58,840 nt of DNA from a virus (taxonomy: Duplodnaviria > Caudoviricetes). Location: positions 1-58,840 of the IMG/VR virus record IMGVR_UViG_3300050119_000051; one strand, written 5' to 3'. Made by a program: the position numbers and the translations under genes. The notes beneath the pieces were generated by a model. That model worked only from the letters and a program-made list of their open reading frames with translations. It did not search any database and was not told the origin of the DNA. Positions 1 to 58,840 of the stretch are shown one piece after another. How positions within the stretch are numbered: position 1 is the stretch's first letter; each line of letters starts with the position of its first letter.

Positions 1-83
1 AGTCCGAGCAGCCCGAGCAGCGCGAGCAGTCCGAGCAGCGCGAGCAGCCCGAGCAGCGCGAGCAGCCCGAGCAGCGCGAGCAG
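1..83. repeat. 9-bp tandem repeat (agcag-cc/cg/tc-cg) encoding CSR/CSG/CSD on the minus strand
   Basis: About nine units directly visible at the window start. Confidence 0.9.
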
Positions 84-220
84 TTTTCACAGTTCTCGCA
101 ATCCTTGAGCGAGATCAGCGCCTCTTGCGCCGCTTCCGCTGTCCCGAAATATTCCTCACTACAGCGATTGCCTTTGGAGTCGGAGAACCAGGTCGGTTCT
201 TTTTCTGCGTCGTCCGTCAC
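1..220 (-). CDS. Cys-x-x repeat protein, partial (runs off left edge; not in ORF track)
   Basis: Manual translation from GTG at 220 with GGAG upstream: MTDDAEKEPTWFSDSKGNRCSEEYFGTAEAAQEALISLKDCENCENCSRCSGCSRCSGCSRCSDCSRCSGCSD... Confidence 0.75.
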   Translation of the reverse strand, partial: MTDDAEKEPTWFSDSKGNRCSEEYFGTAEAAQEALISLKDCENCENCSRCSGCSRCSGCSRCSDCSRCSGCSD

Positions 221-256
221 GGCTGGCTCCTGAGTGAGTGGTTAGCGAGTGTTTGC

Positions 257-285
257 ACGATTGCACACTGTTATCAGCTTGTCAA
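257..285 (-). promoter_or_regulatory. Putative sigma70 promoter for the leftward operon
   Basis: Minus strand TTGACA, 17-nt spacer ending TGC, then AATCGT; lies in the divergent gap between 220 and 316. Confidence 0.45.
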
Positions 286-315
286 GCGCCGTGCGTTCGG
301 TTATACATAGGCCAC

Positions 316-504
316 ATGAACATCGTACAGACGCGAGCGCGTGCCGCCGTAAAACAGCACAACGGCCTGCGTAAAGCAGCAAAAGCGCTGGGTGTGAACT
401 ACAGCACATTATCCTTGCTGCAAACTGGAAAACGTGCTAGCGCCAGCGAACGCACGCTGCGGGCACTCGGGCTCACGCGCGAGCCAAGACCGGTGCGGTC
501 ATGA
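316..504 (+). CDS. Cro-like helix-turn-helix protein
   Basis: GLRKAAKALGVNYSTLSLLQTGKR HTH pattern; first gene of the rightward operon; ATG at 316. Confidence 0.7.
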   Translation: MNIVQTRARAAVKQHNGLRKAAKALGVNYSTLSLLQTGKRASASERTLRALGLTREPRPVRS

Positions 505-776
505 TGTACCTCGTCCTCCTGCATCTCGCGACGCAAATCCCGGTCGGCTCGGACGGCCCGTACACCGCCGCACGGTGCTACCAACTCGTAAATGCCCGCA
601 CTCAATACGATGACCGGCACGACGACGCGGTGCTCACGCGTCACGGCTTTCAGTGGGGATGCGTGACCGATAAGCAGGTTGCGTTGTTCGTACGCCTCAA
701 TCACTGCGATGTGGGCCAGTCGGTGAAATCGAAGTACGGCGGCGTGGCGAAAACGTATGAGTGTGTGGGGAAATGA
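501..776 (+). CDS. Hypothetical protein
   Basis: ATGA overlaps with both neighbours. Confidence 0.6.
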   Translation: MMYLVLLHLATQIPVGSDGPYTAARCYQLVNARTQYDDRHDDAVLTRHGFQWGCVTDKQVALFVRLNHCDVGQSVKSKYGGVAKTYECVGK

Positions 777-2164
777 GCTACGCCGACTTCCTTGACCGCA
801 AGTCGCAACTTGATGAGTTGCATGGATTCGAGCCGCATGACTTGCCGGATTTCTTGTTCGACTTTCAGCGCGACCTCGTGCTGTGGGCGCTTCGCAAAGG
901 CCGTTCCGCCATCTTTGCCGACTGCGGCTTAGGAAAGACGCCGATGCAGTTGGTGTGGGCGGATCAAGTTGCGCGGCACGAAAACAAGCCGGTGCTGATT
1001 CTTACGCCGCTGGCAGTTGCACATCAGACTGTAGCCGAGGCTGCAAAATTCAGCATTGATGCGCGTCGGTCTATCGCTGGCGAGATCACCGCGCCGATCA
1101 TGGTGTGTAACTATGATCGTCTGCAGCACTTCAATCCAGACGACTTTGCGGGCGTCGTGTGCGACGAGTCGAGCATCCTGAAATCGTTTGACGGATCGAC
1201 GCGCCAAGCCATCACTGAATTCATGCGCAAGGTTCCGTACCGGCTGCTATGCACGGCAACTGCGGCGCCGAATGACTACATAGAACTAGGCACGTCTAGC
1301 GAAGCCTTGGGGTATCTCGGCTACACCGACATGCTGACCCGGTTCTTTAAGAACGACCAGAACACGGTGAAGCCGGTTATCTATCGGCACGCCGGCCAGA
1401 ACTTCCAAAAGCTGGACGACGCCGCTAAATGGCGATTCAAGGGCCATGCGGAAATGCCGTTCTGGCGCTGGGTGTGCTCATGGGCTCGCGCCGTGCGACG
1501 CCCTTCTGACTTGGGCTACAGTGACGAGGGATTCATTCTGCCGTCGCTGGTCGAGCGGGATCACCTAGTGGACGTGGCTTCGCTGCCGAACGGGATGCTG
1601 TTCGCGCTTCCGGCCGTAGGCTTGGCGGAACAGCGTGACGAAAGACGCCGCTCGATCAAAGAGCGATGTGAGCGTGTCGCTCAGTTGGTTGACGGTAAAG
1701 AGCAGGCGCTGGTGTGGTGCCACCTGAACGACGAAGGCGATTTGCTGGCCGATATCATTCCTGACGCACTTCAAGTCAGCGGCCAAGATTCCGAAGAAGC
1801 TAAAGAGGCCGCGTTCATCGCCTTCGCTAACGGCGAGCGGCGTGTGCTGGTCACGAAGCCAAAGATAGGCGCGTGGGGTTTGAACTTTCAGAACTGCCAC
1901 CACGTCACGTTCTTTCCGTCGCACTCATTCGAGCAGTATTACCAAGGCGTGCGGCGGTGCTGGCGCTACGGACAAACAAGGTCGGTGCTGGTCGATATCG
2001 TGACTTCGGAGGGTGAGAAGTCAGTCCTGCAGAACCTGCAGCGCAAAGCAAAAGCGGCCGACACGATGTTTTCTAACCTGGTGCGAGAAATGAACAACGC
2101 GCAATCAGTGGACCGCAGCGCGCACTACAATCAACCGGAGATCATGCCGACATGGCTGTCTTAG
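773..2164 (+). CDS. SNF2-like helicase (phage helicase partnered with a DNA methylase)
   Basis: ADCGLGKT Walker A, CDESS motif II, TATAAPND motif III, QGVRRCWRYGQ motif VI. Confidence 0.85.
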   Translation: MSYADFLDRKSQLDELHGFEPHDLPDFLFDFQRDLVLWALRKGRSAIFADCGLGKTPMQLVWADQVARHENKPVLILTPLAVAHQTVAEAAKFSIDARRSIAGEITAPIMVCNYDRLQHFNPDDFAGVVCDESSILKSFDGSTRQAITEFMRKVPYRLLCTATAAPNDYIELGTSSEALGYLGYTDMLTRFFKNDQNTVKPVIYRHAGQNFQKLDDAAKWRFKGHAEMPFWRWVCSWARAVRRPSDLGYSDEGFILPSLVERDHLVDVASLPNGMLFALPAVGLAEQRDERRRSIKERCERVAQLVDGKEQALVWCHLNDEGDLLADIIPDALQVSGQDSEEAKEAAFIAFANGERRVLVTKPKIGAWGLNFQNCHHVTFFPSHSFEQYYQGVRRCWRYGQTRSVLVDIVTSEGEKSVLQNLQRKAKAADTMFSNLVREMNNAQSVDRSAHYNQPEIMPTWLS

Positions 2165-2672
2165 ATCAAATCGTCACAGACACCTACGCGCTCTACAATG
2201 GCGACTGCATCGAAGTCATGGCGAAGATGCCGGCGCAGAGCGTTCACCTTTCCGTGTACTCGCCTCCGTTCGGTGGCCTCTACAACTACAGCAGCAACGA
2301 ATGCGACCTGTCGAACTGCACCGACTACACGCAATTCTTCGAGCACTATACTTTCGTAGTCCGAGAACTAGCGCGCCTCACGCATCCCGGTCGCATGACA
2401 GCCGTGCATTGCATGGATGTTCCGAGCGGCAACAGCGGCACGGATTACCTCGTAGATTTTCCCGGCGACATCATTCGACTGCATGAGCGTGAAGGATTTC
2501 GGTACATTGCCCGTTATGCAGTGTGGAAGGTGCAGTGTGTCAGGGCCGACTCGGAATTGGTGTCGAACTGAAACCATCCTACTACCGGCAAGCCGTGAAG
2601 AATTTGGCAACGGCGAAGCGTGGCAACATGGAGGCACAGATTGATCTGCTGGCGGACGCGATACCGCTATGA
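2152..2672 (+). pseudogene. N4C/N6A DNA methyltransferase with internal deletion and frameshift at ~2529
   Basis: N-part has GDCIEVM and SPPF. After YAVWK another frame gives GAVCQGRLGIGVELKPSYYRQAVKNL...PL*, the typical C-terminus, ending in an ATGA overlap with the next gene. The middle, including the FxGxG motif, is absent. Confidence 0.8.
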
Positions 2673-4042
2673 CCGACGCCGTGGTCCTACGCGATTACCA
2701 GCTCGACATCGAAGAGACCGCGCGCCAGCATTTCCGGGAAGTCCCCGCAGTTCTGATTCAGCTTGCCACCGGCGCAGGTAAGTCCCTTATTGGCGCGTCG
2801 ATCTGCAAAAAAGCCTCCCTGAGAGGCCAACAGGTATTCTGGATCACACACCGACGCGAACTGATCAAACAGGTATCTGGCGCATTCACCGCGCACCGCG
2901 TAGAGCATTCATTCATCGCCGCCGGTTTTACATACGATCGTGCAGCGCGGGTGCATATCTGCAGCCTTGAGACTCTACGCCGAAGACTCGGTGTCGTGCC
3001 GACACCTGATCTAATCGTGTGGGACGAAGCCAGGCATCTCCAATCGGCCACATGGAGCATGGTCTATCAGCGCTGGCCGCAAGCGTGGCACCTTGGCCTG
3101 GACGCCACGCCCACCGGAGGACTTGGAAAATACTTTCAGCGCATGGTGTGCGGTCCGCCAGTGCAGGATCTCATTGATCGCGGATACCTCGCTAAATACA
3201 GGCTTTTTGCGCCTAAGACCCCTGACACATCGAAGCTTCATCTTCGCGCGAATGAGTTTATTACTGACGAACTTGAGGAGATGTTCGATAGACCGACCGT
3301 TGTCGGGGACGCGATCAGTCACTATGAGAAATTCGCCAGCGGTAAACGTGCGCTGGTGTTCTGCGTATCGGTGGAGGCCAGCAAGCACATGGAGCAGGCG
3401 TTTCGCGAAGCCGGATACCAAGCCGTCCACGCTGACGGAAACCTGAACAGCCAAGTTCGCGACACCGTCATCGCTGACTTTCAAGCTGGACGGATTCAGA
3501 TTCTATGTAATGTCGGACTTTTCACTGAGGGACTCGATGTCGTTGGAGTCGAGTGCATCCTGCAATTGCGTCCGACGAATTCTGTTTCTGTATATTTACA
3601 GATCATCGGCCGCGGGCTCAGGCCAGCTCCTGGTAAGACGGAGTGTATTATCATTGATGCGTGTGCGAACTGGCGCGCGCATGGATTGCCGAGTGATCCT
3701 CGCGATTGGAGTCTGAAAGACGATCCGCGTGGCCGCGCTAAACCCCGCGACCGCGCCCTGAAAATCTGCAGGTGGTGCTTCGCCGCAGCCTATGCGGGGC
3801 CACCGCTGTGCCCGAACTGTCAACGTCCGTTCCCAATTGAATCGCGCGAGGTCAAGCGTATTGCCGGCGAGCTCGGTGAGGTCAGCGGCGACGATCTACT
3901 GCGCGCCCGGCAGATCCGCGACCGGCGCCAGCAACAGGGCCGCGCGAAAACCTTAGAGGAACTCGAGGCGTACGGGCGCATAAAAGGCTATAAACCCGGA
4001 TGGGCGCGCAGAATCTATGCGGCAAGGCAACTCAAACAATGA
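2669..4042 (+). CDS. Superfamily II DEAD/DEAH helicase with C-terminal Zn ribbon
   Basis: LRDYQ Q-motif, ATGAGKS, DEARH, EGLDV, QIIGRGLR; CxxC-x-CxxC; GYKPGWA tail. Confidence 0.9.
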   Translation: MTDAVVLRDYQLDIEETARQHFREVPAVLIQLATGAGKSLIGASICKKASLRGQQVFWITHRRELIKQVSGAFTAHRVEHSFIAAGFTYDRAARVHICSLETLRRRLGVVPTPDLIVWDEARHLQSATWSMVYQRWPQAWHLGLDATPTGGLGKYFQRMVCGPPVQDLIDRGYLAKYRLFAPKTPDTSKLHLRANEFITDELEEMFDRPTVVGDAISHYEKFASGKRALVFCVSVEASKHMEQAFREAGYQAVHADGNLNSQVRDTVIADFQAGRIQILCNVGLFTEGLDVVGVECILQLRPTNSVSVYLQIIGRGLRPAPGKTECIIIDACANWRAHGLPSDPRDWSLKDDPRGRAKPRDRALKICRWCFAAAYAGPPLCPNCQRPFPIESREVKRIAGELGEVSGDDLLRARQIRDRRQQQGRAKTLEELEAYGRIKGYKPGWARRIYAARQLKQ

Positions 4043-4437
4043 GCGAAAATATAGTTGTCCGCGACATTCAGGCCAAGTTGTCGAATAACGAGGTACGATT
4101 GTGGAGGAATAACTGCGGGAATGGGTGGCTAGGCAACGCGACGGTGCTTGAGAACGGTGATGTGCTGCTCAGGAATCCGCGGCGTATCCAGTTCGGTCTC
4201 GCGGCCGGCTCCAGCGATATCGTAGGATGCATATCGAAAATAATCACGCTCGACATGGTCGGCCAGAAATTCGCGCAGCTCGTCAGCATCGAAGGGAAAT
4301 CTAAAACCGGACGCTTACGCGACGAGCAAGCGCTGTGGCTCGATTGCATGCGCTCGCTCGGCGCACTGCATGGCGTGGCACGATCAGTGGAGGATGCGCG
4401 CAGAATACTGCAAGGGTTTAGGCCAAGCGCAGCCTAA
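4039..4437 (+). CDS. VRR-NUC domain nuclease
   Basis: RLWRNNCG...FGLAAGSSDIVG...IEGKSKTGRLRDEQ..W...GVARSVEDA PD-(D/E)xK pattern. Confidence 0.8.
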   Translation: MSENIVVRDIQAKLSNNEVRLWRNNCGNGWLGNATVLENGDVLLRNPRRIQFGLAAGSSDIVGCISKIITLDMVGQKFAQLVSIEGKSKTGRLRDEQALWLDCMRSLGALHGVARSVEDARRILQGFRPSAA

Positions 4438-4454
4438 GAGCGCAGAATACTGCA
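4398..4454. repeat. 15-bp direct repeat gcgcagaatactgca flanking a 27-bp hairpin-containing insert
   Basis: Copies at 4398-4412 and 4440-4454; the insert contains ttaggc...gcctaa. Confidence 0.8.
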
Positions 4455-4462
4455 GCTTTGAA

Positions 4463-4495
4463 AAGTCAATAGTTAGCGTCTCAAAATATTGACTT
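4463..4495. promoter_or_regulatory. 9-bp inverted repeat (aagtcaata N15 tattgactt), candidate operator or back-to-back -35 boxes
   Basis: Perfect IR in an AT-rich intergenic region upstream of the RHH gene; each arm contains TTGACT. Confidence 0.45.
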
Positions 4496-4763
4496 GAGTT
4501 TCTCATAAAAGGGAGTAAAACGGCTGTTCGTCCGCTGATTACTAGCCGATAACAATGTGGCTTATATAGATGACTCACCTGCGTATTCTTAGCCGGATAA
4601 GCATGGTTCCTTCATTCGTCGCGCACACCACTCGAATTCGTGGACTTCAGGACCGCAGAAGATGCGGGCCAAGGCGTCATGTTCGGCAATGAGTGCGAGG
4701 GAATGTGCGGTGTCTAAGAGAATCAACGATATAACTCCCAATTCAACTCTAGGGGTCGCTCCC

Positions 4764-4931
4764 ATGCCTGAGAAAATGGTCATCACATCCATTTCGATCC
4801 CGCCAGCGCTGCTCGATCGGCTCAGAGAACTGGCGGCTAAGAATGGGCGCAGCGTATCCGCGCTCATCGTTCGGGCTATGAACAGGCGATACCCTCCACG
4901 GCCTCCGAGCAATAGCTCTTCCACGCGCTGA
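4764..4931 (+). CDS. Ribbon-helix-helix (CopG/Arc-like) DNA-binding protein
   Basis: TSISIPPALLDRLRELAAKNGRSVSALIVRAM; ATG at 4764. Confidence 0.75.
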   Translation: MPEKMVITSISIPPALLDRLRELAAKNGRSVSALIVRAMNRRYPPRPPSNSSSTR

Positions 4932-4941
4932 CGCGGCTTCG

Positions 4942-7170
4942 TTGTCCGTCGATTTCGCTCGAGTCGCTGCCGCTGCATTGGCGCAAGCGGAACGTCTTTG
5001 CGCTGAGTGGCTCGGCGGTAAACGTCAGGGCCACGAGTGGGTCGGCGAACGCCGTGCCAACGGCGGCCTCGGCGACAGCTGGTCGGTGAATCTTGAGACA
5101 GGCGCGTTCGCACACTTCGGCGGTGACGAAAAAGGCGGTGACCTGATCAGCCTGTACGCAGCCCTCAACCATGTCGATCAGGGCACTGCGGCGCGCGCTG
5201 TGGGCGAACTCGTCGGTGAGTCTAACGGCGTGGCTGGGCCAGTTCGCGCCCCGCCTTCCGAACAGGCATGCGAGCCCCTCCCTGCCACCGATCCGCCGCC
5301 CCACCCCAAACACGGCGAGCCGGCGGCTATTTACCGCTACGGCGATGCGTTCGTTATCGGCCGCTACGATACCGCCGACGGCAAGACCTTTGCGCAATGG
5401 ACCTATCGCAACGACCGCTGGACGCTGAAATCCTATCCGGCGCCGCGGCCGTTATTCAATGCTCAGGCCATTCAGGATAAGCCCACAGCGCCCGTACTGA
5501 TCGCGGAAGGGGAGAAGTGCGCCCAAGCCGCCAGCGCCGTCCTCGTCACGTATGCGTGCGTTTCCTGGGCTGGGGGCGCCAATGCGGTCAAAACCGCCGA
5601 TTGGTCGGCACTCGCGCGTCGCAACGCGATCATCTGGCCCGATGCCGACGAGCCCGGCATCAAGGCCGCGCTGACATTGGCGGAGATTCTATTGCCGATC
5701 TGCGAGCGTGTACGCGTGATTCGGCCCGACGATCATACTGACGGCTGGGATGTCGCCGATGCGATTGCTGATGGCTGGGATTACGCGCGGATTATTGAAT
5801 GGGCACGGACGCACATACAGGATATTAAAAAGCCGGAATCCGTAGCACCAAAAATCGGGCGGTTACACGATAACAAGGCACCGATCGAGCATGAGTCCGA
5901 AGCACCCGAGACAGAACCGGAAACACGGATAACGCAGCCCGAGTCTGCTGTCATGAGTTGGCAATCGCTCGGGCTCCAATGCAACAGCGGAGGCATTCCG
6001 CACCCAATGGAGGCCAATGTCGTCGCGGCCCTGTCGCAGCACCCGCGGACACGCGACAAAATTTGGTTCGATACATTTAGGCAGGAGGTCTATCACACAT
6101 TGAACGGTGCGGAGCGGGCGTGGACCGACCAAGATTCCCGCGATTGCGTTTATTGGCTACAAAAGGAATTGCAGCTCGTTAAGTTCAGTAAGCGCATTGT
6201 CGACGAGGGCGTGCTGATGTACGCGAGCATGCGCGCCCGCAACAGCGTGCAAGAATTTATTGAGGCTGAGCCGTGGGACGGCATTAATCGCAGAGAGCAC
6301 TGGCTGTCAGATTTTCTCGGCTGTCCTAACGACCCGCATCACCGCGCTGCCGGCAGTAATTGGCTGATCTCAATGATCGCGCGAGCCTACAATCCGGGAT
6401 GTCAAGTCGATCACATGTTAATTTTGGAAGGCGAGCAGCGTAAAGGAAAATCGAGTGTGCTGCGTGCGCTAGCGTACCCATGGTATGTCACGCTGACGCA
6501 ACGTTTCGGCTCCAAGGAATTTCTGGAGTCCATTCAAGGTAATTGGCTCGTTGAACTGGCGGACCTTACAGCGCTCGCTGGCGCCGGACACGCGCACATT
6601 CTGGCGAGCATTACTAATCGCTCCGATCGCTACCGTGCGCCATGGGATCGGTTGGCCAGCGCACATGATCGACGCTGCGTATTCGCCGGGAGCACTGAAA
6701 AACACAATGACTACTTAGCCGATACCTACGGCATCGGGCGCTTCTGGAGCATTCGCTGCGACGGGGATATCAACGTCGATGCGGTCACCGCAATTCGCCA
6801 GCAATTATTCGCTGAGGCATTAGCGCAATTCCGTGCCGGCGAGCCGTTCCACCTCATGCCGGAGCAGACGCGTGCCGAACAAACCAGCCGTGTCGAAAGC
6901 GACCCATATCTGGAGCGGGTGCATTCGTACTTGAGCGGGAAAGCGGAGACCACAGCGCTTGAGGTGTTCGAGGCCATATTTATTCAGCGCGACGACTTCG
7001 GCCGGATGATTGGGCGTTCGATAATGGAAGATAAAGACGGCAAACGAATCGCGAAAATACTGCGTTTGATCGGTTGGTACTCGATCGCGGCAAAACGAGA
7101 GGGACGCAAGGTCAATCTATGGCAACCGCTCATTGGAGAAATGACTACCGGAACCGGAACCCGTACGTGA
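4942..7170 (+). CDS. Primase-helicase (Toprim + VirE/VapE-type SF3 helicase)
   Basis: IAEGEKCA and WPDADEPG Toprim motifs; GEQRKGKS Walker A; YRAPW and VFAGST VirE motifs. Confidence 0.85.
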   Translation: MSVDFARVAAAALAQAERLCAEWLGGKRQGHEWVGERRANGGLGDSWSVNLETGAFAHFGGDEKGGDLISLYAALNHVDQGTAARAVGELVGESNGVAGPVRAPPSEQACEPLPATDPPPHPKHGEPAAIYRYGDAFVIGRYDTADGKTFAQWTYRNDRWTLKSYPAPRPLFNAQAIQDKPTAPVLIAEGEKCAQAASAVLVTYACVSWAGGANAVKTADWSALARRNAIIWPDADEPGIKAALTLAEILLPICERVRVIRPDDHTDGWDVADAIADGWDYARIIEWARTHIQDIKKPESVAPKIGRLHDNKAPIEHESEAPETEPETRITQPESAVMSWQSLGLQCNSGGIPHPMEANVVAALSQHPRTRDKIWFDTFRQEVYHTLNGAERAWTDQDSRDCVYWLQKELQLVKFSKRIVDEGVLMYASMRARNSVQEFIEAEPWDGINRREHWLSDFLGCPNDPHHRAAGSNWLISMIARAYNPGCQVDHMLILEGEQRKGKSSVLRALAYPWYVTLTQRFGSKEFLESIQGNWLVELADLTALAGAGHAHILASITNRSDRYRAPWDRLASAHDRRCVFAGSTEKHNDYLADTYGIGRFWSIRCDGDINVDAVTAIRQQLFAEALAQFRAGEPFHLMPEQTRAEQTSRVESDPYLERVHSYLSGKAETTALEVFEAIFIQRDDFGRMIGRSIMEDKDGKRIAKILRLIGWYSIAAKREGRKVNLWQPLIGEMTTGTGTRT

Positions 7171-7375
7171 TTGATTTTAAAGTTAAAGTTCTAGGTTCTA
7201 GTAGGTGCATGCAAAAGCTCATGGGCCGCGCGCGTGCGCGCGCGTAGGCGCGGGCGCGTGCGCGCACGTGAATGTATTATATATATATACTAGAACTACT
7301 AGAACTACTGGTACTAAGGAAAGCAAAACAAGAACTTAGGAGTGGTTCCAGTTAGGGTTCTGGTTCTGGTTCCTC
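7145..7375. other. Putative replication origin
   Basis: Directly after the primase; short GGAACC/GGTTCT/AGAACT repeats in both orientations flanking alternating CG/TG tracts and a (TA)n tract. Confidence 0.6.
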
Positions 7376-7438
7376 TTGACTATCTGATGTGGGTCTGTTC
7401 AAATATCTCCAGTAATCTGGATGTAGAGTTGTAAGTAT

Positions 7439-8125
7439 ATGTCTAATAAAGGAAAAATATCCGCAGTAGCCTATTTTCGCACCAGCTCTATGACTAACGT
7501 CGGGCCTGACAAAGATTCGCTACCGCGGCAACAAAGTGCAGTGCGCAAATACGCCAAGGCGCATCGGCTGGACGTCGTGCGTGAGTTCTATGACGCTGGC
7601 GTGCCGGGTCGTGATCCGGTTGATAGTCGCCCAGGGTTTGCGGAGATGCTGGACTACCTGGCGGGCAATGGCGCGCGCATGGTGCTGGTCGAGAGCGCAT
7701 CACGGTTTGCCCGCGATCTGATGGTGCAGCTCGTCGGCCATGACCTACTACAGAAACGCGGAATCGCCCTGGTGCCGGTCGACGCAGCGGATTACTTCAC
7801 CAACGAGACTGACACTGCCGTGCTGGTGAGGCAGATACTCGGCGCAGTAGCGCAGTTCGAGAAGAGCGGATTGGTCGGGCGCCTTCGCAAGGGTCGTGAG
7901 CGCAAACGTCTGCGCGGGGGCCGCTGGGTCGGCCGCAAGACGCTCGCCGAACGCTATCCGGAAGCGGCGGCGCGAGCTTTGGTATTAAGGCATGCGTCCG
8001 GGTCACTTCGAGAGATCGCCGCCCTGTTGGCATCTGAAGGGCTTGTGGCTGATTCTGGGAAACCGTATTCGCCTAGCACGTTGATGTATCTTTTCAGGAG
8101 GGAGGATCAGAAATGCAGCCACTGA
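7439..8125 (+). CDS. Small serine recombinase (resolvase/invertase family)
   Basis: AVAYFRTSS catalytic motif, SRPGF, VESASRFARD; C-terminal SLREIAALL HTH. Confidence 0.9.
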   Translation: MSNKGKISAVAYFRTSSMTNVGPDKDSLPRQQSAVRKYAKAHRLDVVREFYDAGVPGRDPVDSRPGFAEMLDYLAGNGARMVLVESASRFARDLMVQLVGHDLLQKRGIALVPVDAADYFTNETDTAVLVRQILGAVAQFEKSGLVGRLRKGRERKRLRGGRWVGRKTLAERYPEAAARALVLRHASGSLREIAALLASEGLVADSGKPYSPSTLMYLFRREDQKCSH

Positions 8126-8370
8126 GGCAGTTGGAACCCGGGTTCGATCGCAATGCCTTGCGCCGTGAACGCGCCATGACGCTCTTACTTGTCGCCGGCT
8201 CGTCGTCGTGGTTTGCTACCACCATGTGCGGCAAGGATGAACTGATAGCCAAGTGGCGCAGCGACGGAGGGCGTCTGATGCTGGCTTGGAACGGGCAATG
8301 GCGCAGCGATGTCTTTGAGCTATCGTCAACAGACATTGAAGCCGCCTTCCCTCCGGTTAAAACCCCATGA
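8113..8370 (+). CDS. Hypothetical protein
   Basis: GGAGG RBS upstream; overlaps the recombinase end. Confidence 0.55.
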   Translation: MQPLRQLEPGFDRNALRRERAMTLLLVAGSSSWFATTMCGKDELIAKWRSDGGRLMLAWNGQWRSDVFELSSTDIEAAFPPVKTP

Positions 8371-8721
8371 CAATCCCCATCAACCACCCCGCGCCGCGTG
8401 GCACGATTTTGACCACCCGGCACCCCCCTTTCTGGAGGATCGGAGTCCCACGGTACCGGTCCTGTGCCCCGCATCAATATATTCAAAATTCTCCCGATCT
8501 CCTGACCTCTCATGTATATTCACTGCATGTCAGTCTCACGAATAATTTCCCGGAGAACATTCATGCGTTCCGGTGCGTGGGCCGTCGCGGGAGCGATCGT
8601 GGTGCCCGCGGTATCGACGATCTTTCTGCCGTCTGTCCCGCGCGATTTCGATACGGCGGCCATAGTGGCTAGGATCACTGAGGCGTGGTCGACGTGACAC
8701 GCTCGGCCCAGAGTTGACGTT

Positions 8722-8886
8722 GTGAGCGGCCCGAAACCCAATCGCACCTTCAAGGCACAGACGCTGTACCTGACTCCTGCTGCAGTGATCGAGTTGGCGG
8801 CGCTGGCAAAGCGCACGCGGATCTCAAAGGCGGTCCTGCTGCGCGAGGCGGTTGATACGCTGCTGAGGAAATACGAGCGTGAGTGA
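8722..8886 (+). CDS. Ribbon-helix-helix protein (54 aa, not in ORF track)
   Basis: Manual translation MSGPKPNRTFKAQTLYLTPAAVIELAALAKRTRISKAVLLREAVDTLLRKYERE*. Confidence 0.7.
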   Translation: MSGPKPNRTFKAQTLYLTPAAVIELAALAKRTRISKAVLLREAVDTLLRKYERE

Positions 8887-8902
8887 ATCACGGGGAGGCA
8901 AA

Positions 8903-9091
8903 ATGACTGACCCAGAAAAGCCAGAGTCGAACGTGGTAGCGATCCGCTGGCTCATCCATAAGGTCGAGATTGTGATGCTGTTGCCGCAGCCGGTGGACAA
9001 CCTGAGCTTTACTCCGGATCAGGCGCGGGACGTAGCGGGGAGTTTATTGAAGTTTGCGGCGCAGACGGACCCACCGGGGAAGAAAAATTGA
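8903..9091 (+). CDS. Hypothetical protein
   Basis: GGAGG RBS before ATG 8903. Confidence 0.55.
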   Translation: MTDPEKPESNVVAIRWLIHKVEIVMLLPQPVDNLSFTPDQARDVAGSLLKFAAQTDPPGKKN

Positions 9092-9094
9092 ACG

Positions 9095-9802
9095 GTGCCA
9101 CGCGTGGCCGGTAAACCGCGCCGCCGCGCTCGCCGTGCGGCCGAGGAAGCCGAGCGAGTGCAGGGGTTGCTCGAGCAGATCAGCGGGGGACCGGCGAACG
9201 AGACGGCCCCGGAGGATATGCCCTGGGTAAGTGGCATTCGCCCAGACCCTGCACTGGACCGCGAGTACTTGGAGCGCTGGTGGCGTGAGCACATGGCGGC
9301 GATGGAACTTGCGACCGCGGCACGTCGCGAGTTGCTCGGAGCGGTGAGCGAGCATCCTTCAGCGATATTCGCAAGGCAGGCCCGCGTGTTCGGCGCACTT
9401 GGGATGCCTCGCGACATGGCGGCCGTGTTGCTCGAGATCAGCGAGGCGCAGTTCGCCTCGTGTTACGGCAACGAGTACGCTGTGGGCAGTGCCGGGGTGC
9501 TGCAGCAGGTCTCGGCGAACATGCTGAGGATTGCGATGTCGACGAATGATCGCGTAGCCGTGAAGGCGGCGACCGAGTTTCTGAACCGACGCGGCGGCGA
9601 GGAGTGGCGGCCGCCGGCGCAGAAGCTGGAGATCGACGACAGCAGGAAGGCGAAGGGTAAAGTGATCGACAGTTCGCAGTTGACGTGGGAGCAGCGGCAG
9701 ATGCTTCGTGATATTATTGTGAGTGCGACGGGACGCAGGATTGAAGGCGACGTGGTCGCGACGGGCGTTGTGCCGCAGATTGAGAGCGAAGAGGCCGAGT
9801 GA
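9095..9802 (+). CDS. terS: Putative terminase small subunit
   Basis: HTH-like LGMPRDMAAVLLEIS, then helical VSANMLRIA...AATEFLNRRGG.EW typical of TerS; upstream of TerL; start uncertain. Confidence 0.6.
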   Translation: MPRVAGKPRRRARRAAEEAERVQGLLEQISGGPANETAPEDMPWVSGIRPDPALDREYLERWWREHMAAMELATAARRELLGAVSEHPSAIFARQARVFGALGMPRDMAAVLLEISEAQFASCYGNEYAVGSAGVLQQVSANMLRIAMSTNDRVAVKAATEFLNRRGGEEWRPPAQKLEIDDSRKAKGKVIDSSQLTWEQRQMLRDIIVSATGRRIEGDVVATGVVPQIESEEAE

Positions 9803-10005
9803 GCTGGATGCAGCGGGTTCGTGATGGGGAAGCGGTGTTCGTATTCTGGCCGCTGCGATTCTGGCCGCAGTGCTGGGGCAGACATCGCTGGCAAGTATTC
9901 CAGCACAACGTCGAGGCGAACGAGGATATACGCTGCGTGTTCGTGATTTGCTGGAAGCAATGCGTGCGGTGCGGGAAGTCGAAGTTGATGCATATTGTTC
10001 AGTAG
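9799..10005 (+). CDS. Hypothetical Cys/Trp-rich protein
   Basis: GTGA overlap with the preceding stop; CWGRHRW...CVRCG. Confidence 0.45.
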   Translation: MSWMQRVRDGEAVFVFWPLRFWPQCWGRHRWQVFQHNVEANEDIRCVFVICWKQCVRCGKSKLMHIVQ

Positions 10006-10288
10006 CGGCGCCGTGAGCAACGTACACGAAATCAAGCGAGTCAGTTATCTAGATCTGGCAGCGAAACTGCGCGAGTGGGCTGATCAGATCGAGAGGATTC
10101 CGGACATTAAAACCGTCACCATCGTAATAGGCTATCCCACGGGACACGTCGCGGTGCGTGGCGCTGGTGAGCGCTCTAGTTCGCTCGAATTATCCGGCTG
10201 GCTTTCGCGCGGAGTGACCGCTGTCAATGAGCGGCTCAACGCTGACGATCAGGGGTACGCGGGACCGATTCCTCCAGGCGCAGCGTGA
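9995..10288 (+). CDS. Hypothetical protein
   Basis: ORF in operon orientation; likely GTG start at 10013. Confidence 0.5.
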   Translation: MFSSGAVSNVHEIKRVSYLDLAAKLREWADQIERIPDIKTVTIVIGYPTGHVAVRGAGERSSSLELSGWLSRGVTAVNERLNADDQGYAGPIPPGAA

Positions 10289-10289
10289 C

Positions 10290-10490
10290 ATGGAGGGAAC
10301 GGCTACAGCGCAGTGGATCGCAAGCTTAGCCGATCACATCAAGGCGGCGAGACATTGGGTGTGCGAATGCGGAGCGCGCGCCGATGGCTGCTCTTCCGAT
10401 TGGCGATGGAACGGACAGCAGTGGGAGCATTATCACGGCTATCCAATCGGACACGTCCGTGCCGCATATTCACCGCTGCCAGCTGCATGA
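10290..10490 (+). CDS. Hypothetical protein
   Basis: Fills the gap before terL with an ATGA overlap; WVCECG...WRWNGQQWEHYHGYP. Confidence 0.5.
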   Translation: MEGTATAQWIASLADHIKAARHWVCECGARADGCSSDWRWNGQQWEHYHGYPIGHVRAAYSPLPAA

Positions 10491-12124
10491 ACTCCGCGCC
10501 ATTCAATCCCAGCGAGTTCGACCCACGCTCGGTAGACGCCGAGGCGCAGCTGCTCGATATTGATCGGGCGGATTGTGAGGAATCGTTTTATGTATTTCTG
10601 AAAGCCGCGTGGCGCTACATCGACCCGGCGCCGTTCCAGGAATCGTGGGCGATCGATGCGATCTGCGAGCACTTGCAGGCTGTTGTCGATGCGCAGATCA
10701 GAAAATTGTTGATCAATTGCATGCCTCGCATCGGCAAGTCGAACACCGTGTCGGTAGCCTTCCCAGCTTGGGTATGGGCACAACCGAATGTCAGTCCGAC
10801 GTCTGGCCCAGGCGTGCCGCTGCTATACGCATCATATGCCGACAAATTGTCGCTGAGAGATTCGGTGAAGTGTCGGCGGTTGATTGAATCGCCGTGGTAT
10901 CAGGCGAGATGGGGCACGCGATTTCAATTAGCGAGCGATCAGAACACTAAGTCACGCTTCACCAACGATAAGGGCGGCGAGCGACTAATTACATCTATTG
11001 GCGCTGGCGTTACTGGCGAGGGCGGAAATATCATCGTGGCGGACGATCCGAATGCCGCGAACGAGGTCGCGAGTGAGGCGTCGATTCAAACGACGATTGA
11101 TTGGTGGACCACGGCGATGCCGACGCGCGCCAACGATCCAGATCATGCGGCGTGGATCATCATTCAGCAGCGTCTCGCGGAAAATGATTTGACTGGCCAC
11201 ATTCTCGAACATGAGGCCGATGGTTGGACGCATCTGTGCCTGCCAGGCCGCTATGAGCCTGAGCGATCGTTTCACACGGTGATCGGCTGGAAAGATCCTC
11301 GCACGCAGCCTGGTGAGCTGTGCTGGCCTGAACGATTCAGCGAGGAGATGCTTAAAGGCTTGGAACGCCGTATGGGTCCGTATATTTTCGCCGGGCAAAT
11401 CCAACAGCGCCCTGAGCCTAGAGGCGGAGGAATCGTGAAGCGCGATTGGTGGAAGCTCTGGGACCGAGAGAAGTACCCACCGATGGATTTTATTCTTGCC
11501 TGTCTCGACACGGCATACACCGAGGACACGATGAATGACCCCTCCGGCATGATTATTTGGGGGATCTTCTCGGGCGACGTGAAGGCGCAGACGACGCGCA
11601 TTGCCGGTCCTAATGGCGAGTTGATGATACCGAGTTCAACATATTCAGAATTTGCCCCACACGTTATGTGCATGCACGCTTGGGACGAACATCTGGAATT
11701 GCACCAGCTAGTCGAGAAGGTTGCAACGACTTGCGTCAAGATGAAAGTCGATACGCTGCTGATCGAGAACAAGGCGTCCGGTATTTCCGTCGCGCAGGAG
11801 ATTCGCCGGCTCTACAGCCGCGAGAAGTTTGGCGTTGAGTTGTTCGATCCTAAGAGCCAGGACAAGACGGCGAGGCTCTACAGTGTGCAGCACTTGTTCG
11901 CCGAGGGCATCGTATACGGGCCAGACCGACCGTGGATGGAGAAGGTCATCGCGCAGGTGGGCCAATTCCCCAAGGGCAAGCATGACGAGTTTGTGGATTT
12001 GACGTCGATGGGCCTGCGAAAACTGCGCGATATGGGGTTGCTGGTGAGGCAGCCGGAGAGGGAGGCTGAGCTTGATGAACAAAAGATTTATCGCGGCCAG
12101 GAACAGCCGCTCTACGCGGTGTAA
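10487..12124 (+). CDS. terL: Terminase large subunit
   Basis: INCMPRIGKS Walker A, IIVADDP Walker B, IIIQQR coupling motif, LDTAY, IENKASG, HDEFVD nuclease acidic residues. Confidence 0.95.
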   Translation: MNSAPFNPSEFDPRSVDAEAQLLDIDRADCEESFYVFLKAAWRYIDPAPFQESWAIDAICEHLQAVVDAQIRKLLINCMPRIGKSNTVSVAFPAWVWAQPNVSPTSGPGVPLLYASYADKLSLRDSVKCRRLIESPWYQARWGTRFQLASDQNTKSRFTNDKGGERLITSIGAGVTGEGGNIIVADDPNAANEVASEASIQTTIDWWTTAMPTRANDPDHAAWIIIQQRLAENDLTGHILEHEADGWTHLCLPGRYEPERSFHTVIGWKDPRTQPGELCWPERFSEEMLKGLERRMGPYIFAGQIQQRPEPRGGGIVKRDWWKLWDREKYPPMDFILACLDTAYTEDTMNDPSGMIIWGIFSGDVKAQTTRIAGPNGELMIPSSTYSEFAPHVMCMHAWDEHLELHQLVEKVATTCVKMKVDTLLIENKASGISVAQEIRRLYSREKFGVELFDPKSQDKTARLYSVQHLFAEGIVYGPDRPWMEKVIAQVGQFPKGKHDEFVDLTSMGLRKLRDMGLLVRQPEREAELDEQKIYRGQEQPLYAV

Positions 12125-12277
12125 CAGCTATCCAATTGACTTTATGCAAAAATTGGGGTTTCTGCTGTGACTGAGGTAGACTCGGCAGGGAACGACAGAG
12201 GACGCGCCCATGACTTGGTTTTTCATTGCAATCTTCGTCTGGACCATCTATACGTTTTGCGCGGATCGCAAGCGCCG

Positions 12278-12535
12278 ATGATCGTGACGCCGCAGAGCGC
12301 GATGCCTCGCTGTACCTGCGTGGTTGATCTGATCTCGCGCGTATTCAGGCCGTATCTGTTTTTGGTGACGGTGACCGGAGTGCCTCCCCATCAGGGCGTG
12401 CGCCGGTACAAGGTTGCCGCAGATTCGGACGATAGCGCCGCCATGAAGGGACTTGAATTGTTCGTCAAGGAATTCATGCCGCCCGTGGTTCGGGACGAAA
12501 TGGCGACGCTGGCGCCGCGGGCGAAGCTGCAGTGA
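12278..12535 (+). CDS. Hypothetical protein
   Basis: ORF between terL and portal; start uncertain (12167 or 12278). Confidence 0.5.
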   Translation: MIVTPQSAMPRCTCVVDLISRVFRPYLFLVTVTGVPPHQGVRRYKVAADSDDSAAMKGLELFVKEFMPPVVRDEMATLAPRAKLQ

Positions 12536-12680
12536 TTGGTGCCGAAACCAGCCGAGTTTTGTGGCCGACATCTCGTCGGGCGCGCCTTAGTCGTGAGTCG
12601 CGCGCATTGTCGAAAGTAACCGCGACAGCTGGGAGGTTTGCCTTCGGGCTGAACTCCTCCCCCGTCGCGGCCAGCAACCT
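12536..12680 (+). other. Structured leader or possible ncRNA upstream of portal
   Basis: Serial hairpins, including ccgcgac(12620-26)/gtcgcgg(12664-70) enclosing gcc-ttcg-ggc. Confidence 0.4.
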
Positions 12681-15056
12681 ATGGCCGGCCTAGCCCCCAA
12701 CACCTCCCTGCGCCTCGTGCCGTCCCCAGAGCCGGGCCTGCCGCCCCCTGCCGACGTCCAGGTGGAGATCGCGAATACCGATGACGCTCCGGTCATTGAC
12801 GACAAAAATAATATCGTCCGGATCGAGCACGGCGACGGTTCGGTTACCGTCTCGCTCGACGGCAAACCATTGGGCGAGCCGCGTCCCGAAAAGCCTTCCG
12901 AGTGGTTCGACAATCTCGCGGAGCGCATCGATGCTAGCGAGCTCTCGATGATCACCGAGGACCTGCTACGCGGCATCGCCGATGATCTGACCTCGCGCCA
13001 GGAGTGGATCGAGGATCGCGCGCTCGGCGTGAAGCTGCTGGGGCTCAAGATAGAATTGCCGAACGTCCAAGGCGCAAGCGACGGCGCGCCGGTTGAGGGC
13101 ATGAGCAAGGTCCGGCATCCGCTGTTGCTTGAGGCCGTTTTAAGATTTCAGGCGAACGCGCGATCGGAACTGCTGCCGACCGACGGCCCGGTCAAGATCA
13201 GGAACGACTCGACCTCGCCGACTGCAGTTAGTGATGCGGTTGCCGATGCGCTTGAAAAGGATCTGAATCACTACCTGACGGTGGTCGCTACCGAGTATTA
13301 CCCGGATACCGACCGCATGCTTTTTATGACTGGATTCGGCGGGACCGGCTTCAAAAAAGTCTACAAGTGCCCGCTGCGAAATCGTCCGATCTCAGAATCC
13401 GTCGATGCCGATGACCTGATCGTTAATCAATCGGCGACTGATTTGGCGAACGCCCAGCGCGTCACGCACCGCTCGATGATGAAGCCATCGACCGTCAAGC
13501 GCATGCAGATTCTGGGCGTGTATCGGGATATCACGCTCAGTGACGCCGTGGCACCGCAGTCCGACGCGCTGCAGGATGAGGAGCGCGCCCAGCAGGGCAT
13601 TGCTGTAGATACGATGCGGCGCCCTGAGGACCGCGAGCGGCAGATCTACGAGACCTGCTGCGAGATCAATATCAAGGGGTACGAACACAAGCACAAGGGC
13701 AAGGAATCCGGGCTGGCAGTGCCCTACGTTGTAGCGATCGATGTGTCCTCGCGCGAGTGCCTGTCGATCGTGCGCAATTTTGATCAGGACAACCAGCCGC
13801 TGCCGACGGCCAAAAAACGGTTCGTGAAGTACCCGTTCGTTCCTGGCATCGGGTTCTACGATATCGGGCTGCTGCACATCATGGGCAACACGACGAACGC
13901 GGTGACCGCGGCGTGGCGCGAGATGCTGGACTCAGGTATGTACGCTAACTTCCCTGGCTTTCTGATGGCCGACGGCGGCGGTCGGCAGAACACGAACATT
14001 TTCCGCGTGCCACCTGGGGGCGGCGCGCCGATCAAGACGAATGGTCAACCGATTCGCGAGGCTGTCATGCCGCTGCCGTACTCGACGCAGGGCATGCCGG
14101 CGCTGATGCAGTTGGTCGATAACATGGTGCAGATGGGACAACGTATCGGCGGCACGGCCGAGGTCCAGGTCGGCGAGGGTCGTGCGGACGTGCCGGTGGG
14201 CACGGTCATGGCGATGATCGATCAGGCCATCAAGGTCATGAACGCGGTTCACAAGCGCATGCACGCGGCCCAAGCTGAGGAATTCCAGCTGTTGAAGCAG
14301 CTGTTTCGCGAAAATCCGGACACGATCTACTGCAAGGGGTGCAAGCCGAAGCAGCCGATCGACAAGCAAAAATACATCGAGGCACTGAACAATTGCGATC
14401 TAGTGCCGCAGGCTGATCCGAATACATCCTCGAGCGCTCAGCGCATGATGAAAGTCATGGGATTGAAGCAACTGCAGCAGGGCAATCCGACGCTGTACGA
14501 TCCGATCAAGGTCGATGCTGTCGCATTGAGGGTGATGGGGTGGAGTAACCCAGAAGAATTTTGGGTACCGGCCGCCGCACGCGCGCAGCCGCCGCCGCAG
14601 CTCCTGCAGATGCAGCAGCAGATGGCGAACGAGAAAGCAGCTGCCGACGCCAAGCTCCAAGAGGCACAGGCGCGCACCACGGAAGCGAATGCGAGAGCGG
14701 CCGAAGCCCAAGCGAAAGTCGAGACGGGCCACTTCGCGCCTAAGCCTGAGGTCGGCGTGGCAGAGGGCGCGCAGCCGGAGGAGTCGGTGCTCGATATCGC
14801 CAAGGCCCAAGCCGCAGTGATCGACGCGCATACAAGGGAACGCGAAGCGGCGCTGAAGGCGCGCACCGCAGGGGTTGAAGATCAGAACCGCGATCAGGAT
14901 CGGCTGGCGAAGCAGCAGGATACAGCCATCGACCTGGCGAAAGCCGTGATCGGCGCCCCCACTGCCGGCGAGTCTGGTAAGCAGGTCGGCGTGTCTGGTG
15001 TTGGAGCTAAGACTTTGGAGATAATTAAGGACGTCGACAGGGGGATAGGAACGTGA
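12681..15056 (+). CDS. Portal protein (P22-like) with long C-terminal coiled extension
   Basis: Follows terL; HPLLLEAVLRFQANARSELLP, GTGFKKVY, GFYDIGLLH, PVGTVMAMIDQ. Confidence 0.85.
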   Translation: MAGLAPNTSLRLVPSPEPGLPPPADVQVEIANTDDAPVIDDKNNIVRIEHGDGSVTVSLDGKPLGEPRPEKPSEWFDNLAERIDASELSMITEDLLRGIADDLTSRQEWIEDRALGVKLLGLKIELPNVQGASDGAPVEGMSKVRHPLLLEAVLRFQANARSELLPTDGPVKIRNDSTSPTAVSDAVADALEKDLNHYLTVVATEYYPDTDRMLFMTGFGGTGFKKVYKCPLRNRPISESVDADDLIVNQSATDLANAQRVTHRSMMKPSTVKRMQILGVYRDITLSDAVAPQSDALQDEERAQQGIAVDTMRRPEDRERQIYETCCEINIKGYEHKHKGKESGLAVPYVVAIDVSSRECLSIVRNFDQDNQPLPTAKKRFVKYPFVPGIGFYDIGLLHIMGNTTNAVTAAWREMLDSGMYANFPGFLMADGGGRQNTNIFRVPPGGGAPIKTNGQPIREAVMPLPYSTQGMPALMQLVDNMVQMGQRIGGTAEVQVGEGRADVPVGTVMAMIDQAIKVMNAVHKRMHAAQAEEFQLLKQLFRENPDTIYCKGCKPKQPIDKQKYIEALNNCDLVPQADPNTSSSAQRMMKVMGLKQLQQGNPTLYDPIKVDAVALRVMGWSNPEEFWVPAAARAQPPPQLLQMQQQMANEKAAADAKLQEAQARTTEANARAAEAQAKVETGHFAPKPEVGVAEGAQPEESVLDIAKAQAAVIDAHTREREAALKARTAGVEDQNRDQDRLAKQQDTAIDLAKAVIGAPTAGESGKQVGVSGVGAKTLEIIKDVDRGIGT

Positions 15057-15361
15057 GGACACGAATTGTTCGGATGTTCAGTCAGTCCAAGGCCCGAGAA
15101 GTATACGTCGTTCAGCAATGGATGACCAAAGAAAAGATCACGCGCCTGAAAGAGATTCGTCGAGAGGACAACTTGTCGCCGCCCAATCCCAATGAATGTT
15201 GGGAATCGCTCGTCGAGTTTAATCTTGACGAGTACGACAAAGCGGCCGACCATGCGATGAATCTTAGTTGGGAGAAGAAAGGGCCAAAGGAAGTTGCCGT
15301 GTTCGAGAATGGGACACAGGTGCCGTCGCCATTCTCGGCTGCCGCAGATCCGTTGCCGTGA
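15053..15361 (+). CDS. Hypothetical protein
   Basis: GTGA overlap with the portal stop. Confidence 0.55.
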   Translation: MRTRIVRMFSQSKAREVYVVQQWMTKEKITRLKEIRREDNLSPPNPNECWESLVEFNLDEYDKAADHAMNLSWEKKGPKEVAVFENGTQVPSPFSAAADPLP

Positions 15362-15549
15362 GCCGATTGCATCGCTATCTTCTGCGGACGCAGCGCTGGC
15401 GTCAGCCGAAAGGAAACCGGTGGCCTCACGCAATAGTGTTTGCCTGCAGTTACACGGTCACAAGGAAGGAAGTTGCCGATGTTTTATATGAAATTGCGCC
15501 GGCGCTGCGTAAAGCGTAAATTCGGCACCATGTCAACCGTGAGGCATCC

Positions 15550-16815
15550 ATGAGCGAAATGTCAGAAGAGGCCCGCGCCAAGGCGAAAGACAAAGCCGAG
15601 CGTTTGGTTCGTTCAGACCCTCGCGCACGGGTAGACGCATCGGGGTACTCCCCCGAAGGCGCCATGGATGCAGATGTGCAGACCGGACCGCGTCCCATCT
15701 CCCGCCGCCAATTCCGTAGAGGCGGCAAGGTCGCAGGGGAAGCCTCGGCCGCACGCGCTGACCGCAAACCGCGGGCAAACGGTGGCCGAACCCTTACCGC
15801 TGATTCGCTCATCAACCGCGATGTCAAGGCGGCCAACGAGGAGCGCGACGGTACCAAGCACGTCGGCGGTATGAAACGCGGCGGCCGGGCTCACAAGACC
15901 ATGGGCGGCTTGGCGTTACCGAACTGGGCCGATGCGGTCTCGCGCAAGTCCGGAGGACGGACTGGGAAACTGATGGGCGGTGCGATGAGCCCGCAACAGC
16001 GCATGGGGTTACAGCAGCCACCGATGGCTGCGGGGGCGCCTCCCGTGGCGCAGGGCGCAATGATGCGCAAGGGCGGCGGCAAGGTCGAAGATCATGCGAC
16101 TGGCTGCCAGTGCGAGAAGTGCGGCGGTGGGCGGGTTGGGCGAAAAGACGGTGGCGCGATCAATGACGGTACGCGCCCGGTAGCTGGGCGGCTCGCTCGC
16201 AAAGGCGGAGGGCGCGCGAAGAAGGGCACTAACGTCAATATCATCATCTCGCAGCCGCCCGCACGTCCGCCGATGCCGCCTATGGGCGGTCCACCTCCAG
16301 GCGCGCCGCTTCCAGTAGGACTGCGCCAAGGCATGCCGCCACCGATGCCGCCAGCCGGCGCACCGCCTCCTGGAGCAGCGCCAGGCATGCCCCCAGGCGC
16401 CATGATGCCGCGGGCGACTGGCGGTCGCGCGATTGATAAGCCGCAGGCAGCAAAAAAAGGCGGTGGCACCAGTACGAGTACTGGCGGCGCGACAGCACAC
16501 CGAAATACTGGAGCCGCGACAGGCGGTGCGGTAACGGTGACTATTTCTGGATCAAGCAGCACAGACACTTCAACTGCGACATCAACTGGCGCCAAAGGCG
16601 GTGCTAAGGGAACTCCAAAGGGAGGTGCTGGTAAAGCTAAAGAACCGCCAAACACCATTAACCTTACTGTAAATTCTACGGGTAAAAGTGGCGACGCTAT
16701 TGATGCTGCTAAACCGAAGCCACGCGCTTTCGGCGGCCGCGCATATCCGATTGACGCCGGTGCTGGCAGCGGACTTGGCAGATTGGAGAAAGCCCAACGC
16801 GCGGCGCGGGGATGA
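15550..16815 (+). CDS. Low-complexity basic/Pro-rich head-associated protein with at least 11 xxxGG motifs
   Basis: FRRGG, RANGG, MKRGG, KTMGG, RKSGG, KLMGG, RKGGG x2, RKDGG, RATGG, RAFGG. Confidence 0.75.
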   Translation: MSEMSEEARAKAKDKAERLVRSDPRARVDASGYSPEGAMDADVQTGPRPISRRQFRRGGKVAGEASAARADRKPRANGGRTLTADSLINRDVKAANEERDGTKHVGGMKRGGRAHKTMGGLALPNWADAVSRKSGGRTGKLMGGAMSPQQRMGLQQPPMAAGAPPVAQGAMMRKGGGKVEDHATGCQCEKCGGGRVGRKDGGAINDGTRPVAGRLARKGGGRAKKGTNVNIIISQPPARPPMPPMGGPPPGAPLPVGLRQGMPPPMPPAGAPPPGAAPGMPPGAMMPRATGGRAIDKPQAAKKGGGTSTSTGGATAHRNTGAATGGAVTVTISGSSSTDTSTATSTGAKGGAKGTPKGGAGKAKEPPNTINLTVNSTGKSGDAIDAAKPKPRAFGGRAYPIDAGAGSGLGRLEKAQRAARG

Positions 16816-17018
16816 GTTTCACCGTCAGCAGTCGATTCGAGGCAGAGCTAAAAAAGCGCATCGACAACGAACTCATCCGTTTGCATGAAGAATTAGGGCT
16901 TGGAATGTCCGTGAAAGACTATGCCGACTACAAAAAATACACGGGACAGATCGCGGCTATGTCGAAAGTCCGCGACGAGTTCTGCGACGAAATCAATAAG
17001 TCAATAAACGAGGGATAG
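16812..17018 (+). CDS. Small helical head-module protein
   Basis: ATGA overlap; DYADYKKYTGQIAAM pattern seen next to phage GroES-like genes. Confidence 0.65.
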   Translation: MSFTVSSRFEAELKKRIDNELIRLHEELGLGMSVKDYADYKKYTGQIAAMSKVRDEFCDEINKSINEG

Positions 17019-17020
17019 TT

Positions 17021-17464
17021 ATGCCGGCTACAGCTATCAAACAGCGCGACAGAGCGGAATTCGATCCGAAGCAGGAGATTATCGACAAGATCGGCGATAT
17101 TTCAGCTGTCGAAATCGCTCAAAACGAAGTTCTGATCGCCATCTACCGGCGCCCCGAAAAGACTGCTGGCGGCATTGTGCTGCCATCCTCCAACTTGAAG
17201 GAGGATCAGTATCAGGGAAAGGTCGGACTGGTGCTGAAAATCGGCGCTGCCTGTCGTTTTGAGCGCGAAAATCCGAAGACGGGCGTCAGATATGGCATCC
17301 CGATCGCTATTTATGACTGGGTTGTCGTGCGCCCGAGCGATACATGGTCGCTGGAATTCAACGCACGCCCTGATGCGATGGCCCGCGAGGACTTTTTGTG
17401 GTGCCGACTCGTCTACGACGATCAGATTCGCATGAAAATTCCGTTACCACAGATGGTCTGGTGA
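17021..17464 (+). CDS. GroES/Cpn10-like co-chaperonin
   Basis: EVLI...EKTAGGIVLP mobile loop, GLVLKIG. Confidence 0.8.
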   Translation: MPATAIKQRDRAEFDPKQEIIDKIGDISAVEIAQNEVLIAIYRRPEKTAGGIVLPSSNLKEDQYQGKVGLVLKIGAACRFERENPKTGVRYGIPIAIYDWVVVRPSDTWSLEFNARPDAMAREDFLWCRLVYDDQIRMKIPLPQMVW

Positions 17465-17468
17465 ATTT

Positions 17469-18428
17469 ATGGCTGAAAACGACGAAATCACCCTGGACAT
17501 TGACGCTCTCGACGCTGCAAAGGCCAAAAAAGAGGCCGATAAAGGGAAAACTGCCGATTCCGACCCCACAGTAATCGTCGACGCTGATCTAGCGTCAAAA
17601 AACGACGACAAAACAGTCCTGACACCGGAAGCCGGGCTCGACAAGCTGAAGCAGCAGCTCGCGGACGAGAAAACGGCGCGCATCGGGGCTGAACAGCGCG
17701 CACGGGAATCCGCTAACGCTGAAGCTGCGGCCCGTGGTGATGTACAGAAGAGCCACCTGGACCTTATCAAGGGCGCGATTGACCAGACGACCCAGCAACT
17801 CGACGTGCTCGAGAATCAGTACGCTGAGGCGATGGCAGCGCAGGACTTCAAAGCTGCCGCGAAGGCTCAGCGCGAGATGTCCGCGAAGTCTGCCCGGCTC
17901 TCACAGCTTGAAGCCGGTGAAAACGCGCTCAAGAATGCGCCGAAGCCGACTCCGCGCGCGCCGGTTGATCCCGTCGAGGCTATCGCATCGAAATTATCGG
18001 CTCAATCTGCCGCTTGGGTGCGTGCTCATCCGGAATTCGCTCGCGATCAGCACAAATACGATCAGATGGTGGCCGCTCACCAGCTCTCGATCGCGCGCGG
18101 AAACAAGGCCGACACGCCGGAGTACTTTAAGTCGATTGAGAAGACGCTCGATCTGAATTCGTCCGCGCCCACTATCGTGGCACCGCACGCCGATGATCCT
18201 GAACCCATGGCAGATGCAGCCACTGCCGCGACCGGCGGTCGCAGCGCGGCCCCTGCTGCGGCTCCCGTCAGTCGCAGCGGAAATGGCGCGGCCGGTCGGC
18301 CTGGGATCGTGAAACTCGGCCCGCAGCAACGCGAGATGGCCAAAAATATGTTCCCGGATTCCAAAGACCCTGACCTGGAATATGCGAAGAATATGACTTC
18401 CGAGGAAAGAAAACGAGGCCCAATGTGA
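17469..18428 (+). CDS. Putative capsid scaffolding protein
   Basis: Acidic N-terminus, long coiled coil, WVRAHPEF, C-terminal VKLGPQQREMAK...EYAK. Confidence 0.7.
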   Translation: MAENDEITLDIDALDAAKAKKEADKGKTADSDPTVIVDADLASKNDDKTVLTPEAGLDKLKQQLADEKTARIGAEQRARESANAEAAARGDVQKSHLDLIKGAIDQTTQQLDVLENQYAEAMAAQDFKAAAKAQREMSAKSARLSQLEAGENALKNAPKPTPRAPVDPVEAIASKLSAQSAAWVRAHPEFARDQHKYDQMVAAHQLSIARGNKADTPEYFKSIEKTLDLNSSAPTIVAPHADDPEPMADAATAATGGRSAAPAAAPVSRSGNGAAGRPGIVKLGPQQREMAKNMFPDSKDPDLEYAKNMTSEERKRGPM

Positions 18429-19051
18429 GCACCGAAAACTCCGTACCGAATCGTCGCCCAGGTCCGCATGCGCCGCTGCCTAATGCAGCCGCCGCGGCTG
18501 CCGAGCTCGCCGAATCTCTAGCTGCTGGCACCCAAGCCGACCAAACGGCCACGACTACGAAACCAAATCAGGCAGTCGATGCACGTGATGAAGACCCTCG
18601 TGCCCGCGCCGCGCGCCGTGCGCTCGAGTTGCGCGAACACGGGAGTTTGGAGGAGGGCACGGACAAGTTCTACGTCGACCCGCGCGTCATTCCAGACGGC
18701 TGGTCGTACGAATGGAGAGCGCTGACGATTCTTGGCAAGGAAGATCCGTCATACGCGGTCAATTTAGCGCGCAAGGGCTGGGAAGCGGTTCCGCGTAGTC
18801 GTCACCCCGAGATGATGCCAGAGAACTATGCGGGCAACACTATCGTGCGTGACGGGCAAATGTTGATGGAGCGTCCGAAGGAAATTACTGACGAGGCCAA
18901 AGCAAAGGAATACCGCGCAGCCCGCGATCAGGTGCGCGCCAAGGAAACCCAGCTTAGCGGCGCACCGCCCGGACAGTTCGAACGCGATAACCACGGGGCG
19001 CCGATGGCGGCGATCAAGAAATCGTACGAGAGCGTAAAAATACCAGACTGA
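18425..19051 (+). CDS. Head-module hypothetical protein
   Basis: IPDGWSYEWR...GWEAVP...GQMLMERP, between scaffold and capsid genes. Confidence 0.7.
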   Translation: MSTENSVPNRRPGPHAPLPNAAAAAAELAESLAAGTQADQTATTTKPNQAVDARDEDPRARAARRALELREHGSLEEGTDKFYVDPRVIPDGWSYEWRALTILGKEDPSYAVNLARKGWEAVPRSRHPEMMPENYAGNTIVRDGQMLMERPKEITDEAKAKEYRAARDQVRAKETQLSGAPPGQFERDNHGAPMAAIKKSYESVKIPD

Positions 19052-19082
19052 ACAGCTGATAGAAGCAAGCGACGCGGTAATC

Positions 19083-19158
19083 GTTGGAGAAATGGGCGCC
19101 GTCCTACTTGAGTCTGTCACAGGCTAGGCGTAGGGTTCGCGCCTGAGCGTCTTCCAAT
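19083..19158 (+). other. Long interrupted RNA hairpin
   Basis: Nested pairings ttgga/tccaa, gggcgc/gcgcct, cctac/gtagg, agtctg/caggct. Confidence 0.5.
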
Positions 19159-19175
19159 CACTTAAGGAAATACCC

Positions 19176-19565
19176 ATGTCAGCCAATCTCATCTCCGTTA
19201 TCGTCGCTATCGCCAAAGGCGCCAGCGTCAACAGCCCAACTGGTGCGGCGTTTGCCTCTACCAGCGTTGTAGTTACCGATTCCAGCGGCGTCGCGCAGCC
19301 AGCCGTCCTTCTGACCGGTGTCGAAACTCCGACTCCGTGGGCATTCTCGACCAGCGTCAATGTCGGCGCTGGCACTGCGGTAGCAACCGATCTCGATGCC
19401 AATGGCGCAACGCTTGGCGCCCCAGTGTCTCAGTCGTTCACCGAAGCCGGCAGCCCCCCGACCTTCCTGCCGACGACCGGCATCACTGTGACGCCGGTCA
19501 GCGCCGCGACCGCTGCGAGCGCCTCGACTGCAGCCCGCGCTGCTGCTGCTTTGCGCACGCGGTAA
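19176..19565 (+). CDS. Beta-rich, Ig-like putative decoration protein
   Basis: AAGGA RBS; T/S/V/A-rich strand-like sequence. Confidence 0.65.
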   Translation: MSANLISVIVAIAKGASVNSPTGAAFASTSVVVTDSSGVAQPAVLLTGVETPTPWAFSTSVNVGAGTAVATDLDANGATLGAPVSQSFTEAGSPPTFLPTTGITVTPVSAATAASASTAARAAAALRTR

Positions 19566-19783
19566 TGACACGCCAGACGTGGGAAGAGGAACGGGACGCG
19601 CGCATTCTTGCGCGCGTCCTTTTAGTGCTTGAGGAAGTCTTTGAAATTCTGAAGCGCGCGTTTCCTCCTCCGCAATATCGGCCGACGACTGCGATTGTTG
19701 TCACGCCGGCCGCGCCGCGCGCGCCCGTTGTTCAACATGAGTCGCCGCTCTCACATCCGATGCCCTATCTGCCGCCGCGCTGA
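19565..19783 (+). CDS. Small protein sharing a PPx[FY]xPTT[GA]IxVTP motif with the upstream gene
   Basis: TAATG coupling; MTRQTWEEERDARILARVLLVLEEVFEILKRAFPPPQYRPTTAIVVTP. Confidence 0.6.
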   Translation: MTRQTWEEERDARILARVLLVLEEVFEILKRAFPPPQYRPTTAIVVTPAAPRAPVVQHESPLSHPMPYLPPR

Positions 19784-19810
19784 TCCTCCCTACTTTGCGT
19801 GCGGCATCCT

Positions 19811-19837
19811 AAGCCCCTCTTAACGAGGGGCTTTTTT
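19811..19837 (+). terminator. Rho-independent terminator
   Basis: aagcccctc-ttaac-gaggggctt followed by a T-tract. Confidence 0.85.
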
Positions 19838-19973
19838 ATGTTCAACTTGACTTTCGGCGTCGACGCGTGCGATAAACGCGGCTTGGACTGCCTGGCGCAG
19901 TTCTTGGAAGCAAGATTTCAGGTCACTCATAGCCCGGTGCTCATGACGACCTCCGTTCTCGGAGTGCACGCCA

Positions 19974-20594
19974 TTGAGCAATACAAGCGGCCCCTTCGGC
20001 TTCACGCAGAGAGCAGGTCTCGGAAGCTCGCCAACTTACGAATTCGCATCTGGCTACCGCAATGGCGCCATCGCCTACAATGCCGGCGCCATCTACTTCG
20101 GTGATCCAGTAGTCCCAACGAGCACGACCGCTGGCACGCTTGTGCAAGCCGCTGGGGCCGCTGGCAGCAGCACGGTCACGCTGGCTGGCATCTTCTACGG
20201 CTGCAAGTACCTATCGAGCGCGATGAAACGCATCGTCTGGTCAAACTACTGGCCGGGATCGGATGTGGTCAGTGGTGCCCAATCCAGCATCGAAGCCTAC
20301 GTCGTCAACGATCCGAACGCGCAGTTTCTCTGCCAGAGCGATTCTACCGGTGTGGCACAGGCAGACGTCGGCGCCAACTTCGATTTCAATATCGGCACTG
20401 GCACAGCATCGAATGGGCTCTCGGGGGCTTATCTGTTGCATACCGGCGCCGTAACGGCGGCTTTTCCGTTTCGCCTTGTGAGTCTCGTCCTGGATCCGCC
20501 TGGGGCGCCTGGTACCGCAAGTGGGGCGTACAACTACGCGGTCGTGGCGTTTAACAACGTCCAGACCAAGAACACCCTTGCGTACAACGCTTGA
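19974..20594 (+). CDS. Minor capsid or decoration protein
   Basis: Immediately upstream of the MCP; MSNTSGPFGF, IYFGDPV, GIFYGCKY, AYVVNDPNAQF; TTG start with GGAG. Confidence 0.7.
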   Translation: MSNTSGPFGFTQRAGLGSSPTYEFASGYRNGAIAYNAGAIYFGDPVVPTSTTAGTLVQAAGAAGSSTVTLAGIFYGCKYLSSAMKRIVWSNYWPGSDVVSGAQSSIEAYVVNDPNAQFLCQSDSTGVAQADVGANFDFNIGTGTASNGLSGAYLLHTGAVTAAFPFRLVSLVLDPPGAPGTASGAYNYAVVAFNNVQTKNTLAYNA

Positions 20595-20610
20595 GGCAGG
20601 AGCAACGTAA

Positions 20611-21525
20611 ATGGCCATCAATTTAGCTGCGATCAAAGATCTCCTCCTGCCGGGTTTGCGAGGGATCACTGGCAAGTACGAGCAGATCCCGAGCCAGTAC
20701 GACAAAGTTTTCACGAAGTTCAATTCGAAGCTCGCTCTGGAGCGCACGGCCGAGATGCGCTACCTCGGACTCGCGCAGCTCAAGACCGAAGGCGGTCAGA
20801 CGCAGTTCGACAACAACGCCGGTGAGCGCTACGTTTACAATCAGGAGCACGTCGAGATCGCTCTCGGCTATGCGATCACCCGCAAGGCGATCGACGACAA
20901 CCTGTACAAGACCCAGTTTCACCCGTCAAATCTCGGCCTGATGGAGTCTTTCCGCCAGACTCAGGAGGTCTACGCGGCGAACGTACTCAACACCGCGACC
21001 ACGTACAACGCCAATGTCGGCGGCGACGGCGTTGCGCTGTGCGCGACCACGCATCCTGTCGACGGCCTGACGGTCGCCAACACCCCGACCACGCAGGTGG
21101 ATCTGAACGAGTCGACGCTGCTGAACGGAATGGTCGGAATCCGCACGAACTTCCGAGACCAAGCTGGCCTCAAGATGTTCGCGCGCGGTCGCAAGTTGAT
21201 CGTGCCAACGGCGTTAGAGCCGACCGCGATTCGCTTGACCAAGACCGAACTGCGGCCAGGAACTGCCGACAACGATGTCAACGCGATCCTGTCCACGGCG
21301 GGCGGTATCCCAGAAGGCTACCTGGTCATGGACTTCCTGACCTCGTCCTTCTCGTGGTACCTGCTGACGAACATCGCGGGACTGGCGTTCATGGACCGCA
21401 TTCCGTACGAGACGGATATGCAGGTGGACTTCGTGACCGACAATTTGCTTGTTAAAGGGTACTCTCGTTGGAGCTTTAATTACTTCAATTGGCGCGCATT
21501 GTACGGCTCATTCCCGACGTCGTAA
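20611..21525 (+). CDS. Major capsid protein
   Basis: 304 aa; LLLPGLRGITG.Y, IALGYAITRKAIDDNLY, GDGVALC..HP, DFVTDNLLVKG..RWSF...WRALYGS. Confidence 0.85.
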   Translation: MAINLAAIKDLLLPGLRGITGKYEQIPSQYDKVFTKFNSKLALERTAEMRYLGLAQLKTEGGQTQFDNNAGERYVYNQEHVEIALGYAITRKAIDDNLYKTQFHPSNLGLMESFRQTQEVYAANVLNTATTYNANVGGDGVALCATTHPVDGLTVANTPTTQVDLNESTLLNGMVGIRTNFRDQAGLKMFARGRKLIVPTALEPTAIRLTKTELRPGTADNDVNAILSTAGGIPEGYLVMDFLTSSFSWYLLTNIAGLAFMDRIPYETDMQVDFVTDNLLVKGYSRWSFNYFNWRALYGSFPTS

Positions 21526-21537
21526 GGCAGATTCATC

Positions 21538-22122
21538 ATGACTGCCTACGTCACCCCAACTAGCGGCCAAGCGTACCCGGACATTGAGGGCGGCGCGCTG
21601 ACGCAGCCGAATGGCAGTCCGCCGGTGCCGGGCACGCAGCTCACTGGCCCCGTGCTGGCTGGCCCCATCTGGGCGTCTGACGGCAGTACGAATCTGGCAG
21701 GCGTCGGCGGCACGGTCGGCGTCGCCAATTCCGGCTACTCGGTTACCGCGCAGTCCTGCGTCATCACGCAGGCGACGAACGTCGGTGTCGCTGGAAAATT
21801 CGCCTGTCCGATCGTGATCCCGGCGCAGTCGCAGATTCTGCGTATCACGTTGAATGTGACGACGGCCTTTACCGGGAGTGCCACAACGGCAGGTATCGGT
21901 ACCGGGGCTTCGGCGACGGCTCTAACGGCCGCGAACGCCGTGGTGACCTCGGGCGCACTCGGCCAGGTCGCTGTTACCCCAGGCGCTGTGGCCGGAGCGA
22001 TTGCCAACTGGGACAACGTCGGTACGCAGGACGTTCAAATCGTGGTGCAATCGACCAATACCGGAAGCGGCGTCGCCACGCTGACGGTCGAATATTTACC
22101 TCAGATAAATTTGGCCTCGTAG
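21538..22122 (+). CDS. Virion structural (head decoration/fibre) protein
   Basis: After the MCP; IPAQSQIL...VTTAF...TLTVEY pattern. Confidence 0.65.
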   Translation: MTAYVTPTSGQAYPDIEGGALTQPNGSPPVPGTQLTGPVLAGPIWASDGSTNLAGVGGTVGVANSGYSVTAQSCVITQATNVGVAGKFACPIVIPAQSQILRITLNVTTAFTGSATTAGIGTGASATALTAANAVVTSGALGQVAVTPGAVAGAIANWDNVGTQDVQIVVQSTNTGSGVATLTVEYLPQINLAS

Positions 22123-22138
22123 GCACCGGAGATTTGAA

Positions 22139-22471
22139 ATGAAATGGCACATGCGCAAACATCGAGAAACCGGCGGCGTGAACGAGGCCGAAGAGGACAT
22201 CAAGGACAAGCCGGAAGCCCGCACCAACGCGACCAAGGAAGACGAGGAAGCCGAAGAGATGAAGAAAGGCGGCCGCGCGAAACGTAAGCGCGGCGGCAAA
22301 CTCGTCGGCAAGGTTGAAGGCGAGAAAGGCGCGATGCACGCCGGCCGCAAACCGCGCAAGAGCGGCGGTCGATCGAGTTCCGATGCGACGCCGTTCACCA
22401 GTGCGCGCCGCGGCGATGATGCGCCGGGTCGCAAACTCATGAAGGGTGAGCTCGAGGGCGGCGAGGATTGA
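22139..22471 (+). CDS. Small charged protein with four xxxGG motifs
   Basis: RETGG, MKKGG, RKRGG, RKSGG; GGAG RBS. Confidence 0.7.
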   Translation: MKWHMRKHRETGGVNEAEEDIKDKPEARTNATKEDEEAEEMKKGGRAKRKRGGKLVGKVEGEKGAMHAGRKPRKSGGRSSSDATPFTSARRGDDAPGRKLMKGELEGGED

Positions 22472-22514
22472 ATCGGATGACGTAGGGCGACAATGGCCCA
22501 CTGGTGGACTAGAA

Positions 22515-22545
22515 CGGGCCTCTTCGCGAGGCCCGACTCATTTTT
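22515..22545 (+). terminator. Possible terminator hairpin
   Basis: cgggcctc-ttcgc-gaggcccg, with a T-tract 5 nt later. Confidence 0.5.
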
Positions 22546-22554
22546 GGAGAACGT

Positions 22555-23199
22555 ATGAGACGGATCATTTCAAGTGTAGGGCCACTCGCCGTAGCCGCAG
22601 CAAACAACATCGCGCTGTCTCAGACGCCCGCTGGCGCCGGCGCGCTAACGCTAAATGGATCGCTGGTCACTAGTGGTGTCGCAACCCTAGACAACCCGCG
22701 GCGCGTCCTGATCACGACCGCCGACACGACGCACCTATTCACGGTCACTGGCACCACGCCGACAGGCTCGGTAATCAGCGAGGTTGTGGGTCCCATCACG
22801 ACGTCGGCCTATACCGCGCAGGACTTCGCGACCATCACCTCTGTGACGATCAACGGCGCAGCGACGGCCGCTGTGACGGTGGGTACGAACGGGGTTGGCT
22901 CAACGCCTTGGGTGCGCACGGACGAGTGGGCGGATGCAGCTCTGTCGATCCAGTGCGATGTCGTCGGTACGGTGAACTACACCGTACAAGCGTCGAACGA
23001 TGATCCGAACGACCCGACCAATCCGGTACTGCCGAGCGCGATGACGTGGATCAGCACGAATGATCCAAACGGCGTTGCAGCGACTGTGGCGATTCTGACT
23101 AACTACCTGTTCGCTCCGCAGTACGTGCGCGCACTTTTGAATAGCGGCACAGGGTCTGTGTCGATGACCGTGACTCAGTACAACGTGGTGAATCGATGA
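22555..23199 (+). CDS. Virion structural protein
   Basis: Beta-rich; IALSQTP.GAGALTLNG, VNYTVQ.S.DDPN. Confidence 0.7.
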   Translation: MRRIISSVGPLAVAAANNIALSQTPAGAGALTLNGSLVTSGVATLDNPRRVLITTADTTHLFTVTGTTPTGSVISEVVGPITTSAYTAQDFATITSVTINGAATAAVTVGTNGVGSTPWVRTDEWADAALSIQCDVVGTVNYTVQASNDDPNDPTNPVLPSAMTWISTNDPNGVAATVAILTNYLFAPQYVRALLNSGTGSVSMTVTQYNVVNR

Positions 23200-26054
23200 T
23201 GAAAAATATACTGATTTGGCTGGCGCTGCTGGCTCCAGGACTGGTGCTGGCGCAGCCCGCCAACACCTATGTTCCTGGCCCCTCTCCCTACGCGCCTTCT
23301 GGCACGCCGTCGAACGGCCAGTGCCTAGTCTGGAGCTCGACCGCAGGGCCGAACTCGTCAGGAGCCTGGATCAATGCCGCGTGCGGGGGCGGTAGCGGCA
23401 TCACGGCGCTGACTGGTGTGGTGACTGGAACTGGGCCTGGTAGCACGCCTACGTCGTTTGGGTCTGGCGCGACTGCGGCGCTCCCGGCCGGCGCTCTGCC
23501 TTCCGGCGTGACGACCACAGCCGGCGGCGTGCCGACAGGCAATGCCGACACGGCTACGCTTACTAACAAAACTCAAAGCTACGCGAACAACACGTTCATA
23601 GGCTTCGGCCAGATGATTCCCTGCACGGGGACATTCGCGACCGATACGGCGCTCCTGGCTGCTGCTACCGCGATCGGCGGCAACATCACGCTTACTGGCA
23701 ACTGCGTGGTCAACGCGACCACGGTTATCAATTCCAGCACCCTCCTTAACGGTAACGGTTTCAAGATCACAGCGGCTGCTGCTGCAAACTGGTCAGGCAG
23801 TGTTATCAGAGCTGCATTCAATGCAGCGGACGGCGCCACTAACGTCACGATTGAAAATACAACGTGGGACTGGACCGGCGCTCCGGCCAGCACTCACATC
23901 CTGAATTTCGACGACCCTCCGGCGACGTTCTCCAAGATATCAATCTTAAACAATACTGCGCTGGTGGCTCCTGGGGACTTCGTTGCTCTGGTGAATGTGA
24001 CGGATGCCACGATCACCGGCAACAAGGTCGGCGACGCCACTCATGGATGCGCGGGTGCCTGTTTTGATCTCTGGGGCATTGATACCAACGTCGTGGAGAC
24101 CGGCAATTCCGCCTCAGTGGCCTCTGAGGGCATCGGCTATATCTATACCGGCTTCTTCGATTCCTCCCATCCGAGCAATGCGACCAATATCAATATCTCG
24201 CATAACTTCGCCTATCTGATCGACTCCTCAGGCGGGGTGCCGATCGGCATTTATATTCAAGGCTACGAGACGTCGTGCAGCTTCGGTACGACCAACGATG
24301 CCTACAACACGGTCGCGGACAATCAGATTGTGCTCACGGCCGGTGTCAACGGTCGCCCGATCTGGGTCAACTCCTGCGCCTATTACACCGATGTTCACGA
24401 CAACATCATCACCGGCGATAACGTTACTGCGCAGACTGCTCCGGCTATCGAAGTCAACGGATTATCCGGCGCCTCGATAGGCATTCAGATCCACGACAAC
24501 ATAGGCTATGGCTTCCTTGCCCCAACGACGGGATCGGATGCCGGGGATTTCGTCAATAAGGGCTCCAACGGCTCTATCATCAATAACACGTGCTTTAGCT
24601 GCGGCGCGCTGCTGGTCGGAACTACAGGGGTGCAGTCGAGCACCCGTATCTACGGCAATGACAATGGCACCGGTATTGACACCTTTGTTACCCCGGCTAC
24701 CTTCAGCGCCGCCGCGATACTCAACGGCCCGACTTCTGGTACTGGACTCGACGCCTACGCGCTAGCCTATCTGGCAGGCGGCCATCCGGTAGCGGCTTCT
24801 ACTCTGTCATCGACCAGCGCCCCTACCGTGAATGGGGTCGCTGCCCCGGTTAATCTGTTTAGCTGGGGCATTCCTGTCGGCATTCCGCCGTCCGGCTTCT
24901 TCGCGAACAACGGCGTCTATATCGTAGGCCAAGCCCCCGCTTCTAGCGCCACCGTGACATTTGGCGCGACCAGCGGCAGCACGTCGATGACATTCAGCGC
25001 TGGCACGCCGTTCGCCAACGGTGCAGCCGACATCGGGCGCGTCTTGACGGTTCTCGATACCGTCTCGGTCACGGCAACGAGCGCATCGCCTGCCGTGTTC
25101 ACCGGTGACACGCTGCCCAACGGTACGATCATCACTAACATCGGTGGCACGCCGCCCACCGGGTTCTCTGCAGGGACGTTCTACTACGTCGTCAACACGT
25201 CTGGAAACACGTTCCAACTATCCGCGACGCCAGGTGGCACGGCCATCAATTCGTCGAGCACCGGAACATCGGTCACGGTAGCCTCTTACAAGTTCGGTAC
25301 TTGCACGGCAGCGGTCAGTACAACCGTCTGCACGGCGACGATCAGCGGCGGCACGCTATCAACTGCAGGCGCCTGGGCCAACAATGTCATTTGGCTCTCC
25401 GGCAGTCCGACCACGAACATCAGCGCATTCTCTGTGCCGCTGCCTGCAGCGGTCTTGGCTCATGTTTATTTTAATCTTCCGGTCAATGTCATTTCGGCGG
25501 CCACCGCAGCGGGCATCTATAACGCCACCTGCGCGACCTCGACGTTCTGCATTGTCACCAATAACGCGCTAGCCAGCGGCTTGCCTACGATACCGGGAAG
25601 CCCAACGATCTTTGCAACCACGGGAACGGGCGCATTTTCTCAAAGCACTTCAGCGCTTAACATTCTCACCCTGTCTATCCCCGCTAATAGCTTGGGAGCG
25701 AATGGGTCTCTTGTTTCCGATATCTTTGCAAATCGTGATAGCAATGCAAACACCGTTGCATTACAGACTTTCTACGGAGGGGTGCAAACCGCTCAATTCT
25801 CGGTGGTAAGCGTAGTGTGGTATGGGACGCACCGGACTATAAGGAATTTGGGAGCGACAAATTCTCAAGTGCTGTACTGCGCGACGTGCGTGGGTGCGAT
25901 GACTGACGCTACTACGAATAACAATACGAGTAGTACTCTCACGGTTGACAGCACGCAAGCTCAGAACTTCGTCGTAAAGGGCGCATCGACTACGGCAGCA
26001 ACCGACTGGATTTTCACCCTTGGCGGCACGATTCAAGCGAACTACGCGCCATGA
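23196..26054 (+). CDS. Tailspike/fibre-like protein (beta-helix) with Sec signal peptide
   Basis: MMKNILIWLALLAPGLVLA|QP; fibre motifs TPSNGQCLVW, GITALTG, TLTNKT; Asn/Ile-rich beta-helix repeats; YYVVN...TFQLSATPGG tail module. Confidence 0.75.
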   Translation: MMKNILIWLALLAPGLVLAQPANTYVPGPSPYAPSGTPSNGQCLVWSSTAGPNSSGAWINAACGGGSGITALTGVVTGTGPGSTPTSFGSGATAALPAGALPSGVTTTAGGVPTGNADTATLTNKTQSYANNTFIGFGQMIPCTGTFATDTALLAAATAIGGNITLTGNCVVNATTVINSSTLLNGNGFKITAAAAANWSGSVIRAAFNAADGATNVTIENTTWDWTGAPASTHILNFDDPPATFSKISILNNTALVAPGDFVALVNVTDATITGNKVGDATHGCAGACFDLWGIDTNVVETGNSASVASEGIGYIYTGFFDSSHPSNATNINISHNFAYLIDSSGGVPIGIYIQGYETSCSFGTTNDAYNTVADNQIVLTAGVNGRPIWVNSCAYYTDVHDNIITGDNVTAQTAPAIEVNGLSGASIGIQIHDNIGYGFLAPTTGSDAGDFVNKGSNGSIINNTCFSCGALLVGTTGVQSSTRIYGNDNGTGIDTFVTPATFSAAAILNGPTSGTGLDAYALAYLAGGHPVAASTLSSTSAPTVNGVAAPVNLFSWGIPVGIPPSGFFANNGVYIVGQAPASSATVTFGATSGSTSMTFSAGTPFANGAADIGRVLTVLDTVSVTATSASPAVFTGDTLPNGTIITNIGGTPPTGFSAGTFYYVVNTSGNTFQLSATPGGTAINSSSTGTSVTVASYKFGTCTAAVSTTVCTATISGGTLSTAGAWANNVIWLSGSPTTNISAFSVPLPAAVLAHVYFNLPVNVISAATAAGIYNATCATSTFCIVTNNALASGLPTIPGSPTIFATTGTGAFSQSTSALNILTLSIPANSLGANGSLVSDIFANRDSNANTVALQTFYGGVQTAQFSVVSVVWYGTHRTIRNLGATNSQVLYCATCVGAMTDATTNNNTSSTLTVDSTQAQNFVVKGASTTAATDWIFTLGGTIQANYAP

Positions 26055-26103
26055 TATGCACTGGATGAGGAAGCGAAGCATGCAATTACGAGAGGTCTTG
26101 TTT

Positions 26104-27153
26104 ATGAAACGAGTATTGCTGCTCACGCTCCTATTGCCGCTGACCTGCTTGGCGCAGAGTCCTGGCGTCGGGTTGACGTCGATAACCGCCGCTAGCAATG
26201 TCGTCGGGAACGAACTGATATTCGCTTGGCAACAAGGGAGTGGTGGCAGTGGGGTTAATGCCTGTATCAGCGGGTGGTGCCCGATCACATTCACGCCCGC
26301 TCTGCTGAACACCTATTTCTCTGGTGGTGGTGGTACTCCGGCGAATCCCACCGCAAAGGTCGGAACGTCCGCCGTCAACGGCTCTGCTACCACGTACATG
26401 CGTTCGGATGCCGCGCCGCCTATTGACCTGACGTTCTCGCCGACGTGGACCGGCACGCATACATTTAACGGCACGATCGCAGGAACTGCGCTCTCGGCCT
26501 ACCTAGCTGCTCCTCCTGCGATAGGCGGCACAACGCCAGCGGCTGGCGCCTTCTCAAGTCTGAAGGATACCGGCATTAGCGGTTCGACGCAGTGTTTGCA
26601 TGCGAGTACCGCAGGTATCATATCTGGAACTGGCTCGGATTGCGGCAGCGGCGGTTCTAGCGCATTCAGCACGCTCACCAGTGGCACGAATACGTCGGCT
26701 GCAATGATAGTCGGAAGCGGCGCATCTTTGGCGGCTACCGGATCCGGAAGCATCGCCGCCACGAGTCTCAGCGGCATGACCGCCCCAAGTACGAGTGGGG
26801 TATTAGGTTATCTGGGGCTGCCGGAACCACGCGGAGTGCTTACCGGAGCGGTGACTATCGCGTTGACCGATAACAGCAACGTGCTGCATTTCAATTGCAC
26901 GTCGGCCTGCACGCAAAACATCCCTGCAAATTCAGGAGCTGGCAGCGTCGCGTTCCCGGTCGGTGCGGTGCTAATATTCGACAATGACTGCACCGCGACC
27001 ACAGCTCTCACTGTGACCCTCAGCAGCGATACGATGTACTTAAGTCCACTGCCATCGGTCACCGGTACGCGAAGCGTATCGATCTGCGGGGAGATGTTCG
27101 CGCGCAAAGAAACCTCTACGACTTGGAAAGTGACTGGTACTGGAGTCACATGA
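26104..27153 (+). CDS. Tail-fibre-like protein with Sec signal peptide
   Basis: MKRVLLLTLLLPLTCLA|QS; fibre repeats NGSATTYMRSDAAP and AIGGTTPAAGAF; C-terminal IPANS..VAFPVG...TGTRS...TTWKVTG domain. Confidence 0.75.
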   Translation: MKRVLLLTLLLPLTCLAQSPGVGLTSITAASNVVGNELIFAWQQGSGGSGVNACISGWCPITFTPALLNTYFSGGGGTPANPTAKVGTSAVNGSATTYMRSDAAPPIDLTFSPTWTGTHTFNGTIAGTALSAYLAAPPAIGGTTPAAGAFSSLKDTGISGSTQCLHASTAGIISGTGSDCGSGGSSAFSTLTSGTNTSAAMIVGSGASLAATGSGSIAATSLSGMTAPSTSGVLGYLGLPEPRGVLTGAVTIALTDNSNVLHFNCTSACTQNIPANSGAGSVAFPVGAVLIFDNDCTATTALTVTLSSDTMYLSPLPSVTGTRSVSICGEMFARKETSTTWKVTGTGVT

Positions 27154-29024
27154 TGCGAGGTGTGCTCGCAGCGCTATTGCTGGCAGTCATGGCACTGCCT
27201 GCTCACGCGCAGGCGCTGGCCTCGGCTAGATCGAGTTTTCTGTGGATCACGCCGATGCTCAATGATGCATTCGGGCGCACCAATGGATCTCTGATCTCGC
27301 CCTGGGCCGTGGTCACAGGATTGCCAGCAAACCTGGCCATTTCCAGCACTACGGTGATCACCAGCCATTTGACGGCCGACACGGCGTATTACAACTCTGG
27401 AGCGACGTGGCCTGGCGATCATTATTCCTGCGCCACGGTAGTCAATGCGAGTTCTGATGCCCCCAATCACGGCTACGGAGTCTCGGTGCGCGTCAGCTCG
27501 AGCGCGGAGAGTTTCGATCGAGCCGTGTTCGGCGCGGCCGGTTGGCAGACTCAGGAAGTCGTGGCGGGCGCAGCCACGGATCTTAATAGCTCTACCACCG
27601 TGCAATGGGTAGCAGGGGATCAGGGCTGCTTGTTTGCAGTCGGTTCGACGCTGACTCTATACAAGATTTCAGGCGGCTTATGGACGCAAGTGGATGTTGA
27701 GTCCAGTACGCTCACCGGAGGCTCGCCGGGACTTGCCTATTCCAGTACGAACGTTGCTGGAGGGGCGATCAACAACTGGTATGCCGGCGTGGTCAATACC
27801 AGAGGCCCGCTCGGGGGCGCAGGCGGTACAGCTATAAAGTGGCACCCTGGCCATTACACGCAGTCTGACTTCTACATGACCACGTCGCCGTCATCGGACG
27901 GCACGTTTGATGATATCGACCGTATGGCCGCGGTAGTGGATGGGAGTGGCAATCCTCGATTCAAAGGTTATATGATCCAATTCCATTGGTCTGATATCGA
28001 ACCCACAACGCAGGGTTCGTACAGTGCAGCGATGGTCACGGCGATTAACGCCGTGCGTACCCGATTGCAGACCAACTACACCTATAACGGCGTCGTTAAT
28101 CCGTTTCGCTTGATGATTAGGCTCAGGGTCGAGGCAGGCAACCATTTGCCGGCTTACATTACCAGCGGTATCAGCGGGCTTGGTTCGGATGCCGTTGCGT
28201 GTACGGGCTCTGGGCCAGGCAGTATGGCCCCAGCTTTCTGGCGCGCCCCAGTCATGAGCGCATATATCAACATGCTCAATTACCTCGGCTCGCTGTACGA
28301 CTCTGACCTACACGTAGAGGCCATCGCAGCGCTGGAAGAAGCCTCCATCGCTTACACGTCGCCCCCTGGGGACTACTCGGGAGCGGCCTTCTACGCTCAA
28401 TTTCAGAACATGGTGAATGGTCTATCGAGTTGGCCCACTACGCTCAAGACCCCCAATCTGAACTTCGGTCCCACGGGCACTAATCAGGCTTGGGTCAACA
28501 CGGCCACTGAATTCCTCGCTCCTAAGCTTGGTTGGGGCATTGGTGGACCGGATGTGCTGACTGCGACCGGCGGTTACGGGGAGACGTGGGGAGAACTGGC
28601 ATTCTATGGAGGCAGCGGTTCGGATAGCATCAACAGGCAGGGACATACCAGTGAAATCATCGGCATCGAAGACGACGTGTACCTTTGGACCGCACAAACT
28701 TCAGCCGGCGATGAATCCTATGGCTATAGCACCCTGCACCCCACGCACATGGTATGGATGATCTTTCCAGAGTCTGAATACAGCGGGGTTGCTGGTAATT
28801 CCTCACAGTGGTGGGAGACCGGAACGGTGCCGGCATTGCAAGCGGTGAATTTTCGTCTAGCGGCTAGTGCGCTGCCTTGCCCGAGCGCCTATAACAGCGT
28901 CGGCTGCAACACGATGGGCTTTGGTTGGTCGTGGATAGTGATGTTGCCGATGCTGGCGCGGCGACGCCGAGGCTTATATGAAGCCGCCAACGATGACGAT
29001 TTCGAGCAGCGCGTCAGAGCGTAG
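27150..29024 (+). CDS. Exported protein: lectin-like beta-sandwich + glycoside-hydrolase-like barrel + C-terminal hydrophobic/Arg anchor
   Basis: MMRGVLAALLLAVMALPAHA|QA; KWHPGHY, FHWSDIEP, LEEAS, GIGGPDV; GFGWSWIVMLPMLARRRR. Confidence 0.65.
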   Translation: MMRGVLAALLLAVMALPAHAQALASARSSFLWITPMLNDAFGRTNGSLISPWAVVTGLPANLAISSTTVITSHLTADTAYYNSGATWPGDHYSCATVVNASSDAPNHGYGVSVRVSSSAESFDRAVFGAAGWQTQEVVAGAATDLNSSTTVQWVAGDQGCLFAVGSTLTLYKISGGLWTQVDVESSTLTGGSPGLAYSSTNVAGGAINNWYAGVVNTRGPLGGAGGTAIKWHPGHYTQSDFYMTTSPSSDGTFDDIDRMAAVVDGSGNPRFKGYMIQFHWSDIEPTTQGSYSAAMVTAINAVRTRLQTNYTYNGVVNPFRLMIRLRVEAGNHLPAYITSGISGLGSDAVACTGSGPGSMAPAFWRAPVMSAYINMLNYLGSLYDSDLHVEAIAALEEASIAYTSPPGDYSGAAFYAQFQNMVNGLSSWPTTLKTPNLNFGPTGTNQAWVNTATEFLAPKLGWGIGGPDVLTATGGYGETWGELAFYGGSGSDSINRQGHTSEIIGIEDDVYLWTAQTSAGDESYGYSTLHPTHMVWMIFPESEYSGVAGNSSQWWETGTVPALQAVNFRLAASALPCPSAYNSVGCNTMGFGWSWIVMLPMLARRRRGLYEAANDDDFEQRVRA

Positions 29025-29030
29025 CCAGTC

Positions 29031-29807
29031 ATGACCGGCACAGTCATCGTCGGAGGCGGCAGTAATAATACCGTCGAGGTAGCGGCGACCGGTACGCAGG
29101 GACCGGGCGGACAAAATCCGCTGAATACTTCTGGCACGTACAACTTTGCGCCGAGCATGGGCGAGGCGGTTTTGTTCGCATACGGCTCATGCGGCGTTCG
29201 CAGGACGGCTTTAACTCAACAGCATTTCGAAGATGCACGTTTTGCGACCAATATGCTGATGGGGCGCTGGAGCGCGGACGGCGTCAATCTATGGGCGGTG
29301 GACTTACAAAAGATTCCGCTGGTACAGGGCCAGTCAACGTACCAAGTTCCGTACAACACAATCGTGATGCTGGACACTTACTACACAATTATTAACGGTG
29401 GAGAAGAAATAGATCGGATTATGACTCCGGTAAGTCGTACGGAGTACGCCAACTACCCGCGTAAGCAGCAACAGGGAAGCCCTAGTATATTCTGGATGGA
29501 CAGATTGTTATCGCCAACGGTCACTATCTGGCCAGTGCCAAATGGTCAGCAGGCGTGCTTGAAGTATTACAGGCTGCGCCAGATTCAAGATTCAAACCTA
29601 CAGAATGGGCAGAATGTAGAAATACCGCCGTACTTTCTTGAGAGCTATGTATACGGTCTTGCAACACGGCTTGCAGGCATTTGGGCACCAGAGCGAGCCG
29701 TTGGATTGAAGGCCATGGCCGACGAAGCATGGGGAATTGCGACGCGACAAAACACAGAGACGGCTAACCTGTATATTTCACCGATGATCAGCGGGTATTT
29801 TCGGTAA
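29031..29807 (+). CDS. Head-tail adaptor / tail tubular-like protein
   Basis: TSGTYNF, WSADGVNLW, SRTEYANYP.KQQQG.P, WPVP, YGLATRLA. Confidence 0.7.
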   Translation: MTGTVIVGGGSNNTVEVAATGTQGPGGQNPLNTSGTYNFAPSMGEAVLFAYGSCGVRRTALTQQHFEDARFATNMLMGRWSADGVNLWAVDLQKIPLVQGQSTYQVPYNTIVMLDTYYTIINGGEEIDRIMTPVSRTEYANYPRKQQQGSPSIFWMDRLLSPTVTIWPVPNGQQACLKYYRLRQIQDSNLQNGQNVEIPPYFLESYVYGLATRLAGIWAPERAVGLKAMADEAWGIATRQNTETANLYISPMISGYFR

Positions 29808-30538
29808 TGGCCTATGCCAGCAGAAGCGGAAGGGCGCGGACTTCTACAAAGAAGCCAAGTGCCTTCTATGTCTGCGATCGTTGCGGAATTTGGGGAAATC
29901 GCGTGGACGGCCAGTGGCAAATGGAATGGCGCGGCACCAGCCTTCAAAATCTGTGGATCCTAGTTTGTCGCCGATGTTTAGACGTGCCTCAGGAGCAACT
30001 TCGCGCGATACAACTCCCAGCTGATCCTGTTCCAATTTGGCAGCCTCGCATCGAAAACTTCGCCGATGCCGAAACTGACTACCGCTCAACACTTCCGGGA
30101 ACCGTTGATCCGATCACCGGCATTCCAATCCCGTCAACGACACTGCGCGTCACGGAGGATTGCCAGAATCGCATCACGCAGCCGATCGGCATACCTGACG
30201 GACTTGAACAAAACGCCGTCATGCCGTACAACGGCGGCGTGCAAAAGGCGTTCGGTGTGCCTCTCTCACTGTTGTCAGTCATCGCCAACGGCACTGCAAC
30301 AATCGCCGTGACGTGCTCCAAGCCGCATGGCCTGCAGACCGATGGACAGATATCGGCTGAGGGACTGACGGCCGCCAACGGCTTCTACAGCGTGATCGTG
30401 GTCAGCGCGACGGCGTTTACATATATGATGGCGTCGAATGTAGCCGCGGCTTCGCTGTTGACGCCGACGACCAGGATTGTGACCGCGCTAGTCGGGTTGC
30501 CGTACGGTTCACCGGCCATTCCCACTGGAGTGATTTGA
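29807..30538 (+). CDS. Structural protein with N-terminal Zn-finger-like CxxC pairs
   Basis: CDRCG...VCRRCLDVPQEQL; C-terminal HGL..G tail module. Confidence 0.65.
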   Translation: MAYASRSGRARTSTKKPSAFYVCDRCGIWGNRVDGQWQMEWRGTSLQNLWILVCRRCLDVPQEQLRAIQLPADPVPIWQPRIENFADAETDYRSTLPGTVDPITGIPIPSTTLRVTEDCQNRITQPIGIPDGLEQNAVMPYNGGVQKAFGVPLSLLSVIANGTATIAVTCSKPHGLQTDGQISAEGLTAANGFYSVIVVSATAFTYMMASNVAAASLLTPTTRIVTALVGLPYGSPAIPTGVI

Positions 30539-31038
30539 TGGCCACGACGACCATATTGCAACTCCCTCAGATTGTTGGCGGCGCAACGGGCCTCGAGCAA
30601 TTAGAAGTCGCGCAGCCGACGACTCTGCCTAATGGGCAGCCAGGATGGGTGTCTATACGACTATCGTCCGCGCAGATCGCGGCTCTTGCGTCACAGATCG
30701 CGGCTACGGGGCCGACGGGCGTTATATACGATTCTCCAGCCGCCGGAGCGCATAACGACTACACCGTAAATAACCAAATGGGTCCGACCGTCGGCTTCAT
30801 TGAACTTACGCCCACTGCGAACTGCAACATCACTGGGTTGAAAGCTGGACTCGACGGGCAACTTGTCGTAATCACAAATCTTGCCGCCGGCTTCAGCGCC
30901 ACTCTGAACGCGCTCAACGCGGGCTCGCAGGCTGCGAATCAGCTCAGAATGGTTCAGGACTTCGCCTTGATACAGAACGATTCGAAGTCGTTCAAGTATT
31001 CGATCACCATTGGAAAATGGATAGCGATAGAGTTCTGA
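30535..31038 (+). CDS. Putative tail fibre/appendage protein
   Basis: NITGLKAGLDGQLVVITN motif; TIxQLP N-terminus. Confidence 0.55.
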   Translation: MMATTTILQLPQIVGGATGLEQLEVAQPTTLPNGQPGWVSIRLSSAQIAALASQIAATGPTGVIYDSPAAGAHNDYTVNNQMGPTVGFIELTPTANCNITGLKAGLDGQLVVITNLAAGFSATLNALNAGSQAANQLRMVQDFALIQNDSKSFKYSITIGKWIAIEF

Positions 31039-31039
31039 T

Positions 31040-31828
31040 GTGACCGCGCCAGCTACCAACCCGCTGTCCTACAACGCCTACGTCCAACAGCTTGGCGTGA
31101 TGGCGGTTGCGCTGACTCAGGAGACTGCCGGCGTTTACAGCTTCGTCGATGAGCCGCTGCAGACGGCGTTACTGCAGGCGCTAGGATACGCCGAGTTGAG
31201 GATTCAGCGCGACATAGATTTCCTGAATGCCCGCGCGTCGAATACTTATGCGCTTACGGCCGGCAGTAACCTGTTGTCGATTCCGATCAACGATTTTCTC
31301 ATCGTCGAAACACTTGAGATCACGCAGAACAATGGCACTCAAGTCGTCAACAGCATGCCGCTTACGCCCGTGTCTCGCGAACTTATCCAGAACTGTTATT
31401 CAGGACTGGCGCAGGCATCGCAGCCCCGATTTTTTGCCATGGCGGGAGACAATTTTGGTGACGGCGCGAATTTGAACATCAACGTGCTGCTTGGGCCAAC
31501 GCCTAACTTCGCGTATCAGGTACGCGTCAATGGCGTGATTCGCTTGCCGTCGCTGGCGAAGTTTGCTGTATCAGGAGTTGCTGACACCTCGTACACGTAT
31601 ATCTCGGAATTCCTGCCGGACATGCTGATGATGGCTAGCCTGATTTATATCTCGGCGTTCCAGCGTAACTTCGGTGTAGCGAGTTCAGATCCTGACTCTG
31701 GGATGACATTCGAAAAACAATATCAAGCGCTGAGGTTGGGGGCCATTTCGGAAGAGAATAGAAAGAAGTTTCAGGGAAGCGCTTGGTCTTCTTATTCCAC
31801 GCCAGTTGCGGCAACCCCGACAAGATAG
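31040..31828 (+). CDS. Head-tail connector / tail tubular protein A-like
   Basis: YAELRIQRDIDF, LGPTPN.AY, LPDMLMMASL, FEKQYQAL. Confidence 0.7.
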   Translation: MTAPATNPLSYNAYVQQLGVMAVALTQETAGVYSFVDEPLQTALLQALGYAELRIQRDIDFLNARASNTYALTAGSNLLSIPINDFLIVETLEITQNNGTQVVNSMPLTPVSRELIQNCYSGLAQASQPRFFAMAGDNFGDGANLNINVLLGPTPNFAYQVRVNGVIRLPSLAKFAVSGVADTSYTYISEFLPDMLMMASLIYISAFQRNFGVASSDPDSGMTFEKQYQALRLGAISEENRKKFQGSAWSSYSTPVAATPTR

Positions 31829-31834
31829 GTATTT

Positions 31835-32539
31835 ATGCCTGTGTGTAGAACATGCGGTGTAGAGAAATCGGAGGATCTGTTCTCTATAAGAAAAAGAACA
31901 GCCAAAATAGTTACGCAATGCAAGGAATGCAAAAATGTCGCGATAAACGCGTGGAATAAGGCGCACCCAGAACGGCGCGCAGAGACTTCTCATAGGAACT
32001 ATGCAAAGACAGTAGGGAAAGACCCGGAAGACTGTCGCGGACGCATAGGAAGCAAAGAATGGGAGACGCGAAAGAAACCAAACAAAACGCCATACTATCA
32101 CCGCAACAAGGAGAAGGTTAAAGCGCAAGTAACGGCCAGGGCGCAAAACAAAGTGGCTGAGATAAGCGCATATCATAAGAAATGGCGCACATTGAACGCT
32201 GAGAAAAAAGCGGAGAACGATCGCCAGTGGCGCCTAGGGAATCCTGATCTAGTAGCCCTGTATTCCAATACCAGGCGCGCTCGTAAGCTTAAGTCTCAGC
32301 CTCAATGGTTGACTGAGGTTCAGTTGGCTGATATGCGAGAGTATTACGAGATTGCAGCTGCTCAACAAAAACTGACCGGCGGCAAATTTCACGTTGATCA
32401 TATATTCCCACTCCATGGAGCGAAATTCTGCGGGCTGCACGTACCGTGGAATCTACAAATACTGACAAAAACAGAAAACCTCCAGAAAGGTCGATCGGTG
32501 CCGCAGGAATATGCGCACATGCTCGACTATGTGCGGTGA
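31835..32539 (+). CDS. Free-standing HNH homing endonuclease
   Basis: FHVDHIFPL...CGLHVPWNLQIL...NLQK; N-terminal CxxC; A-rich relative to neighbours. Confidence 0.85.
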   Translation: MPVCRTCGVEKSEDLFSIRKRTAKIVTQCKECKNVAINAWNKAHPERRAETSHRNYAKTVGKDPEDCRGRIGSKEWETRKKPNKTPYYHRNKEKVKAQVTARAQNKVAEISAYHKKWRTLNAEKKAENDRQWRLGNPDLVALYSNTRRARKLKSQPQWLTEVQLADMREYYEIAAAQQKLTGGKFHVDHIFPLHGAKFCGLHVPWNLQILTKTENLQKGRSVPQEYAHMLDYVR

Positions 32540-32542
32540 CGC

Positions 32543-34579
32543 ATGCCTCACGCTATGTTGCGCCTAGCGGGCGGGGTCAATACGACTGAGACGGCAGCCC
32601 TCAATGAAAACTCTGGGATTTCGTCCTCTAACCTGATCCGATATTTTTACGATGTAAACGGCCCGGCGCTCGTTGGCAAACTCGGCGGCTGGAGCAAATT
32701 TTTTCCTTCCGCAATGGCCGCCATCGTGCGCGCGTTGTGGGCATGGGAGGATATCAACGATAACGCAAATCTGGCATTAGGCACGCAGGTATTTCCATCT
32801 GGCGCACGCTCTCAGTTAGCCGTCATCACAGCCGGTGCGCTCACAGATATCACGCCTGTTCAGGCGGTAAGCGCGATTCCACCGGTTGTGGTTGCAACTG
32901 CTATTGGAAGCCCGCTGATTGCGGTGGTAGACACCACCACTATCGGTATCACCAATACCTGCAGCGTGTACATCGCGACGCAAATCGCCGTTGGCGGACT
33001 GGTGCTGTTTGGTCTTTATCCCTGCGACGAATTGGGCTCCATTTATTCCAACAGTTACACGCTCTACGCCCGAGATATCCTAGGAAATCTGAGACTAGCG
33101 ACAACCACGGCCGCGGCCACTCTCCCAACATTTAGTACGCAGCCGCAGTCCAATGCCGTCGCCGTCACATTGACTGCGCACGGTTATGCGCCTGGTACTA
33201 CCTTCCCTATCCTTTTTGCCACGCTGGTGGGGGGCATAACGCTACAGGGAAACTATGTTATCCAGACCGTTGTCGACGCCAATACATTCACGATCCAATC
33301 CACATCTGCGGCGACTTCTGCTGCTACCGCAACATTAAACGGCGGCATTGCCGTTTTTGTGTACAACGGCTTGGGCGCGACGCCGCCATCCGCGCTACCA
33401 ATCGAGTCCGATGACTGGACACTGGATAACTTCGGACAGGATTTGATCGCGTGCCCCACGACTTCCCCAGGGTTGCCGGGAGGCATTTCCTATCAGCCGA
33501 TCTATCTCTGGTCGCCGACCAGTCAGCCGAATGCCGCAGTGATTCCGCAGGCGCCTGCGGTCAACGACGGGATATTCGTCGCAATGCCGCAGCGTCAGAT
33601 CATCGCGTGGGGATCGACTGAAACCGGCATCCAGGATCCGCTACTCATCAACTGGTGCGATGTCAATAATCCCAATCAATGGATTGCGCTCCCGACCAAT
33701 CAGGCAGGCTCATTTCGGATCCCAAAAGGCTCTCGCATCGTGGGCTGCGTTCAAGGGCCTCAGCAGGCCCTTGTCTGGACGAACATCGACGTGTGGTCAA
33801 TGCAGTTCATCGGCACTCCGTACGTCTATTCGTTCAATGAAATTGGTACCGGCTGCGGTCTGATTGCGCGCAAAGCCGCTGCGTCCCTGAATGGCATTTA
33901 TTACTGGATGGGACCATCACAGTTTTATAGCTTGGGCGGAGAGGGAGTGTTGCCCATACCATGCCCGGTGTGGGATGTTGTCTTTCAGAATCTTAATCAG
34001 GGCGCATTGTCGAAAATTCGCGTTGCGGTCAATTCCAGATTTGGCGAAATCCAGTGGTTCTATCCGTCAGCCAATGGCGGCGGCGAAGTCGATTCATACG
34101 TCAAGTACAATGTCTACATGAACGTATGGGATTATGGATCACTCGGACGAACCGCCTGGGTAGATCAATCGGTACTCGGGCCGCCAATCGGCGCGGATCC
34201 TGGGTCGTTATTGCTGTACCAGCATGAGACCTCTAACGATGCAGACGGCGTGGCGATGTTACCTTTCCTTCAGACTGGATATTTTGCGTTGAGTGAAGGG
34301 GATTTTCAGACGTTTGTGGATCTCGTTTGGCCAGACATGCGCTGGGGACAATGGTCGGAGGCGCAGAATGCGACGGTGCAAATCTCGTTCATTGTCGTCA
34401 ACTATCCCGGTGATACGCCGGTCACTTACGGCCCGTATTCAGTGACGCAGGCGACCAAATATTTCAACACGCGGCTGCGCGGGAGGCTCGTCGCGGTCAG
34501 GATATCGAGCAGTGATCTGGGCACTTGGTGGCGTATCGGTGCCCTGCGGTATCGTTATGCGCCGGACGGACGGTTCTAA
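32543..34579 (+). CDS. Tail tubular protein B / P22 gp10-like stabilisation protein
   Basis: WTLDNFGQDL, QDPLLINWCD, TNQAGSFRI, EIQWFYPS, GSLGRTAWVD, RLRGR, WRIG..RY...DGR. Confidence 0.8.
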   Translation: MPHAMLRLAGGVNTTETAALNENSGISSSNLIRYFYDVNGPALVGKLGGWSKFFPSAMAAIVRALWAWEDINDNANLALGTQVFPSGARSQLAVITAGALTDITPVQAVSAIPPVVVATAIGSPLIAVVDTTTIGITNTCSVYIATQIAVGGLVLFGLYPCDELGSIYSNSYTLYARDILGNLRLATTTAAATLPTFSTQPQSNAVAVTLTAHGYAPGTTFPILFATLVGGITLQGNYVIQTVVDANTFTIQSTSAATSAATATLNGGIAVFVYNGLGATPPSALPIESDDWTLDNFGQDLIACPTTSPGLPGGISYQPIYLWSPTSQPNAAVIPQAPAVNDGIFVAMPQRQIIAWGSTETGIQDPLLINWCDVNNPNQWIALPTNQAGSFRIPKGSRIVGCVQGPQQALVWTNIDVWSMQFIGTPYVYSFNEIGTGCGLIARKAAASLNGIYYWMGPSQFYSLGGEGVLPIPCPVWDVVFQNLNQGALSKIRVAVNSRFGEIQWFYPSANGGGEVDSYVKYNVYMNVWDYGSLGRTAWVDQSVLGPPIGADPGSLLLYQHETSNDADGVAMLPFLQTGYFALSEGDFQTFVDLVWPDMRWGQWSEAQNATVQISFIVVNYPGDTPVTYGPYSVTQATKYFNTRLRGRLVAVRISSSDLGTWWRIGALRYRYAPDGRF

Positions 34580-34670
34580 TGGCCGCTGGCCTTTTAGCTA
34601 TTATTCTGCAGATATGGAGAGAACGCTCCATGCAGTTCGCGAGCGTTTGTCAACGTACGGTAAGTATGTA

Positions 34671-35036
34671 ATGGCTGGAGCTTCACAGTCTGCTGGAGCC
34701 TCTCTCTCTGATCTGCTCTCGGCAGTGAAAAATCTCGTGCAGGCGGCTGGCACAATCGCGCAGAATTACCTCAACGTTCAGGGGCAGCAGAGCGCGGCCG
34801 CATTGACAGCGCCCACGATCATCAAGATTTCTGGTGGAAGAATCGCTCGGGTCAGCGTGATTGTCGCTGGCTCTGCGGTCGGTACGGTCTATGATGGGGC
34901 TAGCCTGAGTGCAACGGCGAGTCCTCTCTACATCATCCCTAACACGGTGGGCGTTGTCGAAGTGAACATGCCGGCCAATGTTGGGATTTTGGTCGCACCT
35001 GGGACTGGGCAGAAAGTCAGCGTGAGTTTTTCATAA
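34671..35036 (+). CDS. Small structural protein
   Basis: ATG 34671; helical N-terminus then beta-rich GRIARVSV...GILVAPGTGQ. Confidence 0.65.
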   Translation: MAGASQSAGASLSDLLSAVKNLVQAAGTIAQNYLNVQGQQSAAALTAPTIIKISGGRIARVSVIVAGSAVGTVYDGASLSATASPLYIIPNTVGVVEVNMPANVGILVAPGTGQKVSVSFS

Positions 35037-35948
35037 ATGGATCCGATAACCATAGCTCTCCACACTGCGCGCAAACGGCGCGATGATGGCGGCTCTGTTG
35101 AGACCACACGGACCGTCGGCGCGAAATTCCACGCCGGGCCGATTCACAGCGGGGTGGCGGGGCGTACCGATCATCTGCCGATCACGGTACAGTCAGGGTC
35201 ATATGTCCTGCCAGCCGATATCGTGAGTGCCGGCGGCTCGGGCAATACGCTCGCCGGCTTTAAAGTCCTGCGCCGAACCTTCGGCGGCGAGCCGTACGGC
35301 GCTGGCAGCGCGCCCTACGGCCAGAACAAGGGCGTCTATGGACTGCCGGTCACATATGCCCGCGGCGGCCGCGCCCGAGCCGCCGGCATCCTGTTCCTGT
35401 CGCCAGACAAGGAAGTGCTCCTGATGCGCCGGACAGAGGACGATGGCCACAAGGGCGAATGGGCCTTCCCGGCCGGTGGCATCAAAAAGGACGAAACACC
35501 TGATGCGGCTGCCAAGCGTGAAACCGGCGAGGAAACCGGGTACAAACACGAGGGCGGACTGTCGCCTTTCATGCACAGCGAGGATAAAAATCTAGACTTT
35601 ACAACGTACTTAGCTCACTCTCAGCGCTTCGATCCGAAGCTGAATCATGAGCATGATGGAGCCAGATGGGTGACTCTAGATGAGGCCAAAAAACTACAGC
35701 TGCATCCGGGGGTCAAGGCTGCGCTCGAGAAACTCGCCACGCGTGCTGGTAAGGCCCACGGCGGTGAATCATCGGGCGTGCCGATCGTCGCGGCCGGCGG
35801 CGAATGGGTTATCAGCCCGGAGCATGTGCGACGCGTCGGTAACGGCGACATCGATATGGGACACCGAGTGCTCGATGCGTTCGTACACCGGGTCCGCAAG
35901 GAACTGATCGGGACGCTCAGCAAGCTGCCAGGACCGCGCCGTGACTGA
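35037..35948 (+). CDS. Virion-module protein with an inserted Nudix hydrolase domain
   Basis: Nudix box GGIKKDETPDAAAKRETGEETG between YARGG and KAHGG; flanks GRTDHLP...GSYVLPADIVS and VPIVAAGGEWVI. Confidence 0.8.
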   Translation: MDPITIALHTARKRRDDGGSVETTRTVGAKFHAGPIHSGVAGRTDHLPITVQSGSYVLPADIVSAGGSGNTLAGFKVLRRTFGGEPYGAGSAPYGQNKGVYGLPVTYARGGRARAAGILFLSPDKEVLLMRRTEDDGHKGEWAFPAGGIKKDETPDAAAKRETGEETGYKHEGGLSPFMHSEDKNLDFTTYLAHSQRFDPKLNHEHDGARWVTLDEAKKLQLHPGVKAALEKLATRAGKAHGGESSGVPIVAAGGEWVISPEHVRRVGNGDIDMGHRVLDAFVHRVRKELIGTLSKLPGPRRD

Positions 35949-36120
35949 CTCACCTTACACAGAAAACATGTTCGACATCGCCGTCCATCTGGCGACCAAG
36001 ATCATGGATGCACCGGACGTCTGGACGGCACACGACTTGACGTACTTGATCGAACGCGAACTCGACAAGTACATCGAGGAAGGTAGCTTGCGGTTTGCAA
36101 AACCGGTGAATCGGCGATGA
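35941..36120 (+). CDS. Hypothetical protein (59 aa, not in ORF track)
   Basis: MTDSPYTENMFDIAVHLATKIMDAPDVW...; overlaps both neighbours. Confidence 0.45.
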   Translation: MTDSPYTENMFDIAVHLATKIMDAPDVWTAHDLTYLIERELDKYIEEGSLRFAKPVNRR

Positions 36121-36650
36121 CTCAGACCGCTGTAGCGCGCACAGAGCAATCGTCACGCGCGCCCGAACCGGCGCTCCAAATCCGGCTTGCCACGCCAGCA
36201 GACATGAATGAAGTGATGAAGCTGGCGGTTACTGCGTGTAAAGAGAATGCTTTTCTAGAGGCATCTGCGGAAATGTTGGCTCGCGAGATTTGGCCGGCTC
36301 TCGTACAAGACCACGGGCTTATGGCTTTGATAGGTCCTCCAGGCGGGGCGATTGAGGGATTGGTTTTGCTGCGAATAGGAACCATCTGGTATAGCAAAGA
36401 GCAAGTTTTGGAGGAAAAGGCAATATTCGTCTATCCAGAATTCAGATCGGCGAAGGGCGGCCGCGCGAAGAAACTTTGCGACTTCAGTAAAAAAGTGGCT
36501 GATACATTGGGAATGAAACTTCTGATCGGAGTGCTTTCTGCGCATCGGACTGAAGGCAAGGTTGCAATGTATACGAGACAGTTCGGTCCACCGATGGGAG
36601 CTTTTTGGCTCTACGGCACGACTACTGGCGATAAACAGGTAGTAGCATGA
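36117..36650 (+). CDS. GNAT-family acetyltransferase-like protein
   Basis: IRLATPAD, IFVYPEFRS; typical position before ejection genes. Confidence 0.7.
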   Translation: MTQTAVARTEQSSRAPEPALQIRLATPADMNEVMKLAVTACKENAFLEASAEMLAREIWPALVQDHGLMALIGPPGGAIEGLVLLRIGTIWYSKEQVLEEKAIFVYPEFRSAKGGRAKKLCDFSKKVADTLGMKLLIGVLSAHRTEGKVAMYTRQFGPPMGAFWLYGTTTGDKQVVA

Positions 36651-36683
36651 TCAATCTTGATAGTGTGAACTGAAGGCCATACC

Positions 36684-39600
36684 GTGTCGGGCAAACAAAG
36701 TACTAGCACGTCAGGGGTATCAATCCCACCGGCTGTGCTCGCGCAATATCAATCGGTGAACGCGGCCGCCAATCAAACCGCGCAAACCCCATTCCAACAA
36801 TACAATGGCGAATTTGTCGCCCCTGTCAACGATGAACAGTACGCCGGTGTCGCCGGCACCAACTCTGCCGCGACTGAGGCGCAGCCTTTCTATTCTGCGG
36901 CCACTGCCGGATTAGGCGCTGCGCAGGCCGGGACGGCCCCCTATAACGCGGAAGCTGCGGGCACGCTCGGCGCTTCGCAGGCTGGTACGCAACCATACAA
37001 CGCGATGGCAGCGAATACACTCAGCGGCGCTCAGGGTGCAACGGCACCAGTCAACGCGGCTGCCGAGGCTGGAACCGCCGCGAGCGCCGCGCCGTTGTCT
37101 GGTTCTCAGATCGAACAATATCTGTCGCCATATTTGAGTACGGTTTTGGGTTCTGAGGCTGGCGTCCTCAACCAAAATAATCAGCAGCAGCAGGCCGGTC
37201 AACTAGGGGACGCGATCACATCTGGCGCCTTTGGCGGTGACCGCACTGGAATTGCTGCCGCGAATCTGGAGGAGCAGCAAAATCTAGCGAACTCGAATAT
37301 TTACTCCAACATCCTGAACACCGGCTATCAGTCGGCCCTGAGCACGGCGCAGGGGCAGCAGCAGATCGGCCTCGCCGGTGCGCAGCAACTCGCCAGTATC
37401 GGGCAGACGGCCTATGGCGAAGGCGCGAATACAGCATCAGAGGCCGCGGCGCTCGGCCAGACAGCTTACGGCGAGGGTGCGAATACAGCATCAGAGGCCG
37501 CGGCGCTCGGCCAGACAGCTTACGGCGAGGGTGCCAACACGGCATCAGGATTGGCGGCCTTGGGAACTGGGGCGCAAACCGCTGGGCTCCAAGGCGCGCA
37601 GGCACAGATTGGCGCCGGTACGGTGGAGCAACAGACGCAGCAGGCCGAGGACACCGCGCAATACAATCAGTTTCTACAGCAGCAGTCCTATCCGTTTCAA
37701 GTCGATCAGTTCCTCGCGAATATTGCCGAGGGCACTGGCGCGCTGTCTGGATCGACGACTACCACGACGCAGCCTGGAGGATTCTTCAGCGACCGTCGCC
37801 TGAAGCGTGATATAAAAAAGATCGGCGAGACGTTCGATCACCAAGACGTCGTCACTTACAAGATGGGCGACGACGACCGCACACGCATCGGATTGATCGC
37901 GCAGGACGTTGAGAAGAAGCATCCGGACGCGGTCGGCTTGGCAGCCGGATTTAAGGTGGTAGACTACGGTAAGGCCACGAAAGATGCGGCGAAGCGCGGC
38001 AAGTTCGCTGAAGGGGGTCTTGCTGGCGCGGGCGCTCCTATAATAGATCCTGCAACGCTTCGGGCATCAGATGAGGACATGGGCGCGCATATCAAGGCGA
38101 CCCACCCTATGGGGGCGAGGATGACCGGCGGTGGGACTCGGGTTCACCTAAACGATGGTTCGACTTGGGAGCAGCGCGGGGGTCGTCGTGGCGATTGGCA
38201 TCGCGGGCACTTTGACCGCGGCGGTTACGCGACCGGAGGATTGTCGCCAGGCAGGAGCTCGCCAGCTGGCTCCATTGCCGCTCAAGCTGGTCTGGGCGCC
38301 CCGTCGTCGCCGTCCGGATCGATCGCCGCGCAGGCTGGATTAGGTGCCACGTCGTCGCCCCTCCCAGGATCCATCACCGCACAGCTCGCGCCGACTACGG
38401 GTAGCGCGCCAGCTAGCGCACCAAGCAGTGTGCCATCCCCAGTGCCGATACCAGCAGGGGCGATACCGAGCTCCACTCACGTTCCTGAGACGCCAGGACC
38501 GGCATACACGACGCCCCCAGCCTATGCGATGCCTGGGGCGACGCCGGCATTCGCGTCGCCTGGATCAACCTTTGCGACAACGCCAGGTTTTTGGTCACCG
38601 GATCTCTCTGGTGGATTTGCTCATGGCGGGGATGTTAGGCATCGCGATGCCGCCAATAATGATCATTTCTACGAAGGCGGTGTGGTGCCGTTCAGACGTG
38701 CGCGAGCTGTGGGCGGTACTGACGACGGGCTCGCCGGAGCCTTGCAGGCGCAGCAGGCCATGTACTCTGGGATGCCTGGAGGGGGCGCACAGCGGCAGAT
38801 CAATCAATCGGGCACCGGTGGTGGTAGTCACTCGCTTCCAGTGTCCAATGCGCCAGCCGTGGCTCCGCAGTCGGGTATCAGTCAGGTCAATAGCGGGATC
38901 AATACTGTCAATAACGGCTACAAGCTGTACGGCAACATGACGAAATCGGCGGCTACGCCCTCGGGTGGCGTGGTGCCGGCTCAGGCAGTCGCCCAGCCTA
39001 CGGGACTACAGGCGGCTGGCTTGCAGCCGTCCGGGGCAATCACTGCTGGTGCGCCTGCCGATTCGGCCACCGAAGGCGCACTGGCTACGGCCGCGCCCAT
39101 GGACACGGCTGTCGATGCCGGAGCTACTGCAGCTGGCGAGGGCGCTGCGGCCGATGCAGCAGGAACAGCAGCCACGTCCGCTGCTGCCGGGGCCGCAGGA
39201 ACCGCGGCGGCTGGCGCTGCGACCGACGCTGCTGCGACCGCAGCGGCAGAAGCGGCAGCGGCACTTGCGGCCGAATACGCGGTGGCGGACGTGGGCGCTT
39301 CGGCGATCCTATTGGCCAAGCGGGGCGGCGCGATACGGCGCAAATATGATGCGGGCGGTACGCCCTATCTCGAATCCAGCTTGGACAGTAGTGGCAACCT
39401 AAACATCCCAGAGGACCCTAACACGTCCACGCTGAAAGCCGCCCCAGGCGCCGGTAAGCTGCCGACCGGATTACAGACCATGATGAAGATGGGGAATCCT
39501 ACCGATTGGAGTGACATGGCCGGATCCATGTTTTCTAATCAGGCACTGGCGACTGGCGGCGTCGCTGGGCGGCGCGGCTATGATGATGGCGGGACGCCAA

Positions 39601-41531
39601 CGGCTGACGACACGGTTCAGGTGCCAGACCAAACTGTCGGCGTAGCGGCCTCAGATGCTTCTGCGTCGGCTCCAAGCGATGGCGGCGTAGCTGGCGGGGC
39701 AGTGCCTGCGGCGTCGGCAGAAGATACGCAGAGCGGCCTCGGTGCCATTTGGAACAAGGTCAAGGGCAGCGCACTCGCGAAGCCGGAAAACTGGGTACCA
39801 CTGCTCTCAGCCATCAGTGCGATGGGCACGGCGAAGACGGTGCACCCGGGCGTTGCGTTGGCGGCGGGGCTCGGCGCTGGCGCTCAGGCGTATCAAGGCG
39901 AACAGACGGCGCTCGCTCAGCAGCAAAGAACGCAGGCGGAAACGGGACTGATTGGGGCGCGGGCGACCGGCGCTGGCCTCCAGAATCAGATGACGCAGTT
40001 GGGAATAAACGACATACGTAATCCGCCGCCAACGTCCTTGCCAGATCCGGTGCGGCCAACTGGGATGACACCCAGCGATCCGACCGATCCGCAGGAACTG
40101 GCATTCCAGAAGTTCGCGCCCCTGCCGACCGCGCGCCCAGATTATGTGACTAATCGCATCAATGCGTACAACATGGCGAACAAGCCAGAAGTCGCCAAGA
40201 GCATCGGCGATCAGTATGACCAGCAGATAGCCGGTGCCAATCAAACGCGAACCCTGGGCGCAAGTTCGGCCTATCTCAGCTTTGCCAATGCCGCCAACGC
40301 GCCTTCTGGACAAGCGTTGTCGATGGTGGCAAAGCTCAATCCGCAAAAGGCCGCACAGATACAGCAATCCGGTGCTGATCCAGCAACACAGGATCAGCAG
40401 GCCAGAGACTGGGCCGGGGCAATGGGACTGCAAGCTCATTCGTGGTCTGGCAGACCAACGACGATGCAGAACGGCGTACTGATTGACCAACCTACATCAT
40501 CCCCAGTGGTCGGCTCGAATCAGCTCCTGACCGGGCTCACGCCTGAGGATAAACAGGCAGCGTACACCGAAGCGATGCAACCGATAACGCTCGACAACGG
40601 GCTGCCGGGGCGCAATTACCAGAAGTTTGGCATGACGGCACCAGAGCAGTACATCATGGCGAAGGATAAGGCCGCTAGGATGATCGGCGGGACGCCCAGT
40701 GGCGGCATGGTACCAGCGCAGGGTGGTGCTCCACCAACGACGACTCTGCGAGCCGTACCATCGCCAGCGGCCGGGCCAGCGGCCGCGCCTGCGGCGCGCA
40801 AACTCCCCCGGGCCGCCCCTGCTGCGGTTCCAGCTGCTGCGACTGTTTCCGCACAAACGCCAGCGGTAGATCAGCCGACTGCCGACCCTTATCTCAGTAA
40901 GGCGCTCGCCGACCCAAAGTTCAATTTGCAGCCGCTGCCGAAGGTAGTCGATCAGACTACAAGACAAGCTGCGCTTACACAGCAAGGCATCAACCAGAAT
41001 TCGGCCGCAAAGCTCAAAAATGACGCGGCGGGTATCACTGATTCGGCATCAATGGCACTGCAATACTTGACTTCGGCTAGATCGATCATGAATTCGAAAG
41101 GCGCAACCGTAGGCATGTATGGCGGATTACTGACGCAAGCCAGCCGAGTTCTTGGTGGCGGCCCGCAATCTACAAATTATCAGGAGTTAGCGAAGTACTT
41201 GGGGAATGCAGGAGTGCAAGCCGGGAGAGGAAATTTTCCGAACGCTACTCAGCAAGAGATGGGATTGCAACTCACCGAACTTAGCCCGCATGAAAAGATG
41301 AACGCTGACACGATTAATGATCTGTTGGCGACCAATATTCGTGCTACGAAATACACGCTGGCATCCGCCGATCGAGCACCCCAGTATGTCGCCGCTGGGA
41401 AAGACCCGCAGGCTTTCCAGCAGTGGAATCAGGCGCACTACCCGCGCGAGAAAGTGGTGAACGCATCACAGACGGCGAGCGGGCCAGGTGGCCAAAAGAT
41501 GTACGAAATTAACGGCAAGTGGGTGCAATGA
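36684..41531 (+). CDS. Large DNA ejection/pilot polyprotein with internal peptidase-S74-like domain and ten xxxGG motifs
   Basis: Q/A/G-rich pilot N-terminus (GAFGGDR); FFSDRRLKRDIKKIG...GLIAQDVEK..PDAV...VDY; FAEGG, FDRGG, YATGG, FAHGG, FYEGG, RAVGG, AKRGG, YDAGG, LATGG, YDDGG. Confidence 0.75.
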   Translation: MSGKQSTSTSGVSIPPAVLAQYQSVNAAANQTAQTPFQQYNGEFVAPVNDEQYAGVAGTNSAATEAQPFYSAATAGLGAAQAGTAPYNAEAAGTLGASQAGTQPYNAMAANTLSGAQGATAPVNAAAEAGTAASAAPLSGSQIEQYLSPYLSTVLGSEAGVLNQNNQQQQAGQLGDAITSGAFGGDRTGIAAANLEEQQNLANSNIYSNILNTGYQSALSTAQGQQQIGLAGAQQLASIGQTAYGEGANTASEAAALGQTAYGEGANTASEAAALGQTAYGEGANTASGLAALGTGAQTAGLQGAQAQIGAGTVEQQTQQAEDTAQYNQFLQQQSYPFQVDQFLANIAEGTGALSGSTTTTTQPGGFFSDRRLKRDIKKIGETFDHQDVVTYKMGDDDRTRIGLIAQDVEKKHPDAVGLAAGFKVVDYGKATKDAAKRGKFAEGGLAGAGAPIIDPATLRASDEDMGAHIKATHPMGARMTGGGTRVHLNDGSTWEQRGGRRGDWHRGHFDRGGYATGGLSPGRSSPAGSIAAQAGLGAPSSPSGSIAAQAGLGATSSPLPGSITAQLAPTTGSAPASAPSSVPSPVPIPAGAIPSSTHVPETPGPAYTTPPAYAMPGATPAFASPGSTFATTPGFWSPDLSGGFAHGGDVRHRDAANNDHFYEGGVVPFRRARAVGGTDDGLAGALQAQQAMYSGMPGGGAQRQINQSGTGGGSHSLPVSNAPAVAPQSGISQVNSGINTVNNGYKLYGNMTKSAATPSGGVVPAQAVAQPTGLQAAGLQPSGAITAGAPADSATEGALATAAPMDTAVDAGATAAGEGAAADAAGTAATSAAAGAAGTAAAGAATDAAATAAAEAAAALAAEYAVADVGASAILLAKRGGAIRRKYDAGGTPYLESSLDSSGNLNIPEDPNTSTLKAAPGAGKLPTGLQTMMKMGNPTDWSDMAGSMFSNQALATGGVAGRRGYDDGGTPTADDTVQVPDQTVGVAASDASASAPSDGGVAGGAVPAASAEDTQSGLGAIWNKVKGSALAKPENWVPLLSAISAMGTAKTVHPGVALAAGLGAGAQAYQGEQTALAQQQRTQAETGLIGARATGAGLQNQMTQLGINDIRNPPPTSLPDPVRPTGMTPSDPTDPQELAFQKFAPLPTARPDYVTNRINAYNMANKPEVAKSIGDQYDQQIAGANQTRTLGASSAYLSFANAANAPSGQALSMVAKLNPQKAAQIQQSGADPATQDQQARDWAGAMGLQAHSWSGRPTTMQNGVLIDQPTSSPVVGSNQLLTGLTPEDKQAAYTEAMQPITLDNGLPGRNYQKFGMTAPEQYIMAKDKAARMIGGTPSGGMVPAQGGAPPTTTLRAVPSPAAGPAAAPAARKLPRAAPAAVPAAATVSAQTPAVDQPTADPYLSKALADPKFNLQPLPKVVDQTTRQAALTQQGINQNSAAKLKNDAAGITDSASMALQYLTSARSIMNSKGATVGMYGGLLTQASRVLGGGPQSTNYQELAKYLGNAGVQAGRGNFPNATQQEMGLQLTELSPHEKMNADTINDLLATNIRATKYTLASADRAPQYVAAGKDPQAFQQWNQAHYPREKVVNASQTASGPGGQKMYEINGKWVQ
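36921..37082 (+). repeat. 3 x 54-bp (18-aa) coding repeat, arm 1
   Basis: AQAGTAPYNAEAAGTLGA / SQAGTQPYNAMAANTLSG / AQGATAPVNAAAEAGTAA. Confidence 0.75.
37401..37562 (+). repeat. 3 x 54-bp (18-aa) coding repeat, arm 2
   Basis: GQTAYGEGANTASEAAAL x2 + GQTAYGEGANTASGLAAL. Confidence 0.9.
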
Positions 41532-43915
41532 GCGACGGCTCTCTACCTGCTGGGTTTACGGTTGATTCTGCTGACGATGATTCGCCGGGCTCCGACACGC
41601 TGCCCAAGGGTTTCAAAATAGACCCAGGAAGCGACGACGATGCGCCGATGATACGCAGTGCGCCGCAAATGCCTACCAATGCGCAGTTGACGGACCCGAA
41701 CGCCTCGAACGAGGACATCGGAGCGATGGCGCGCCAGACTGGCGACGCACTTGCCGCCGGAAATGGCCCCGCAGAAACTGGTCCCGGTATTGTCGATGCC
41801 GCTGACACCGCGGTCGCGCTCGGCTCTGGTGCCCTTGTCGGTGGTGTCGGTGGTGGCGTAGCCGGGCTCGCGGCGCGCATCAAGGCATCGTTCACTGGCG
41901 ATAAGACTCCGGATGAAGCCGCCGCTGACGCCCATAAATGGGTAGATCAGTACGTGTACAAACCGCAAACCGAAGGCGGTAAAGCGGCCGTCAACGCTGT
42001 CGGTAACGCGATAAATTACGTCACCGCACCGTACAAGGCCGAAGAACAATCTGCGGAGACGGCGCTTGGGCCAACTGCTGGCGGACTCCTACATACCGTT
42101 GTAGGCACCGCAGGCGATGTGCTGAATGCAACGCCAGCTATTGGCGCTGCGAGCAGCGCGTTTGACCTAGCCAAGAGTGGGATCGCTGGAGAGGCGTCGA
42201 GCTTAAAAGTTCCGGGCGACTCCAGCATGCCTGCATCGGGTACGCCTCAGAGCGCCGAAAGCGTACTTGCGAATGCGGCCGCGCAGTCCAAAGGAAATAT
42301 GGGAGCCGCGGTAGCCGCTCCTTCACTGGAAGGCGTCTCGCCTGGATTGAAGCAGGCGATTGCCAGTGCGACGAATCCGAATATGGAAGCAGCGACTCGA
42401 CAGATCAACGCCGATACGCTGCCGATGCCTGATGGCATGAGCCCGGCGCCGCTGCGTAAGGGACAGGCGATGCGCGATGATCAACAGATTTCGGACGAAA
42501 AGAACATGCGGGCTGACCCGGACACGCAGGGATTACTAGCGAAATCAATCACCGATCAGAACGACACGATGGGCGCAAGTATGGGCGAGATCCGCCAACG
42601 GGCGACGCCCGATATAGTTCAGCGCTCCACGGCCGAACAGGGCCAAGCGAATGTCGATGCGATCAAGACACAGGATAACGCTGCGGTGACTGGCACTAGG
42701 CAGAAATACAAGGCGCTCTCCAATGCCGCCGGCGGCGTAATGCCGATCGATACAGGCGCGACTATTGCCGGTATCAAAAGCGCCTTGTCTGAAAAACTTC
42801 TCGTGCGCACGGCAGCGAATGATCCGGCCATCTCTGAGGTCATGGATAGTTTATCGTCCGGACAGCCAATGCCGTTTGAATCATTTCATAACGCACTCAG
42901 TAATCTTGCAGAAGTGCAGCGCAATAAAGGATCGCCAGCGGCCGCTGCAACCGTCGTACGAAATGCATTGGAAAGCATGCCTCTGACGCCTGAGTTCGCC
43001 AATCTGAAGGGATTGAGAGACGTGGCATCGTCTGCGGCGAAGGCGCGGTTCGACACCATCGAACAGAACCCAGCTTATGACGCGGCGGTCAACGACAACG
43101 TACCGAAAACCCAGAACGGTCTGCACGTGATCGGTGTGCCGTCCCCACTTGCTGACACGTTCATGGAGCGCTATTACCTAGGAAACGGTCCCAGTGCGTC
43201 TCGCGCCTATGTGAGTCGCATCCAGAGCATCATGCAGGATAACCCGGATTTTTCTCAGTCCATCGAAGCGTCTGCGCTCAACAAATTACGCGATGCCGCG
43301 AAACTCGATCAGTACGATAGCGGTAATTTCGCGAGCGCCAGTTTTCGCAATGCGCACAATGCGCTGGCGCCGAAAGCTGATGTTCTGGTGAGTCCTCAGA
43401 CCGCAGATAATTTGCGTCGGCTCAGACAGTATTCCGACGATGTGAGCTATGAAGGCAAAGCCTCCTCGGTGAATCGTCCGAACACAGCGCTGACGCTGCA
43501 GCGCCACGGGGCAATGTATCCGCCCCCAGATACCATGGGTGCCCAGTTGGCAGATATGGGAACGGACCTTGTCGCAGCTCATGCCGGAGCTGTCGGTTAC
43601 GCGGCCAAGAAGATCGGTTCGGCATGGTGGAAAGGCAAGCAGGCCGAAAAATTTACTCAGTCGATTAAAGACGCGAAGTTTAAATTCGCTCAGGACGCCA
43701 CTGCGCCCGGCGCCGGCATTGATACGCCAGCAGCTCCGATCACGGCCCGCGCCGCTGGCGGACGCGTGGATCACAAGGCGCTGGCCGATCAGTTATTCAC
43801 GCGCTGGAAACAGGCGCAAAAAGAATCGGATAAAAACACGGAGCCATTGTTAAAGTTTCCGGACGCGACGATTATAAAAGCGCTTCGCATAGCCCAGGCG
43901 CAGCCACTGACATGA
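41528..43915 (+). CDS. Internal virion / ejection protein
   Basis: LPAGFTVD/LPKGFKID N-terminal repeats; YKPQTEGGK; C-terminal module after RAAGGRV. Confidence 0.7.
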   Translation: MSDGSLPAGFTVDSADDDSPGSDTLPKGFKIDPGSDDDAPMIRSAPQMPTNAQLTDPNASNEDIGAMARQTGDALAAGNGPAETGPGIVDAADTAVALGSGALVGGVGGGVAGLAARIKASFTGDKTPDEAAADAHKWVDQYVYKPQTEGGKAAVNAVGNAINYVTAPYKAEEQSAETALGPTAGGLLHTVVGTAGDVLNATPAIGAASSAFDLAKSGIAGEASSLKVPGDSSMPASGTPQSAESVLANAAAQSKGNMGAAVAAPSLEGVSPGLKQAIASATNPNMEAATRQINADTLPMPDGMSPAPLRKGQAMRDDQQISDEKNMRADPDTQGLLAKSITDQNDTMGASMGEIRQRATPDIVQRSTAEQGQANVDAIKTQDNAAVTGTRQKYKALSNAAGGVMPIDTGATIAGIKSALSEKLLVRTAANDPAISEVMDSLSSGQPMPFESFHNALSNLAEVQRNKGSPAAAATVVRNALESMPLTPEFANLKGLRDVASSAAKARFDTIEQNPAYDAAVNDNVPKTQNGLHVIGVPSPLADTFMERYYLGNGPSASRAYVSRIQSIMQDNPDFSQSIEASALNKLRDAAKLDQYDSGNFASASFRNAHNALAPKADVLVSPQTADNLRRLRQYSDDVSYEGKASSVNRPNTALTLQRHGAMYPPPDTMGAQLADMGTDLVAAHAGAVGYAAKKIGSAWWKGKQAEKFTQSIKDAKFKFAQDATAPGAGIDTPAAPITARAAGGRVDHKALADQLFTRWKQAQKESDKNTEPLLKFPDATIIKALRIAQAQPLT

Positions 43916-44370
43916 ACGGCTGCTGCATCGCCAACTATAATTTTTGCGTCGATCAAAACGCGACTCTGACGCGCGTGTTCACATGGATTACACAGCAGTG
44001 CTGCAATGCCGTCGGCTCGCAGCCCGCGCCAGTGGATTTGACCGGCTACACGGCCGCCATGCAGATCAGGCCCTATCCGCTGTCGAATACCGTGCTGTAT
44101 GACGCCAGCGCTGATATCACACTCGGCGGCGTAGCGGGTACGATTACGCTGGTGATACCGGCTACTGCTACGGCAGTCTTTACGTGGTGGACCGGCGTGT
44201 ATGATTTGCTGCTGACCGACCCGTCAGGTGTGGTGACGCGATTATTGAGCGGATCGGTCAGCGTTTGTCCGGGAGTGACGGCGCCAGTAGGACCGCCAGG
44301 ACAGTACGTGTTGCTACCGGGAGGGCAGGCGACCTTAGCGCCCAGCGGACAGGGGATTTTGACGCCGTGA
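43912..44370 (+). CDS. Structural protein (Ig-like, fibre-associated)
   Basis: DQNAT...PVDLTGYTAAMQIR...GVYDLLL...VVTRLLSG.V.V.PGVT. Confidence 0.7.
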   Translation: MNGCCIANYNFCVDQNATLTRVFTWITQQCCNAVGSQPAPVDLTGYTAAMQIRPYPLSNTVLYDASADITLGGVAGTITLVIPATATAVFTWWTGVYDLLLTDPSGVVTRLLSGSVSVCPGVTAPVGPPGQYVLLPGGQATLAPSGQGILTP

Positions 44371-44407
44371 GTGGACGCGCATTCCTATTAATTGTCGAGA
44401 GTAAGCG

Positions 44408-44680
44408 ATGAACGTCCCTGACATTACGGCTGCCTTCATATCTGCACAGCCCGGATACGTTCGATGCGCTGATGCTCACCTTCGCGGAGCTCGTGAACGT
44501 CAAGCGCAACTCCACCTCGGTGGCGATCGAGGGCGGATTGCCTGCATTTACCTGATCCAGGGTCTTGAAATATCGGTGACCTGTGGGACGCTTCTTGTCG
44601 CCATGAGCGACGCCTGGAAAATCGACCCGAACGCCGCCCCGTACCTGCCTGCAGGTGCGGTGGTGGCTGGGCGTTCTTAG
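44408..44680 (+). CDS. Hypothetical protein, possibly degraded
   Basis: ORF fills the gap; the middle reads poorly. Confidence 0.3.
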   Translation: MNVPDITAAFISAQPGYVRCADAHLRGARERQAQLHLGGDRGRIACIYLIQGLEISVTCGTLLVAMSDAWKIDPNAAPYLPAGAVVAGRS

Positions 44681-44692
44681 ATAGGAACCGCC

Positions 44693-45367
44693 ATGCCCGC
44701 ACCCAAAGATGCCCATGGCGAGGGGGAGAACGGAAGGATGCCGCGCGAGTCGCGTCCAATACCAGACCCTACTTCGCTCACGACGCAGCAACTGATACGC
44801 GAAACATCAGCGCTCAAGGAGCTTATGTCCACCCGCCTTGAGGGCATGGACCGCGCGATAGTTTTATTCAATGAAAACATTACACGGGTGTCGACCGACG
44901 CTGACACGAAAATTACGTGTCTGCGCGAATTCATCCTTGAGAAATTTGAGACGACGGCGCAGAAGTTCGAGTCTATCCAGACGCAGTTCAAGGAGCGGGA
45001 CATCCGGGTGGAGCAGACCGCAAAGGCTTCCAAAGAGGCGCTCGATGCAGCATTGCAGGCAGCGAAAGAGGCGGTAGGAAAGCAAAACGATTCCTTTGCT
45101 CAGTCGATCAACAAAGTCGAGGCTGCTTTCACCAAGCAAATGGATCAGTTTGGAGTTTTGCTAACCAGTACGGTATCTGCGCTCAACGACAAGATCGATG
45201 AAACAAAGGGACGCTTGGGGCTCATCGAAGGCGTGGATCGTGGAAAGACTCATGCCGTGGTAACCCAGCAAACCGCGGGCATGAACAGCGTCAGCATGAT
45301 GGCTCTGGTGATAGGAATTCTGTCTTTGCTGGCCGGCATTGTCGTGGGCGCATTGAGGATTCATTAG
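44693..45367 (+). CDS. Coiled-coil protein with C-terminal TM (lysis region)
   Basis: RPIPDPTSLTTQQL; heptad-rich; C-terminal MMALVIGILSLLAGIVVGAL. Confidence 0.7.
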   Translation: MPAPKDAHGEGENGRMPRESRPIPDPTSLTTQQLIRETSALKELMSTRLEGMDRAIVLFNENITRVSTDADTKITCLREFILEKFETTAQKFESIQTQFKERDIRVEQTAKASKEALDAALQAAKEAVGKQNDSFAQSINKVEAAFTKQMDQFGVLLTSTVSALNDKIDETKGRLGLIEGVDRGKTHAVVTQQTAGMNSVSMMALVIGILSLLAGIVVGALRIH

Positions 45368-45368
45368 A

Positions 45369-45647
45369 GTGAGCAACTGGAAACAAGGCGGGGAGATCTA
45401 TCTGCCGGCGCTGGCCGCCGCAGAGGACAGCTTTGCGATCCCGATCGATTTGCTCGCGCGCATCGCGTTCCAGGAGTCCAGCTGGCTTGCCTCAGTGGTC
45501 AACGGCACCAGGCTCTCGAGCGCTGGATGCGTAGGGCTTATGCAGCTCAACCCGAAGTTCTTTCCTGGCGCCGGCGCGAATTGGCAGAACGATATTGTGA
45601 CAGCCGGCCGCGAGCTTGCGCGCCTGCACCTGCCTGTGCCTCTTTAG
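45369..45647 (+). pseudogene. Truncated SLT-family lytic transglycosylase
   Basis: IAFQESS catalytic Glu and SSAGCVGLMQL present; the frame ends five codons after LARLH without the AYNxG motif. Confidence 0.75.
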
Positions 45648-45964
45648 TCACTGCTGTCGCCACGCCTTTTATGGCGCTTTTTATGTACTGCATGGGCCGC
45701 GATGTGAAGAAAGGCAACGCTGAAGGCATCAAGCGAGACGCTGTCATTGCAGCAGTCAAAGGCTCCGTTGATGAAGTCAAGGATCATACCGATGGCGTGA
45801 ATGCGCAAATGATTAAGATGGCAAAGGCTGCTGGCGAGAAAGAAGGGCATGTGCGCGCGACTGCGGCAGGTGAGGCGACTGCCGCTACCCTCGCCGAAGG
45901 CCAGGCACAAGGGCGTGCCCAGGCGCACGAGCAGGATAACAAGACCGATGCGGACAACAAATGA
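45630..45964 (+). pseudogene. 5'-truncated membrane (holin-like) gene fused out of frame to the SLT remnant
   Basis: ACASLVTAVATPFMALFMY...VDEVKDHTDG; no plausible start; its stop overlaps the next ATG. Confidence 0.55.
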
Positions 45965-46461
45965 CCTTTCGCAGCGCCGAATATCGACGTGATGTGTTAC
46001 GAGGCGTGTATCCGATGGGTGAGGCAACGCCTATGACCCTCACCATGACCACGCTCGGCAGCGATCAGTCCACTACTGGCACGCTCGTTGCTGGCGCGCA
46101 ATCGTTCTACACGATCGAACCGCCGTGGCTCGACAACGCACCGTTTACGTCATGCGTGCCTGGCGGCACATACGACCTAATCCCCTATGACTCGCCCGTG
46201 CATGGCCCGACGTGGTGCCTGCACAATCCAGACTTGAACGTCTGGGGGATGCCTGATCCGCCGGCCGGCATGCGAACGCGCGTGGAGATCCACAGCGGCA
46301 ATGTGGTCGAGGATTCTGAAGCGTGCATCTTGCTCGGGCTGACGGCTGGCGAACTGTCTGGTGAGACAGCGGTGCTGCAATCGGTCGCGGCAATCACTGA
46401 TCTGCGCGCCATTTTGACGCCGATGTCCAGCGGGAACATACTACAAATCAAGAGGCTATAG
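45961..46461 (+). CDS. DUF5675-like putative endolysin
   Basis: STTGTL...YTIEPPW.DN...SCVPGGTY...RTRVEIHSGN...DSEACILLG; start may be 46014 or 46032. Confidence 0.7.
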   Translation: MTFRSAEYRRDVLRGVYPMGEATPMTLTMTTLGSDQSTTGTLVAGAQSFYTIEPPWLDNAPFTSCVPGGTYDLIPYDSPVHGPTWCLHNPDLNVWGMPDPPAGMRTRVEIHSGNVVEDSEACILLGLTAGELSGETAVLQSVAAITDLRAILTPMSSGNILQIKRL

Positions 46462-46463
46462 CT

Positions 46464-46616
46464 ATGTGGATTCTCATTGTCATCTTGCTCGTGCTATGCC
46501 TGGGCGGCCTGCCGCACTGGGGCTACAGTTCTAACTGGGGCTATGGCCCTAGCGGTGCGCTGGGCACGATACTGGTTATTCTGCTCGTGGTTTACCTTTG
46601 TGGAGGATTCCGATGA
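46464..46616 (+). CDS. DUF3309-like small membrane protein (not in ORF track)
   Basis: MWILIVILLVLCLGGLPHWGYSSNWGYGPSGALGTILVILLVVYLCGGFR*. Confidence 0.8.
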   Translation: MWILIVILLVLCLGGLPHWGYSSNWGYGPSGALGTILVILLVVYLCGGFR

Positions 46617-46777
46617 CAGCTTTTTCAATCATCTTTCTCATTCTCGTGGTCGGTGCGGCGATCATTGCAATCTATTCGCAGGTAAAGCCTGCGCCAATTC
46701 TGTGGATCGCAGTGCTGTTGCTGGCGATTGCTATGGCTATTTCGATGGGCGGCAGCGAGCATCTGTTTTCTAGATAG
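46613..46777 (+). CDS. Small two-TM protein (not in ORF track)
   Basis: MTAFSIIFLILVVGAAIIAIYSQVKPAPILWIAVLLLAIAMAISMGGSEHLFSR*; ATGA overlap. Confidence 0.7.
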   Translation: MTAFSIIFLILVVGAAIIAIYSQVKPAPILWIAVLLLAIAMAISMGGSEHLFSR

Positions 46778-46780
46778 CCA

Positions 46781-47005
46781 ATGGCAGTTAAGATGGCGAG
46801 CAAGCCTGTCCCCAGGAAAGCGGCATCGCCCATCAGTGATTTAAGCACATGGGGCGTGCGGGCCGTTCTGATAGGAATGGGTAGCCTGATCCTCTGGGAA
46901 GTCCGTAGCGTGCAGCAGATGCATGAGGATGTGGCCGTGGTCAAGATCGTAGTTGACTCCCATTCCAAACAGATTCAAGAGATCTGGGAGCGATTCCGCA
47001 AATGA
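46781..47005 (+). CDS. Single-TM + coiled-coil (holin/antiholin-like) protein
   Basis: WGVRAVLIGMGSLILW followed by a coiled coil. Confidence 0.6.
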   Translation: MAVKMASKPVPRKAASPISDLSTWGVRAVLIGMGSLILWEVRSVQQMHEDVAVVKIVVDSHSKQIQEIWERFRK

Positions 47006-47370
47006 ACGAACTAGCCACTTACGCCGCTCATGTCCAAGCTCGACTCACTTATGCAGCGCTGGCTATTTTCTTCGCAGTAATTGTCGGTGTTGGTGTGTTG
47101 GCAGTTTATGCCAAAGATATCAACACACAATTGCTGACGCTGCTGGTCACGCTTGCCACCGCGACAGTCACGCTCGCGACAGGCGCTTTTGCATTCTGGC
47201 TTGCAAGACATCGAACTCAGCAAGAGCCTGATCCGACCACTACGACCACCAGCACACAGACCACCACGACCCCTACGCCATTAGTCATTCCACCGGGGAC
47301 GGCTGCAGCCACTGCGCCGGCATCGCCGGTAGTCATCGCCCCTTTAGCACCATCGGAGCCACAACTATGA
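47002..47370 (+). CDS. Two-TM holin-like protein with Thr/Pro tail
   Basis: Two hydrophobic helices; AFAFWL; ATGA overlaps. Confidence 0.6.
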   Translation: MNELATYAAHVQARLTYAALAIFFAVIVGVGVLAVYAKDINTQLLTLLVTLATATVTLATGAFAFWLARHRTQQEPDPTTTTTSTQTTTTPTPLVIPPGTAAATAPASPVVIAPLAPSEPQL

Positions 47371-47804
47371 GCCTTCTTCAGCCTCTTGAGACCATCGCCG
47401 CTACTGGCATTACTGGCCTACTTATCACCTTGGGCGCAAAGGGATTGCCCGCCACGCTGGTGAAGCGTGCCAATGCGTACCTTGCTGTAGCCAATGCGAT
47501 CACGGCCGCTGAGAGTGGCAGTGTGACCAGTCTCATCGGCACACTGACCACCATCATCAGCACTTCGGGCCTCGATCCAGCGGAGGGGCTTGCGCTGACG
47601 GGGCTACTCACGGCGATTGTCAATCAACTGGCGCTAGCGCAGTCGCTCACTGGCGCGACGCTGATAGGAGAGACGCTCACAGGCTTCCTCAACAATCTCG
47701 CCACTGGCATGGCCGCAGGAGCCAATGCGGAGATCGCAAAATATGGCCCGATCGCAGCGAGTGCGACGCCCACGCCGGCCGCTCCAGCTACGCGGGTGCT
47801 CTAA
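47367..47804 (+). CDS. Hydrophobic Ala/Leu/Thr-rich protein
   Basis: Coupled ORF in the lysis cassette. Confidence 0.6.
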   Translation: MSLLQPLETIAATGITGLLITLGAKGLPATLVKRANAYLAVANAITAAESGSVTSLIGTLTTIISTSGLDPAEGLALTGLLTAIVNQLALAQSLTGATLIGETLTGFLNNLATGMAAGANAEIAKYGPIAASATPTPAAPATRVL

Positions 47805-48022
47805 TGCCACTGCTCACGCTTCTACAGATCATCAGCGCTGCAGCCGGCGGATTGGATGCGCTGGTGAAGATCAAAAACGATCTACAGGCCAAAGGGGCGA
47901 CACCAGAGACACAGCTCAGTCCCGAACATGTGGCTGTAGTCACGGCTGCTGTAGCCAAATTACAGGCCATCACTACTGAACCTTCCGCGGCAAACTTCGG
48001 CTCCGGGGGTCGGTCATTTTGA
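47804..48022 (+). CDS. Hypothetical protein
   Basis: TAATG coupling. Confidence 0.55.
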   Translation: MPLLTLLQIISAAAGGLDALVKIKNDLQAKGATPETQLSPEHVAVVTAAVAKLQAITTEPSAANFGSGGRSF

Positions 48023-48528
48023 AGACCATCGATCTGCGATTTGTCTCCGGTTTCGGCTGCGGATCTGGGGCGATCCGAGAAGTCAGTCACGGCGAGTTCA
48101 CGCATGTCGATGCCGTCGTGCCGAAAGGCGGTATTGCCAACATCGAATGGCCGGAAGGAAGTCTGGTCGGTGCGCGTTCTGACAAAATCGGCGGCAAGCC
48201 TGCGGGGTTGCAGTGCCGCCCCTTTGGCTACGAGCCGGTAAAAAAGGCCGTCATATTTCATTTGGCAGTTAACAATCTGCAGGAGCAGGGCTTCTGGTCA
48301 TTCCTCTATTCTCAGGAAACCCACAAGTACGATAAGCCGAGCATTCTCGCCAATGTGTTCAATGCCAACTGGCACGCGGCTGGGCACTATGTGTGCTCGG
48401 CGGCGATTTGCGATGCGCTACAGAGCGCCGATTGGTTCAAGCCCTGCTATTCTTCCTGGTGGGAAATCAGGCCCGTGGCGCTTGCCGATATGGTGAGCGC
48501 GAACGGGGCTACTTGGGAATCCTCATGA
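48019..48528 (+). CDS. Permuted papain-like (NlpC/P60, YiiX-type) amidase/peptidase
   Basis: His before Cys: FTHVDAV...KYD...YVCSAAI. Confidence 0.65.
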   Translation: MKTIDLRFVSGFGCGSGAIREVSHGEFTHVDAVVPKGGIANIEWPEGSLVGARSDKIGGKPAGLQCRPFGYEPVKKAVIFHLAVNNLQEQGFWSFLYSQETHKYDKPSILANVFNANWHAAGHYVCSAAICDALQSADWFKPCYSSWWEIRPVALADMVSANGATWESS

Positions 48529-48578
48529 GCAGCAACTTTGACGGCAATCCGTTTTGTCCAGTTATTAAGGTGATTTCC

Positions 48579-49457
48579 ATGAAAAACTTTCTCGCCGTTC
48601 TTGCCCTGCTCTGTCCCGGCATCGTCTTTGCCGCTGCGCCAGCCACTCTCGCCGCCCCATCAACCGTGACTGGCTCACTCAGCGGTACAACCTTCACGCT
48701 TAAGTGGAGTGAGGTTACCGCCGCATCTGGCTACAATATCCGTTGCGCTGCGAGCGATACTGCGTTAACCGCACTCGATGCGAGCGACCCGTCCATGACC
48801 GCGACGCCGCCGACCGTCAACGGCACGCCGCTCAATCCCAACACCGTCACCAGCTATCCCGTGCCGAACATCACTGCGGGCATGTCGTGCGAAGTCGGCG
48901 CTTGGAGCTGGACGGCGACCGCTTCCGCCGTGAGTGTGCCGAGCGCGCATGTGATCGCCACGGCGGCGGTCTCCAGCAGCTCCAGCTCTGGCGGTAGCAG
49001 CTCCGGTGGCGGTAGCTCCTCGTCGTCTAGTAGCGGGGGCTCATCTTCTAGTAGCTCAAGCTCTGGCGGCGGATCGTCCTCTGGCGGCAGTTCCAGTTCG
49101 TCAGGCGGATCGGTAACGCTGCCTAACGGTACGGCTGTAATCACCTGGACCGCACCGACCACGAACACCGACGGCAGCGCTATCCCGGCGAGCGAGGTAC
49201 TGACCTACAACGTCTACGAGGGAACGGTATCGCCGGTGTCGCTGACCACGCCGCTCAACGCCACGCCGCTCAGTGCGCTTACCTGCTCGGTCACGCTCGC
49301 GCCCGGCACCTACTACTTCGCCGTCGTGGCTCTCAACGGCAGCGCGGGGAGTGGGCCGGCAACCAGTCCGCAGGTAATCGTGCCCGTAGTTACCGTCATT
49401 GAAACGCCGAGCGCACCGGGCAAGATTAGCGTGACCTACACCGCCACGACGCCGTGA
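48579..49457 (+). CDS. Secreted protein: two fibronectin-III-like domains joined by a poly-Ser/Gly linker
   Basis: MKNFLAVLALLCPGIVFA|A; TLKWSEV..ASGYNI; ITWTAPTTNTDGS...YNVYEGT...GTYYFAVVA. Confidence 0.75.
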   Translation: MKNFLAVLALLCPGIVFAAAPATLAAPSTVTGSLSGTTFTLKWSEVTAASGYNIRCAASDTALTALDASDPSMTATPPTVNGTPLNPNTVTSYPVPNITAGMSCEVGAWSWTATASAVSVPSAHVIATAAVSSSSSSGGSSSGGGSSSSSSSGGSSSSSSSSGGGSSSGGSSSSSGGSVTLPNGTAVITWTAPTTNTDGSAIPASEVLTYNVYEGTVSPVSLTTPLNATPLSALTCSVTLAPGTYYFAVVALNGSAGSGPATSPQVIVPVVTVIETPSAPGKISVTYTATTP

Positions 49458-49723
49458 CTGAGCAGGAAGCGATAAACTCTGCGCGCCGAACGTATTGGTG
49501 TGCGCTGCTGCGAGAAACGCGCGGCAACGTCGCCTTGGCCGCGTTCATCGCCGGCAGGAACCGGACCGGAGCGCACCAGATACTGCGCAAATTAGGCATC
49601 GAACGCGGTCAGTTCCGGCTCAAGAAGGAGAAGCCGAGACGGACCCGATGGCTAGGCCCTATGCGATGTCCCGCGCGAGATAGAGCGGCGCATCAGGGAA
49701 TTTTCACTGCGGCAGTTCGATAA
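49454..49723 (+). CDS. Stand-alone Fis-type HTH protein
   Basis: LLRETRGNVALAAFIAGRNRTGAHQILRKLGI. Confidence 0.7.
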   Translation: MTEQEAINSARRTYWCALLRETRGNVALAAFIAGRNRTGAHQILRKLGIERGQFRLKKEKPRRTRWLGPMRCPARDRAAHQGIFTAAVR

Positions 49724-50762
49724 TGGCAAATGTCTCAGTAGATCCAGATGCCTGCAAGTTGATAGTCATTCGTAGGGCGGTGGGACTGACGGTGTAATCC
49801 AAGTACGCCAGTCCCGTGCCCGTCGCCCCTGGGTATTCGCACCCCGCGCTGTAGATTATGGCGATAGAGTACGCATTGTGATTTGGGTCAATGAGCGAGA
49901 CTTGCCCGCTCAGAGCACAAGTGCCATCGGCGCTGTGCTCAGAAATGATACCGTTTCCGTCAATGGTGAAAGGCGCCCGCTCGCCGCCAATGATAACCGG
50001 GCCATCCATGCCCGGCAGTTCTCCCCAAGCGCCTGCGATTTGCGCTAGGCCGGAGGAATAGTTGTAGAGTCCGTTATAAGTCCAACTGTCCGTACCAGCG
50101 CCGTTAACGGCAAAGGTAAGGCTTACCCCTTGAGTCACAGTCCCGACATCTGGCGTTGAACTGATCGTGGCTCCGCATATGTCGGTGGTGATACAGCTAC
50201 CGCTCTGTATGGGGGCGAAGTATTCGTAGCCACTGATCTGATTGCCAGAGACGGTAAATGTGCCGGTGGAGATAGCTCCAGCATCGCCGGCCGCCGAATG
50301 AGGCTCGCCGTCGTAGAAGAACTGGCCGGTATCAATCGTGAGCATCCATAAGGTGCCGATGGCATCGGGCGCGCTTGGATCACTGATGGGCCTCGCCCAG
50401 ATACCGCCGAGGATTTGATTAGTAGGTGATCCGCCTGAGGATGAAGAACTACTAGAGGACGACGAACTGCTTGCGCCCGAACTTGAGGAACTGCTGCTGG
50501 AGGAAGATTGACCGCCAGAGCTGGAACTAGACGAAGTAGGAAGCGGTACTACCGGAGCTGGAGCAACAATAGGAACTGACGAAGGAGCAACAGGAGCAAC
50601 AGGAGCAGGAGCGGGCGCCACAACAGGAACTGGCGCAGCAACGGGAGCAGCAACAGAATCTGGTGCCGCTAGTGGAGTTATGGAATCAGTCGATGGAGAT
50701 CCAGAGCCTCCGCAACCAGCGATAAGGATCACTATAAACAGACTTGCTGCGATAAATTTCAT
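49704..50762 (-). CDS. Lipoprotein with Pro/Ala and poly-Ser linkers
   Basis: Lipobox LIAG|C after a hydrophobic stretch; beta-rich C-terminal domain. Confidence 0.8.
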   Translation of the reverse strand: MKFIAASLFIVILIAGCGGSGSPSTDSITPLAAPDSVAAPVAAPVPVVAPAPAPVAPVAPSSVPIVAPAPVVPLPTSSSSSSGGQSSSSSSSSSSGASSSSSSSSSSSSGGSPTNQILGGIWARPISDPSAPDAIGTLWMLTIDTGQFFYDGEPHSAAGDAGAISTGTFTVSGNQISGYEYFAPIQSGSCITTDICGATISSTPDVGTVTQGVSLTFAVNGAGTDSWTYNGLYNYSSGLAQIAGAWGELPGMDGPVIIGGERAPFTIDGNGIISEHSADGTCALSGQVSLIDPNHNAYSIAIIYSAGCEYPGATGTGLAYLDYTVSPTALRMTINLQASGSTETFAIIELPQ

Positions 50763-51010
50763 GTTTGTTCTGCTGGTGGTTCGTCATCGTCTGGATCTTC
50801 AAATTCTTCCCACCCGTCGTCATGAACTGAGTCGGTCCTATCGTTGCAAACGAACTCCAATTGCTTCCCGGAATGGGCGTTCAGAAATCGTTTCAAGCGC
50901 TCTATTATTTCCGGTTCGCCAGTATAAAAGGTGGACATTGAACCGCGCCCTTGCCCGATCCATATGCGCCGCTTCGTCTCTCTGCAGACGAGTGAAAATG
51001 TTTCGCTCAC
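50759..51010 (-). CDS. Hypothetical protein
   Basis: Coupled ORF; SLVCRETKRRIWIGQG. Confidence 0.6.
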   Translation of the reverse strand: MSETFSLVCRETKRRIWIGQGRGSMSTFYTGEPEIIERLKRFLNAHSGKQLEFVCNDRTDSVHDDGWEEFEDPDDDEPPAEQT

Positions 51011-51354
51011 GACTTCACTTCTGGTTCGAGAGCGGAGCGTGCTTCGTAGATCATTGAATACGGATACTCGCTGTCGAGTTCGATGTACTCAATCAGCTCC
51101 TTCAGGTGCGCCCGCAGCCGCTCATTCTTGGCATGAAGATCGAAGTAAGTGCGCTGCCCAAGTGAAGCCGCGTACTTCTTCAGTTGGGTGTATTCAGCGA
51201 GTTCGCCAGTTAGGCGTTCTACCTGAACCTTGAGAGAGGCTATCTGCTCATCCTTAGTGTAGAACGGCCCGTAAGTTATGGGGCTCGCCACATGCGACTC
51301 AACTGCGGATGTGCCTGGCGGACGCGGAGCGCCGAATATGTAGTCGTTATTCAT
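51007..51354 (-). CDS. Hypothetical coiled-coil protein
   Basis: Coupled ORF. Confidence 0.6.
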   Translation of the reverse strand: MNNDYIFGAPRPPGTSAVESHVASPITYGPFYTKDEQIASLKVQVERLTGELAEYTQLKKYAASLGQRTYFDLHAKNERLRAHLKELIEYIELDSEYPYSMIYEARSALEPEVKS

Positions 51355-51587
51355 GGCTTCATTCTCTGAGCCGGCGACATCTCCCCTGGGCAGAATTCCA
51401 GCATGAGCGCGTCGATCTTGGCTTGCTTGGAATTGACCGCGTTGCGGTAGTTGTCGCGTTGGGTGGTCAGCCGCTCGATCTCCGCCCGCAGCTCTTGAAC
51501 CGCCTGTTCTGACTCACATGCCGGGCAGCTTCGCGCGAGATGTCCGTGCTTGCAGTCCCTTGTGTTAACCTCGTTTGTCATTCCCAT
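51351..51587 (-). CDS. Hypothetical protein (CxH/CxxC + segment duplicated at 53.9 kb)
   Basis: RDCKHGHLARSCPACE; AKIDALMLEFCPGEMS. Confidence 0.6.
   Translation of the reverse strand: MGMTNEVNTRDCKHGHLARSCPACESEQAVQELRAEIERLTTQRDNYRNAVNSKQAKIDALMLEFCPGEMSPAQRMKP
51371..51482. repeat. Dispersed direct repeat, copy 1 (copy 2 at 53906-54017)
   Basis: 52 bp identical (51371-51422 = 53906-53957), then similarity with mostly third-position differences. Confidence 0.9.
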
Positions 51588-51924
51588 AGCTCCTTGATGA
51601 CCTTTCCCTCACGCCGCGTCCGATAGGCCGTTTGTGCATGGTGGTGCCGATCATAGTGCAGATGACAGCCCTGACACATCGCCTTGAGATTGCCATCGCT
51701 GCAATCCTCCGGCGTATGGTTTAGGTGCGCCGTGGTCAGCACGACCTTTGAGCCTGTACCGTATGCCTCGCCGCCGTGGACGTTCGGACAGCGGCCCTCA
51801 TGCGTGCCCCTGCCGCACATTCCCCCTCACACTCACAACGCCAGGCAGCGCGGTCCTTGATCGCGGTACTGATGGCTTCCCATGTGACCGGGTAGCGCGA
51901 TGCGTTTTCAGGTCTGATCGGCAT
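51578..51924 (-). pseudogene. HNH-like protein with a 2-nt frameshift near 51817
   Basis: MPIRPEN..RYP..W...RAAWRCECEGEC continues in another frame as GRGTHEGRC...VVLTTAHLNH.PE.C...NLKAMCQGCHLHYD. Confidence 0.75.
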
Positions 51925-51947
51925 GCGAGGTCAGTCTGAGTTAGACG

Positions 51948-52337
51948 CTAAATAGCCCTGAGATTTCGGTATAGAGCCGAATATCCAGGCGGCAATTTGC
52001 TTGCCGAAAAATCACAGCCAGCGGTAAACCCTCGGGCGAATGCGTCCATCAGAAGGATGGTCAGCTGCTCTTTTGGCAGAAAGATGCGCTGGCTCAGGGT
52101 GACGGGCGCCGTGACCTTATCGGCAGCATTGCGAGCCATCGCTATTATTTCTTCAGTGGTCGTGGAGCGCGTAGTCTCGGCGTAAATGACCACCTTTGGC
52201 GTCTCGCCGTTGTCGGCGCTCCAACTACCGATGCTGTTAACTCCAAGCAGCTTCAGCGCGTGACCATCAACTATGACGACCACCTCTTGATCGTGTGGCT
52301 GCGCCATCAACTGGTAAGCGAGTTCACTGACTTTCAT
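51948..52337 (-). CDS. Hypothetical protein
   Basis: AGGAG RBS; MKVSEL...VV N-terminus. Confidence 0.6.
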   Translation of the reverse strand: MKVSELAYQLMAQPHDQEVVVIVDGHALKLLGVNSIGSWSADNGETPKVVIYAETTRSTTTEEIIAMARNAADKVTAPVTLSQRIFLPKEQLTILLMDAFARGFTAGCDFSASKLPPGYSALYRNLRAI

Positions 52338-52513
52338 GTTGACTCCTGTTTTGATAATACGTGGGGAGGGAAGCCGCAGGGCTGGCCGACGCTATCACCG
52401 GCACGTGGACTTTCACCGTTCAACCACTGCGGCCGCCCAAAGAAGGCAGCAATTAGGGACAGAGCTATCAATAGCGCTGCCGCCATGCGCTCAGAAATGC
52501 TAGGTTTTTCCAT
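52334..52513 (-). CDS. Small single-TM protein (not in ORF track)
   Basis: MEKPSISERMAAALLIALSLIAAFFGRPQW... Confidence 0.4.
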   Translation of the reverse strand: MEKPSISERMAAALLIALSLIAAFFGRPQWLNGESPRAGDSVGQPCGFPPHVLSKQEST

Positions 52514-52582
52514 GTTGCGCCCCCACGGTTAACTCGTAGACTTCCTGCCCCATGCGTTGCATTTCCGCTGCCGCCTCATAAG

Positions 52583-52786
52583 TCACTGCTGATCTCCCAC
52601 GGTTGGATGTGAGCGTCGCATTCCGTCATCCACCTTTTCGTCAAACTCAGTTGACGTTAGCCAACTAGTCAAACTGCGCGCACCAAAGAACCCCATGTCC
52701 GACGTACGTTTGCGCATCCAGCGATAGCGCGTAGCATCTCGGCGCTCGTCCTCGCATCTGGCGCAAAAGCACGAATTGTGGCTCAC
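52583..52786 (-). CDS. Hypothetical phage protein
   Basis: RRDATRYRWMR...FDEKVD pattern common in small early phage genes. Confidence 0.6.
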   Translation of the reverse strand: MSHNSCFCARCEDERRDATRYRWMRKRTSDMGFFGARSLTSWLTSTEFDEKVDDGMRRSHPTVGDQQ

Positions 52787-53066
52787 GGCTTCTCCTGTTG
52801 CGGGTGTGCTGCGGCGCTGGGATGAGAGCCAAGCGAGAAAGGTGCCGCGGCCTCATCTATCCTTGCGGAAGCGCCCGAGGGCTCTTGTCGATGAGTAAGG
52901 CTCGTCTCAATCCCGCTTGGCCCATTCAACTGTGAAAGACGCTGAAGCATGGATATGACGTAGATTGCTCTATCTATCAAATCGCGCTCAGTTAGCAACA
53001 CCTGAAGCTTGGCTCCAATTACCATATCGACAAGTTCTTTGTCGCTAAAAACGTATGGCCCTCGGA

Positions 53067-53339
53067 TCACTTCGCTTCCTCCCGATCTTGAAAGCAAAGA
53101 CGGTCGTCCTGTTCGCGGTCTCTCAATACATCAGGGTCTGGGCCGTCATCTGGCGGGTCATCCTCGCAATCGGTCGAGCCGCAGTTCTGGCAGACCCACC
53201 CTGAGCAGTCGCATGTGCCGTAAGGAATGGACGGATCGCCGTACCAGTCATTGACCCACTTCCAGTCGTGGTCGCACAGAGCGGGGTCGAGTGCTGGCTC
53301 TTCGTCTACTTCTACTTCAACTTCGACTTCGTGGTTCAT
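53067..53339 (-). CDS. Acidic Zn-ribbon-like protein
   Basis: CDHDW...WVCQNCG; GGAG RBS. Confidence 0.55.
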   Translation of the reverse strand: MNHEVEVEVEVDEEPALDPALCDHDWKWVNDWYGDPSIPYGTCDCSGWVCQNCGSTDCEDDPPDDGPDPDVLRDREQDDRLCFQDREEAK

Positions 53340-53360
53340 GCTGCTCTCCGTCTCTATTTC

Positions 53361-53591
53361 CTAAACAGTCCGATGCGCGTCGCGCTGATGCTGCGGCAAG
53401 CCGACCGCCTTGAACTTGCGCCCACAGGTAGGGCAGGCGACTTTCTTCTGCCCTTCGGCCTGCTGCGCTTCGTAGCGGTCCTGTAGCTGACAGCCGCCGC
53501 ATGTACGTGGATAGCCCACAGCCTCACCGAGTTCTTCGCCACAGACTTGGCAAATTTCACCATCAATCATCAGGTCTGCGATTTCACCCAC
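53361..53591 (-). CDS. Zn-finger protein (CxxC pairs + C2H2)
   Basis: MGEIADLMIDGEICQVCG...CGGC...CPTCGRKF...QHQRDAH. Confidence 0.7.
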   Translation of the reverse strand: MGEIADLMIDGEICQVCGEELGEAVGYPRTCGGCQLQDRYEAQQAEGQKKVACPTCGRKFKAVGLPQHQRDAHRTV

Positions 53592-53612
53592 GACCCTCTC
53601 CTGTTCTCTGTC

Positions 53613-54107
53613 CTAAGCTTCGAGTAATTGGCTCTGCGGATGCGTGCCGCGAATCATCGCCAGCACGTCCTCAAGCATGTGATCGAATCGACTCATGCCG
53701 CTGCCATCGCAGGAATCTGCCAGCCCGATCCAGTTGCGGCAACGATCGGCGGTATTGATGCGCCCCACGTGCACCCACATCCCCAGCATCTTCGCGCAAC
53801 GAGCTGCTGCGAACGCCTGTTTGCTGATCTTGAAGGCATCCGTGCCGCCGATGAATACTGCGTCCAAATCAGACCAGGGAATGCGCGTGTACTCAGCTCT
53901 CTGTACCGGCGACATCTCCCCTGGGCAGAATTCCAGCATGAGCGCGTCGATCTTGGCCTGCTTTGAATTTACGGCAGTGGCGTAGTTGTCACGCTGAGTG
54001 GTCAGCCGCTCGATCTCATCGGCGGCAACGCTGCGCAGTTCCTTGCACAGCCCTGAGCTGCAAAGCCCTTGGCGCAGATCACCTAGCAGAATTTCATTCT
54101 TTGTCAT
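53613..54107 (-). CDS. In-frame chimera: coiled-coil early protein N-part + C-half of a TIM-barrel-like phage protein
   Basis: N-part duplicated at 51.4 kb; C-part IPWSDLDAVFIGGTDAFK...WVHVGRIN...DSCDGSG. Confidence 0.6.
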   Translation of the reverse strand: MTKNEILLGDLRQGLCSSGLCKELRSVAADEIERLTTQRDNYATAVNSKQAKIDALMLEFCPGEMSPVQRAEYTRIPWSDLDAVFIGGTDAFKISKQAFAAARCAKMLGMWVHVGRINTADRCRNWIGLADSCDGSGMSRFDHMLEDVLAMIRGTHPQSQLLEA

Positions 54108-54190
54108 CACCGCCTCCACTGAAACGTCAGAAACAGCACCAGCGCTATGCCGGCGAAGATCCAGAATGCGGGATCGCGTAGAGCGGTCAT
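54107..54190 (-). CDS. 27-aa single-TM peptide (not in ORF track)
   Basis: MTALRDPAFWIFAGIALVLFLTFQWRR*; TGATG coupling. Confidence 0.5.
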   Translation of the reverse strand: MTALRDPAFWIFAGIALVLFLTFQWRR

Positions 54191-54194
54191 GTCG

Positions 54195-56279
54195 TTAATG
54201 CGCCGCGTACGCGCCCAAGTCGTTGACGTTCGGCCGAGGCACGATGCCGATCACCGTATTGCCGTACTGACCTGTTACCTGCAGATTCGACAAGCTAGCC
54301 GCCGCATTCGGTACGCTGATAGGATAGGCCGTGGCCTCTCTGAGCAGCGGCGAGCCAGACGTTGCGGACAAGGTAAAGTCGCCATTCAACAGTGGACTTG
54401 TGCCAGTGATCACATTGCCTTGATTGTTGAGCGTGACCGTATTGCCGTTCTCGCCACTGCCCACGTAGCCGGTTGAGATCCAGTTCGTATCGATGAGATT
54501 GACCGTTCCGCAGCAGATGCCCAGCTCGTAGGTATCGTCCGGTGCTCGCGCGTTGAACCAGATGACATTATCGGCAGCGTCCACCGATTGCTGGTTGCTG
54601 GGCATATCAAAGATGCCCCAGCGCGTATAGTCGGCAGTCTCGTTCTCGACCACGACCGTGTTGTAATAGAAATACAGCGGGCCGTTGTGGTAGTTCGAGG
54701 AACCTGTCTGATCCCCCTGGCTGTCGCCGCCCCAGTGGATGAGATCTGTTGAGCAGATGCCCAGCGCACAGTTATCGACGATCACGTTGCCGTATACCCA
54801 GCCGTAGTTGTAGAGCGGATCGGCCTGCACAATGTCCCCGCCCTCCGGGTCAACCAGATCAATCGCCCGTGCGGAGGCGACGATGGTGTTGTTGCGGATG
54901 ACCGGGCCGCTGCTGCGGTCCTTGAGTGAGCTGCCTTGGGCGCTCGGAATCAGAGCATTGATGAAATTGCCCTCATACAACGAGCGAATCCCCTGCACGT
55001 AAATGTTGTGAACGAGGTAGCTGCCGCTCAGGCCGTTGTTGAAGAAGTCGTTCCCGCGCAGCGTGACAAACGAGCTAAAGCGCTGATCGTCCTGCGTGTT
55101 GAAGAAAACACCGCCATCGTTGGCGTCAATGGTGTCGTATTGGATCGTGGTGTGATCCACGGCGACACCATAGACGGCGTAAGCCCCGGAGGCATAGTTC
55201 ACGATCTGGCCGGAATGGTTGGTGAATTTATTGGTGCCCTTGGCGCCTGTCATCTCCACGTTCTGAATGGTGATGTAGCTTTGCCGTGTAGCGTAGGCTT
55301 CAGTCGGCCCCCACAGGAACACGATCAGGCCCAGCGGCTCGACAATCGTGCCGGCGGTTCCGGACCAGAACCCGGCCACAATGCCGTCGGCGGCCGTGAC
55401 GGCATTGGCGCCATCGATCACCGGGCGATCGCAATTGGCGTCAGTCACACCATTGATCACGATCGGCTGCGCTGCGGTTCCAACGGCCTGAAGGCCGATC
55501 TTGGTGTTGTAGTGCGCCGCCTGATAATAGATATTCACCACATCTCCGGGCGCCAATGACAGCCAAGGCACTGCCGTGAGCGTGGTGTACTTCTGCCCAG
55601 GACCGACGTTGTAGGTCGCGTGCGAGCCGGTCATGGGCTGCGATACGCAGGTCGTCGGCGTTGCCGCGATAGCCGGCGGCCACAGCGCTGTCCCGCCGCT
55701 CGAAGATGAGCTGGAGGACGATGAGCTGCCGCTGGAGCTTGACGAACTCGACGAGCTTGAGCTTCCCGAGGAACTGGACGAGGAACTATGGCCGCCGGAA
55801 CTGCTCGAGGACGATGAGCTGGATCCGCCCGATGAGCTTGAGCTGGACGAAGAACTTGACGAACTAGACGATGATCCGCCACTTGAAGAACTACTGCTCG
55901 ATGACGAACTGCCGCCGCCGGTCAGTGTCAGAACCCCGTTCGCCGCCGCGCTGCCCGTGAGTGGATAGCTTGCAGTTTTGGTGACGACGCTGTTGACGTA
56001 GACCGCAGTGCCCGAAAGCGCAACCGATTTGCTTCCCTTGACCTCATTGAGCGTGCAGCCCTTGAGCGAATAGGTGCCGGACTGCAATGCAGGAATTGAG
56101 GCCGTGCCGGAGCAACCAAAACTGCCGGAGCCGGTAGCCACAGCAGGCAACGTCAGCGCGCCGGAAATACCGACTTTGTACTGACCGTTCATAGCCGCAG
56201 CAGTGCCGGAAAACGGGTACGATTGCGCGAACGCTGCGGGCGCGAACGCCAGCAAAATAAGAAACAAAAGACGTGTCAT
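54195..56279 (-). CDS. Secreted right-handed beta-helix (polysaccharide lyase-like) protein with poly-Ser linker
   Basis: MTRLLFLILLAFAPAAFA|QS with GGAG RBS; long Ser/Gly linker; TYNVGPGQ...PW..LAPGDVV.I, HNIYVQG...YEGN, LKDRSSG.VIRNN. Confidence 0.8.
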   Translation of the reverse strand: MTRLLFLILLAFAPAAFAQSYPFSGTAAAMNGQYKVGISGALTLPAVATGSGSFGCSGTASIPALQSGTYSLKGCTLNEVKGSKSVALSGTAVYVNSVVTKTASYPLTGSAAANGVLTLTGGGSSSSSSSSSSGGSSSSSSSSSSSSSSSGGSSSSSSSSSGGHSSSSSSSGSSSSSSSSSSSGSSSSSSSSSSGGTALWPPAIAATPTTCVSQPMTGSHATYNVGPGQKYTTLTAVPWLSLAPGDVVNIYYQAAHYNTKIGLQAVGTAAQPIVINGVTDANCDRPVIDGANAVTAADGIVAGFWSGTAGTIVEPLGLIVFLWGPTEAYATRQSYITIQNVEMTGAKGTNKFTNHSGQIVNYASGAYAVYGVAVDHTTIQYDTIDANDGGVFFNTQDDQRFSSFVTLRGNDFFNNGLSGSYLVHNIYVQGIRSLYEGNFINALIPSAQGSSLKDRSSGPVIRNNTIVASARAIDLVDPEGGDIVQADPLYNYGWVYGNVIVDNCALGICSTDLIHWGGDSQGDQTGSSNYHNGPLYFYYNTVVVENETADYTRWGIFDMPSNQQSVDAADNVIWFNARAPDDTYELGICCGTVNLIDTNWISTGYVGSGENGNTVTLNNQGNVITGTSPLLNGDFTLSATSGSPLLREATAYPISVPNAAASLSNLQVTGQYGNTVIGIVPRPNVNDLGAYAAH

Positions 56280-56576
56280 ATCGATCTCCGTGCATAAAGG
56301 GTGAGTTTGCGAATAGGTTTTCGATGGCCGCGATCGAGCGCGCGGCTCAATAGACGCATTGCGAAGAACAGTGCGGCGATGGCAAGGAAGGCGGTGGCGC
56401 TCATGGCTCGCTGCCCTGATCCACATCGATTGAATCGGTCATGTCGTGCTGGGGCGGCAACGGTGGCAACGGCTTTGCGGTCAGCGCCTTGATGGCCTTG
56501 GCGTGCTCGCTGAAGCGAATCCATTGACCCTTATCGTTGGCCTTGGGACTGCCGCGAAGGGTGTAGCGCTGAATAT

Positions 56577-57185
56577 TCATGGCGCGGCTCTCATGATTGC
56601 GCGCCCGATGATTTCCGCGATCTGCGGGACGACGGCGTTGCCGAGGGCTCTAAGGCGGTGTGCCCGATCGGCAGGCCCATCAACCATTCTCGGAACGTGT
56701 ACGACCTGACGAGGTCCTGGCGGCCAGTATCCACAAGCTGATCGCAGAGGTTCGCTATGTGCAGCCGTCCATTGTTGCCCCGACGTTCCCGGTTTCCGCG
56801 CCCAGATTGGCCCTTGTAATCCCGCGTCGTCGGGGTATGCCAGTATCCAGGCTCGTTTTCGGTGCTGACTGGCTCCAATATCGTCAGCTCCAAGCACTCG
56901 CCATTCCGCGTCATACCGCAGGTCGGCAAGGTCTCCGAGAACGGTGAGAAGTCCTCTAACAGTGAGAGCTGCAACGTTCTCCACAATCGCAAACTTCGGT
57001 CGTACCTCGCCAATAAGCCGGGCGAATTCGCACCAAAGCCCGCTGCGCTCGCCAGAGAGGCCCGCGCGCCTTCCGGCATGACTGACGTCTTGGCAGGGGA
57101 AGCCGCCGCATATGACGTCTGCTGAGGCTCCCGTAAGCGTTCTGACGTCTTCATGGCACGGGATGCCGGGCCAGTGCTTTGCAAG
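56577..57185 (-). pseudogene. C5 cytosine DNA methyltransferase lacking its N-terminus (motif I)
   Basis: LAKHWP...DVICGGFPCQDVS.AG...ENV...HRKRAWI...RLRALGNAVVP; in-frame stop just upstream and no start codon. Confidence 0.85.
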
Positions 57186-57279
57186 GCCCGCTCGACTTCA
57201 TATAGCCCAGCCACGGCCAGCACTCATCCGGCCCACGCTTATCGACCTTGGCCCAGAATGATGGGTCTTTGATGCTCAT
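57186..57279 (-). pseudogene. N-terminal stub of an HNH endonuclease
   Basis: MSIKDPSFWAKVDKRGPDECWPWLGYMKSSG, then joined out of frame to the methylase. Confidence 0.75.
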
Positions 57280-57316
57280 GCCGCGATCAACTCGTTAGCC
57301 TTCGCCAGCAGTTCAG

Positions 57317-57604
57317 CTACCACGACACCACCTCGTCCTTGATCAACGCTGCCTGGGTGCGCATCACGCCACGCAGCAGCAGCAGCAGCTCGCGTCCTTC
57401 ACGGTTTGCGCTGGTCTCCTGATCCACGAACGAATGGCACCGACTGCAACACCACGCGCCGAGTAGGTCGGGACTTTCAAGGCCCATCCCAGAGATCCCC
57501 ACTTGGCGGACGTGCGCAAGGACAACTGTGCTGCTATCTCCATTACAAGCCGGAGACCTAACCAAACACGGCTTGTCGCGCGCGTAGTCCCGCAAGTTGG
57601 TCAC
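57317..57604 (-). CDS. DUF1364/YbcO-like putative nuclease
   Basis: LRDYARDKPCLVR...CNGDSSTVVLAH...GMG...DLLGAWCCSRCH..VD. Confidence 0.8.
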   Translation of the reverse strand: MTNLRDYARDKPCLVRSPACNGDSSTVVLAHVRQVGISGMGLESPDLLGAWCCSRCHSFVDQETSANREGRELLLLLRGVMRTQAALIKDEVVSW

Positions 57605-57614
57605 GGCGCTTTCC

Positions 57615-57797
57615 TCAGCGCCCTACTGTGACGCATGCGGTCGGCATGGTATTTTCTATAGGCATCGGTATCGCCACGATGAATGGAAAAGCCTTGATCA
57701 GCAGCAGTATCAGGCAGGCACCAACTAGACCAATGAACCACAAGGCCAACTGCCACAGGCCGTCCAGCGTCTCTAGTACGAAGCGCTTAAAGGTCAT
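57615..57797 (-). CDS. Small membrane protein
   Basis: MTFKRFVLETLDGLWQLALWFIGLVGACLILLLI. Confidence 0.5.
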   Translation of the reverse strand: MTFKRFVLETLDGLWQLALWFIGLVGACLILLLIKAFPFIVAIPMPIENTMPTACVTVGR

Positions 57798-57889
57798 CGC
57801 ATGATCCAGATTATCAGGACCGTGACGGAGACCACCACCACGATCAGAGTGATTCTGCCAGATAGGGACATACCGGGATCGGGTCTCAT
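57794..57889 (-). CDS. 31-aa single-TM peptide (not in ORF track)
   Basis: MRPDPGMSLSGRITLIVVVVSVTVLIIWIMR*; ATGA overlaps on both sides. Confidence 0.5.
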   Translation of the reverse strand: MRPDPGMSLSGRITLIVVVVSVTVLIIWIMR

Positions 57890-58065
57890 CGGCGCTGATC
57901 CCGTTCAAACTGGCCCTGCCAGTCCCGAGTATCCTCTGCCGGCTCCTGATCGCTATAGTCGTGATCGTCATTGAAGCCCAGGAACTTGCCGATAAAGCAG
58001 GATATGCCCAGTAGCACAAACGCGCCTATCGGCAGGCTGATCGCGAGTAAATTAAACCAGTTCAT
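57886..58065 (-). CDS. Small single-TM protein with acidic tail
   Basis: MNWFNLLAISLPIGAFVLLGISCFIGKFL. Confidence 0.55.
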   Translation of the reverse strand: MNWFNLLAISLPIGAFVLLGISCFIGKFLGFNDDHDYSDQEPAEDTRDWQGQFERDQRR

Positions 58066-58190
58066 CTTCGCTCTCCTCATCATTCCACTGCTCTCTTGCC
58101 GCCTTCTCCTCGCGATCCGCATTCATCTCCGCCATGCTCTCGGCATCACTGCCGATATCGTCGGTGCAGTCGCCGTAGGACTCGTATGGA

Positions 58191-58433
58191 TCAGCCACGG
58201 GGAAACACCATCGGCACCTTGGGGCCGAGTACGTTGAAGATTTTGTCAAACACATCGGTGGTCTGGTTCGAGCCAGCGGAAGCACTGAAAGCGGTTTCGG
58301 CGTTGCGCGCCTCGATGCGCTCTTTCATCGCCATCAAGCGCTCCAGTTTCTCCACATCGACGGCAGGATTGAGGGCCGCGCGCTCGATCATGGAAAGCGT
58401 TTCGTCGCGTGCGACCAGTGCGGTATCGTTCAT
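58191..58433 (-). pseudogene. Truncated ERF-family single-strand annealing protein
   Basis: SMIERAALNPAVDVEKLERLMAMKER..ARNAETAF is the usual ERF N-terminal extension; the ERF core is missing. Confidence 0.7.
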
Positions 58434-58591
58434 TGTGTGTGCTCCGAAGTTTCTGACGCCCGATCCATTATGAAATCCTCGTACTCGCGGTCGTTGTCTT
58501 CGACTTCTTCGGCGTGGCCGGCTTCTCCGCAATGCGGGCTCTGTGCGTTGGCAAGAGGTTCACCGCAGTACGGGCACATCCAGTGGGTCAT
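58430..58591 (-). CDS. Small Zn-ribbon-like protein
   Basis: MTHWMCPYCGEP...HCGEAGH; AGGAG RBS. Confidence 0.5.
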   Translation of the reverse strand: MTHWMCPYCGEPLANAQSPHCGEAGHAEEVEDNDREYEDFIMDRASETSEHTQ

Positions 58592-58595
58592 GGCG

Positions 58596-58748
58596 CTACT
58601 CCTTGCCGTCACTGAAACAATCGCCGTCGATAGGGTTACGCCAGCCCTCGTCATCGCACCAGCGGATGCAGCGGCCGATGAACAGGCCCGCATAGACCGA
58701 TAGGACCAGCGCTGCCATGACGATGGTGAAGGCGGCTTGAATGCTCAT
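58596..58748 (-). CDS. Small single-TM protein
   Basis: MSIQAAFTIVMAALVLSVYAGLFIGRCIR. Confidence 0.5.
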   Translation of the reverse strand: MSIQAAFTIVMAALVLSVYAGLFIGRCIRWCDDEGWRNPIDGDCFSDGKE

Positions 58749-58840
58749 GCTGCTTCCGTGAGCCAAAGCCACTGGCAACCCGGCGCGTTCATGTCGATTA
58801 GAATTTCGACGACTTTCTCGCAGAAGTCGGCGAGCGATTT
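58745..58840 (-). CDS. C-terminal end of a gene entering from the right edge
   Basis: ...KSLADFCEKVVEILIDMNAPGCQWLWLTEAA* with an ATGA overlap to the next gene. Confidence 0.5.
   Translation of the reverse strand, partial: KSLADFCEKVVEILIDMNAPGCQWLWLTEAA

Follow-up and report, generated by a model that had tools for sequence, protein, structure and literature searches.

A conserved Gly-Gly motif in putative head-interior proteins of a tailed phage as a possible capsid-loading or tethering tag

The question raised by this locus is why five of its proteins share the short motif [FYRKM]-x-x-G-G, and whether the motif is a signal or a by-product of sequences rich in glycine and arginine. The window analysed is the whole 58,840-nucleotide stretch of a tailed phage (Caudoviricetes, IMG/VR record IMGVR_UViG_3300050119_000051), and its features are listed in Table 1, with ORFs named by their first coordinate. 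When each GG run with [FYRKM] at position −3 was taken once, the distinct sites numbered 11 in 15550, 4 in 22139 and 1 in 41519, as a sequence-only reading of this DNA had counted (at least 11, 4 and 1), but 11 instead of 10 in 36684 and 6 instead of 3 in 35037. The shuffle test, which used an overlapping regular expression, showed that four of the five ORFs carry the motif 4-5 times as often as shuffling predicts. In 2000 whole-protein shuffles, 15550 had 15 matches versus 2.8 expected and 36684 had 13 versus 3.1 (each reached by 0/2000), 35037 had 6 versus 1.1 (p = 0.001) and 22139 had 4 versus 0.8 (p = 0.0045). The single copy in 41519 is not enriched within the window (1 versus 0.9 expected, p = 0.60), although it is invariant within its family. 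The motif, noted earlier as no recurring feature of the capsid, portal or tail-tube proteins, is at expectation in the other 36 ORFs, none with p < 0.05 (lowest 0.087, 2000 shuffles), so that enrichment is confined to 4 of the 41 window ORFs. The tighter pattern [RKFYH][AKRD]xGG, a post hoc choice, gave 22 matches in the five ORFs (3247 aa) versus 1 in the other 36 (11,093 aa).

Table 1. Coordinates of the portal gene, the motif-bearing genes and their features in the window
Feature	Position	Strand	Evidence or remark
Portal protein	12681..15056	+	Pfam SU10_portal E=1.4e-8
GG-array protein, 421 aa, 11 distinct motif copies	15550..16815	+	Predicted disordered
His-x3-Cys-x-Cys-x2-Cys knuckle inside GG-array	16093..16122	+	H182, C186, C188, C191
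Basic mini GG-array, 110 aa, 4 motif copies	22139..22471	+	Paralogue of 15550 N-terminal part, by alignment
Carrier, putative internal protein; two-lobed conserved core with Nudix hydrolase in central loop	35037..35948	+	NUDIX E=3.4e-21, aa 112-228
Carrier N-terminal tag: amphipathic helix, then R-R-D-D-G-G	35046..35093	+	Family consensus and model
GG motif Y-A-R-G-G, immediately before Nudix insert	35355..35369	+	Motif scan and Pfam
GG motif K-A-H-G-G, after Nudix insert (ends aa 228)	35751..35765	+	Motif scan and Pfam
Giant putative internal protein, 1615 aa	36684..41531	+	N-terminal fibre-like part, internal S74, GG-joined Gly/Ala-rich modules
Peptidase_S74 intramolecular-chaperone (self-cleaving) domain, aa 369-417	37788..37934	+	Pfam 35.3 bits, cutoff 22
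GG motif directly after S74 domain	38004..38024	+	GG in 18/18 homologues
Giant GG motif, aa 515-521	38226..38246	+	GG in 14/18
Giant GG motif pair, aa 878-894	39315..39365	+	GG in 16/18 at each
Giant GG motif pair, aa 955-972	39546..39599	+	GG in 11/18 and 15/18
Putative internal protein, all-helical, 798 aa	41519..43915	+	AlphaFold2
C-terminal tag module: R-A-x-G-G-[KR]-V, then two helices	43748..43912	+	Most conserved family part

One explanation is that the motif arises by chance or from the composition of low-complexity sequence rich in Gly and Arg, and the five ORFs are indeed rich in glycine (8.6-17.8%). However, block shuffles of 15 or 30 residues, which keep the local Gly/Arg richness, gave the same outcome as whole-protein shuffles, the Gly-rich ORFs 23196, 26020 and 21538 (all at least 11.7% Gly) showed no motif enrichment, and the sites are conserved in homologues. 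Composition alone, global or local, is thus refuted as the source of the motif, an explanation to which we assign almost no probability, and the shared-motif observation holds. Since Gly-Gly is encoded by 10 different codon pairs with varied flanks, selection works at the protein level and not at the DNA level; no DNA-level repeat underlying the motif was seen.

The GG-array protein 15550 is 18% glycine and very basic (pI 11.1, 68 K+R versus 30 D+E), and its ESM Atlas model has a pLDDT of 0.41 and a pTM of 0.13. Its gene lies directly downstream of the portal gene (best tblastn match MW202675.1, 65% identity), while in other relatives the two genes are separated by 1-7 large genes for tagged cargo. 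At least 1521 relatives of 15550 were found at E<=1e-3 among 8000 candidates scored, and none of the 120 listed contains a Pfam family. In alignments of 9 and of 117 sequences, the invariant columns are the GG pairs. All nine IMG/VR homologues hold 10-13 copies, which 0/300 shuffles reached for each; the homologue in MW202675.1, the closest GenBank phage, holds 10 versus 1.7 expected (0/1000 shuffles), and none of the remaining 21 CDS tested in that phage is enriched (p>=0.059). Across 1756 GG sites in 120 family members, R/K occupies position −3 in 47%, K/R position −2 in 42%, R/K position +1 in 36% and V/A/L/T position +2 in 62%. The copies in this family are spaced only 5-8 residues. The only three cysteines of 15550 all sit in the His/Cys knuckle, and each of its four residues is kept in at least 90% of the 117 sequences. 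BLASTP aligned 22139 with aa 14-81 of 15550 (E=6e-7, over aa 15-79), and three GG blocks are retained by 24 distinct 22139 homologues; on this evidence 22139 is a paralogue of 15550, and the description of the five proteins as unrelated was overstated.

The charge and predicted disorder of 15550, the basic residues at −3, −2 and +1 and the conserved knuckle would also suit a motif that is mainly nucleic-acid-binding, an RGG or AT-hook-like basic glycine hook. Under this explanation, 15550 and 22139 would be protamine-like DNA-condensing head proteins, and effectors would ride the DNA via the hook and a basic helix and exit with it; internal proteins reported to touch DNA are P1 DarA-Hdf (PMC12810830) and the cyanophage A4 pre-ejectosome (PMC12002296). 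However, the flanks of many copies in cargo proteins are acidic or neutral (Y-A-D-G-G, Y-D-D-G-G and the like), the giant protein (pI 5.4) and 41519 (pI 5.1) are acidic overall, and charge alone does not require an invariant GG or V/I at +2. We consider a DNA hook improbable.

In 41519, AlphaFold2 placed a helical core at aa 263-640 (pLDDT 63-92 by 10-residue block) and the GG in disordered aa 642-747, and a Foldseek search with this model returned nothing at E<=0.001. Column conservation in the family is 0.64 in the tag versus 0.31 in the rest, with the best 58-aa window starting at aa 736, and 9 of the 11 invariant columns (10 without the initiator Met) fall in the tag. A profile of the C-terminal tag matched 1463 cluster representatives; among the 150 matches listed, 149 end within 5 aa of the C-terminus and 141 begin with [RK]AxGG, and 14 of the 105 listed bodies longer than 300 aa still recognisably resemble the 41519 of the window. 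The tag is kept far better than its protein, which points to a conserved binding partner.

Comparison with relatives shows that the GG core belongs to a larger bipartite element, missed by the sequence-only reading, in which it is paired with an amphipathic helix at the protein terminus. The proteins that relatives encode between the portal and the GG-array contain ART-PolyVal, LPD23, PBECR5, InPase, M15, SLT, amidase and lysozyme domains (Pfam matches in 16 of 34 scanned cargo proteins); the tagged ones are 'polyvalent' effector proteins with modular, shuffled architectures, in which the InPase module is free, fused or inserted. Among distinct proteins of at least 200 aa from this interval, 21 of 32 carry GG core and helix in one terminal 55 aa, versus 2 of 470 other ORFs, with a helix pattern that was written after inspection of the class-b cargo set. 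In independent loci (L014-L035), with the patterns fixed, the element was found in 13 of 14 members of the 41519 family and 7 of 19 of the 35037 family (20/33 pooled) and in 0 of 168 proteins of all other classes; these counts, like the 21 of 32, overstate the number of independent events because many of the proteins are mutually homologous, and the N-terminal tags among them depend on ORFs and start codons that were called mechanically. N-terminal elements read helix-GG-body and C-terminal ones body-GG-helix, a mirror-image order in which GG always lies between helix and cargo, and in two AlphaFold2 models (a 35037-core member and 41519) GG sits in low-confidence linkers beside helices. Of 76 GG sites in the 16 Pfam-bearing cargo proteins of relatives, 6 lie inside domains versus 12.3 expected (p=0.028) and 17 lie within 30 aa outside a domain edge versus 6.6 expected (p=2e-4), which bears out the proposed position at domain boundaries. 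The motif thus behaves as the short linear signal that had been suggested, conserved and limited to proteins whose place inside the virion is suggested by gene order, domain content and analogy.

A position at boundaries and in linkers, modular cargo and the paralogy of 22139 and 15550 would be expected too if the motif were merely a favoured flexible joint with no reader protein, that is, a glycine hinge that lets long proteins unfold and thread the tail channel and that spread by domain shuffling and common descent. Ordinary linkers drift freely, however, whereas here the non-glycine positions −3/−2 and +2 are conserved, the motif stays invariant in families in which the protein bodies are no longer recognisably alike, and there is no DNA-level repeat. 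We give little credence to a joint of this kind.

Two of the six sites in the carrier protein 35037 lie within its Nudix domain and are probably unrelated to the tag. The consensus of the carrier tag is ...QAxAAALxxARxxxAxGG, and the AlphaFold2 model of this family has a helix at residues 2-16 followed by GG in a low-pLDDT stretch. For the core family, 499 relatives were found, some with InPase or Nudix inserts, and the model of a 180-aa member (pLDDT 75) has a disordered loop at 78-120. The core is present in 5/5 class-b genomes tested and in MW202675.1, and more weakly in 2/3 distant relatives. Because it is widespread, has invariant His, Asp, Glu and Thr positions and found no structural match (Foldseek, E<=0.001), it is, speculatively, a candidate enzyme of no assigned class. 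In the giant protein, PHROG 6121 ('virion structural protein') spans aa 109-434, and alignment with 17 homologues (18 sequences in all) showed six conserved GG sites, each in 11-18 of the 18. Its S74 domain is unusual in being internal to the protein; the N-terminal Ser-Asp...Lys segment of this domain is near-conserved, with Ser-Asp and Leu-Lys in 18/18 and two varying positions between them.

These architectures raise the question whether the GG motifs are maturation cleavage sites, cut at or after GG by an unrecognised phage protease or a host protease. Docking helices would then be trimmed, effector modules such as Nudix freed from their carriers and the S74 chaperone excised, and 15550 and 22139 would be cut up into short basic peptides retained on the DNA, in the manner of adenovirus. 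At its consensus sites the adenovirus protease cuts a number of capsid and core precursors that are unrelated to each other, and the examples quoted are a Met-Arg-Gly-Gly substrate and IVGL↓G (PMC4246237). GG lies between terminal helix and body in both orientations, brackets Nudix in 35037 and flanks ART, PBECR5 and InPase on both sides in relatives; the first GG site of the giant follows S74 in 18/18 homologues, the flanks are conserved on either side of GG, and the 35037 core could, speculatively, be the enzyme. Against this, Pfam (53 ORFs) and PHROGs (26 ORFs) detected no prohead protease family, no C39 or ubiquitin-type protease family and no other protease besides the cis-acting S74. The suggested link to C39 and ubiquitin-like proteases is thus not supported, and the remark that no prohead protease is recognisable stands by both scans but overlooked the self-cleaving Peptidase_S74 in 36684. 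Profiles of the two conserved unknown head-module proteins found no match in the PDB sequence set (best E values 0.26 and 0.2), and an invariant Ser/Cys-His set, sought in both, was absent. Moreover, the giant and 41519 contain no cysteine, copies 5 residues apart would yield pentapeptides, and conservation covers the whole 55-aa tag, beyond a mere site. Some otherwise homologous C-terminal tags have Pro directly after GG, which is awkward for a protease cutting there. We regard cleavage as unlikely, though worth serious consideration.

The reading that we prefer, tentatively and with slightly less than an even chance of being right, is that the GG motif tags proteins for loading into the capsid or for tethering there, and that the disordered 15550 protein acts as its multivalent partner. 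The motif would be the core of a short linear tag (a basic or aromatic residue, x, x, G, G, x, V/I/A; often R-A-x-G-G) that marks proteins bound for the head interior. The full tag would be bipartite and pair this core with a helix, amphipathic and mostly basic, that lies at the very N- or C-terminal end, and in giant multi-domain proteins the core would recur at the joints between modules. We propose that ejection and effector proteins enter the procapsid by means of the tag and are tethered there against a conserved partner, for which the portal region, the inner shell surface and the packaged DNA are candidates, and that 15550 (10-15 core copies) and its small paralogue 22139 may act in this interaction network as multivalent hubs or threads. 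With a spacing of 5-8 residues, the copies of 15550 cannot all bind a bulky receptor simultaneously. GG between helix and cargo would also fit a cleavable or hinge boundary and is odd for a single directional epitope, and the invariant R-A-x-G-G of the 41519 tag resembles a specific recognition site, which could equally be that of a protease. If the tag reading is true, the marked proteins are those carried in the head and injected into bacteria.

In phage T4, the capsid targeting sequence (CTS) is removed by the prohead protease. The CTS directs encapsidation (PMC3012670; PMC9024508, citing Mullaney and Black) and is all that the diverse T4 internal defence proteins are reported to have in common (PMC3012670). 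Like the tag proposed here, it is a short terminal peptide and the sole common feature of diverse head-packaged, injected anti-defence proteins. However, the CTS is N-terminal only and acts via the scaffolding core, whereas the tag here can be N-terminal, C-terminal or at internal joints and combines a GG core with a helix; this phage is of podovirus type, with no recognisable prohead protease and with a dedicated multi-copy disordered protein, and the sequences are unalike. In P1, the N-terminal 30 residues of DarB suffice for packaging a reporter (PMC9024508), so that a very large multi-domain anti-restriction protein is similarly loaded by a short N-terminal signal, and its small partners DarA and Hdf line the inner capsid surface and contact DNA (PMC12810830). 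P1 is a myovirus with a prohead protease, its signal is unrelated in sequence to the tag, and Pfam and PHROGs scans showed no homology to DarA, Hdf or DarB. Iyer et al. 2017 (PMC5512222) predicted capsid packaging for polyvalent proteins encoded beside the portal and proposed embedded zincin-like peptidases for their processing. The tagged proteins of relatives likewise hold ART-PolyVal, LPD23, PBECR5, InPase and peptidoglycan hydrolases next to the portal, but the main text of that paper describes no GG/helix tag (the words 'linker' and 'glycine' are absent from it), and the tagged proteins of the window carry just Nudix and S74 by Pfam and no zincin-like peptidase. In adenovirus, a consensus that contains Gly-Gly is common to internal virion proteins that are not related to one another, among them strongly basic, DNA-bound proteins (PMC4246237), but this eukaryotic virus has a known packaged cysteine protease, and the specificity-like position lies one residue farther from GG here.

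Podophage ejection cores (T7 gp14/15/16; cyanophage A4 pre-ejectosome) are similar in having three neighbouring genes behind the tail genes for internal proteins, one small, one giant and one of about 800 aa; proteins of this kind sit stacked at or close to the portal before they are ejected (PMC12002296). No solved podophage ejection protein matched here in sequence or fold, including the Foldseek searches with the 35037-core and 41519 models, and a VIA-align comparison with an A4 chain (Z 2.5) was at noise level. In encapsulins and in carboxysomes (CsoS2), cargo is recruited through short peptides at protein termini, or through brief Gly-containing motifs repeated along a disordered scaffold, that attach to the inside of an icosahedral shell. 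The shells concerned are protein compartments, not virions, and these systems show no homology with the GG-array; by analogy, the GG-array may work like encapsulin cargo peptides or CsoS2.

To determine how far the pentapeptide [FYRKM]xxGG (the GG motif) departs from composition, we counted it in 41 ORFs of the window, each compared with 2000 shuffles; ORFs are named here by their start coordinates. The motif was enriched in the GG-array protein 15550 (15 observed vs 2.8 expected), the giant protein 36684 (13 vs 3.1), the carrier protein 35037 (6 vs 1.1) and the mini GG-array protein 22139 (4 vs 0.8). It was not enriched in the all-helical internal protein 41519 (1 vs 0.9), and the remaining 36 ORFs, including the Gly-rich tail proteins, were at shuffle expectation. 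The enrichment was unchanged when shuffles were confined to 15- or 30-residue blocks, which indicates that local Gly/Arg richness is not its cause. Since both whole-protein and local shuffles reject it, a chance origin of the motif is extremely improbable. The counts made in the sequence-only reading were right or slightly low, and its description of five unrelated proteins does not hold for one pair: 22139 can be aligned with aa 14-81 of 15550 (E=6e-7). In addition, the motif is encoded by ten different Gly-Gly codon pairs with varied flanking sequence, which places selection at the protein level and, on the same grounds, rules out a recombination signal in the DNA.

The window is a complete virus record of 58,840 bases with a podophage-like late region that lies wholly on the + strand. 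In GenBank, the nearest relative is MW202675.1, a metagenomic phage (portal identity of 65%), and HTVC023P-type pelagiphages, Caulobacter phages and Roseobacter phages are remoter relatives (~30%). In the relatives, ORFs and their starts were called mechanically (longest + strand ORFs, greedy choice), and two gene orders were found: the portal gene is followed directly by the GG-array gene, as in the window, or 1-7 large ORFs lie in between. ORFs of at least 200 aa encoding cargo (tagged, putatively head-packaged proteins) were present between portal and GG-array in 26 of the 61 loci having both genes. Neither tag nor GG-array was found in Caulobacter phage RW, and Pelagibacter phage HTVC027P showed weak and partial forms; together with Roseobacter phage CRP-901, these distant relatives were too few for testing co-occurrence.

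Features of the window (single coordinates are ORF starts)
Feature	Position (nt)	Strand	Remarks
VapE-like primase/helicase	4942-7170	+	early region
Serine recombinase	7439-8125	+	early region; Resolvase, E=9e-27
Large terminase	10313	+	
Portal	12681	+	Pfam SU10_portal
Portal C-terminal tail	14700-15056		
GG-array protein	15550-16815	+	
His/Cys3 knuckle	16093-16122		within GG-array protein
GroES-like protein	17021-17464	+	Pfam, PHROGs
Scaffold-like protein	17469	+	C-terminal helix-turn-helix segment kept in relatives
Conserved head protein	18425	+	no assigned family
Conserved head protein	19974	+	no assigned family
Major capsid protein	20611	+	
Mini GG-array protein	22139	+	110 aa
Tail-region ORF	23196-26054	+	large, Gly/Thr/Ala-rich
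Tail-region ORF	26020-27153	+	large, Gly/Thr/Ala-rich
Tail-region ORF	27123-29024	+	large, Gly/Thr/Ala-rich
SU10-type adaptor	29031	+	
SU10-type adaptor	31040	+	
HNH/endonuclease VII-like protein	31835-32539	+	PHROG 1035, E=1e-19
Structural protein	32543	+	678 aa
Carrier	35037	+	three-large-protein block; Nudix
GNAT-like acetyltransferase	36117-36650	+	PHROG acetyltransferase, E=1.1e-4; untagged
Giant	36684	+	three-large-protein block; 1615 aa
Peptidase_S74 match	37788-37934		aa 369-417 of giant
All-helical internal protein	41519	+	three-large-protein block; 798 aa

Several neighboring genes were also noted. The recombinase and VapE-like genes suggest that the record may represent a temperate or plasmid-like phage. 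As an insertion, the endonuclease gene separates the second adaptor gene from that of the 678-aa structural protein, and similar insertions occupy other positions in relatives. The three successive tail-region ORFs have hydrophobic, signal-peptide-like N-termini and matched nothing in Pfam or PHROG. The GroES/Cpn10 match of 17021 scored 21.6 bits vs the Pfam gathering cutoff of 21.1, and the PHROG 'co-chaperonin GroES' match had E=1.4e-5. This gene is flanked by the GG-array and scaffold genes, 72 such ORFs were found over 86 anchored loci, and the gene carries a co-chaperonin annotation in MW202675.1, Caulobacter phage RW, HTVC027P and CRP-901. A loop segment of 17021 that resembles the mobile loop (K-T-A-G-G-I-V-L-P) alone satisfies the motif pattern; its GG belongs to the GroES/Cpn10 fold, not to the tag. 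GroES mimicry by the tag was dropped because most tag copies lack a hydrophobic run after GG.

Scoring 8000 candidates gave the 15550 family 1521 members at E≤1e-3, and all 120 relatives listed are unnamed or 'hypothetical', none with a Pfam domain. All 9 homologues in IMG/VR loci carry 10-13 motif copies, a number reached by 0 of 300 shuffles in each, and the MW202675.1 homologue has 10 copies vs 1.7 expected (p of at least 0.059 for the other 21 CDS). When 9 or 117 sequences were aligned, the invariant columns were the GG pairs and their basic neighbors, with spacers of varying length; the 22139 family retains the same three GG blocks. Over 1756 GG sites, R/K occupied position -3 in 47%, K/R position -2 in 42%, R/K position +1 in 36% and V/A/L/T position +2 in 62%. 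The 15550 protein has a pI of 11.1 and is predicted to be disordered (ESM Atlas model pLDDT of 0.41), and its ESM Atlas matches were all unnamed viral clusters (scores of at most 0.86). No Pfam family was matched by 15550 or 22139 at E≤0.01, including the KGG stress-protein repeat. The basic flanks, together with a His/Cys3 knuckle that at least 90% of 117 sequences retain, would suit a nucleic-acid-binding motif that hooks DNA. The giant, an acidic protein with acidic-flanked copies, is hard to reconcile with this reading, which we consider very doubtful. The knuckle (His-x3-Cys-x-Cys-x2-Cys) lies in an otherwise Cys-free, disordered protein and is missing from some distant members of an alignment of GG-array proteins. 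As strongly acidic counterparts of the basic GG-array, some tagged cargo proteins of relatives (L009:4430-5563, L006:7808-9682, L008:1-1584 and L115:7455-9929) have extreme poly(Gly/Asp) tails, 40-70 residues long and in some cases Gly/Asp/Trp.

In the 41519 family (15 sequences, 18-50% identity), the last 55 residues hold 9 of the 11 invariant columns, and conservation is 0.64 in the tag vs 0.31 elsewhere. The tag reads R-A-x-G-G-[KR]-V followed by two helices, and the AlphaFold2 model places GG in disordered aa 642-747, before helices at 749-775 and 779-790; Foldseek with this model found nothing at E≤0.001. When 1.84 billion proteins were searched with a 60-position tag profile, 1463 cluster representatives matched. 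Of the 150 matches listed, 149 end at most 5 residues from the C-terminus and 141 start with [RK]AxGG; similarity to the 41519 body of the window can still be detected in only 14 of the 105 listed bodies that exceed 300 aa. Hence no part of the 41519 family is better conserved than this single copy, which is statistically unremarkable in the window.

The GG motif forms one half of a bipartite terminal element, the other half being a helix, and this element also occurs on cargo. In relatives, the ORFs between portal and GG-array encode ART-PolyVal, LPD23, PBECR5, InPase, M15, SLT, amidase and lysozyme domains (Pfam hits in 16 of 34 scanned). A C-terminal tag runs from the body through aromatic/basic-x-x-GG-x-V/I to an amphipathic helix, x-[KR]-A-L-x-h-h-x-[KRS]; an N-terminal tag mirrors it, with the helix, a few basic residues, GG and then the body. 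We scored a tag when two fixed patterns both occurred within one terminal 55 residues. With a helix pattern written after seeing the cargo of relatives of this gene order, the cargo proteins of at least 200 aa were positive in 21 of 32 distinct cases vs 2 of 470 other ORFs in the same loci. In an independent set collected with a different query (L014-L035), with the patterns unchanged, the tag was found at the C-terminus in 13 of 14 members of the 41519 family and at the N-terminus in 7 of 19 members of the 35037 family, where the pattern misses visibly similar variants; this gives 20 of 33 jointly vs 0 of 168 in other classes. Many of the proteins counted are homologous to each other, so these counts are not independent events. 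GG sites fell inside Pfam domains less often than expected (6 of 76 vs 12.3, p=0.028) and at most 30 residues outside domain edges more often (17 vs 6.6, p=2e-4). That the motif is just a passive hinge appears as doubtful as the DNA hook. Gene order, domain content and analogy suggest that the tagged proteins are located inside the virion.

Two of the six motif matches of the carrier 35037 lie inside its Nudix domain (aa 112-228) and are probably unrelated to the tag. Of the remaining four, one is the N-terminal tag, one lies in a conserved loop of the core and two flank the Nudix insert, one per side. The family has ~499 relatives of 99-315 aa that share a conserved two-lobed core, whose central loop (disordered aa 78-120 in the model) accommodates Nudix in the window and InPase or different domains in other members. 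The AlphaFold2 model of a 180-aa member shows a helix at 2-16, then GG in a low-confidence stretch. The core was found in MW202675.1 and in 5 of 5 genomes tested with cargo genes between portal and GG-array; among the distant relatives, two gave a weak match and one gave none. At E≤0.001, Foldseek matched the core model to nothing in the PDB, and a wide VIA-align search reached a Z of 3.1 at best. The core is a pseudo-duplicated domain with invariant Gly-Arg-Thr-Asp-His, Gly-Gly-Glu and Gly-His-x-x-Leu-Asp segments and may be an unrecognized enzyme or metal site. Between the carrier and giant genes lies the GNAT-like gene, which is conserved (19 distinct ORFs over L014-L035).

In the giant and 17 homologues, the GG at aa 444, 518, 881, 891, 958 and 969 is kept in 18, 14, 16, 16, 11 and 15 of 18, respectively, and the copies at aa 482-513 and 643-677 fall in insertions common to few or no relatives. 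The giant matched Peptidase_S74 with 35.3 bits vs a Pfam gathering cutoff of 22. S74 intramolecular chaperones carry a Ser...Lys catalytic pair at the domain start, are C-terminal in their precursors and are released after folding. In the giants, Ser-Asp and Leu-Lys are kept in 18 of 18 aligned sequences, with two variable positions between them; however, the domain, which all 18 have retained, is in the middle of the 1615-aa protein, with ~1190 residues after it. The predicted self-cleavage would detach a 368-aa N-terminal fibre-like fragment. Most giants begin with a Met-Gly-Gly-Lys-Ser/Thr-rich stretch, and one could speculate that this leads to an N-terminal modification.

A GG motif follows S74 in all 18 giants, and GG motifs also flank inserted domains. 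Such positions would be expected of cleavage sites, as would the placement of GG between helix and body in whichever orientation and the conserved residues on either side of GG; passages of PMC4246237 describe an adenovirus Gly-Gly consensus common to unrelated core and capsid precursors. Against cleavage, no peptidase family except S74 was recognized in 53 ORFs with Pfam or 26 ORFs with PHROGs. The conserved head proteins 18425 and 19974 lack both an invariant set that looks catalytic and relatives in the PDB (best E of only 0.26 and 0.2 for their profiles vs PDB sequences), Pro follows GG in some homologous tags, and array copies can be 5 residues apart. We regard cleavage at the GG motifs as unlikely. 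Less likely again is an adenovirus-like maturation of the whole phage clade, in which a GG-directed protease of an unrecognized family would cut the 15550 and 22139 polyproteins into basic DNA-bound peptides, free effector enzymes from carriers and trim docking helices; the candidate protease would be the 35037 core, two-lobed and universal, with invariant His, Asp and Glu positions and without a known fold.

We tentatively favor a docking or tethering element as the function of the tag, because the tag module is far better conserved than the protein bearing it, is strictly terminal and is present on unrelated enzymes. Precedents are found in the capsid targeting peptides of T4 (passages of PMC3012670) and of T4 and P1 (passages of PMC9024508), and in adaptor proteins that line the inner shell and touch DNA (PMC12810830). 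In such a docking network, 15550 would be the multivalent member, a disordered chain of 10-15 copies. The C-terminal tail helix of the portal could be a docking place for the tags. The tails of the portal and its relatives form a long Gln/Ala-rich helix, then a conserved ...N-R-D-x-D-R...A-I-x-L-A-x-x-V-I... helix, and this final amphipathic helix resembles the cargo tag helix. Complex prediction with the whole portal and aa 1-130 of the GG-array protein, both as alignments, gave a score of 0.00 and a mark of 0.32, which weighs neither way.

Phages that inject enzymes or anti-defence effectors need these proteins to enter the capsid beforehand, and few loading signals are known, e.g. the T4 capsid targeting sequence (CTS) and the P1 DarB signal. 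The window points to a portable, sequence-defined tag of a large uncultured podophage clade, carried on very diverse 'polyvalent' effectors and accompanied by a disordered protein of its own with multiple copies. A loading function would yield a simple rule for predicting injected proteins of metagenomic phages, a means of packaging foreign proteins and, among viruses, a case of a disordered scaffold that bears repeats. Were the tag a cleavage code instead, tailed phages would have a protease family not yet known.

We compared the tag with known systems. The sequence-only reading had linked the motif to C39-type processing, a link that finds no partner here, as Pfam detected neither a C39 peptidase nor an ABC exporter gene in the window. 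Double-glycine leader geometry (an N-terminal ~15-30 aa ending in GG) is present in the N-terminal tags of the 35037 family, whereas most motif copies are internal or C-terminal. The adenovirus system (clan CE protease) is similar in that a GG-containing consensus is common to unrelated internal proteins, but it has a virus-encoded cysteine protease; none is recognized here, S74 being the sole peptidase family in the Pfam and PHROGs scans, which also detected no prohead protease family in the window ORFs. In the literature searched, no paper matched for Gly-Gly in bacteriophage internal virion proteins or diglycine in phage ejection proteins; one pentapeptide form of the motif appeared only in an irrelevant context, and the listed papers on HTVC023P and virions dealt with no such motif by title or abstract. 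As with the T4-type CTS, a short peptide is found on otherwise unrelated cargo; in contrast to the strictly N-terminal CTS, the tag is N-terminal (35037), C-terminal (41519) or internal (giant). A T4-type CTS is cut off by a prohead protease once assembly is complete, and it is enough to bring a foreign protein into the head. The main text of Iyer et al. 2017 (PMC5512222) does not contain the words 'linker' or 'glycine', and passages there agree with the cargo of relatives, whose ART-PolyVal, LPD23, PBECR5 and InPase domains are among those defining polyvalent proteins. The tagged proteins of the window itself have only Nudix and S74, but relatives combine effector and LPD-type domains in the polyvalent manner, e.g. 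M15 plus ART, and PBECR5 plus ART plus LPD23, and share with polyvalent proteins the context of phage head-module or portal genes.

Follow-up and report, generated by a model that had tools for sequence, protein, structure and literature searches.

Predicted Sec signal peptides on fibre-like proteins and a putative anchored enzyme from the variable fibre locus of an SU10-like podovirus

Three consecutive late genes of an uncultured phage known here from sequence alone, which we call A, B and C, each begin with a predicted signal peptide of canonical Sec type, as a preliminary description had claimed and as the N-terminal features bear out. The whole stretch of DNA analysed, which we call the window, spans a complete IMG/VR virus record from end to end (58,840 bp). 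The reading that we favour, and on which we place about even weight, is that A and B are exported, periplasm-folded, variable receptor-binding proteins that would join the virion at or after lysis, and that C is an exported, anchored enzyme. The preliminary description had proposed an exported, disulfide-bonded set of three fibre- or spike-like proteins, unusual for a tailed phage. At the sequence level, five independent lines support export and disulfide bonding (the signals, their pattern as add-ons among relatives, paired cysteines, the topology of the anchors and the signal-bearing relatives of C), while the fibre or spike part of the proposal holds for A and B only. The genes and their main elements are listed below; the signal peptides were called from N-terminal features, a heuristic of our own and a check of the start codons.

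23196..26054, + strand: gene A, 952 aa; signal peptide, type-1 motif and fibre repeats, central beta-helix-like domain, variable C-terminal domain
23196..23252, + strand: predicted Sec signal peptide of A, 19 aa, VLA|Q
23262..23279, + strand: type-1 N-terminal motif of A, NTYVPG, four residues past the predicted cleavage site
26104..27153, + strand: gene B, 349 aa; fibre-type protein with 95 homologues sharing fibre modules
26104..26154, + strand: predicted Sec signal peptide of B, 17 aa, CLA|Q
26173..26238, + strand: type-2-like fibre N-terminal module of B, residues 24-45 (GL to QQG), six residues past the predicted cleavage site
27150..29024, + strand: gene C, 624 aa; signal peptide, lectin-like region (approximately 21-228), GH42-like TIM-barrel-type region (approximately 229-586), C-terminal anchor
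27150..27209, + strand: predicted Sec signal peptide of C, 20 aa, AHA|Q
28914..28970, + strand: C-terminal hydrophobic stretch of C (residues 589-603) with RRRR (604-607), predicted membrane anchor

The heuristic, which is crude and is not SignalP, looked for a basic n-region, an uncharged hydrophobic h-region about 10-15 residues long and a cleavage site with small amino acids at -3 and -1. All three proteins have one or two basic residues, an uncharged hydrophobic core of 13-15 residues and a small-x-small site followed by Gln. Within the window the heuristic was positive for A, B and C, for three further proteins and for one small membrane protein; among the conserved virion proteins (capsid, adaptors, nozzle and others) of 80 related loci, it was positive for none of 233. 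It does give false or borderline calls, such as a score of 4.48 for the weakly hydrophobic N-terminus encoded by the gene at 22555-23199. A Tat signal was rejected, there being no RR in the N-termini MMKN, MKR and MMRG, as was a lipoprotein signal for signal peptidase II, since position +1 is Gln in all three and there is no lipobox Cys; a lipobox-like sequence, LIAGC, occurs within the window only in the product of 49704-50762.

The start of A is an ATG that overlaps the stop codon of the upstream gene (22555-23199) as ATGA. For B, the long open reading frame opens at 26020, and the start that gives the N-terminus quoted in the preliminary description is the ATG at 26104, with GAGG 8 nt upstream. 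C starts at the ATG at 27150, which overlaps the stop of B as ATGA and has GGAG 4 nt upstream. The possibility, raised in the same description, that the true starts lie downstream of the hydrophobic segments was dropped, because no in-frame start codon was found just behind the segment in A, B or C; the next ones come at codon 75 (A), at codons 24 and 99 (B) and at codon 36 (C). All six homologues of A (P0002-P0007) begin, as judged by eye, with a basic residue and then a hydrophobic segment, and the orthologue of B in locus L002 also has a signal peptide. Across homologues the signals are conserved as a feature and not in sequence; the signal-like segments in L007 and L027 have no canonical cleavage site. 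Given the signals, together with the add-on pattern, cysteines and topology described below, the predicted export of A, B and C is well supported, and their signal peptides would probably be cleaved.

The surrounding genes place the cassette within a virion module.

22555..23199, + strand: conserved virion-module gene, 214 aa, directly upstream of the variable fibre cassette
29031..29807, + strand: SU10-type adaptor paralogue 1 (PF24175, E = 2.2e-9), closing the cassette 7 nt after C
30535..31038, + strand: small signal-less protein, 167 aa, with an N-terminus resembling the type-2 fibre module by eye
31040..31828, + strand: SU10-type adaptor paralogue 2 (PF24175, E = 5.6e-11)
32543..34579, + strand: large conserved virion structural protein (phrog_3287, E = 3e-63)

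Genes A-C are tightly coupled within the late operon by the ATGA overlaps and the short gap before the adaptor gene, and no promoter- or terminator-like excess was found within them. The gene at 22555-23199 is present in most close relatives, at 40-79% identity, and its homologue directly adjoins adaptor 1 in 10 loci. The slot between these two genes is hypervariable across the 80 loci related via the capsid protein, being empty in 10 of them and filled by a cassette of 5-9 kb in others; the phage is an SU10-like podovirus, and A and B lie in its hypervariable fibre locus. We call the product of 32543-34579 the nozzle because its gene comes after the adaptor genes, as does gp17 in SU10; no nozzle-specific match was obtained for it. 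The small 30535-31038 product is a candidate cytoplasmic fibre stub, and its orthologue in L005 matched the type-2 module pattern. This signal-less protein could also be the actual virion fibre, a point that counts against giving A and B that part.

Elsewhere in the complete genome we saw no further large gene for a fibre or spike. Outside the virion module there are three further predicted exported proteins, one of them beta-helix-like by eye, so that secreted cargo appears to be a habit of this genome, and the 694-aa product of 54195-56279 looks like exported carbohydrate-active cargo. A, B and C matched no family in Pfam, PHROG or NCBIfam (the NCBIfam run covered 10 proteins), and PDB sequence and profile searches with A, B, C, alignments of C and of A, and the protein P0015 gave no hits; the naming of A and B as fibres therefore rests on position, motifs and homologues. 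There was no nucleotide match among GenBank phages, and GenBank phage proteins gave two short matches only for A and B, in uncultured phages, and none for C. The capsid-protein relatives have been binned into MAGs of four phyla and do not indicate a host; the relatives of C point to Gammaproteobacteria or Terriglobales MAGs, which may reflect gene capture.

The motifs quoted in the preliminary description (TLTNKT, GITALTG, AIGGTTPAAGAF and TYMRSDAAP) and its cysteine hairpins are all present in the translations of A-C. In A, a conserved central beta-helix-like domain (about residues 109-492) is followed by a variable C-terminal domain. The beta-helix that had been claimed for this protein comes solely from the language-model feature neighbours and the structure neighbours of its homologue P0002 in the Atlas: the former scored 0.88, under the bar of 0.9, and the latter are GH28 or pectate lyase proteins with TM-scores, by row, of 0.62-0.76. 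On our favoured reading A is a beta-helix spike and probably a polysaccharide depolymerase. Signals are carried by 30 of the 50 representatives that match the beta-helix of A. A search of 185,579 species genomes with one single pattern did not find the family of A, a weak negative. Paralogy between A and the other beta-helix-like protein, P0015, was considered and dropped (BLASTP E = 0.18). We propose that B is a fibre. Signal-less fibres of related loci have the same type-2 module at residues 4-7, and in P0021, P0024, P0027, P0031, P0054, P0064 and P0066 it follows a signal peptide; signals are present in 40 of the 95 homologues of B.

C was the one gene for which the assignment as fibre- or spike-like did not stand. 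It is without fibre-type repeats and consists instead of lectin-like and glycoside-hydrolase-like domains and an RRRR-flanked anchor, which is followed by a 17-aa acidic tail predicted to be cytoplasmic. It has five cysteines. Among its cellular relatives the best placed, at 65% identity, is an enzyme that carries a signal and lies within a polysaccharide-synthesis cluster; cellular relatives of the catalytic domain likewise begin with signal-like segments, and the cellular homologues lack the C-terminal anchor, stopping at a conserved GCNT motif. The catalytic domain of C itself matched no profile in Pfam, PHROGs or NCBIfam; its homologue P0013 scored 22.1 bits against PF02449 (cut-off 21), and the Atlas structure neighbours of the homologue P0011 are GH42- or DUF4832-like, with TM-scores of 0.57-0.72. 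A PEP-CTERM or other sorting signal was rejected, there being no NCBIfam family, no PEP motif and a 17-aa tail past the basic cluster. C seems to be a GH42-like enzyme with a membrane anchor, its gene probably taken up from a polysaccharide cluster of a host. Two signal-bearing fibre homologues, P0007 and P0054, end like C in a membrane span and then basic residues, in their case directly behind a Peptidase_S74 chaperone domain, an arrangement that in all three proteins makes sense only with export of the main part of the chain. A Peptidase_S74 domain is present in P0007, P0036 and P0054, and no match to it was found in A, B or C.

The same slot in relatives also holds fibres without a signal peptide and with few or no cysteines. 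A type-1 motif ([NL]AY[IVL]PG-like; background rate 0.043 per 60 aa) lies at residues 4-10 in eight signal-less fibres at the locus and approximately 5-12 residues past the predicted cleavage site in seven signal-bearing ones. These shared N-terminal elements are similarities at the level of motifs, 5-25 residues long, to which a docking role is given by analogy with SU10. In another lineage, a 349-aa protein of L095 matches phrog_12796, a PHROG tail fibre (E = 9e-31), beginning at its residue 24, and the signal-less homologue in L094 does so from residue 3. The tail fibre gp82 of Aeromonas phage vB_AsaM-56, a cultured phage, aligns from its residue 11, and that of Pseudomonas phage Orisa01 from its residue 7; the L095 protein is a bona fide PHROG tail-fibre member with a signal extension of approximately 20 residues. 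A search for cultivable phages with a signal-bearing fibre gave only partial matches for the 971-aa protein of L095 and none for P0054. On a tree of capsid proteins the signal-bearing state needs six changes, at least three of them forced by well-supported branches. Among the sisters L027 and L033 (support 100/99) the flanks are homologous and only the fibre gene differs, being signal-like in the former (889 aa, 10 Cys) and signal-less in the latter (606 aa, no Cys): sister phages with nearly identical capsid proteins exchange one fibre type for another. Clusters of two or three signal-bearing, cysteine-rich fibre genes are found in L002, L017, L093 and L095, and the signal-bearing pattern recurs in unrelated phage lineages, on at least four phage backbones. 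The signal-bearing spike of L082 sits between terminase and portal genes, in a moron-like position. These comparisons support the view that the predicted signals are add-ons relative to homologous or positionally equivalent signal-less fibres.

The survey of signal peptides at the locus against cysteine content, which the preliminary description had proposed, came out as predicted. Among deduplicated proteins of at least 250 aa, the median cysteine content was 1.79% in the 13 with a signal and 0.29% in the 99 without (Mann-Whitney p = 7e-5, not corrected for relatedness); none of the former was free of cysteine, compared with 31 of the latter. Among homologues of B the medians were 1.87% with a signal (n = 40) and 0.61% without (n = 55), and a QCL...CG hairpin was present in 19 and five of them, respectively. 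The mature part has an even number of cysteines in 11 of the 13 signal-bearing locus proteins. Mature A has 16, as eight near-neighbour pairs (43/63, 143/170, 285/289, 361/394, 466/469, 703/712, 779/785 and 895/898), and mature B has eight, as four such pairs (54/59, 164/180, 265/269 and 296/328). Cysteines are more abundant in the fibres that carry a signal, where they mostly come in even numbers and in near-neighbour pairs, a pattern from which disulfide formation in A and B would be expected.

From the signals, motifs, locus, cysteine pattern and topology, all of which can be read directly from the sequence and its comparison with relatives, we infer the following route. A and B would be made late, along with the other virion genes, and would pass unfolded through the host Sec translocon, signal peptidase I cutting them before the Gln. 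In the oxidising periplasm they would fold, probably trimerise and form local disulfide bonds, cleavage having uncovered short N-terminal docking motifs in the position that these occupy at the extreme N-terminus of the signal-less fibres of relatives. Particles built in the cytoplasm, with no fibres or only some of them, would meet the periplasmic fibres once the two compartments are joined by holin lesions and lysis, or afterwards in the lysate, and the fibres would attach at that point. This attachment is the most conjectural step, and we regard the case for it as about evenly balanced. Attachment after lysis must compete with dilution, which counts against it. C would be exported as a lectin joined to a GH42-like glycosidase, its C-terminal anchor keeping it at the inner membrane on the outer side, and would most likely cut the host's own exopolysaccharide or O-antigen-type polymer during infection.

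A different account, which we consider less likely, is that A, B and C are all secreted accessory proteins outside the virion: fibre-derived depolymerases or adhesins, lodged in a recombination-prone fibre locus and acting from the periplasm, the cell surface or the medium. They might strip or remodel exopolysaccharide or O-antigen, destroy receptors so that progeny are not trapped, or condition neighbours, the virion using signal-less parts only (the 167-aa protein of 30535-31038, the nozzle and the needle). For C, with its anchor, its relative in a polysaccharide-synthesis cluster and the GH42-like signals of its catalytic domain, this is indeed the simpler reading, so that for at least one gene of the three a non-virion enzyme is the more economical account. 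The three further exported proteins elsewhere in the genome, the L082 spike outside any tail module and the absence of a tail-fibre family match for A and B point the same way. There is also precedent. The WceF protein of Pantoea stewartii, as its description has it, has a tailspike-like beta-helix fold and an N-terminal export signal and works on exopolysaccharide, a cellular exported enzyme retaining a head-binding-like domain (PMC7949094); WceF counts against placing A and B on the virion, because it shows that a tailspike-like protein can keep such a domain as an exported enzyme. It differs in being chromosomal, in a polysaccharide cluster, and in having a Tat signal that exports a folded protein, whereas A-C are phage-encoded, in a virion operon, with Sec-type signals and no RR. 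In a survey of soil prophage CAZymes, signal peptides (SignalP) were reported in 5% (PMC13507307), and C and the 54195-56279 protein look like such exported carbohydrate-active cargo; the survey, by the account it gives, does not cover A and B, because tail fibres and structural proteins were left out by design. Secretion outside the virion, however, does not explain why N-terminal motifs of virion type should follow the cleavage site at a short, fixed spacing, nor why L027 and L033 exchange a signal-like and a signal-less fibre in an identical slot with conserved flanks; the L095 protein belongs to a tail-fibre family, the genes are translationally coupled to structural genes, and the window would then encode no large receptor-binding protein at all.

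The same products might serve as both virion-bound receptor-binding proteins and free exported enzymes, the exported pool clearing polysaccharide around the lysing cell while a fraction decorates particles. In some phages one depolymerase is known to occur both free and bound to the virion, through alternative starts or excess synthesis, and such dual use agrees with every comparative observation. We nevertheless think it improbable, because no sequence feature specifically demands two pools and neither an internal start nor a frameshift signal was found following the signal peptides. Less probable still is that the hydrophobic N-termini are uncleaved tethers, docking plugs or inner-membrane holders, or that the genes were mis-started, an idea that draws on the poor cleavage sites of the L007 and L027 segments, on the heuristic nature of our signal calls for A, B and C and on the SAR endolysins of phages, which are described as having uncleaved, Sec-dependent N-terminal anchors (PMC6116005). 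The cores in A, B and C are Leu-rich, with textbook small-x-small sites, and not Gly/Ala-rich as in the SAR type; the signals are kept as a feature rather than a sequence; alternative start codons are missing just behind the segments; and signal-less relatives on a near-identical chassis show the hydrophobic segment to be unneeded for docking.

If A and B are exported receptor-binding proteins that join the virion, they resemble the fibres and tailspikes of short-tailed phages (the long and short fibres of SU10, the P22 tailspike) in lying in a variable locus by SU10-type adaptor and nozzle genes and in having modular N-terminal elements, variable distal domains, fibre repeats and, as a lead only, a beta-helix-like centre. 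The fibres of SU10 are reported to dock through their first residues (PMC9509320). The known proteins have no signal peptide and fold in the cytoplasm, whereas A and B carry signals and match no described fibre family; and compared with signal-less fibres at the same locus, which often have no cysteines, A and B have many, in pairs. The g3p of Ff phages is a virion receptor-binding protein with a Sec signal, periplasmic disulfides and a C-terminal inner-membrane anchor until use, a topology like that of C, P0007 and P0054; A and B have no such anchor, and there is no sequence relationship. Ff virions assemble at the membrane and are extruded through it, whereas the particles of tailed phages are built in the cytoplasm and leave by lysis. 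Precedents for late phage proteins that use Sec are described among endolysins: the signal peptide of Lys44 from fOg44 is cleaved, and P1 and phage 21 have SAR endolysins (PMC6116005); these likewise use the host Sec system and are stored outside the cytoplasm until lysis, but as lysis enzymes and not as virion or receptor-binding parts. In the literature outside subscription journals and supplementary files, we found nothing on Sec signal peptides of tailed-phage tail fibres.

The question is a general one, because signals occur in 30 of 50 beta-helix representatives, in 40 of 95 B-type proteins and on at least four phage backbones. We suggest, with a confidence that stops a little short of even, that there is a widespread, undescribed class of tailed-phage receptor-binding proteins that fold and form disulfides in the periplasm, are added outside the cytoplasm at or after lysis and can be exchanged, on one and the same virion chassis, for ordinary fibres that are cytoplasmic and free of cysteine. 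In certain members, trimerisation would be staged by a self-cleaving S74 chaperone tethered to the inner membrane at its outer face. In the textbook view, the assembly of tailed phages is entirely cytoplasmic. If the proposed route is true, the last step of virion assembly would take place at or after lysis, and phage infectivity would come to depend on host factors such as SecYEG, signal peptidase and DsbA/DsbC. Fibres stabilised by disulfides would offer a new stock of robust modules for binding or depolymerisation, fibre engineering and host-range prediction would have to weigh signal peptides, and genuine fibres would be escaping those annotation pipelines that set aside proteins with a signal as non-structural.

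The preliminary description placed Sec signal peptides on three consecutive virion-operon genes, here called A (23196-26054), B (from the ATG at 26104 to 27153) and C (27150-29024), all on the plus strand, and this holds in the translations. Each N-terminus has one or two basic residues, an uncharged hydrophobic core of 13-15 residues and a small-x-small motif followed by Gln; twin arginines and lipoboxes are absent from all three, and a true start further downstream was rejected, as none of the hydrophobic segments has a start codon immediately behind it. Signal calls were made with a crude in-house heuristic, in places supplemented by eye, which was positive for A, B and C, for three further window proteins and one small membrane protein, and for none of 233 conserved virion proteins from 80 related loci. 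The sequence motifs and cysteine hairpins listed at the outset were likewise all found, although the fibre-type repeats then ascribed to all three genes are missing from C. The genes are tightly coupled, with ATGA overlaps between A and the conserved virion-module gene directly upstream (22555-23199, hereafter gene 22555) and between B and C, 7 nt separating C from the first adaptor gene, and Shine–Dalgarno-like sequences before B and C. Export of A-C is predicted with good support and is very probable; cleavage would leave mature proteins beginning at Gln20 (A), Gln18 (B) and Gln21 (C), possibly as pyroglutamate. A strong terminator-like hairpin at 22515-22535 (plus strand; 8 pairs, 7 of them G-C, then a T-run) lies just 5' of gene 22555 and may keep the fibre and tail genes less strongly transcribed than the capsid genes.

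The heuristic also predicts three exported proteins outside the virion module:

48579-49457, plus strand, signal peptide and, by eye, two FN3-like domains
54195-56279, minus strand, 694-aa protein with a signal peptide and, by eye, a beta-helix-like region
49704-50762, minus strand, predicted lipoprotein with the lipobox LIAGC

All three contain long poly-serine linkers, and none matched a Pfam or NCBIfam family. The 694-aa protein was considered as a relative of A, but showed no detectable kinship (BLASTP E = 0.18).

The genome, a single complete uncultured virus record of 58,840 bp in IMG/VR, is, by its portal, adaptors and other family matches, that of an SU10-like short-tailed phage. No tRNA genes were found in the 58,840-bp window, and nothing among 50,697 GenBank phage records matched it at the nucleotide level. 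Family searches identified replication genes (helicases, a VapE-type primase and a resolvase) and the following:

10313-12124, terminase
12681-15056, SU10-type portal
20611-21525, major capsid protein
29031-29807 and 31040-31828, two SU10-type adaptor paralogues (PF24175, E = 2e-9 and 6e-11)
32543-34579, large virion structural protein, taken as the nozzle
36684-41531, 1615-aa protein with an internal Peptidase_S74 domain
45961-47804, candidate lysis cassette with a DUF5675 protein (PF18925, E = 8e-16; endolysin candidate) and three small genes

The fibres of SU10 are described as docking to adaptor and nozzle through their first residues (PMC9509320). The window has two adaptor paralogues, compared with one in SU10, and these might assemble into one mixed ring or two separate ones, which would offer two sets of fibre docking sites. 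In the 1615-aa protein the Peptidase_S74 domain (residues 369-417) lies away from the C-terminus and is followed by about 1200 residues of low-complexity Ala/Gly/Pro-rich sequence; a needle-like N-terminal part may cleave itself from an ejection-protein-like rest. Of the three small genes at 45961-47804, which is likely to be a lysis cassette, two encode hydrophobic stretches resembling membrane spans, and one weakly matches a holin family. A GroES-like co-chaperonin gene (17021-17464; Cpn10, E = 2e-4; phrog_3188) lies just 5' of the scaffold and capsid genes. The HNH/endonuclease VII-like gene between the second adaptor and the nozzle gene (31835-32539; phrog_1035, E = 1e-19) is lacking at this position in several relatives, an absence suggestive of a homing endonuclease; the virion module also holds a NUDIX hydrolase (35037-35948; PF00293, E = 3e-21) and an acetyltransferase-like gene with a weak match (36117-36650; phrog_1249, E = 1e-4).

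Relatives were collected by a capsid-protein search, which gave 80 loci at 78-92% identity, and conserved markers were mapped onto them. The homologue of gene 22555 directly adjoins the first adaptor gene in 10 of the 80; in others a cassette of 5-9 kb follows it, and in still others the fibre genes lie between the 30535-type gene and the second adaptor. A and B lie in this variable fibre locus. The first cassette gene is signal-bearing in the window, L002, L017, L007, L009, L026 and, by eye, L027, and signal-less in L008, L010/L012, L015, L019, L033 and L034. Common to both forms is a short motif of the type [NL]AY[IVL]PG (type-1; NTYVPG in A), with a background rate of 0.043 per 60 residues, which occupies residues 4-10 in the signal-less proteins and lies some 5-12 residues past the predicted cleavage site in the signal-bearing ones. 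Just behind the signals of B and its L002 orthologue stands a second element, L/I-P...G-x-E-L...Q-x-G. It directly follows the initiator Met in signal-less fibres of 13 related loci, stands behind signal peptides in the homologues P0021, P0024, P0027, P0031, P0054, P0064 and P0066, and is matched by the L005 orthologue of the small protein 30535-31038, whose window copy looks alike by eye. These shared motifs are short, but because the same elements stand either at the start of a fibre or just past a cleavage site, cleavage of A and B would leave mature proteins that begin as ordinary fibres do.

A small signal-less protein encoded at 43912-44370 matches phrog_1084 and, more weakly, L-shaped tail fibre assembly; its first 32 residues contain several cysteines, two CC doublets among them, and it has homologues within the fibre cassettes of L007 and L008. 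Two conserved extra genes, one encoding a protein that starts M..KPQLV.QDF.GEHNKDL and the other methyltransferase-like by eye, are absent from the signal-bearing cassettes of the window, L002 and L017, and occur in these signal-less cassettes:

L008, 18851-20162
L010, 18890-20283
L014, 8597-10674
L019, L035, L037 and L038

Six changes are needed to place the signal-bearing type-1 state on a 34-row capsid-protein tree, and well-supported branches force at least three of them. L027 and L033 are sisters on this tree (support 100/99), with homologous flanking genes of about 78% nucleotide identity and a second fibre gene that is signal-less in both, whereas the first fibre gene has been replaced outright: 889 aa with a signal-like segment and 10 cysteines in L027, 606 aa with neither signal nor cysteine in L033. 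Signal-bearing and signal-less fibres appear to be interchangeable on one chassis, and this swap, our strongest argument, suggests that signal-bearing proteins occupy the virion site that signal-less ones use.

A survey of signal peptides against cysteine content at this locus had been proposed, and in the relatives cysteine was indeed higher with a signal. For locus proteins of 250 aa or more, after deduplication, the median was 1.79% in the 13 signal-bearing and 0.29% in the remaining 99 (Mann–Whitney p = 7e-5, which, the rows being related, is no clean probability); cysteine-free proteins numbered 0 of 13 and 31 of 99, respectively, and the mature part held an even number of cysteines in 11 of the 13. 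Cysteine is absent altogether from six signal-less type-1 fibres (606-881 aa). The 16 cysteines of mature A and the eight of mature B all lie in near-neighbour pairs whose members are 3-33 residues apart. Among 95 homologues of B, 40 were flagged as signal-bearing and at least four more looked so by eye; the median cysteine content was 1.87% in the flagged 40, compared with 0.61% in the other 55, a QCL...CG hairpin occurred in 19 of 40 as against 5 of 55, and Gln followed the predicted cleavage site in 22 of the 40, all these counts being non-independent because the sequences are related.

Neither A nor B matched a described family. The centre of A (approximately residues 109-492) is 42% identical to proteins of L082 and L083, and might be a beta-helix, a lead that comes from its homologue P0002, whose structural neighbours in the Atlas are GH28 or pectate-lyase beta-helices and whose nearest clusters there are viral pectate-lyase-superfamily proteins (score 0.88, a lead only). 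Residues 229-586 of C are 65-70% identical to 410-aa signal-bearing MAG proteins. One of these, P0011, is encoded on a Steroidobacteraceae MAG contig in a polysaccharide-synthesis cluster (two GT2, PMT_2-type, GT4/GT1, two AT3 acyltransferases, WecG and Wzy_C-type); its Atlas neighbours are GH42- or DUF4832-like barrels, and the full-length homologue P0013 barely exceeds the Pfam GH42 threshold (22.1 bits against 21). What C has beyond the cellular proteins is a lectin-like N-domain, duplicated in P0013, and a C-terminal anchor. On the simplest reading, C would be a captured host glycosidase that sits on the periplasmic side of the inner membrane and acts from there on envelope polysaccharide.

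At their C-termini, C and the two signal-bearing fibres P0007 and P0054 have a hydrophobic span and then RRRR, RRRQ or RRK; a basic tail facing the cytoplasm makes sense only if the protein body lies outside the membrane. In P0007 and P0054 the span directly follows the Peptidase_S74 chaperone domain, which suggests that trimerisation of such fibres is staged on the membrane; self-cleavage would then free the fibre.

Signal-bearing fibres extend beyond the relatives of this phage. All six homologues of A found by word search start with signal-like segments, judged by eye, and a profile search against 1.84 billion representatives yielded 145 matches. Of 50 taken as matching the candidate beta-helix region of A, 30 were flagged and about six more looked signal-bearing by eye, the signal-less ones having classic fibre N-termini; 15 of 39 matching the C-terminal domain of A alone were flagged. 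L082 encodes a signal-bearing 862-aa spike with an S74-like C-terminus between terminase and portal genes, and L093 a cluster of three signal-bearing, cysteine-rich fibre genes, two with 20 cysteines each, followed by lysis-like genes. L095 has a similar cluster of three, the first of which matches the PHROG tail-fibre family phrog_12796 (E = 9e-31) from residue 24, at profile position 5. A signal-less homologue in L094, behind baseplate-wedge genes, matches this family from residue 3. In tblastn against GenBank phages, all alignments among the matches listed begin at query residue 24 or later, with 10 residues before the aligned part in the tail fibre of Aeromonas phage vB_AsaM-56 and six in Pseudomonas phage Orisa01. 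The L095 protein is a member of an accepted tail-fibre family with a predicted signal peptide as a simple extension, and the pattern appears to be general across phage backbones.

A search of the full-text literature, with subscription papers and supplementary files outside its scope, found no description of Sec signal peptides on tailed-phage tail fibres. The nearest published items are WceF, which is tailspike-like and exported but described as cellular (PMC7949094), endolysins, for which late Sec export of phage proteins is reported as established (PMC6116005), and a survey of soil prophage CAZymes, which gives 5% with signal peptides and excluded tail fibres (PMC13507307).

Whether A and B join virions is a question on which the sequences allow several answers. 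That A-C are purely secreted, non-virion proteins we consider rather unlikely, although C is predicted to be an enzyme with a membrane anchor, three more exported proteins are encoded elsewhere in the genome, the L082 spike sits in a moron-like place, A and B lack described families, and WceF offers the example of a tailspike-like protein serving as an exported enzyme of cells (PMC7949094). Against it, and in favour of virion joining, stand the conserved N-terminal elements with their correct spacing behind the cleavage site, the exchange of like for like within one chassis, the L095 member of a PHROG tail-fibre family, and the lack of another large fibre gene in this complete genome. Dual use, with virion-bound and free exported forms side by side, is improbable, and N-termini that stay uncleaved or do not serve export are more improbable still. 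We give an even chance to A and B being exported and then joined to virions.

Such joining could occur at lysis. Holin lesions merge the cytoplasmic and periplasmic compartments and the fibres of several phages attach spontaneously to particles in vitro, so attachment at that stage is physically plausible: once the compartments had merged, exported fibres would attach to the particles. The closest functional analogue is the g3p of filamentous phages.
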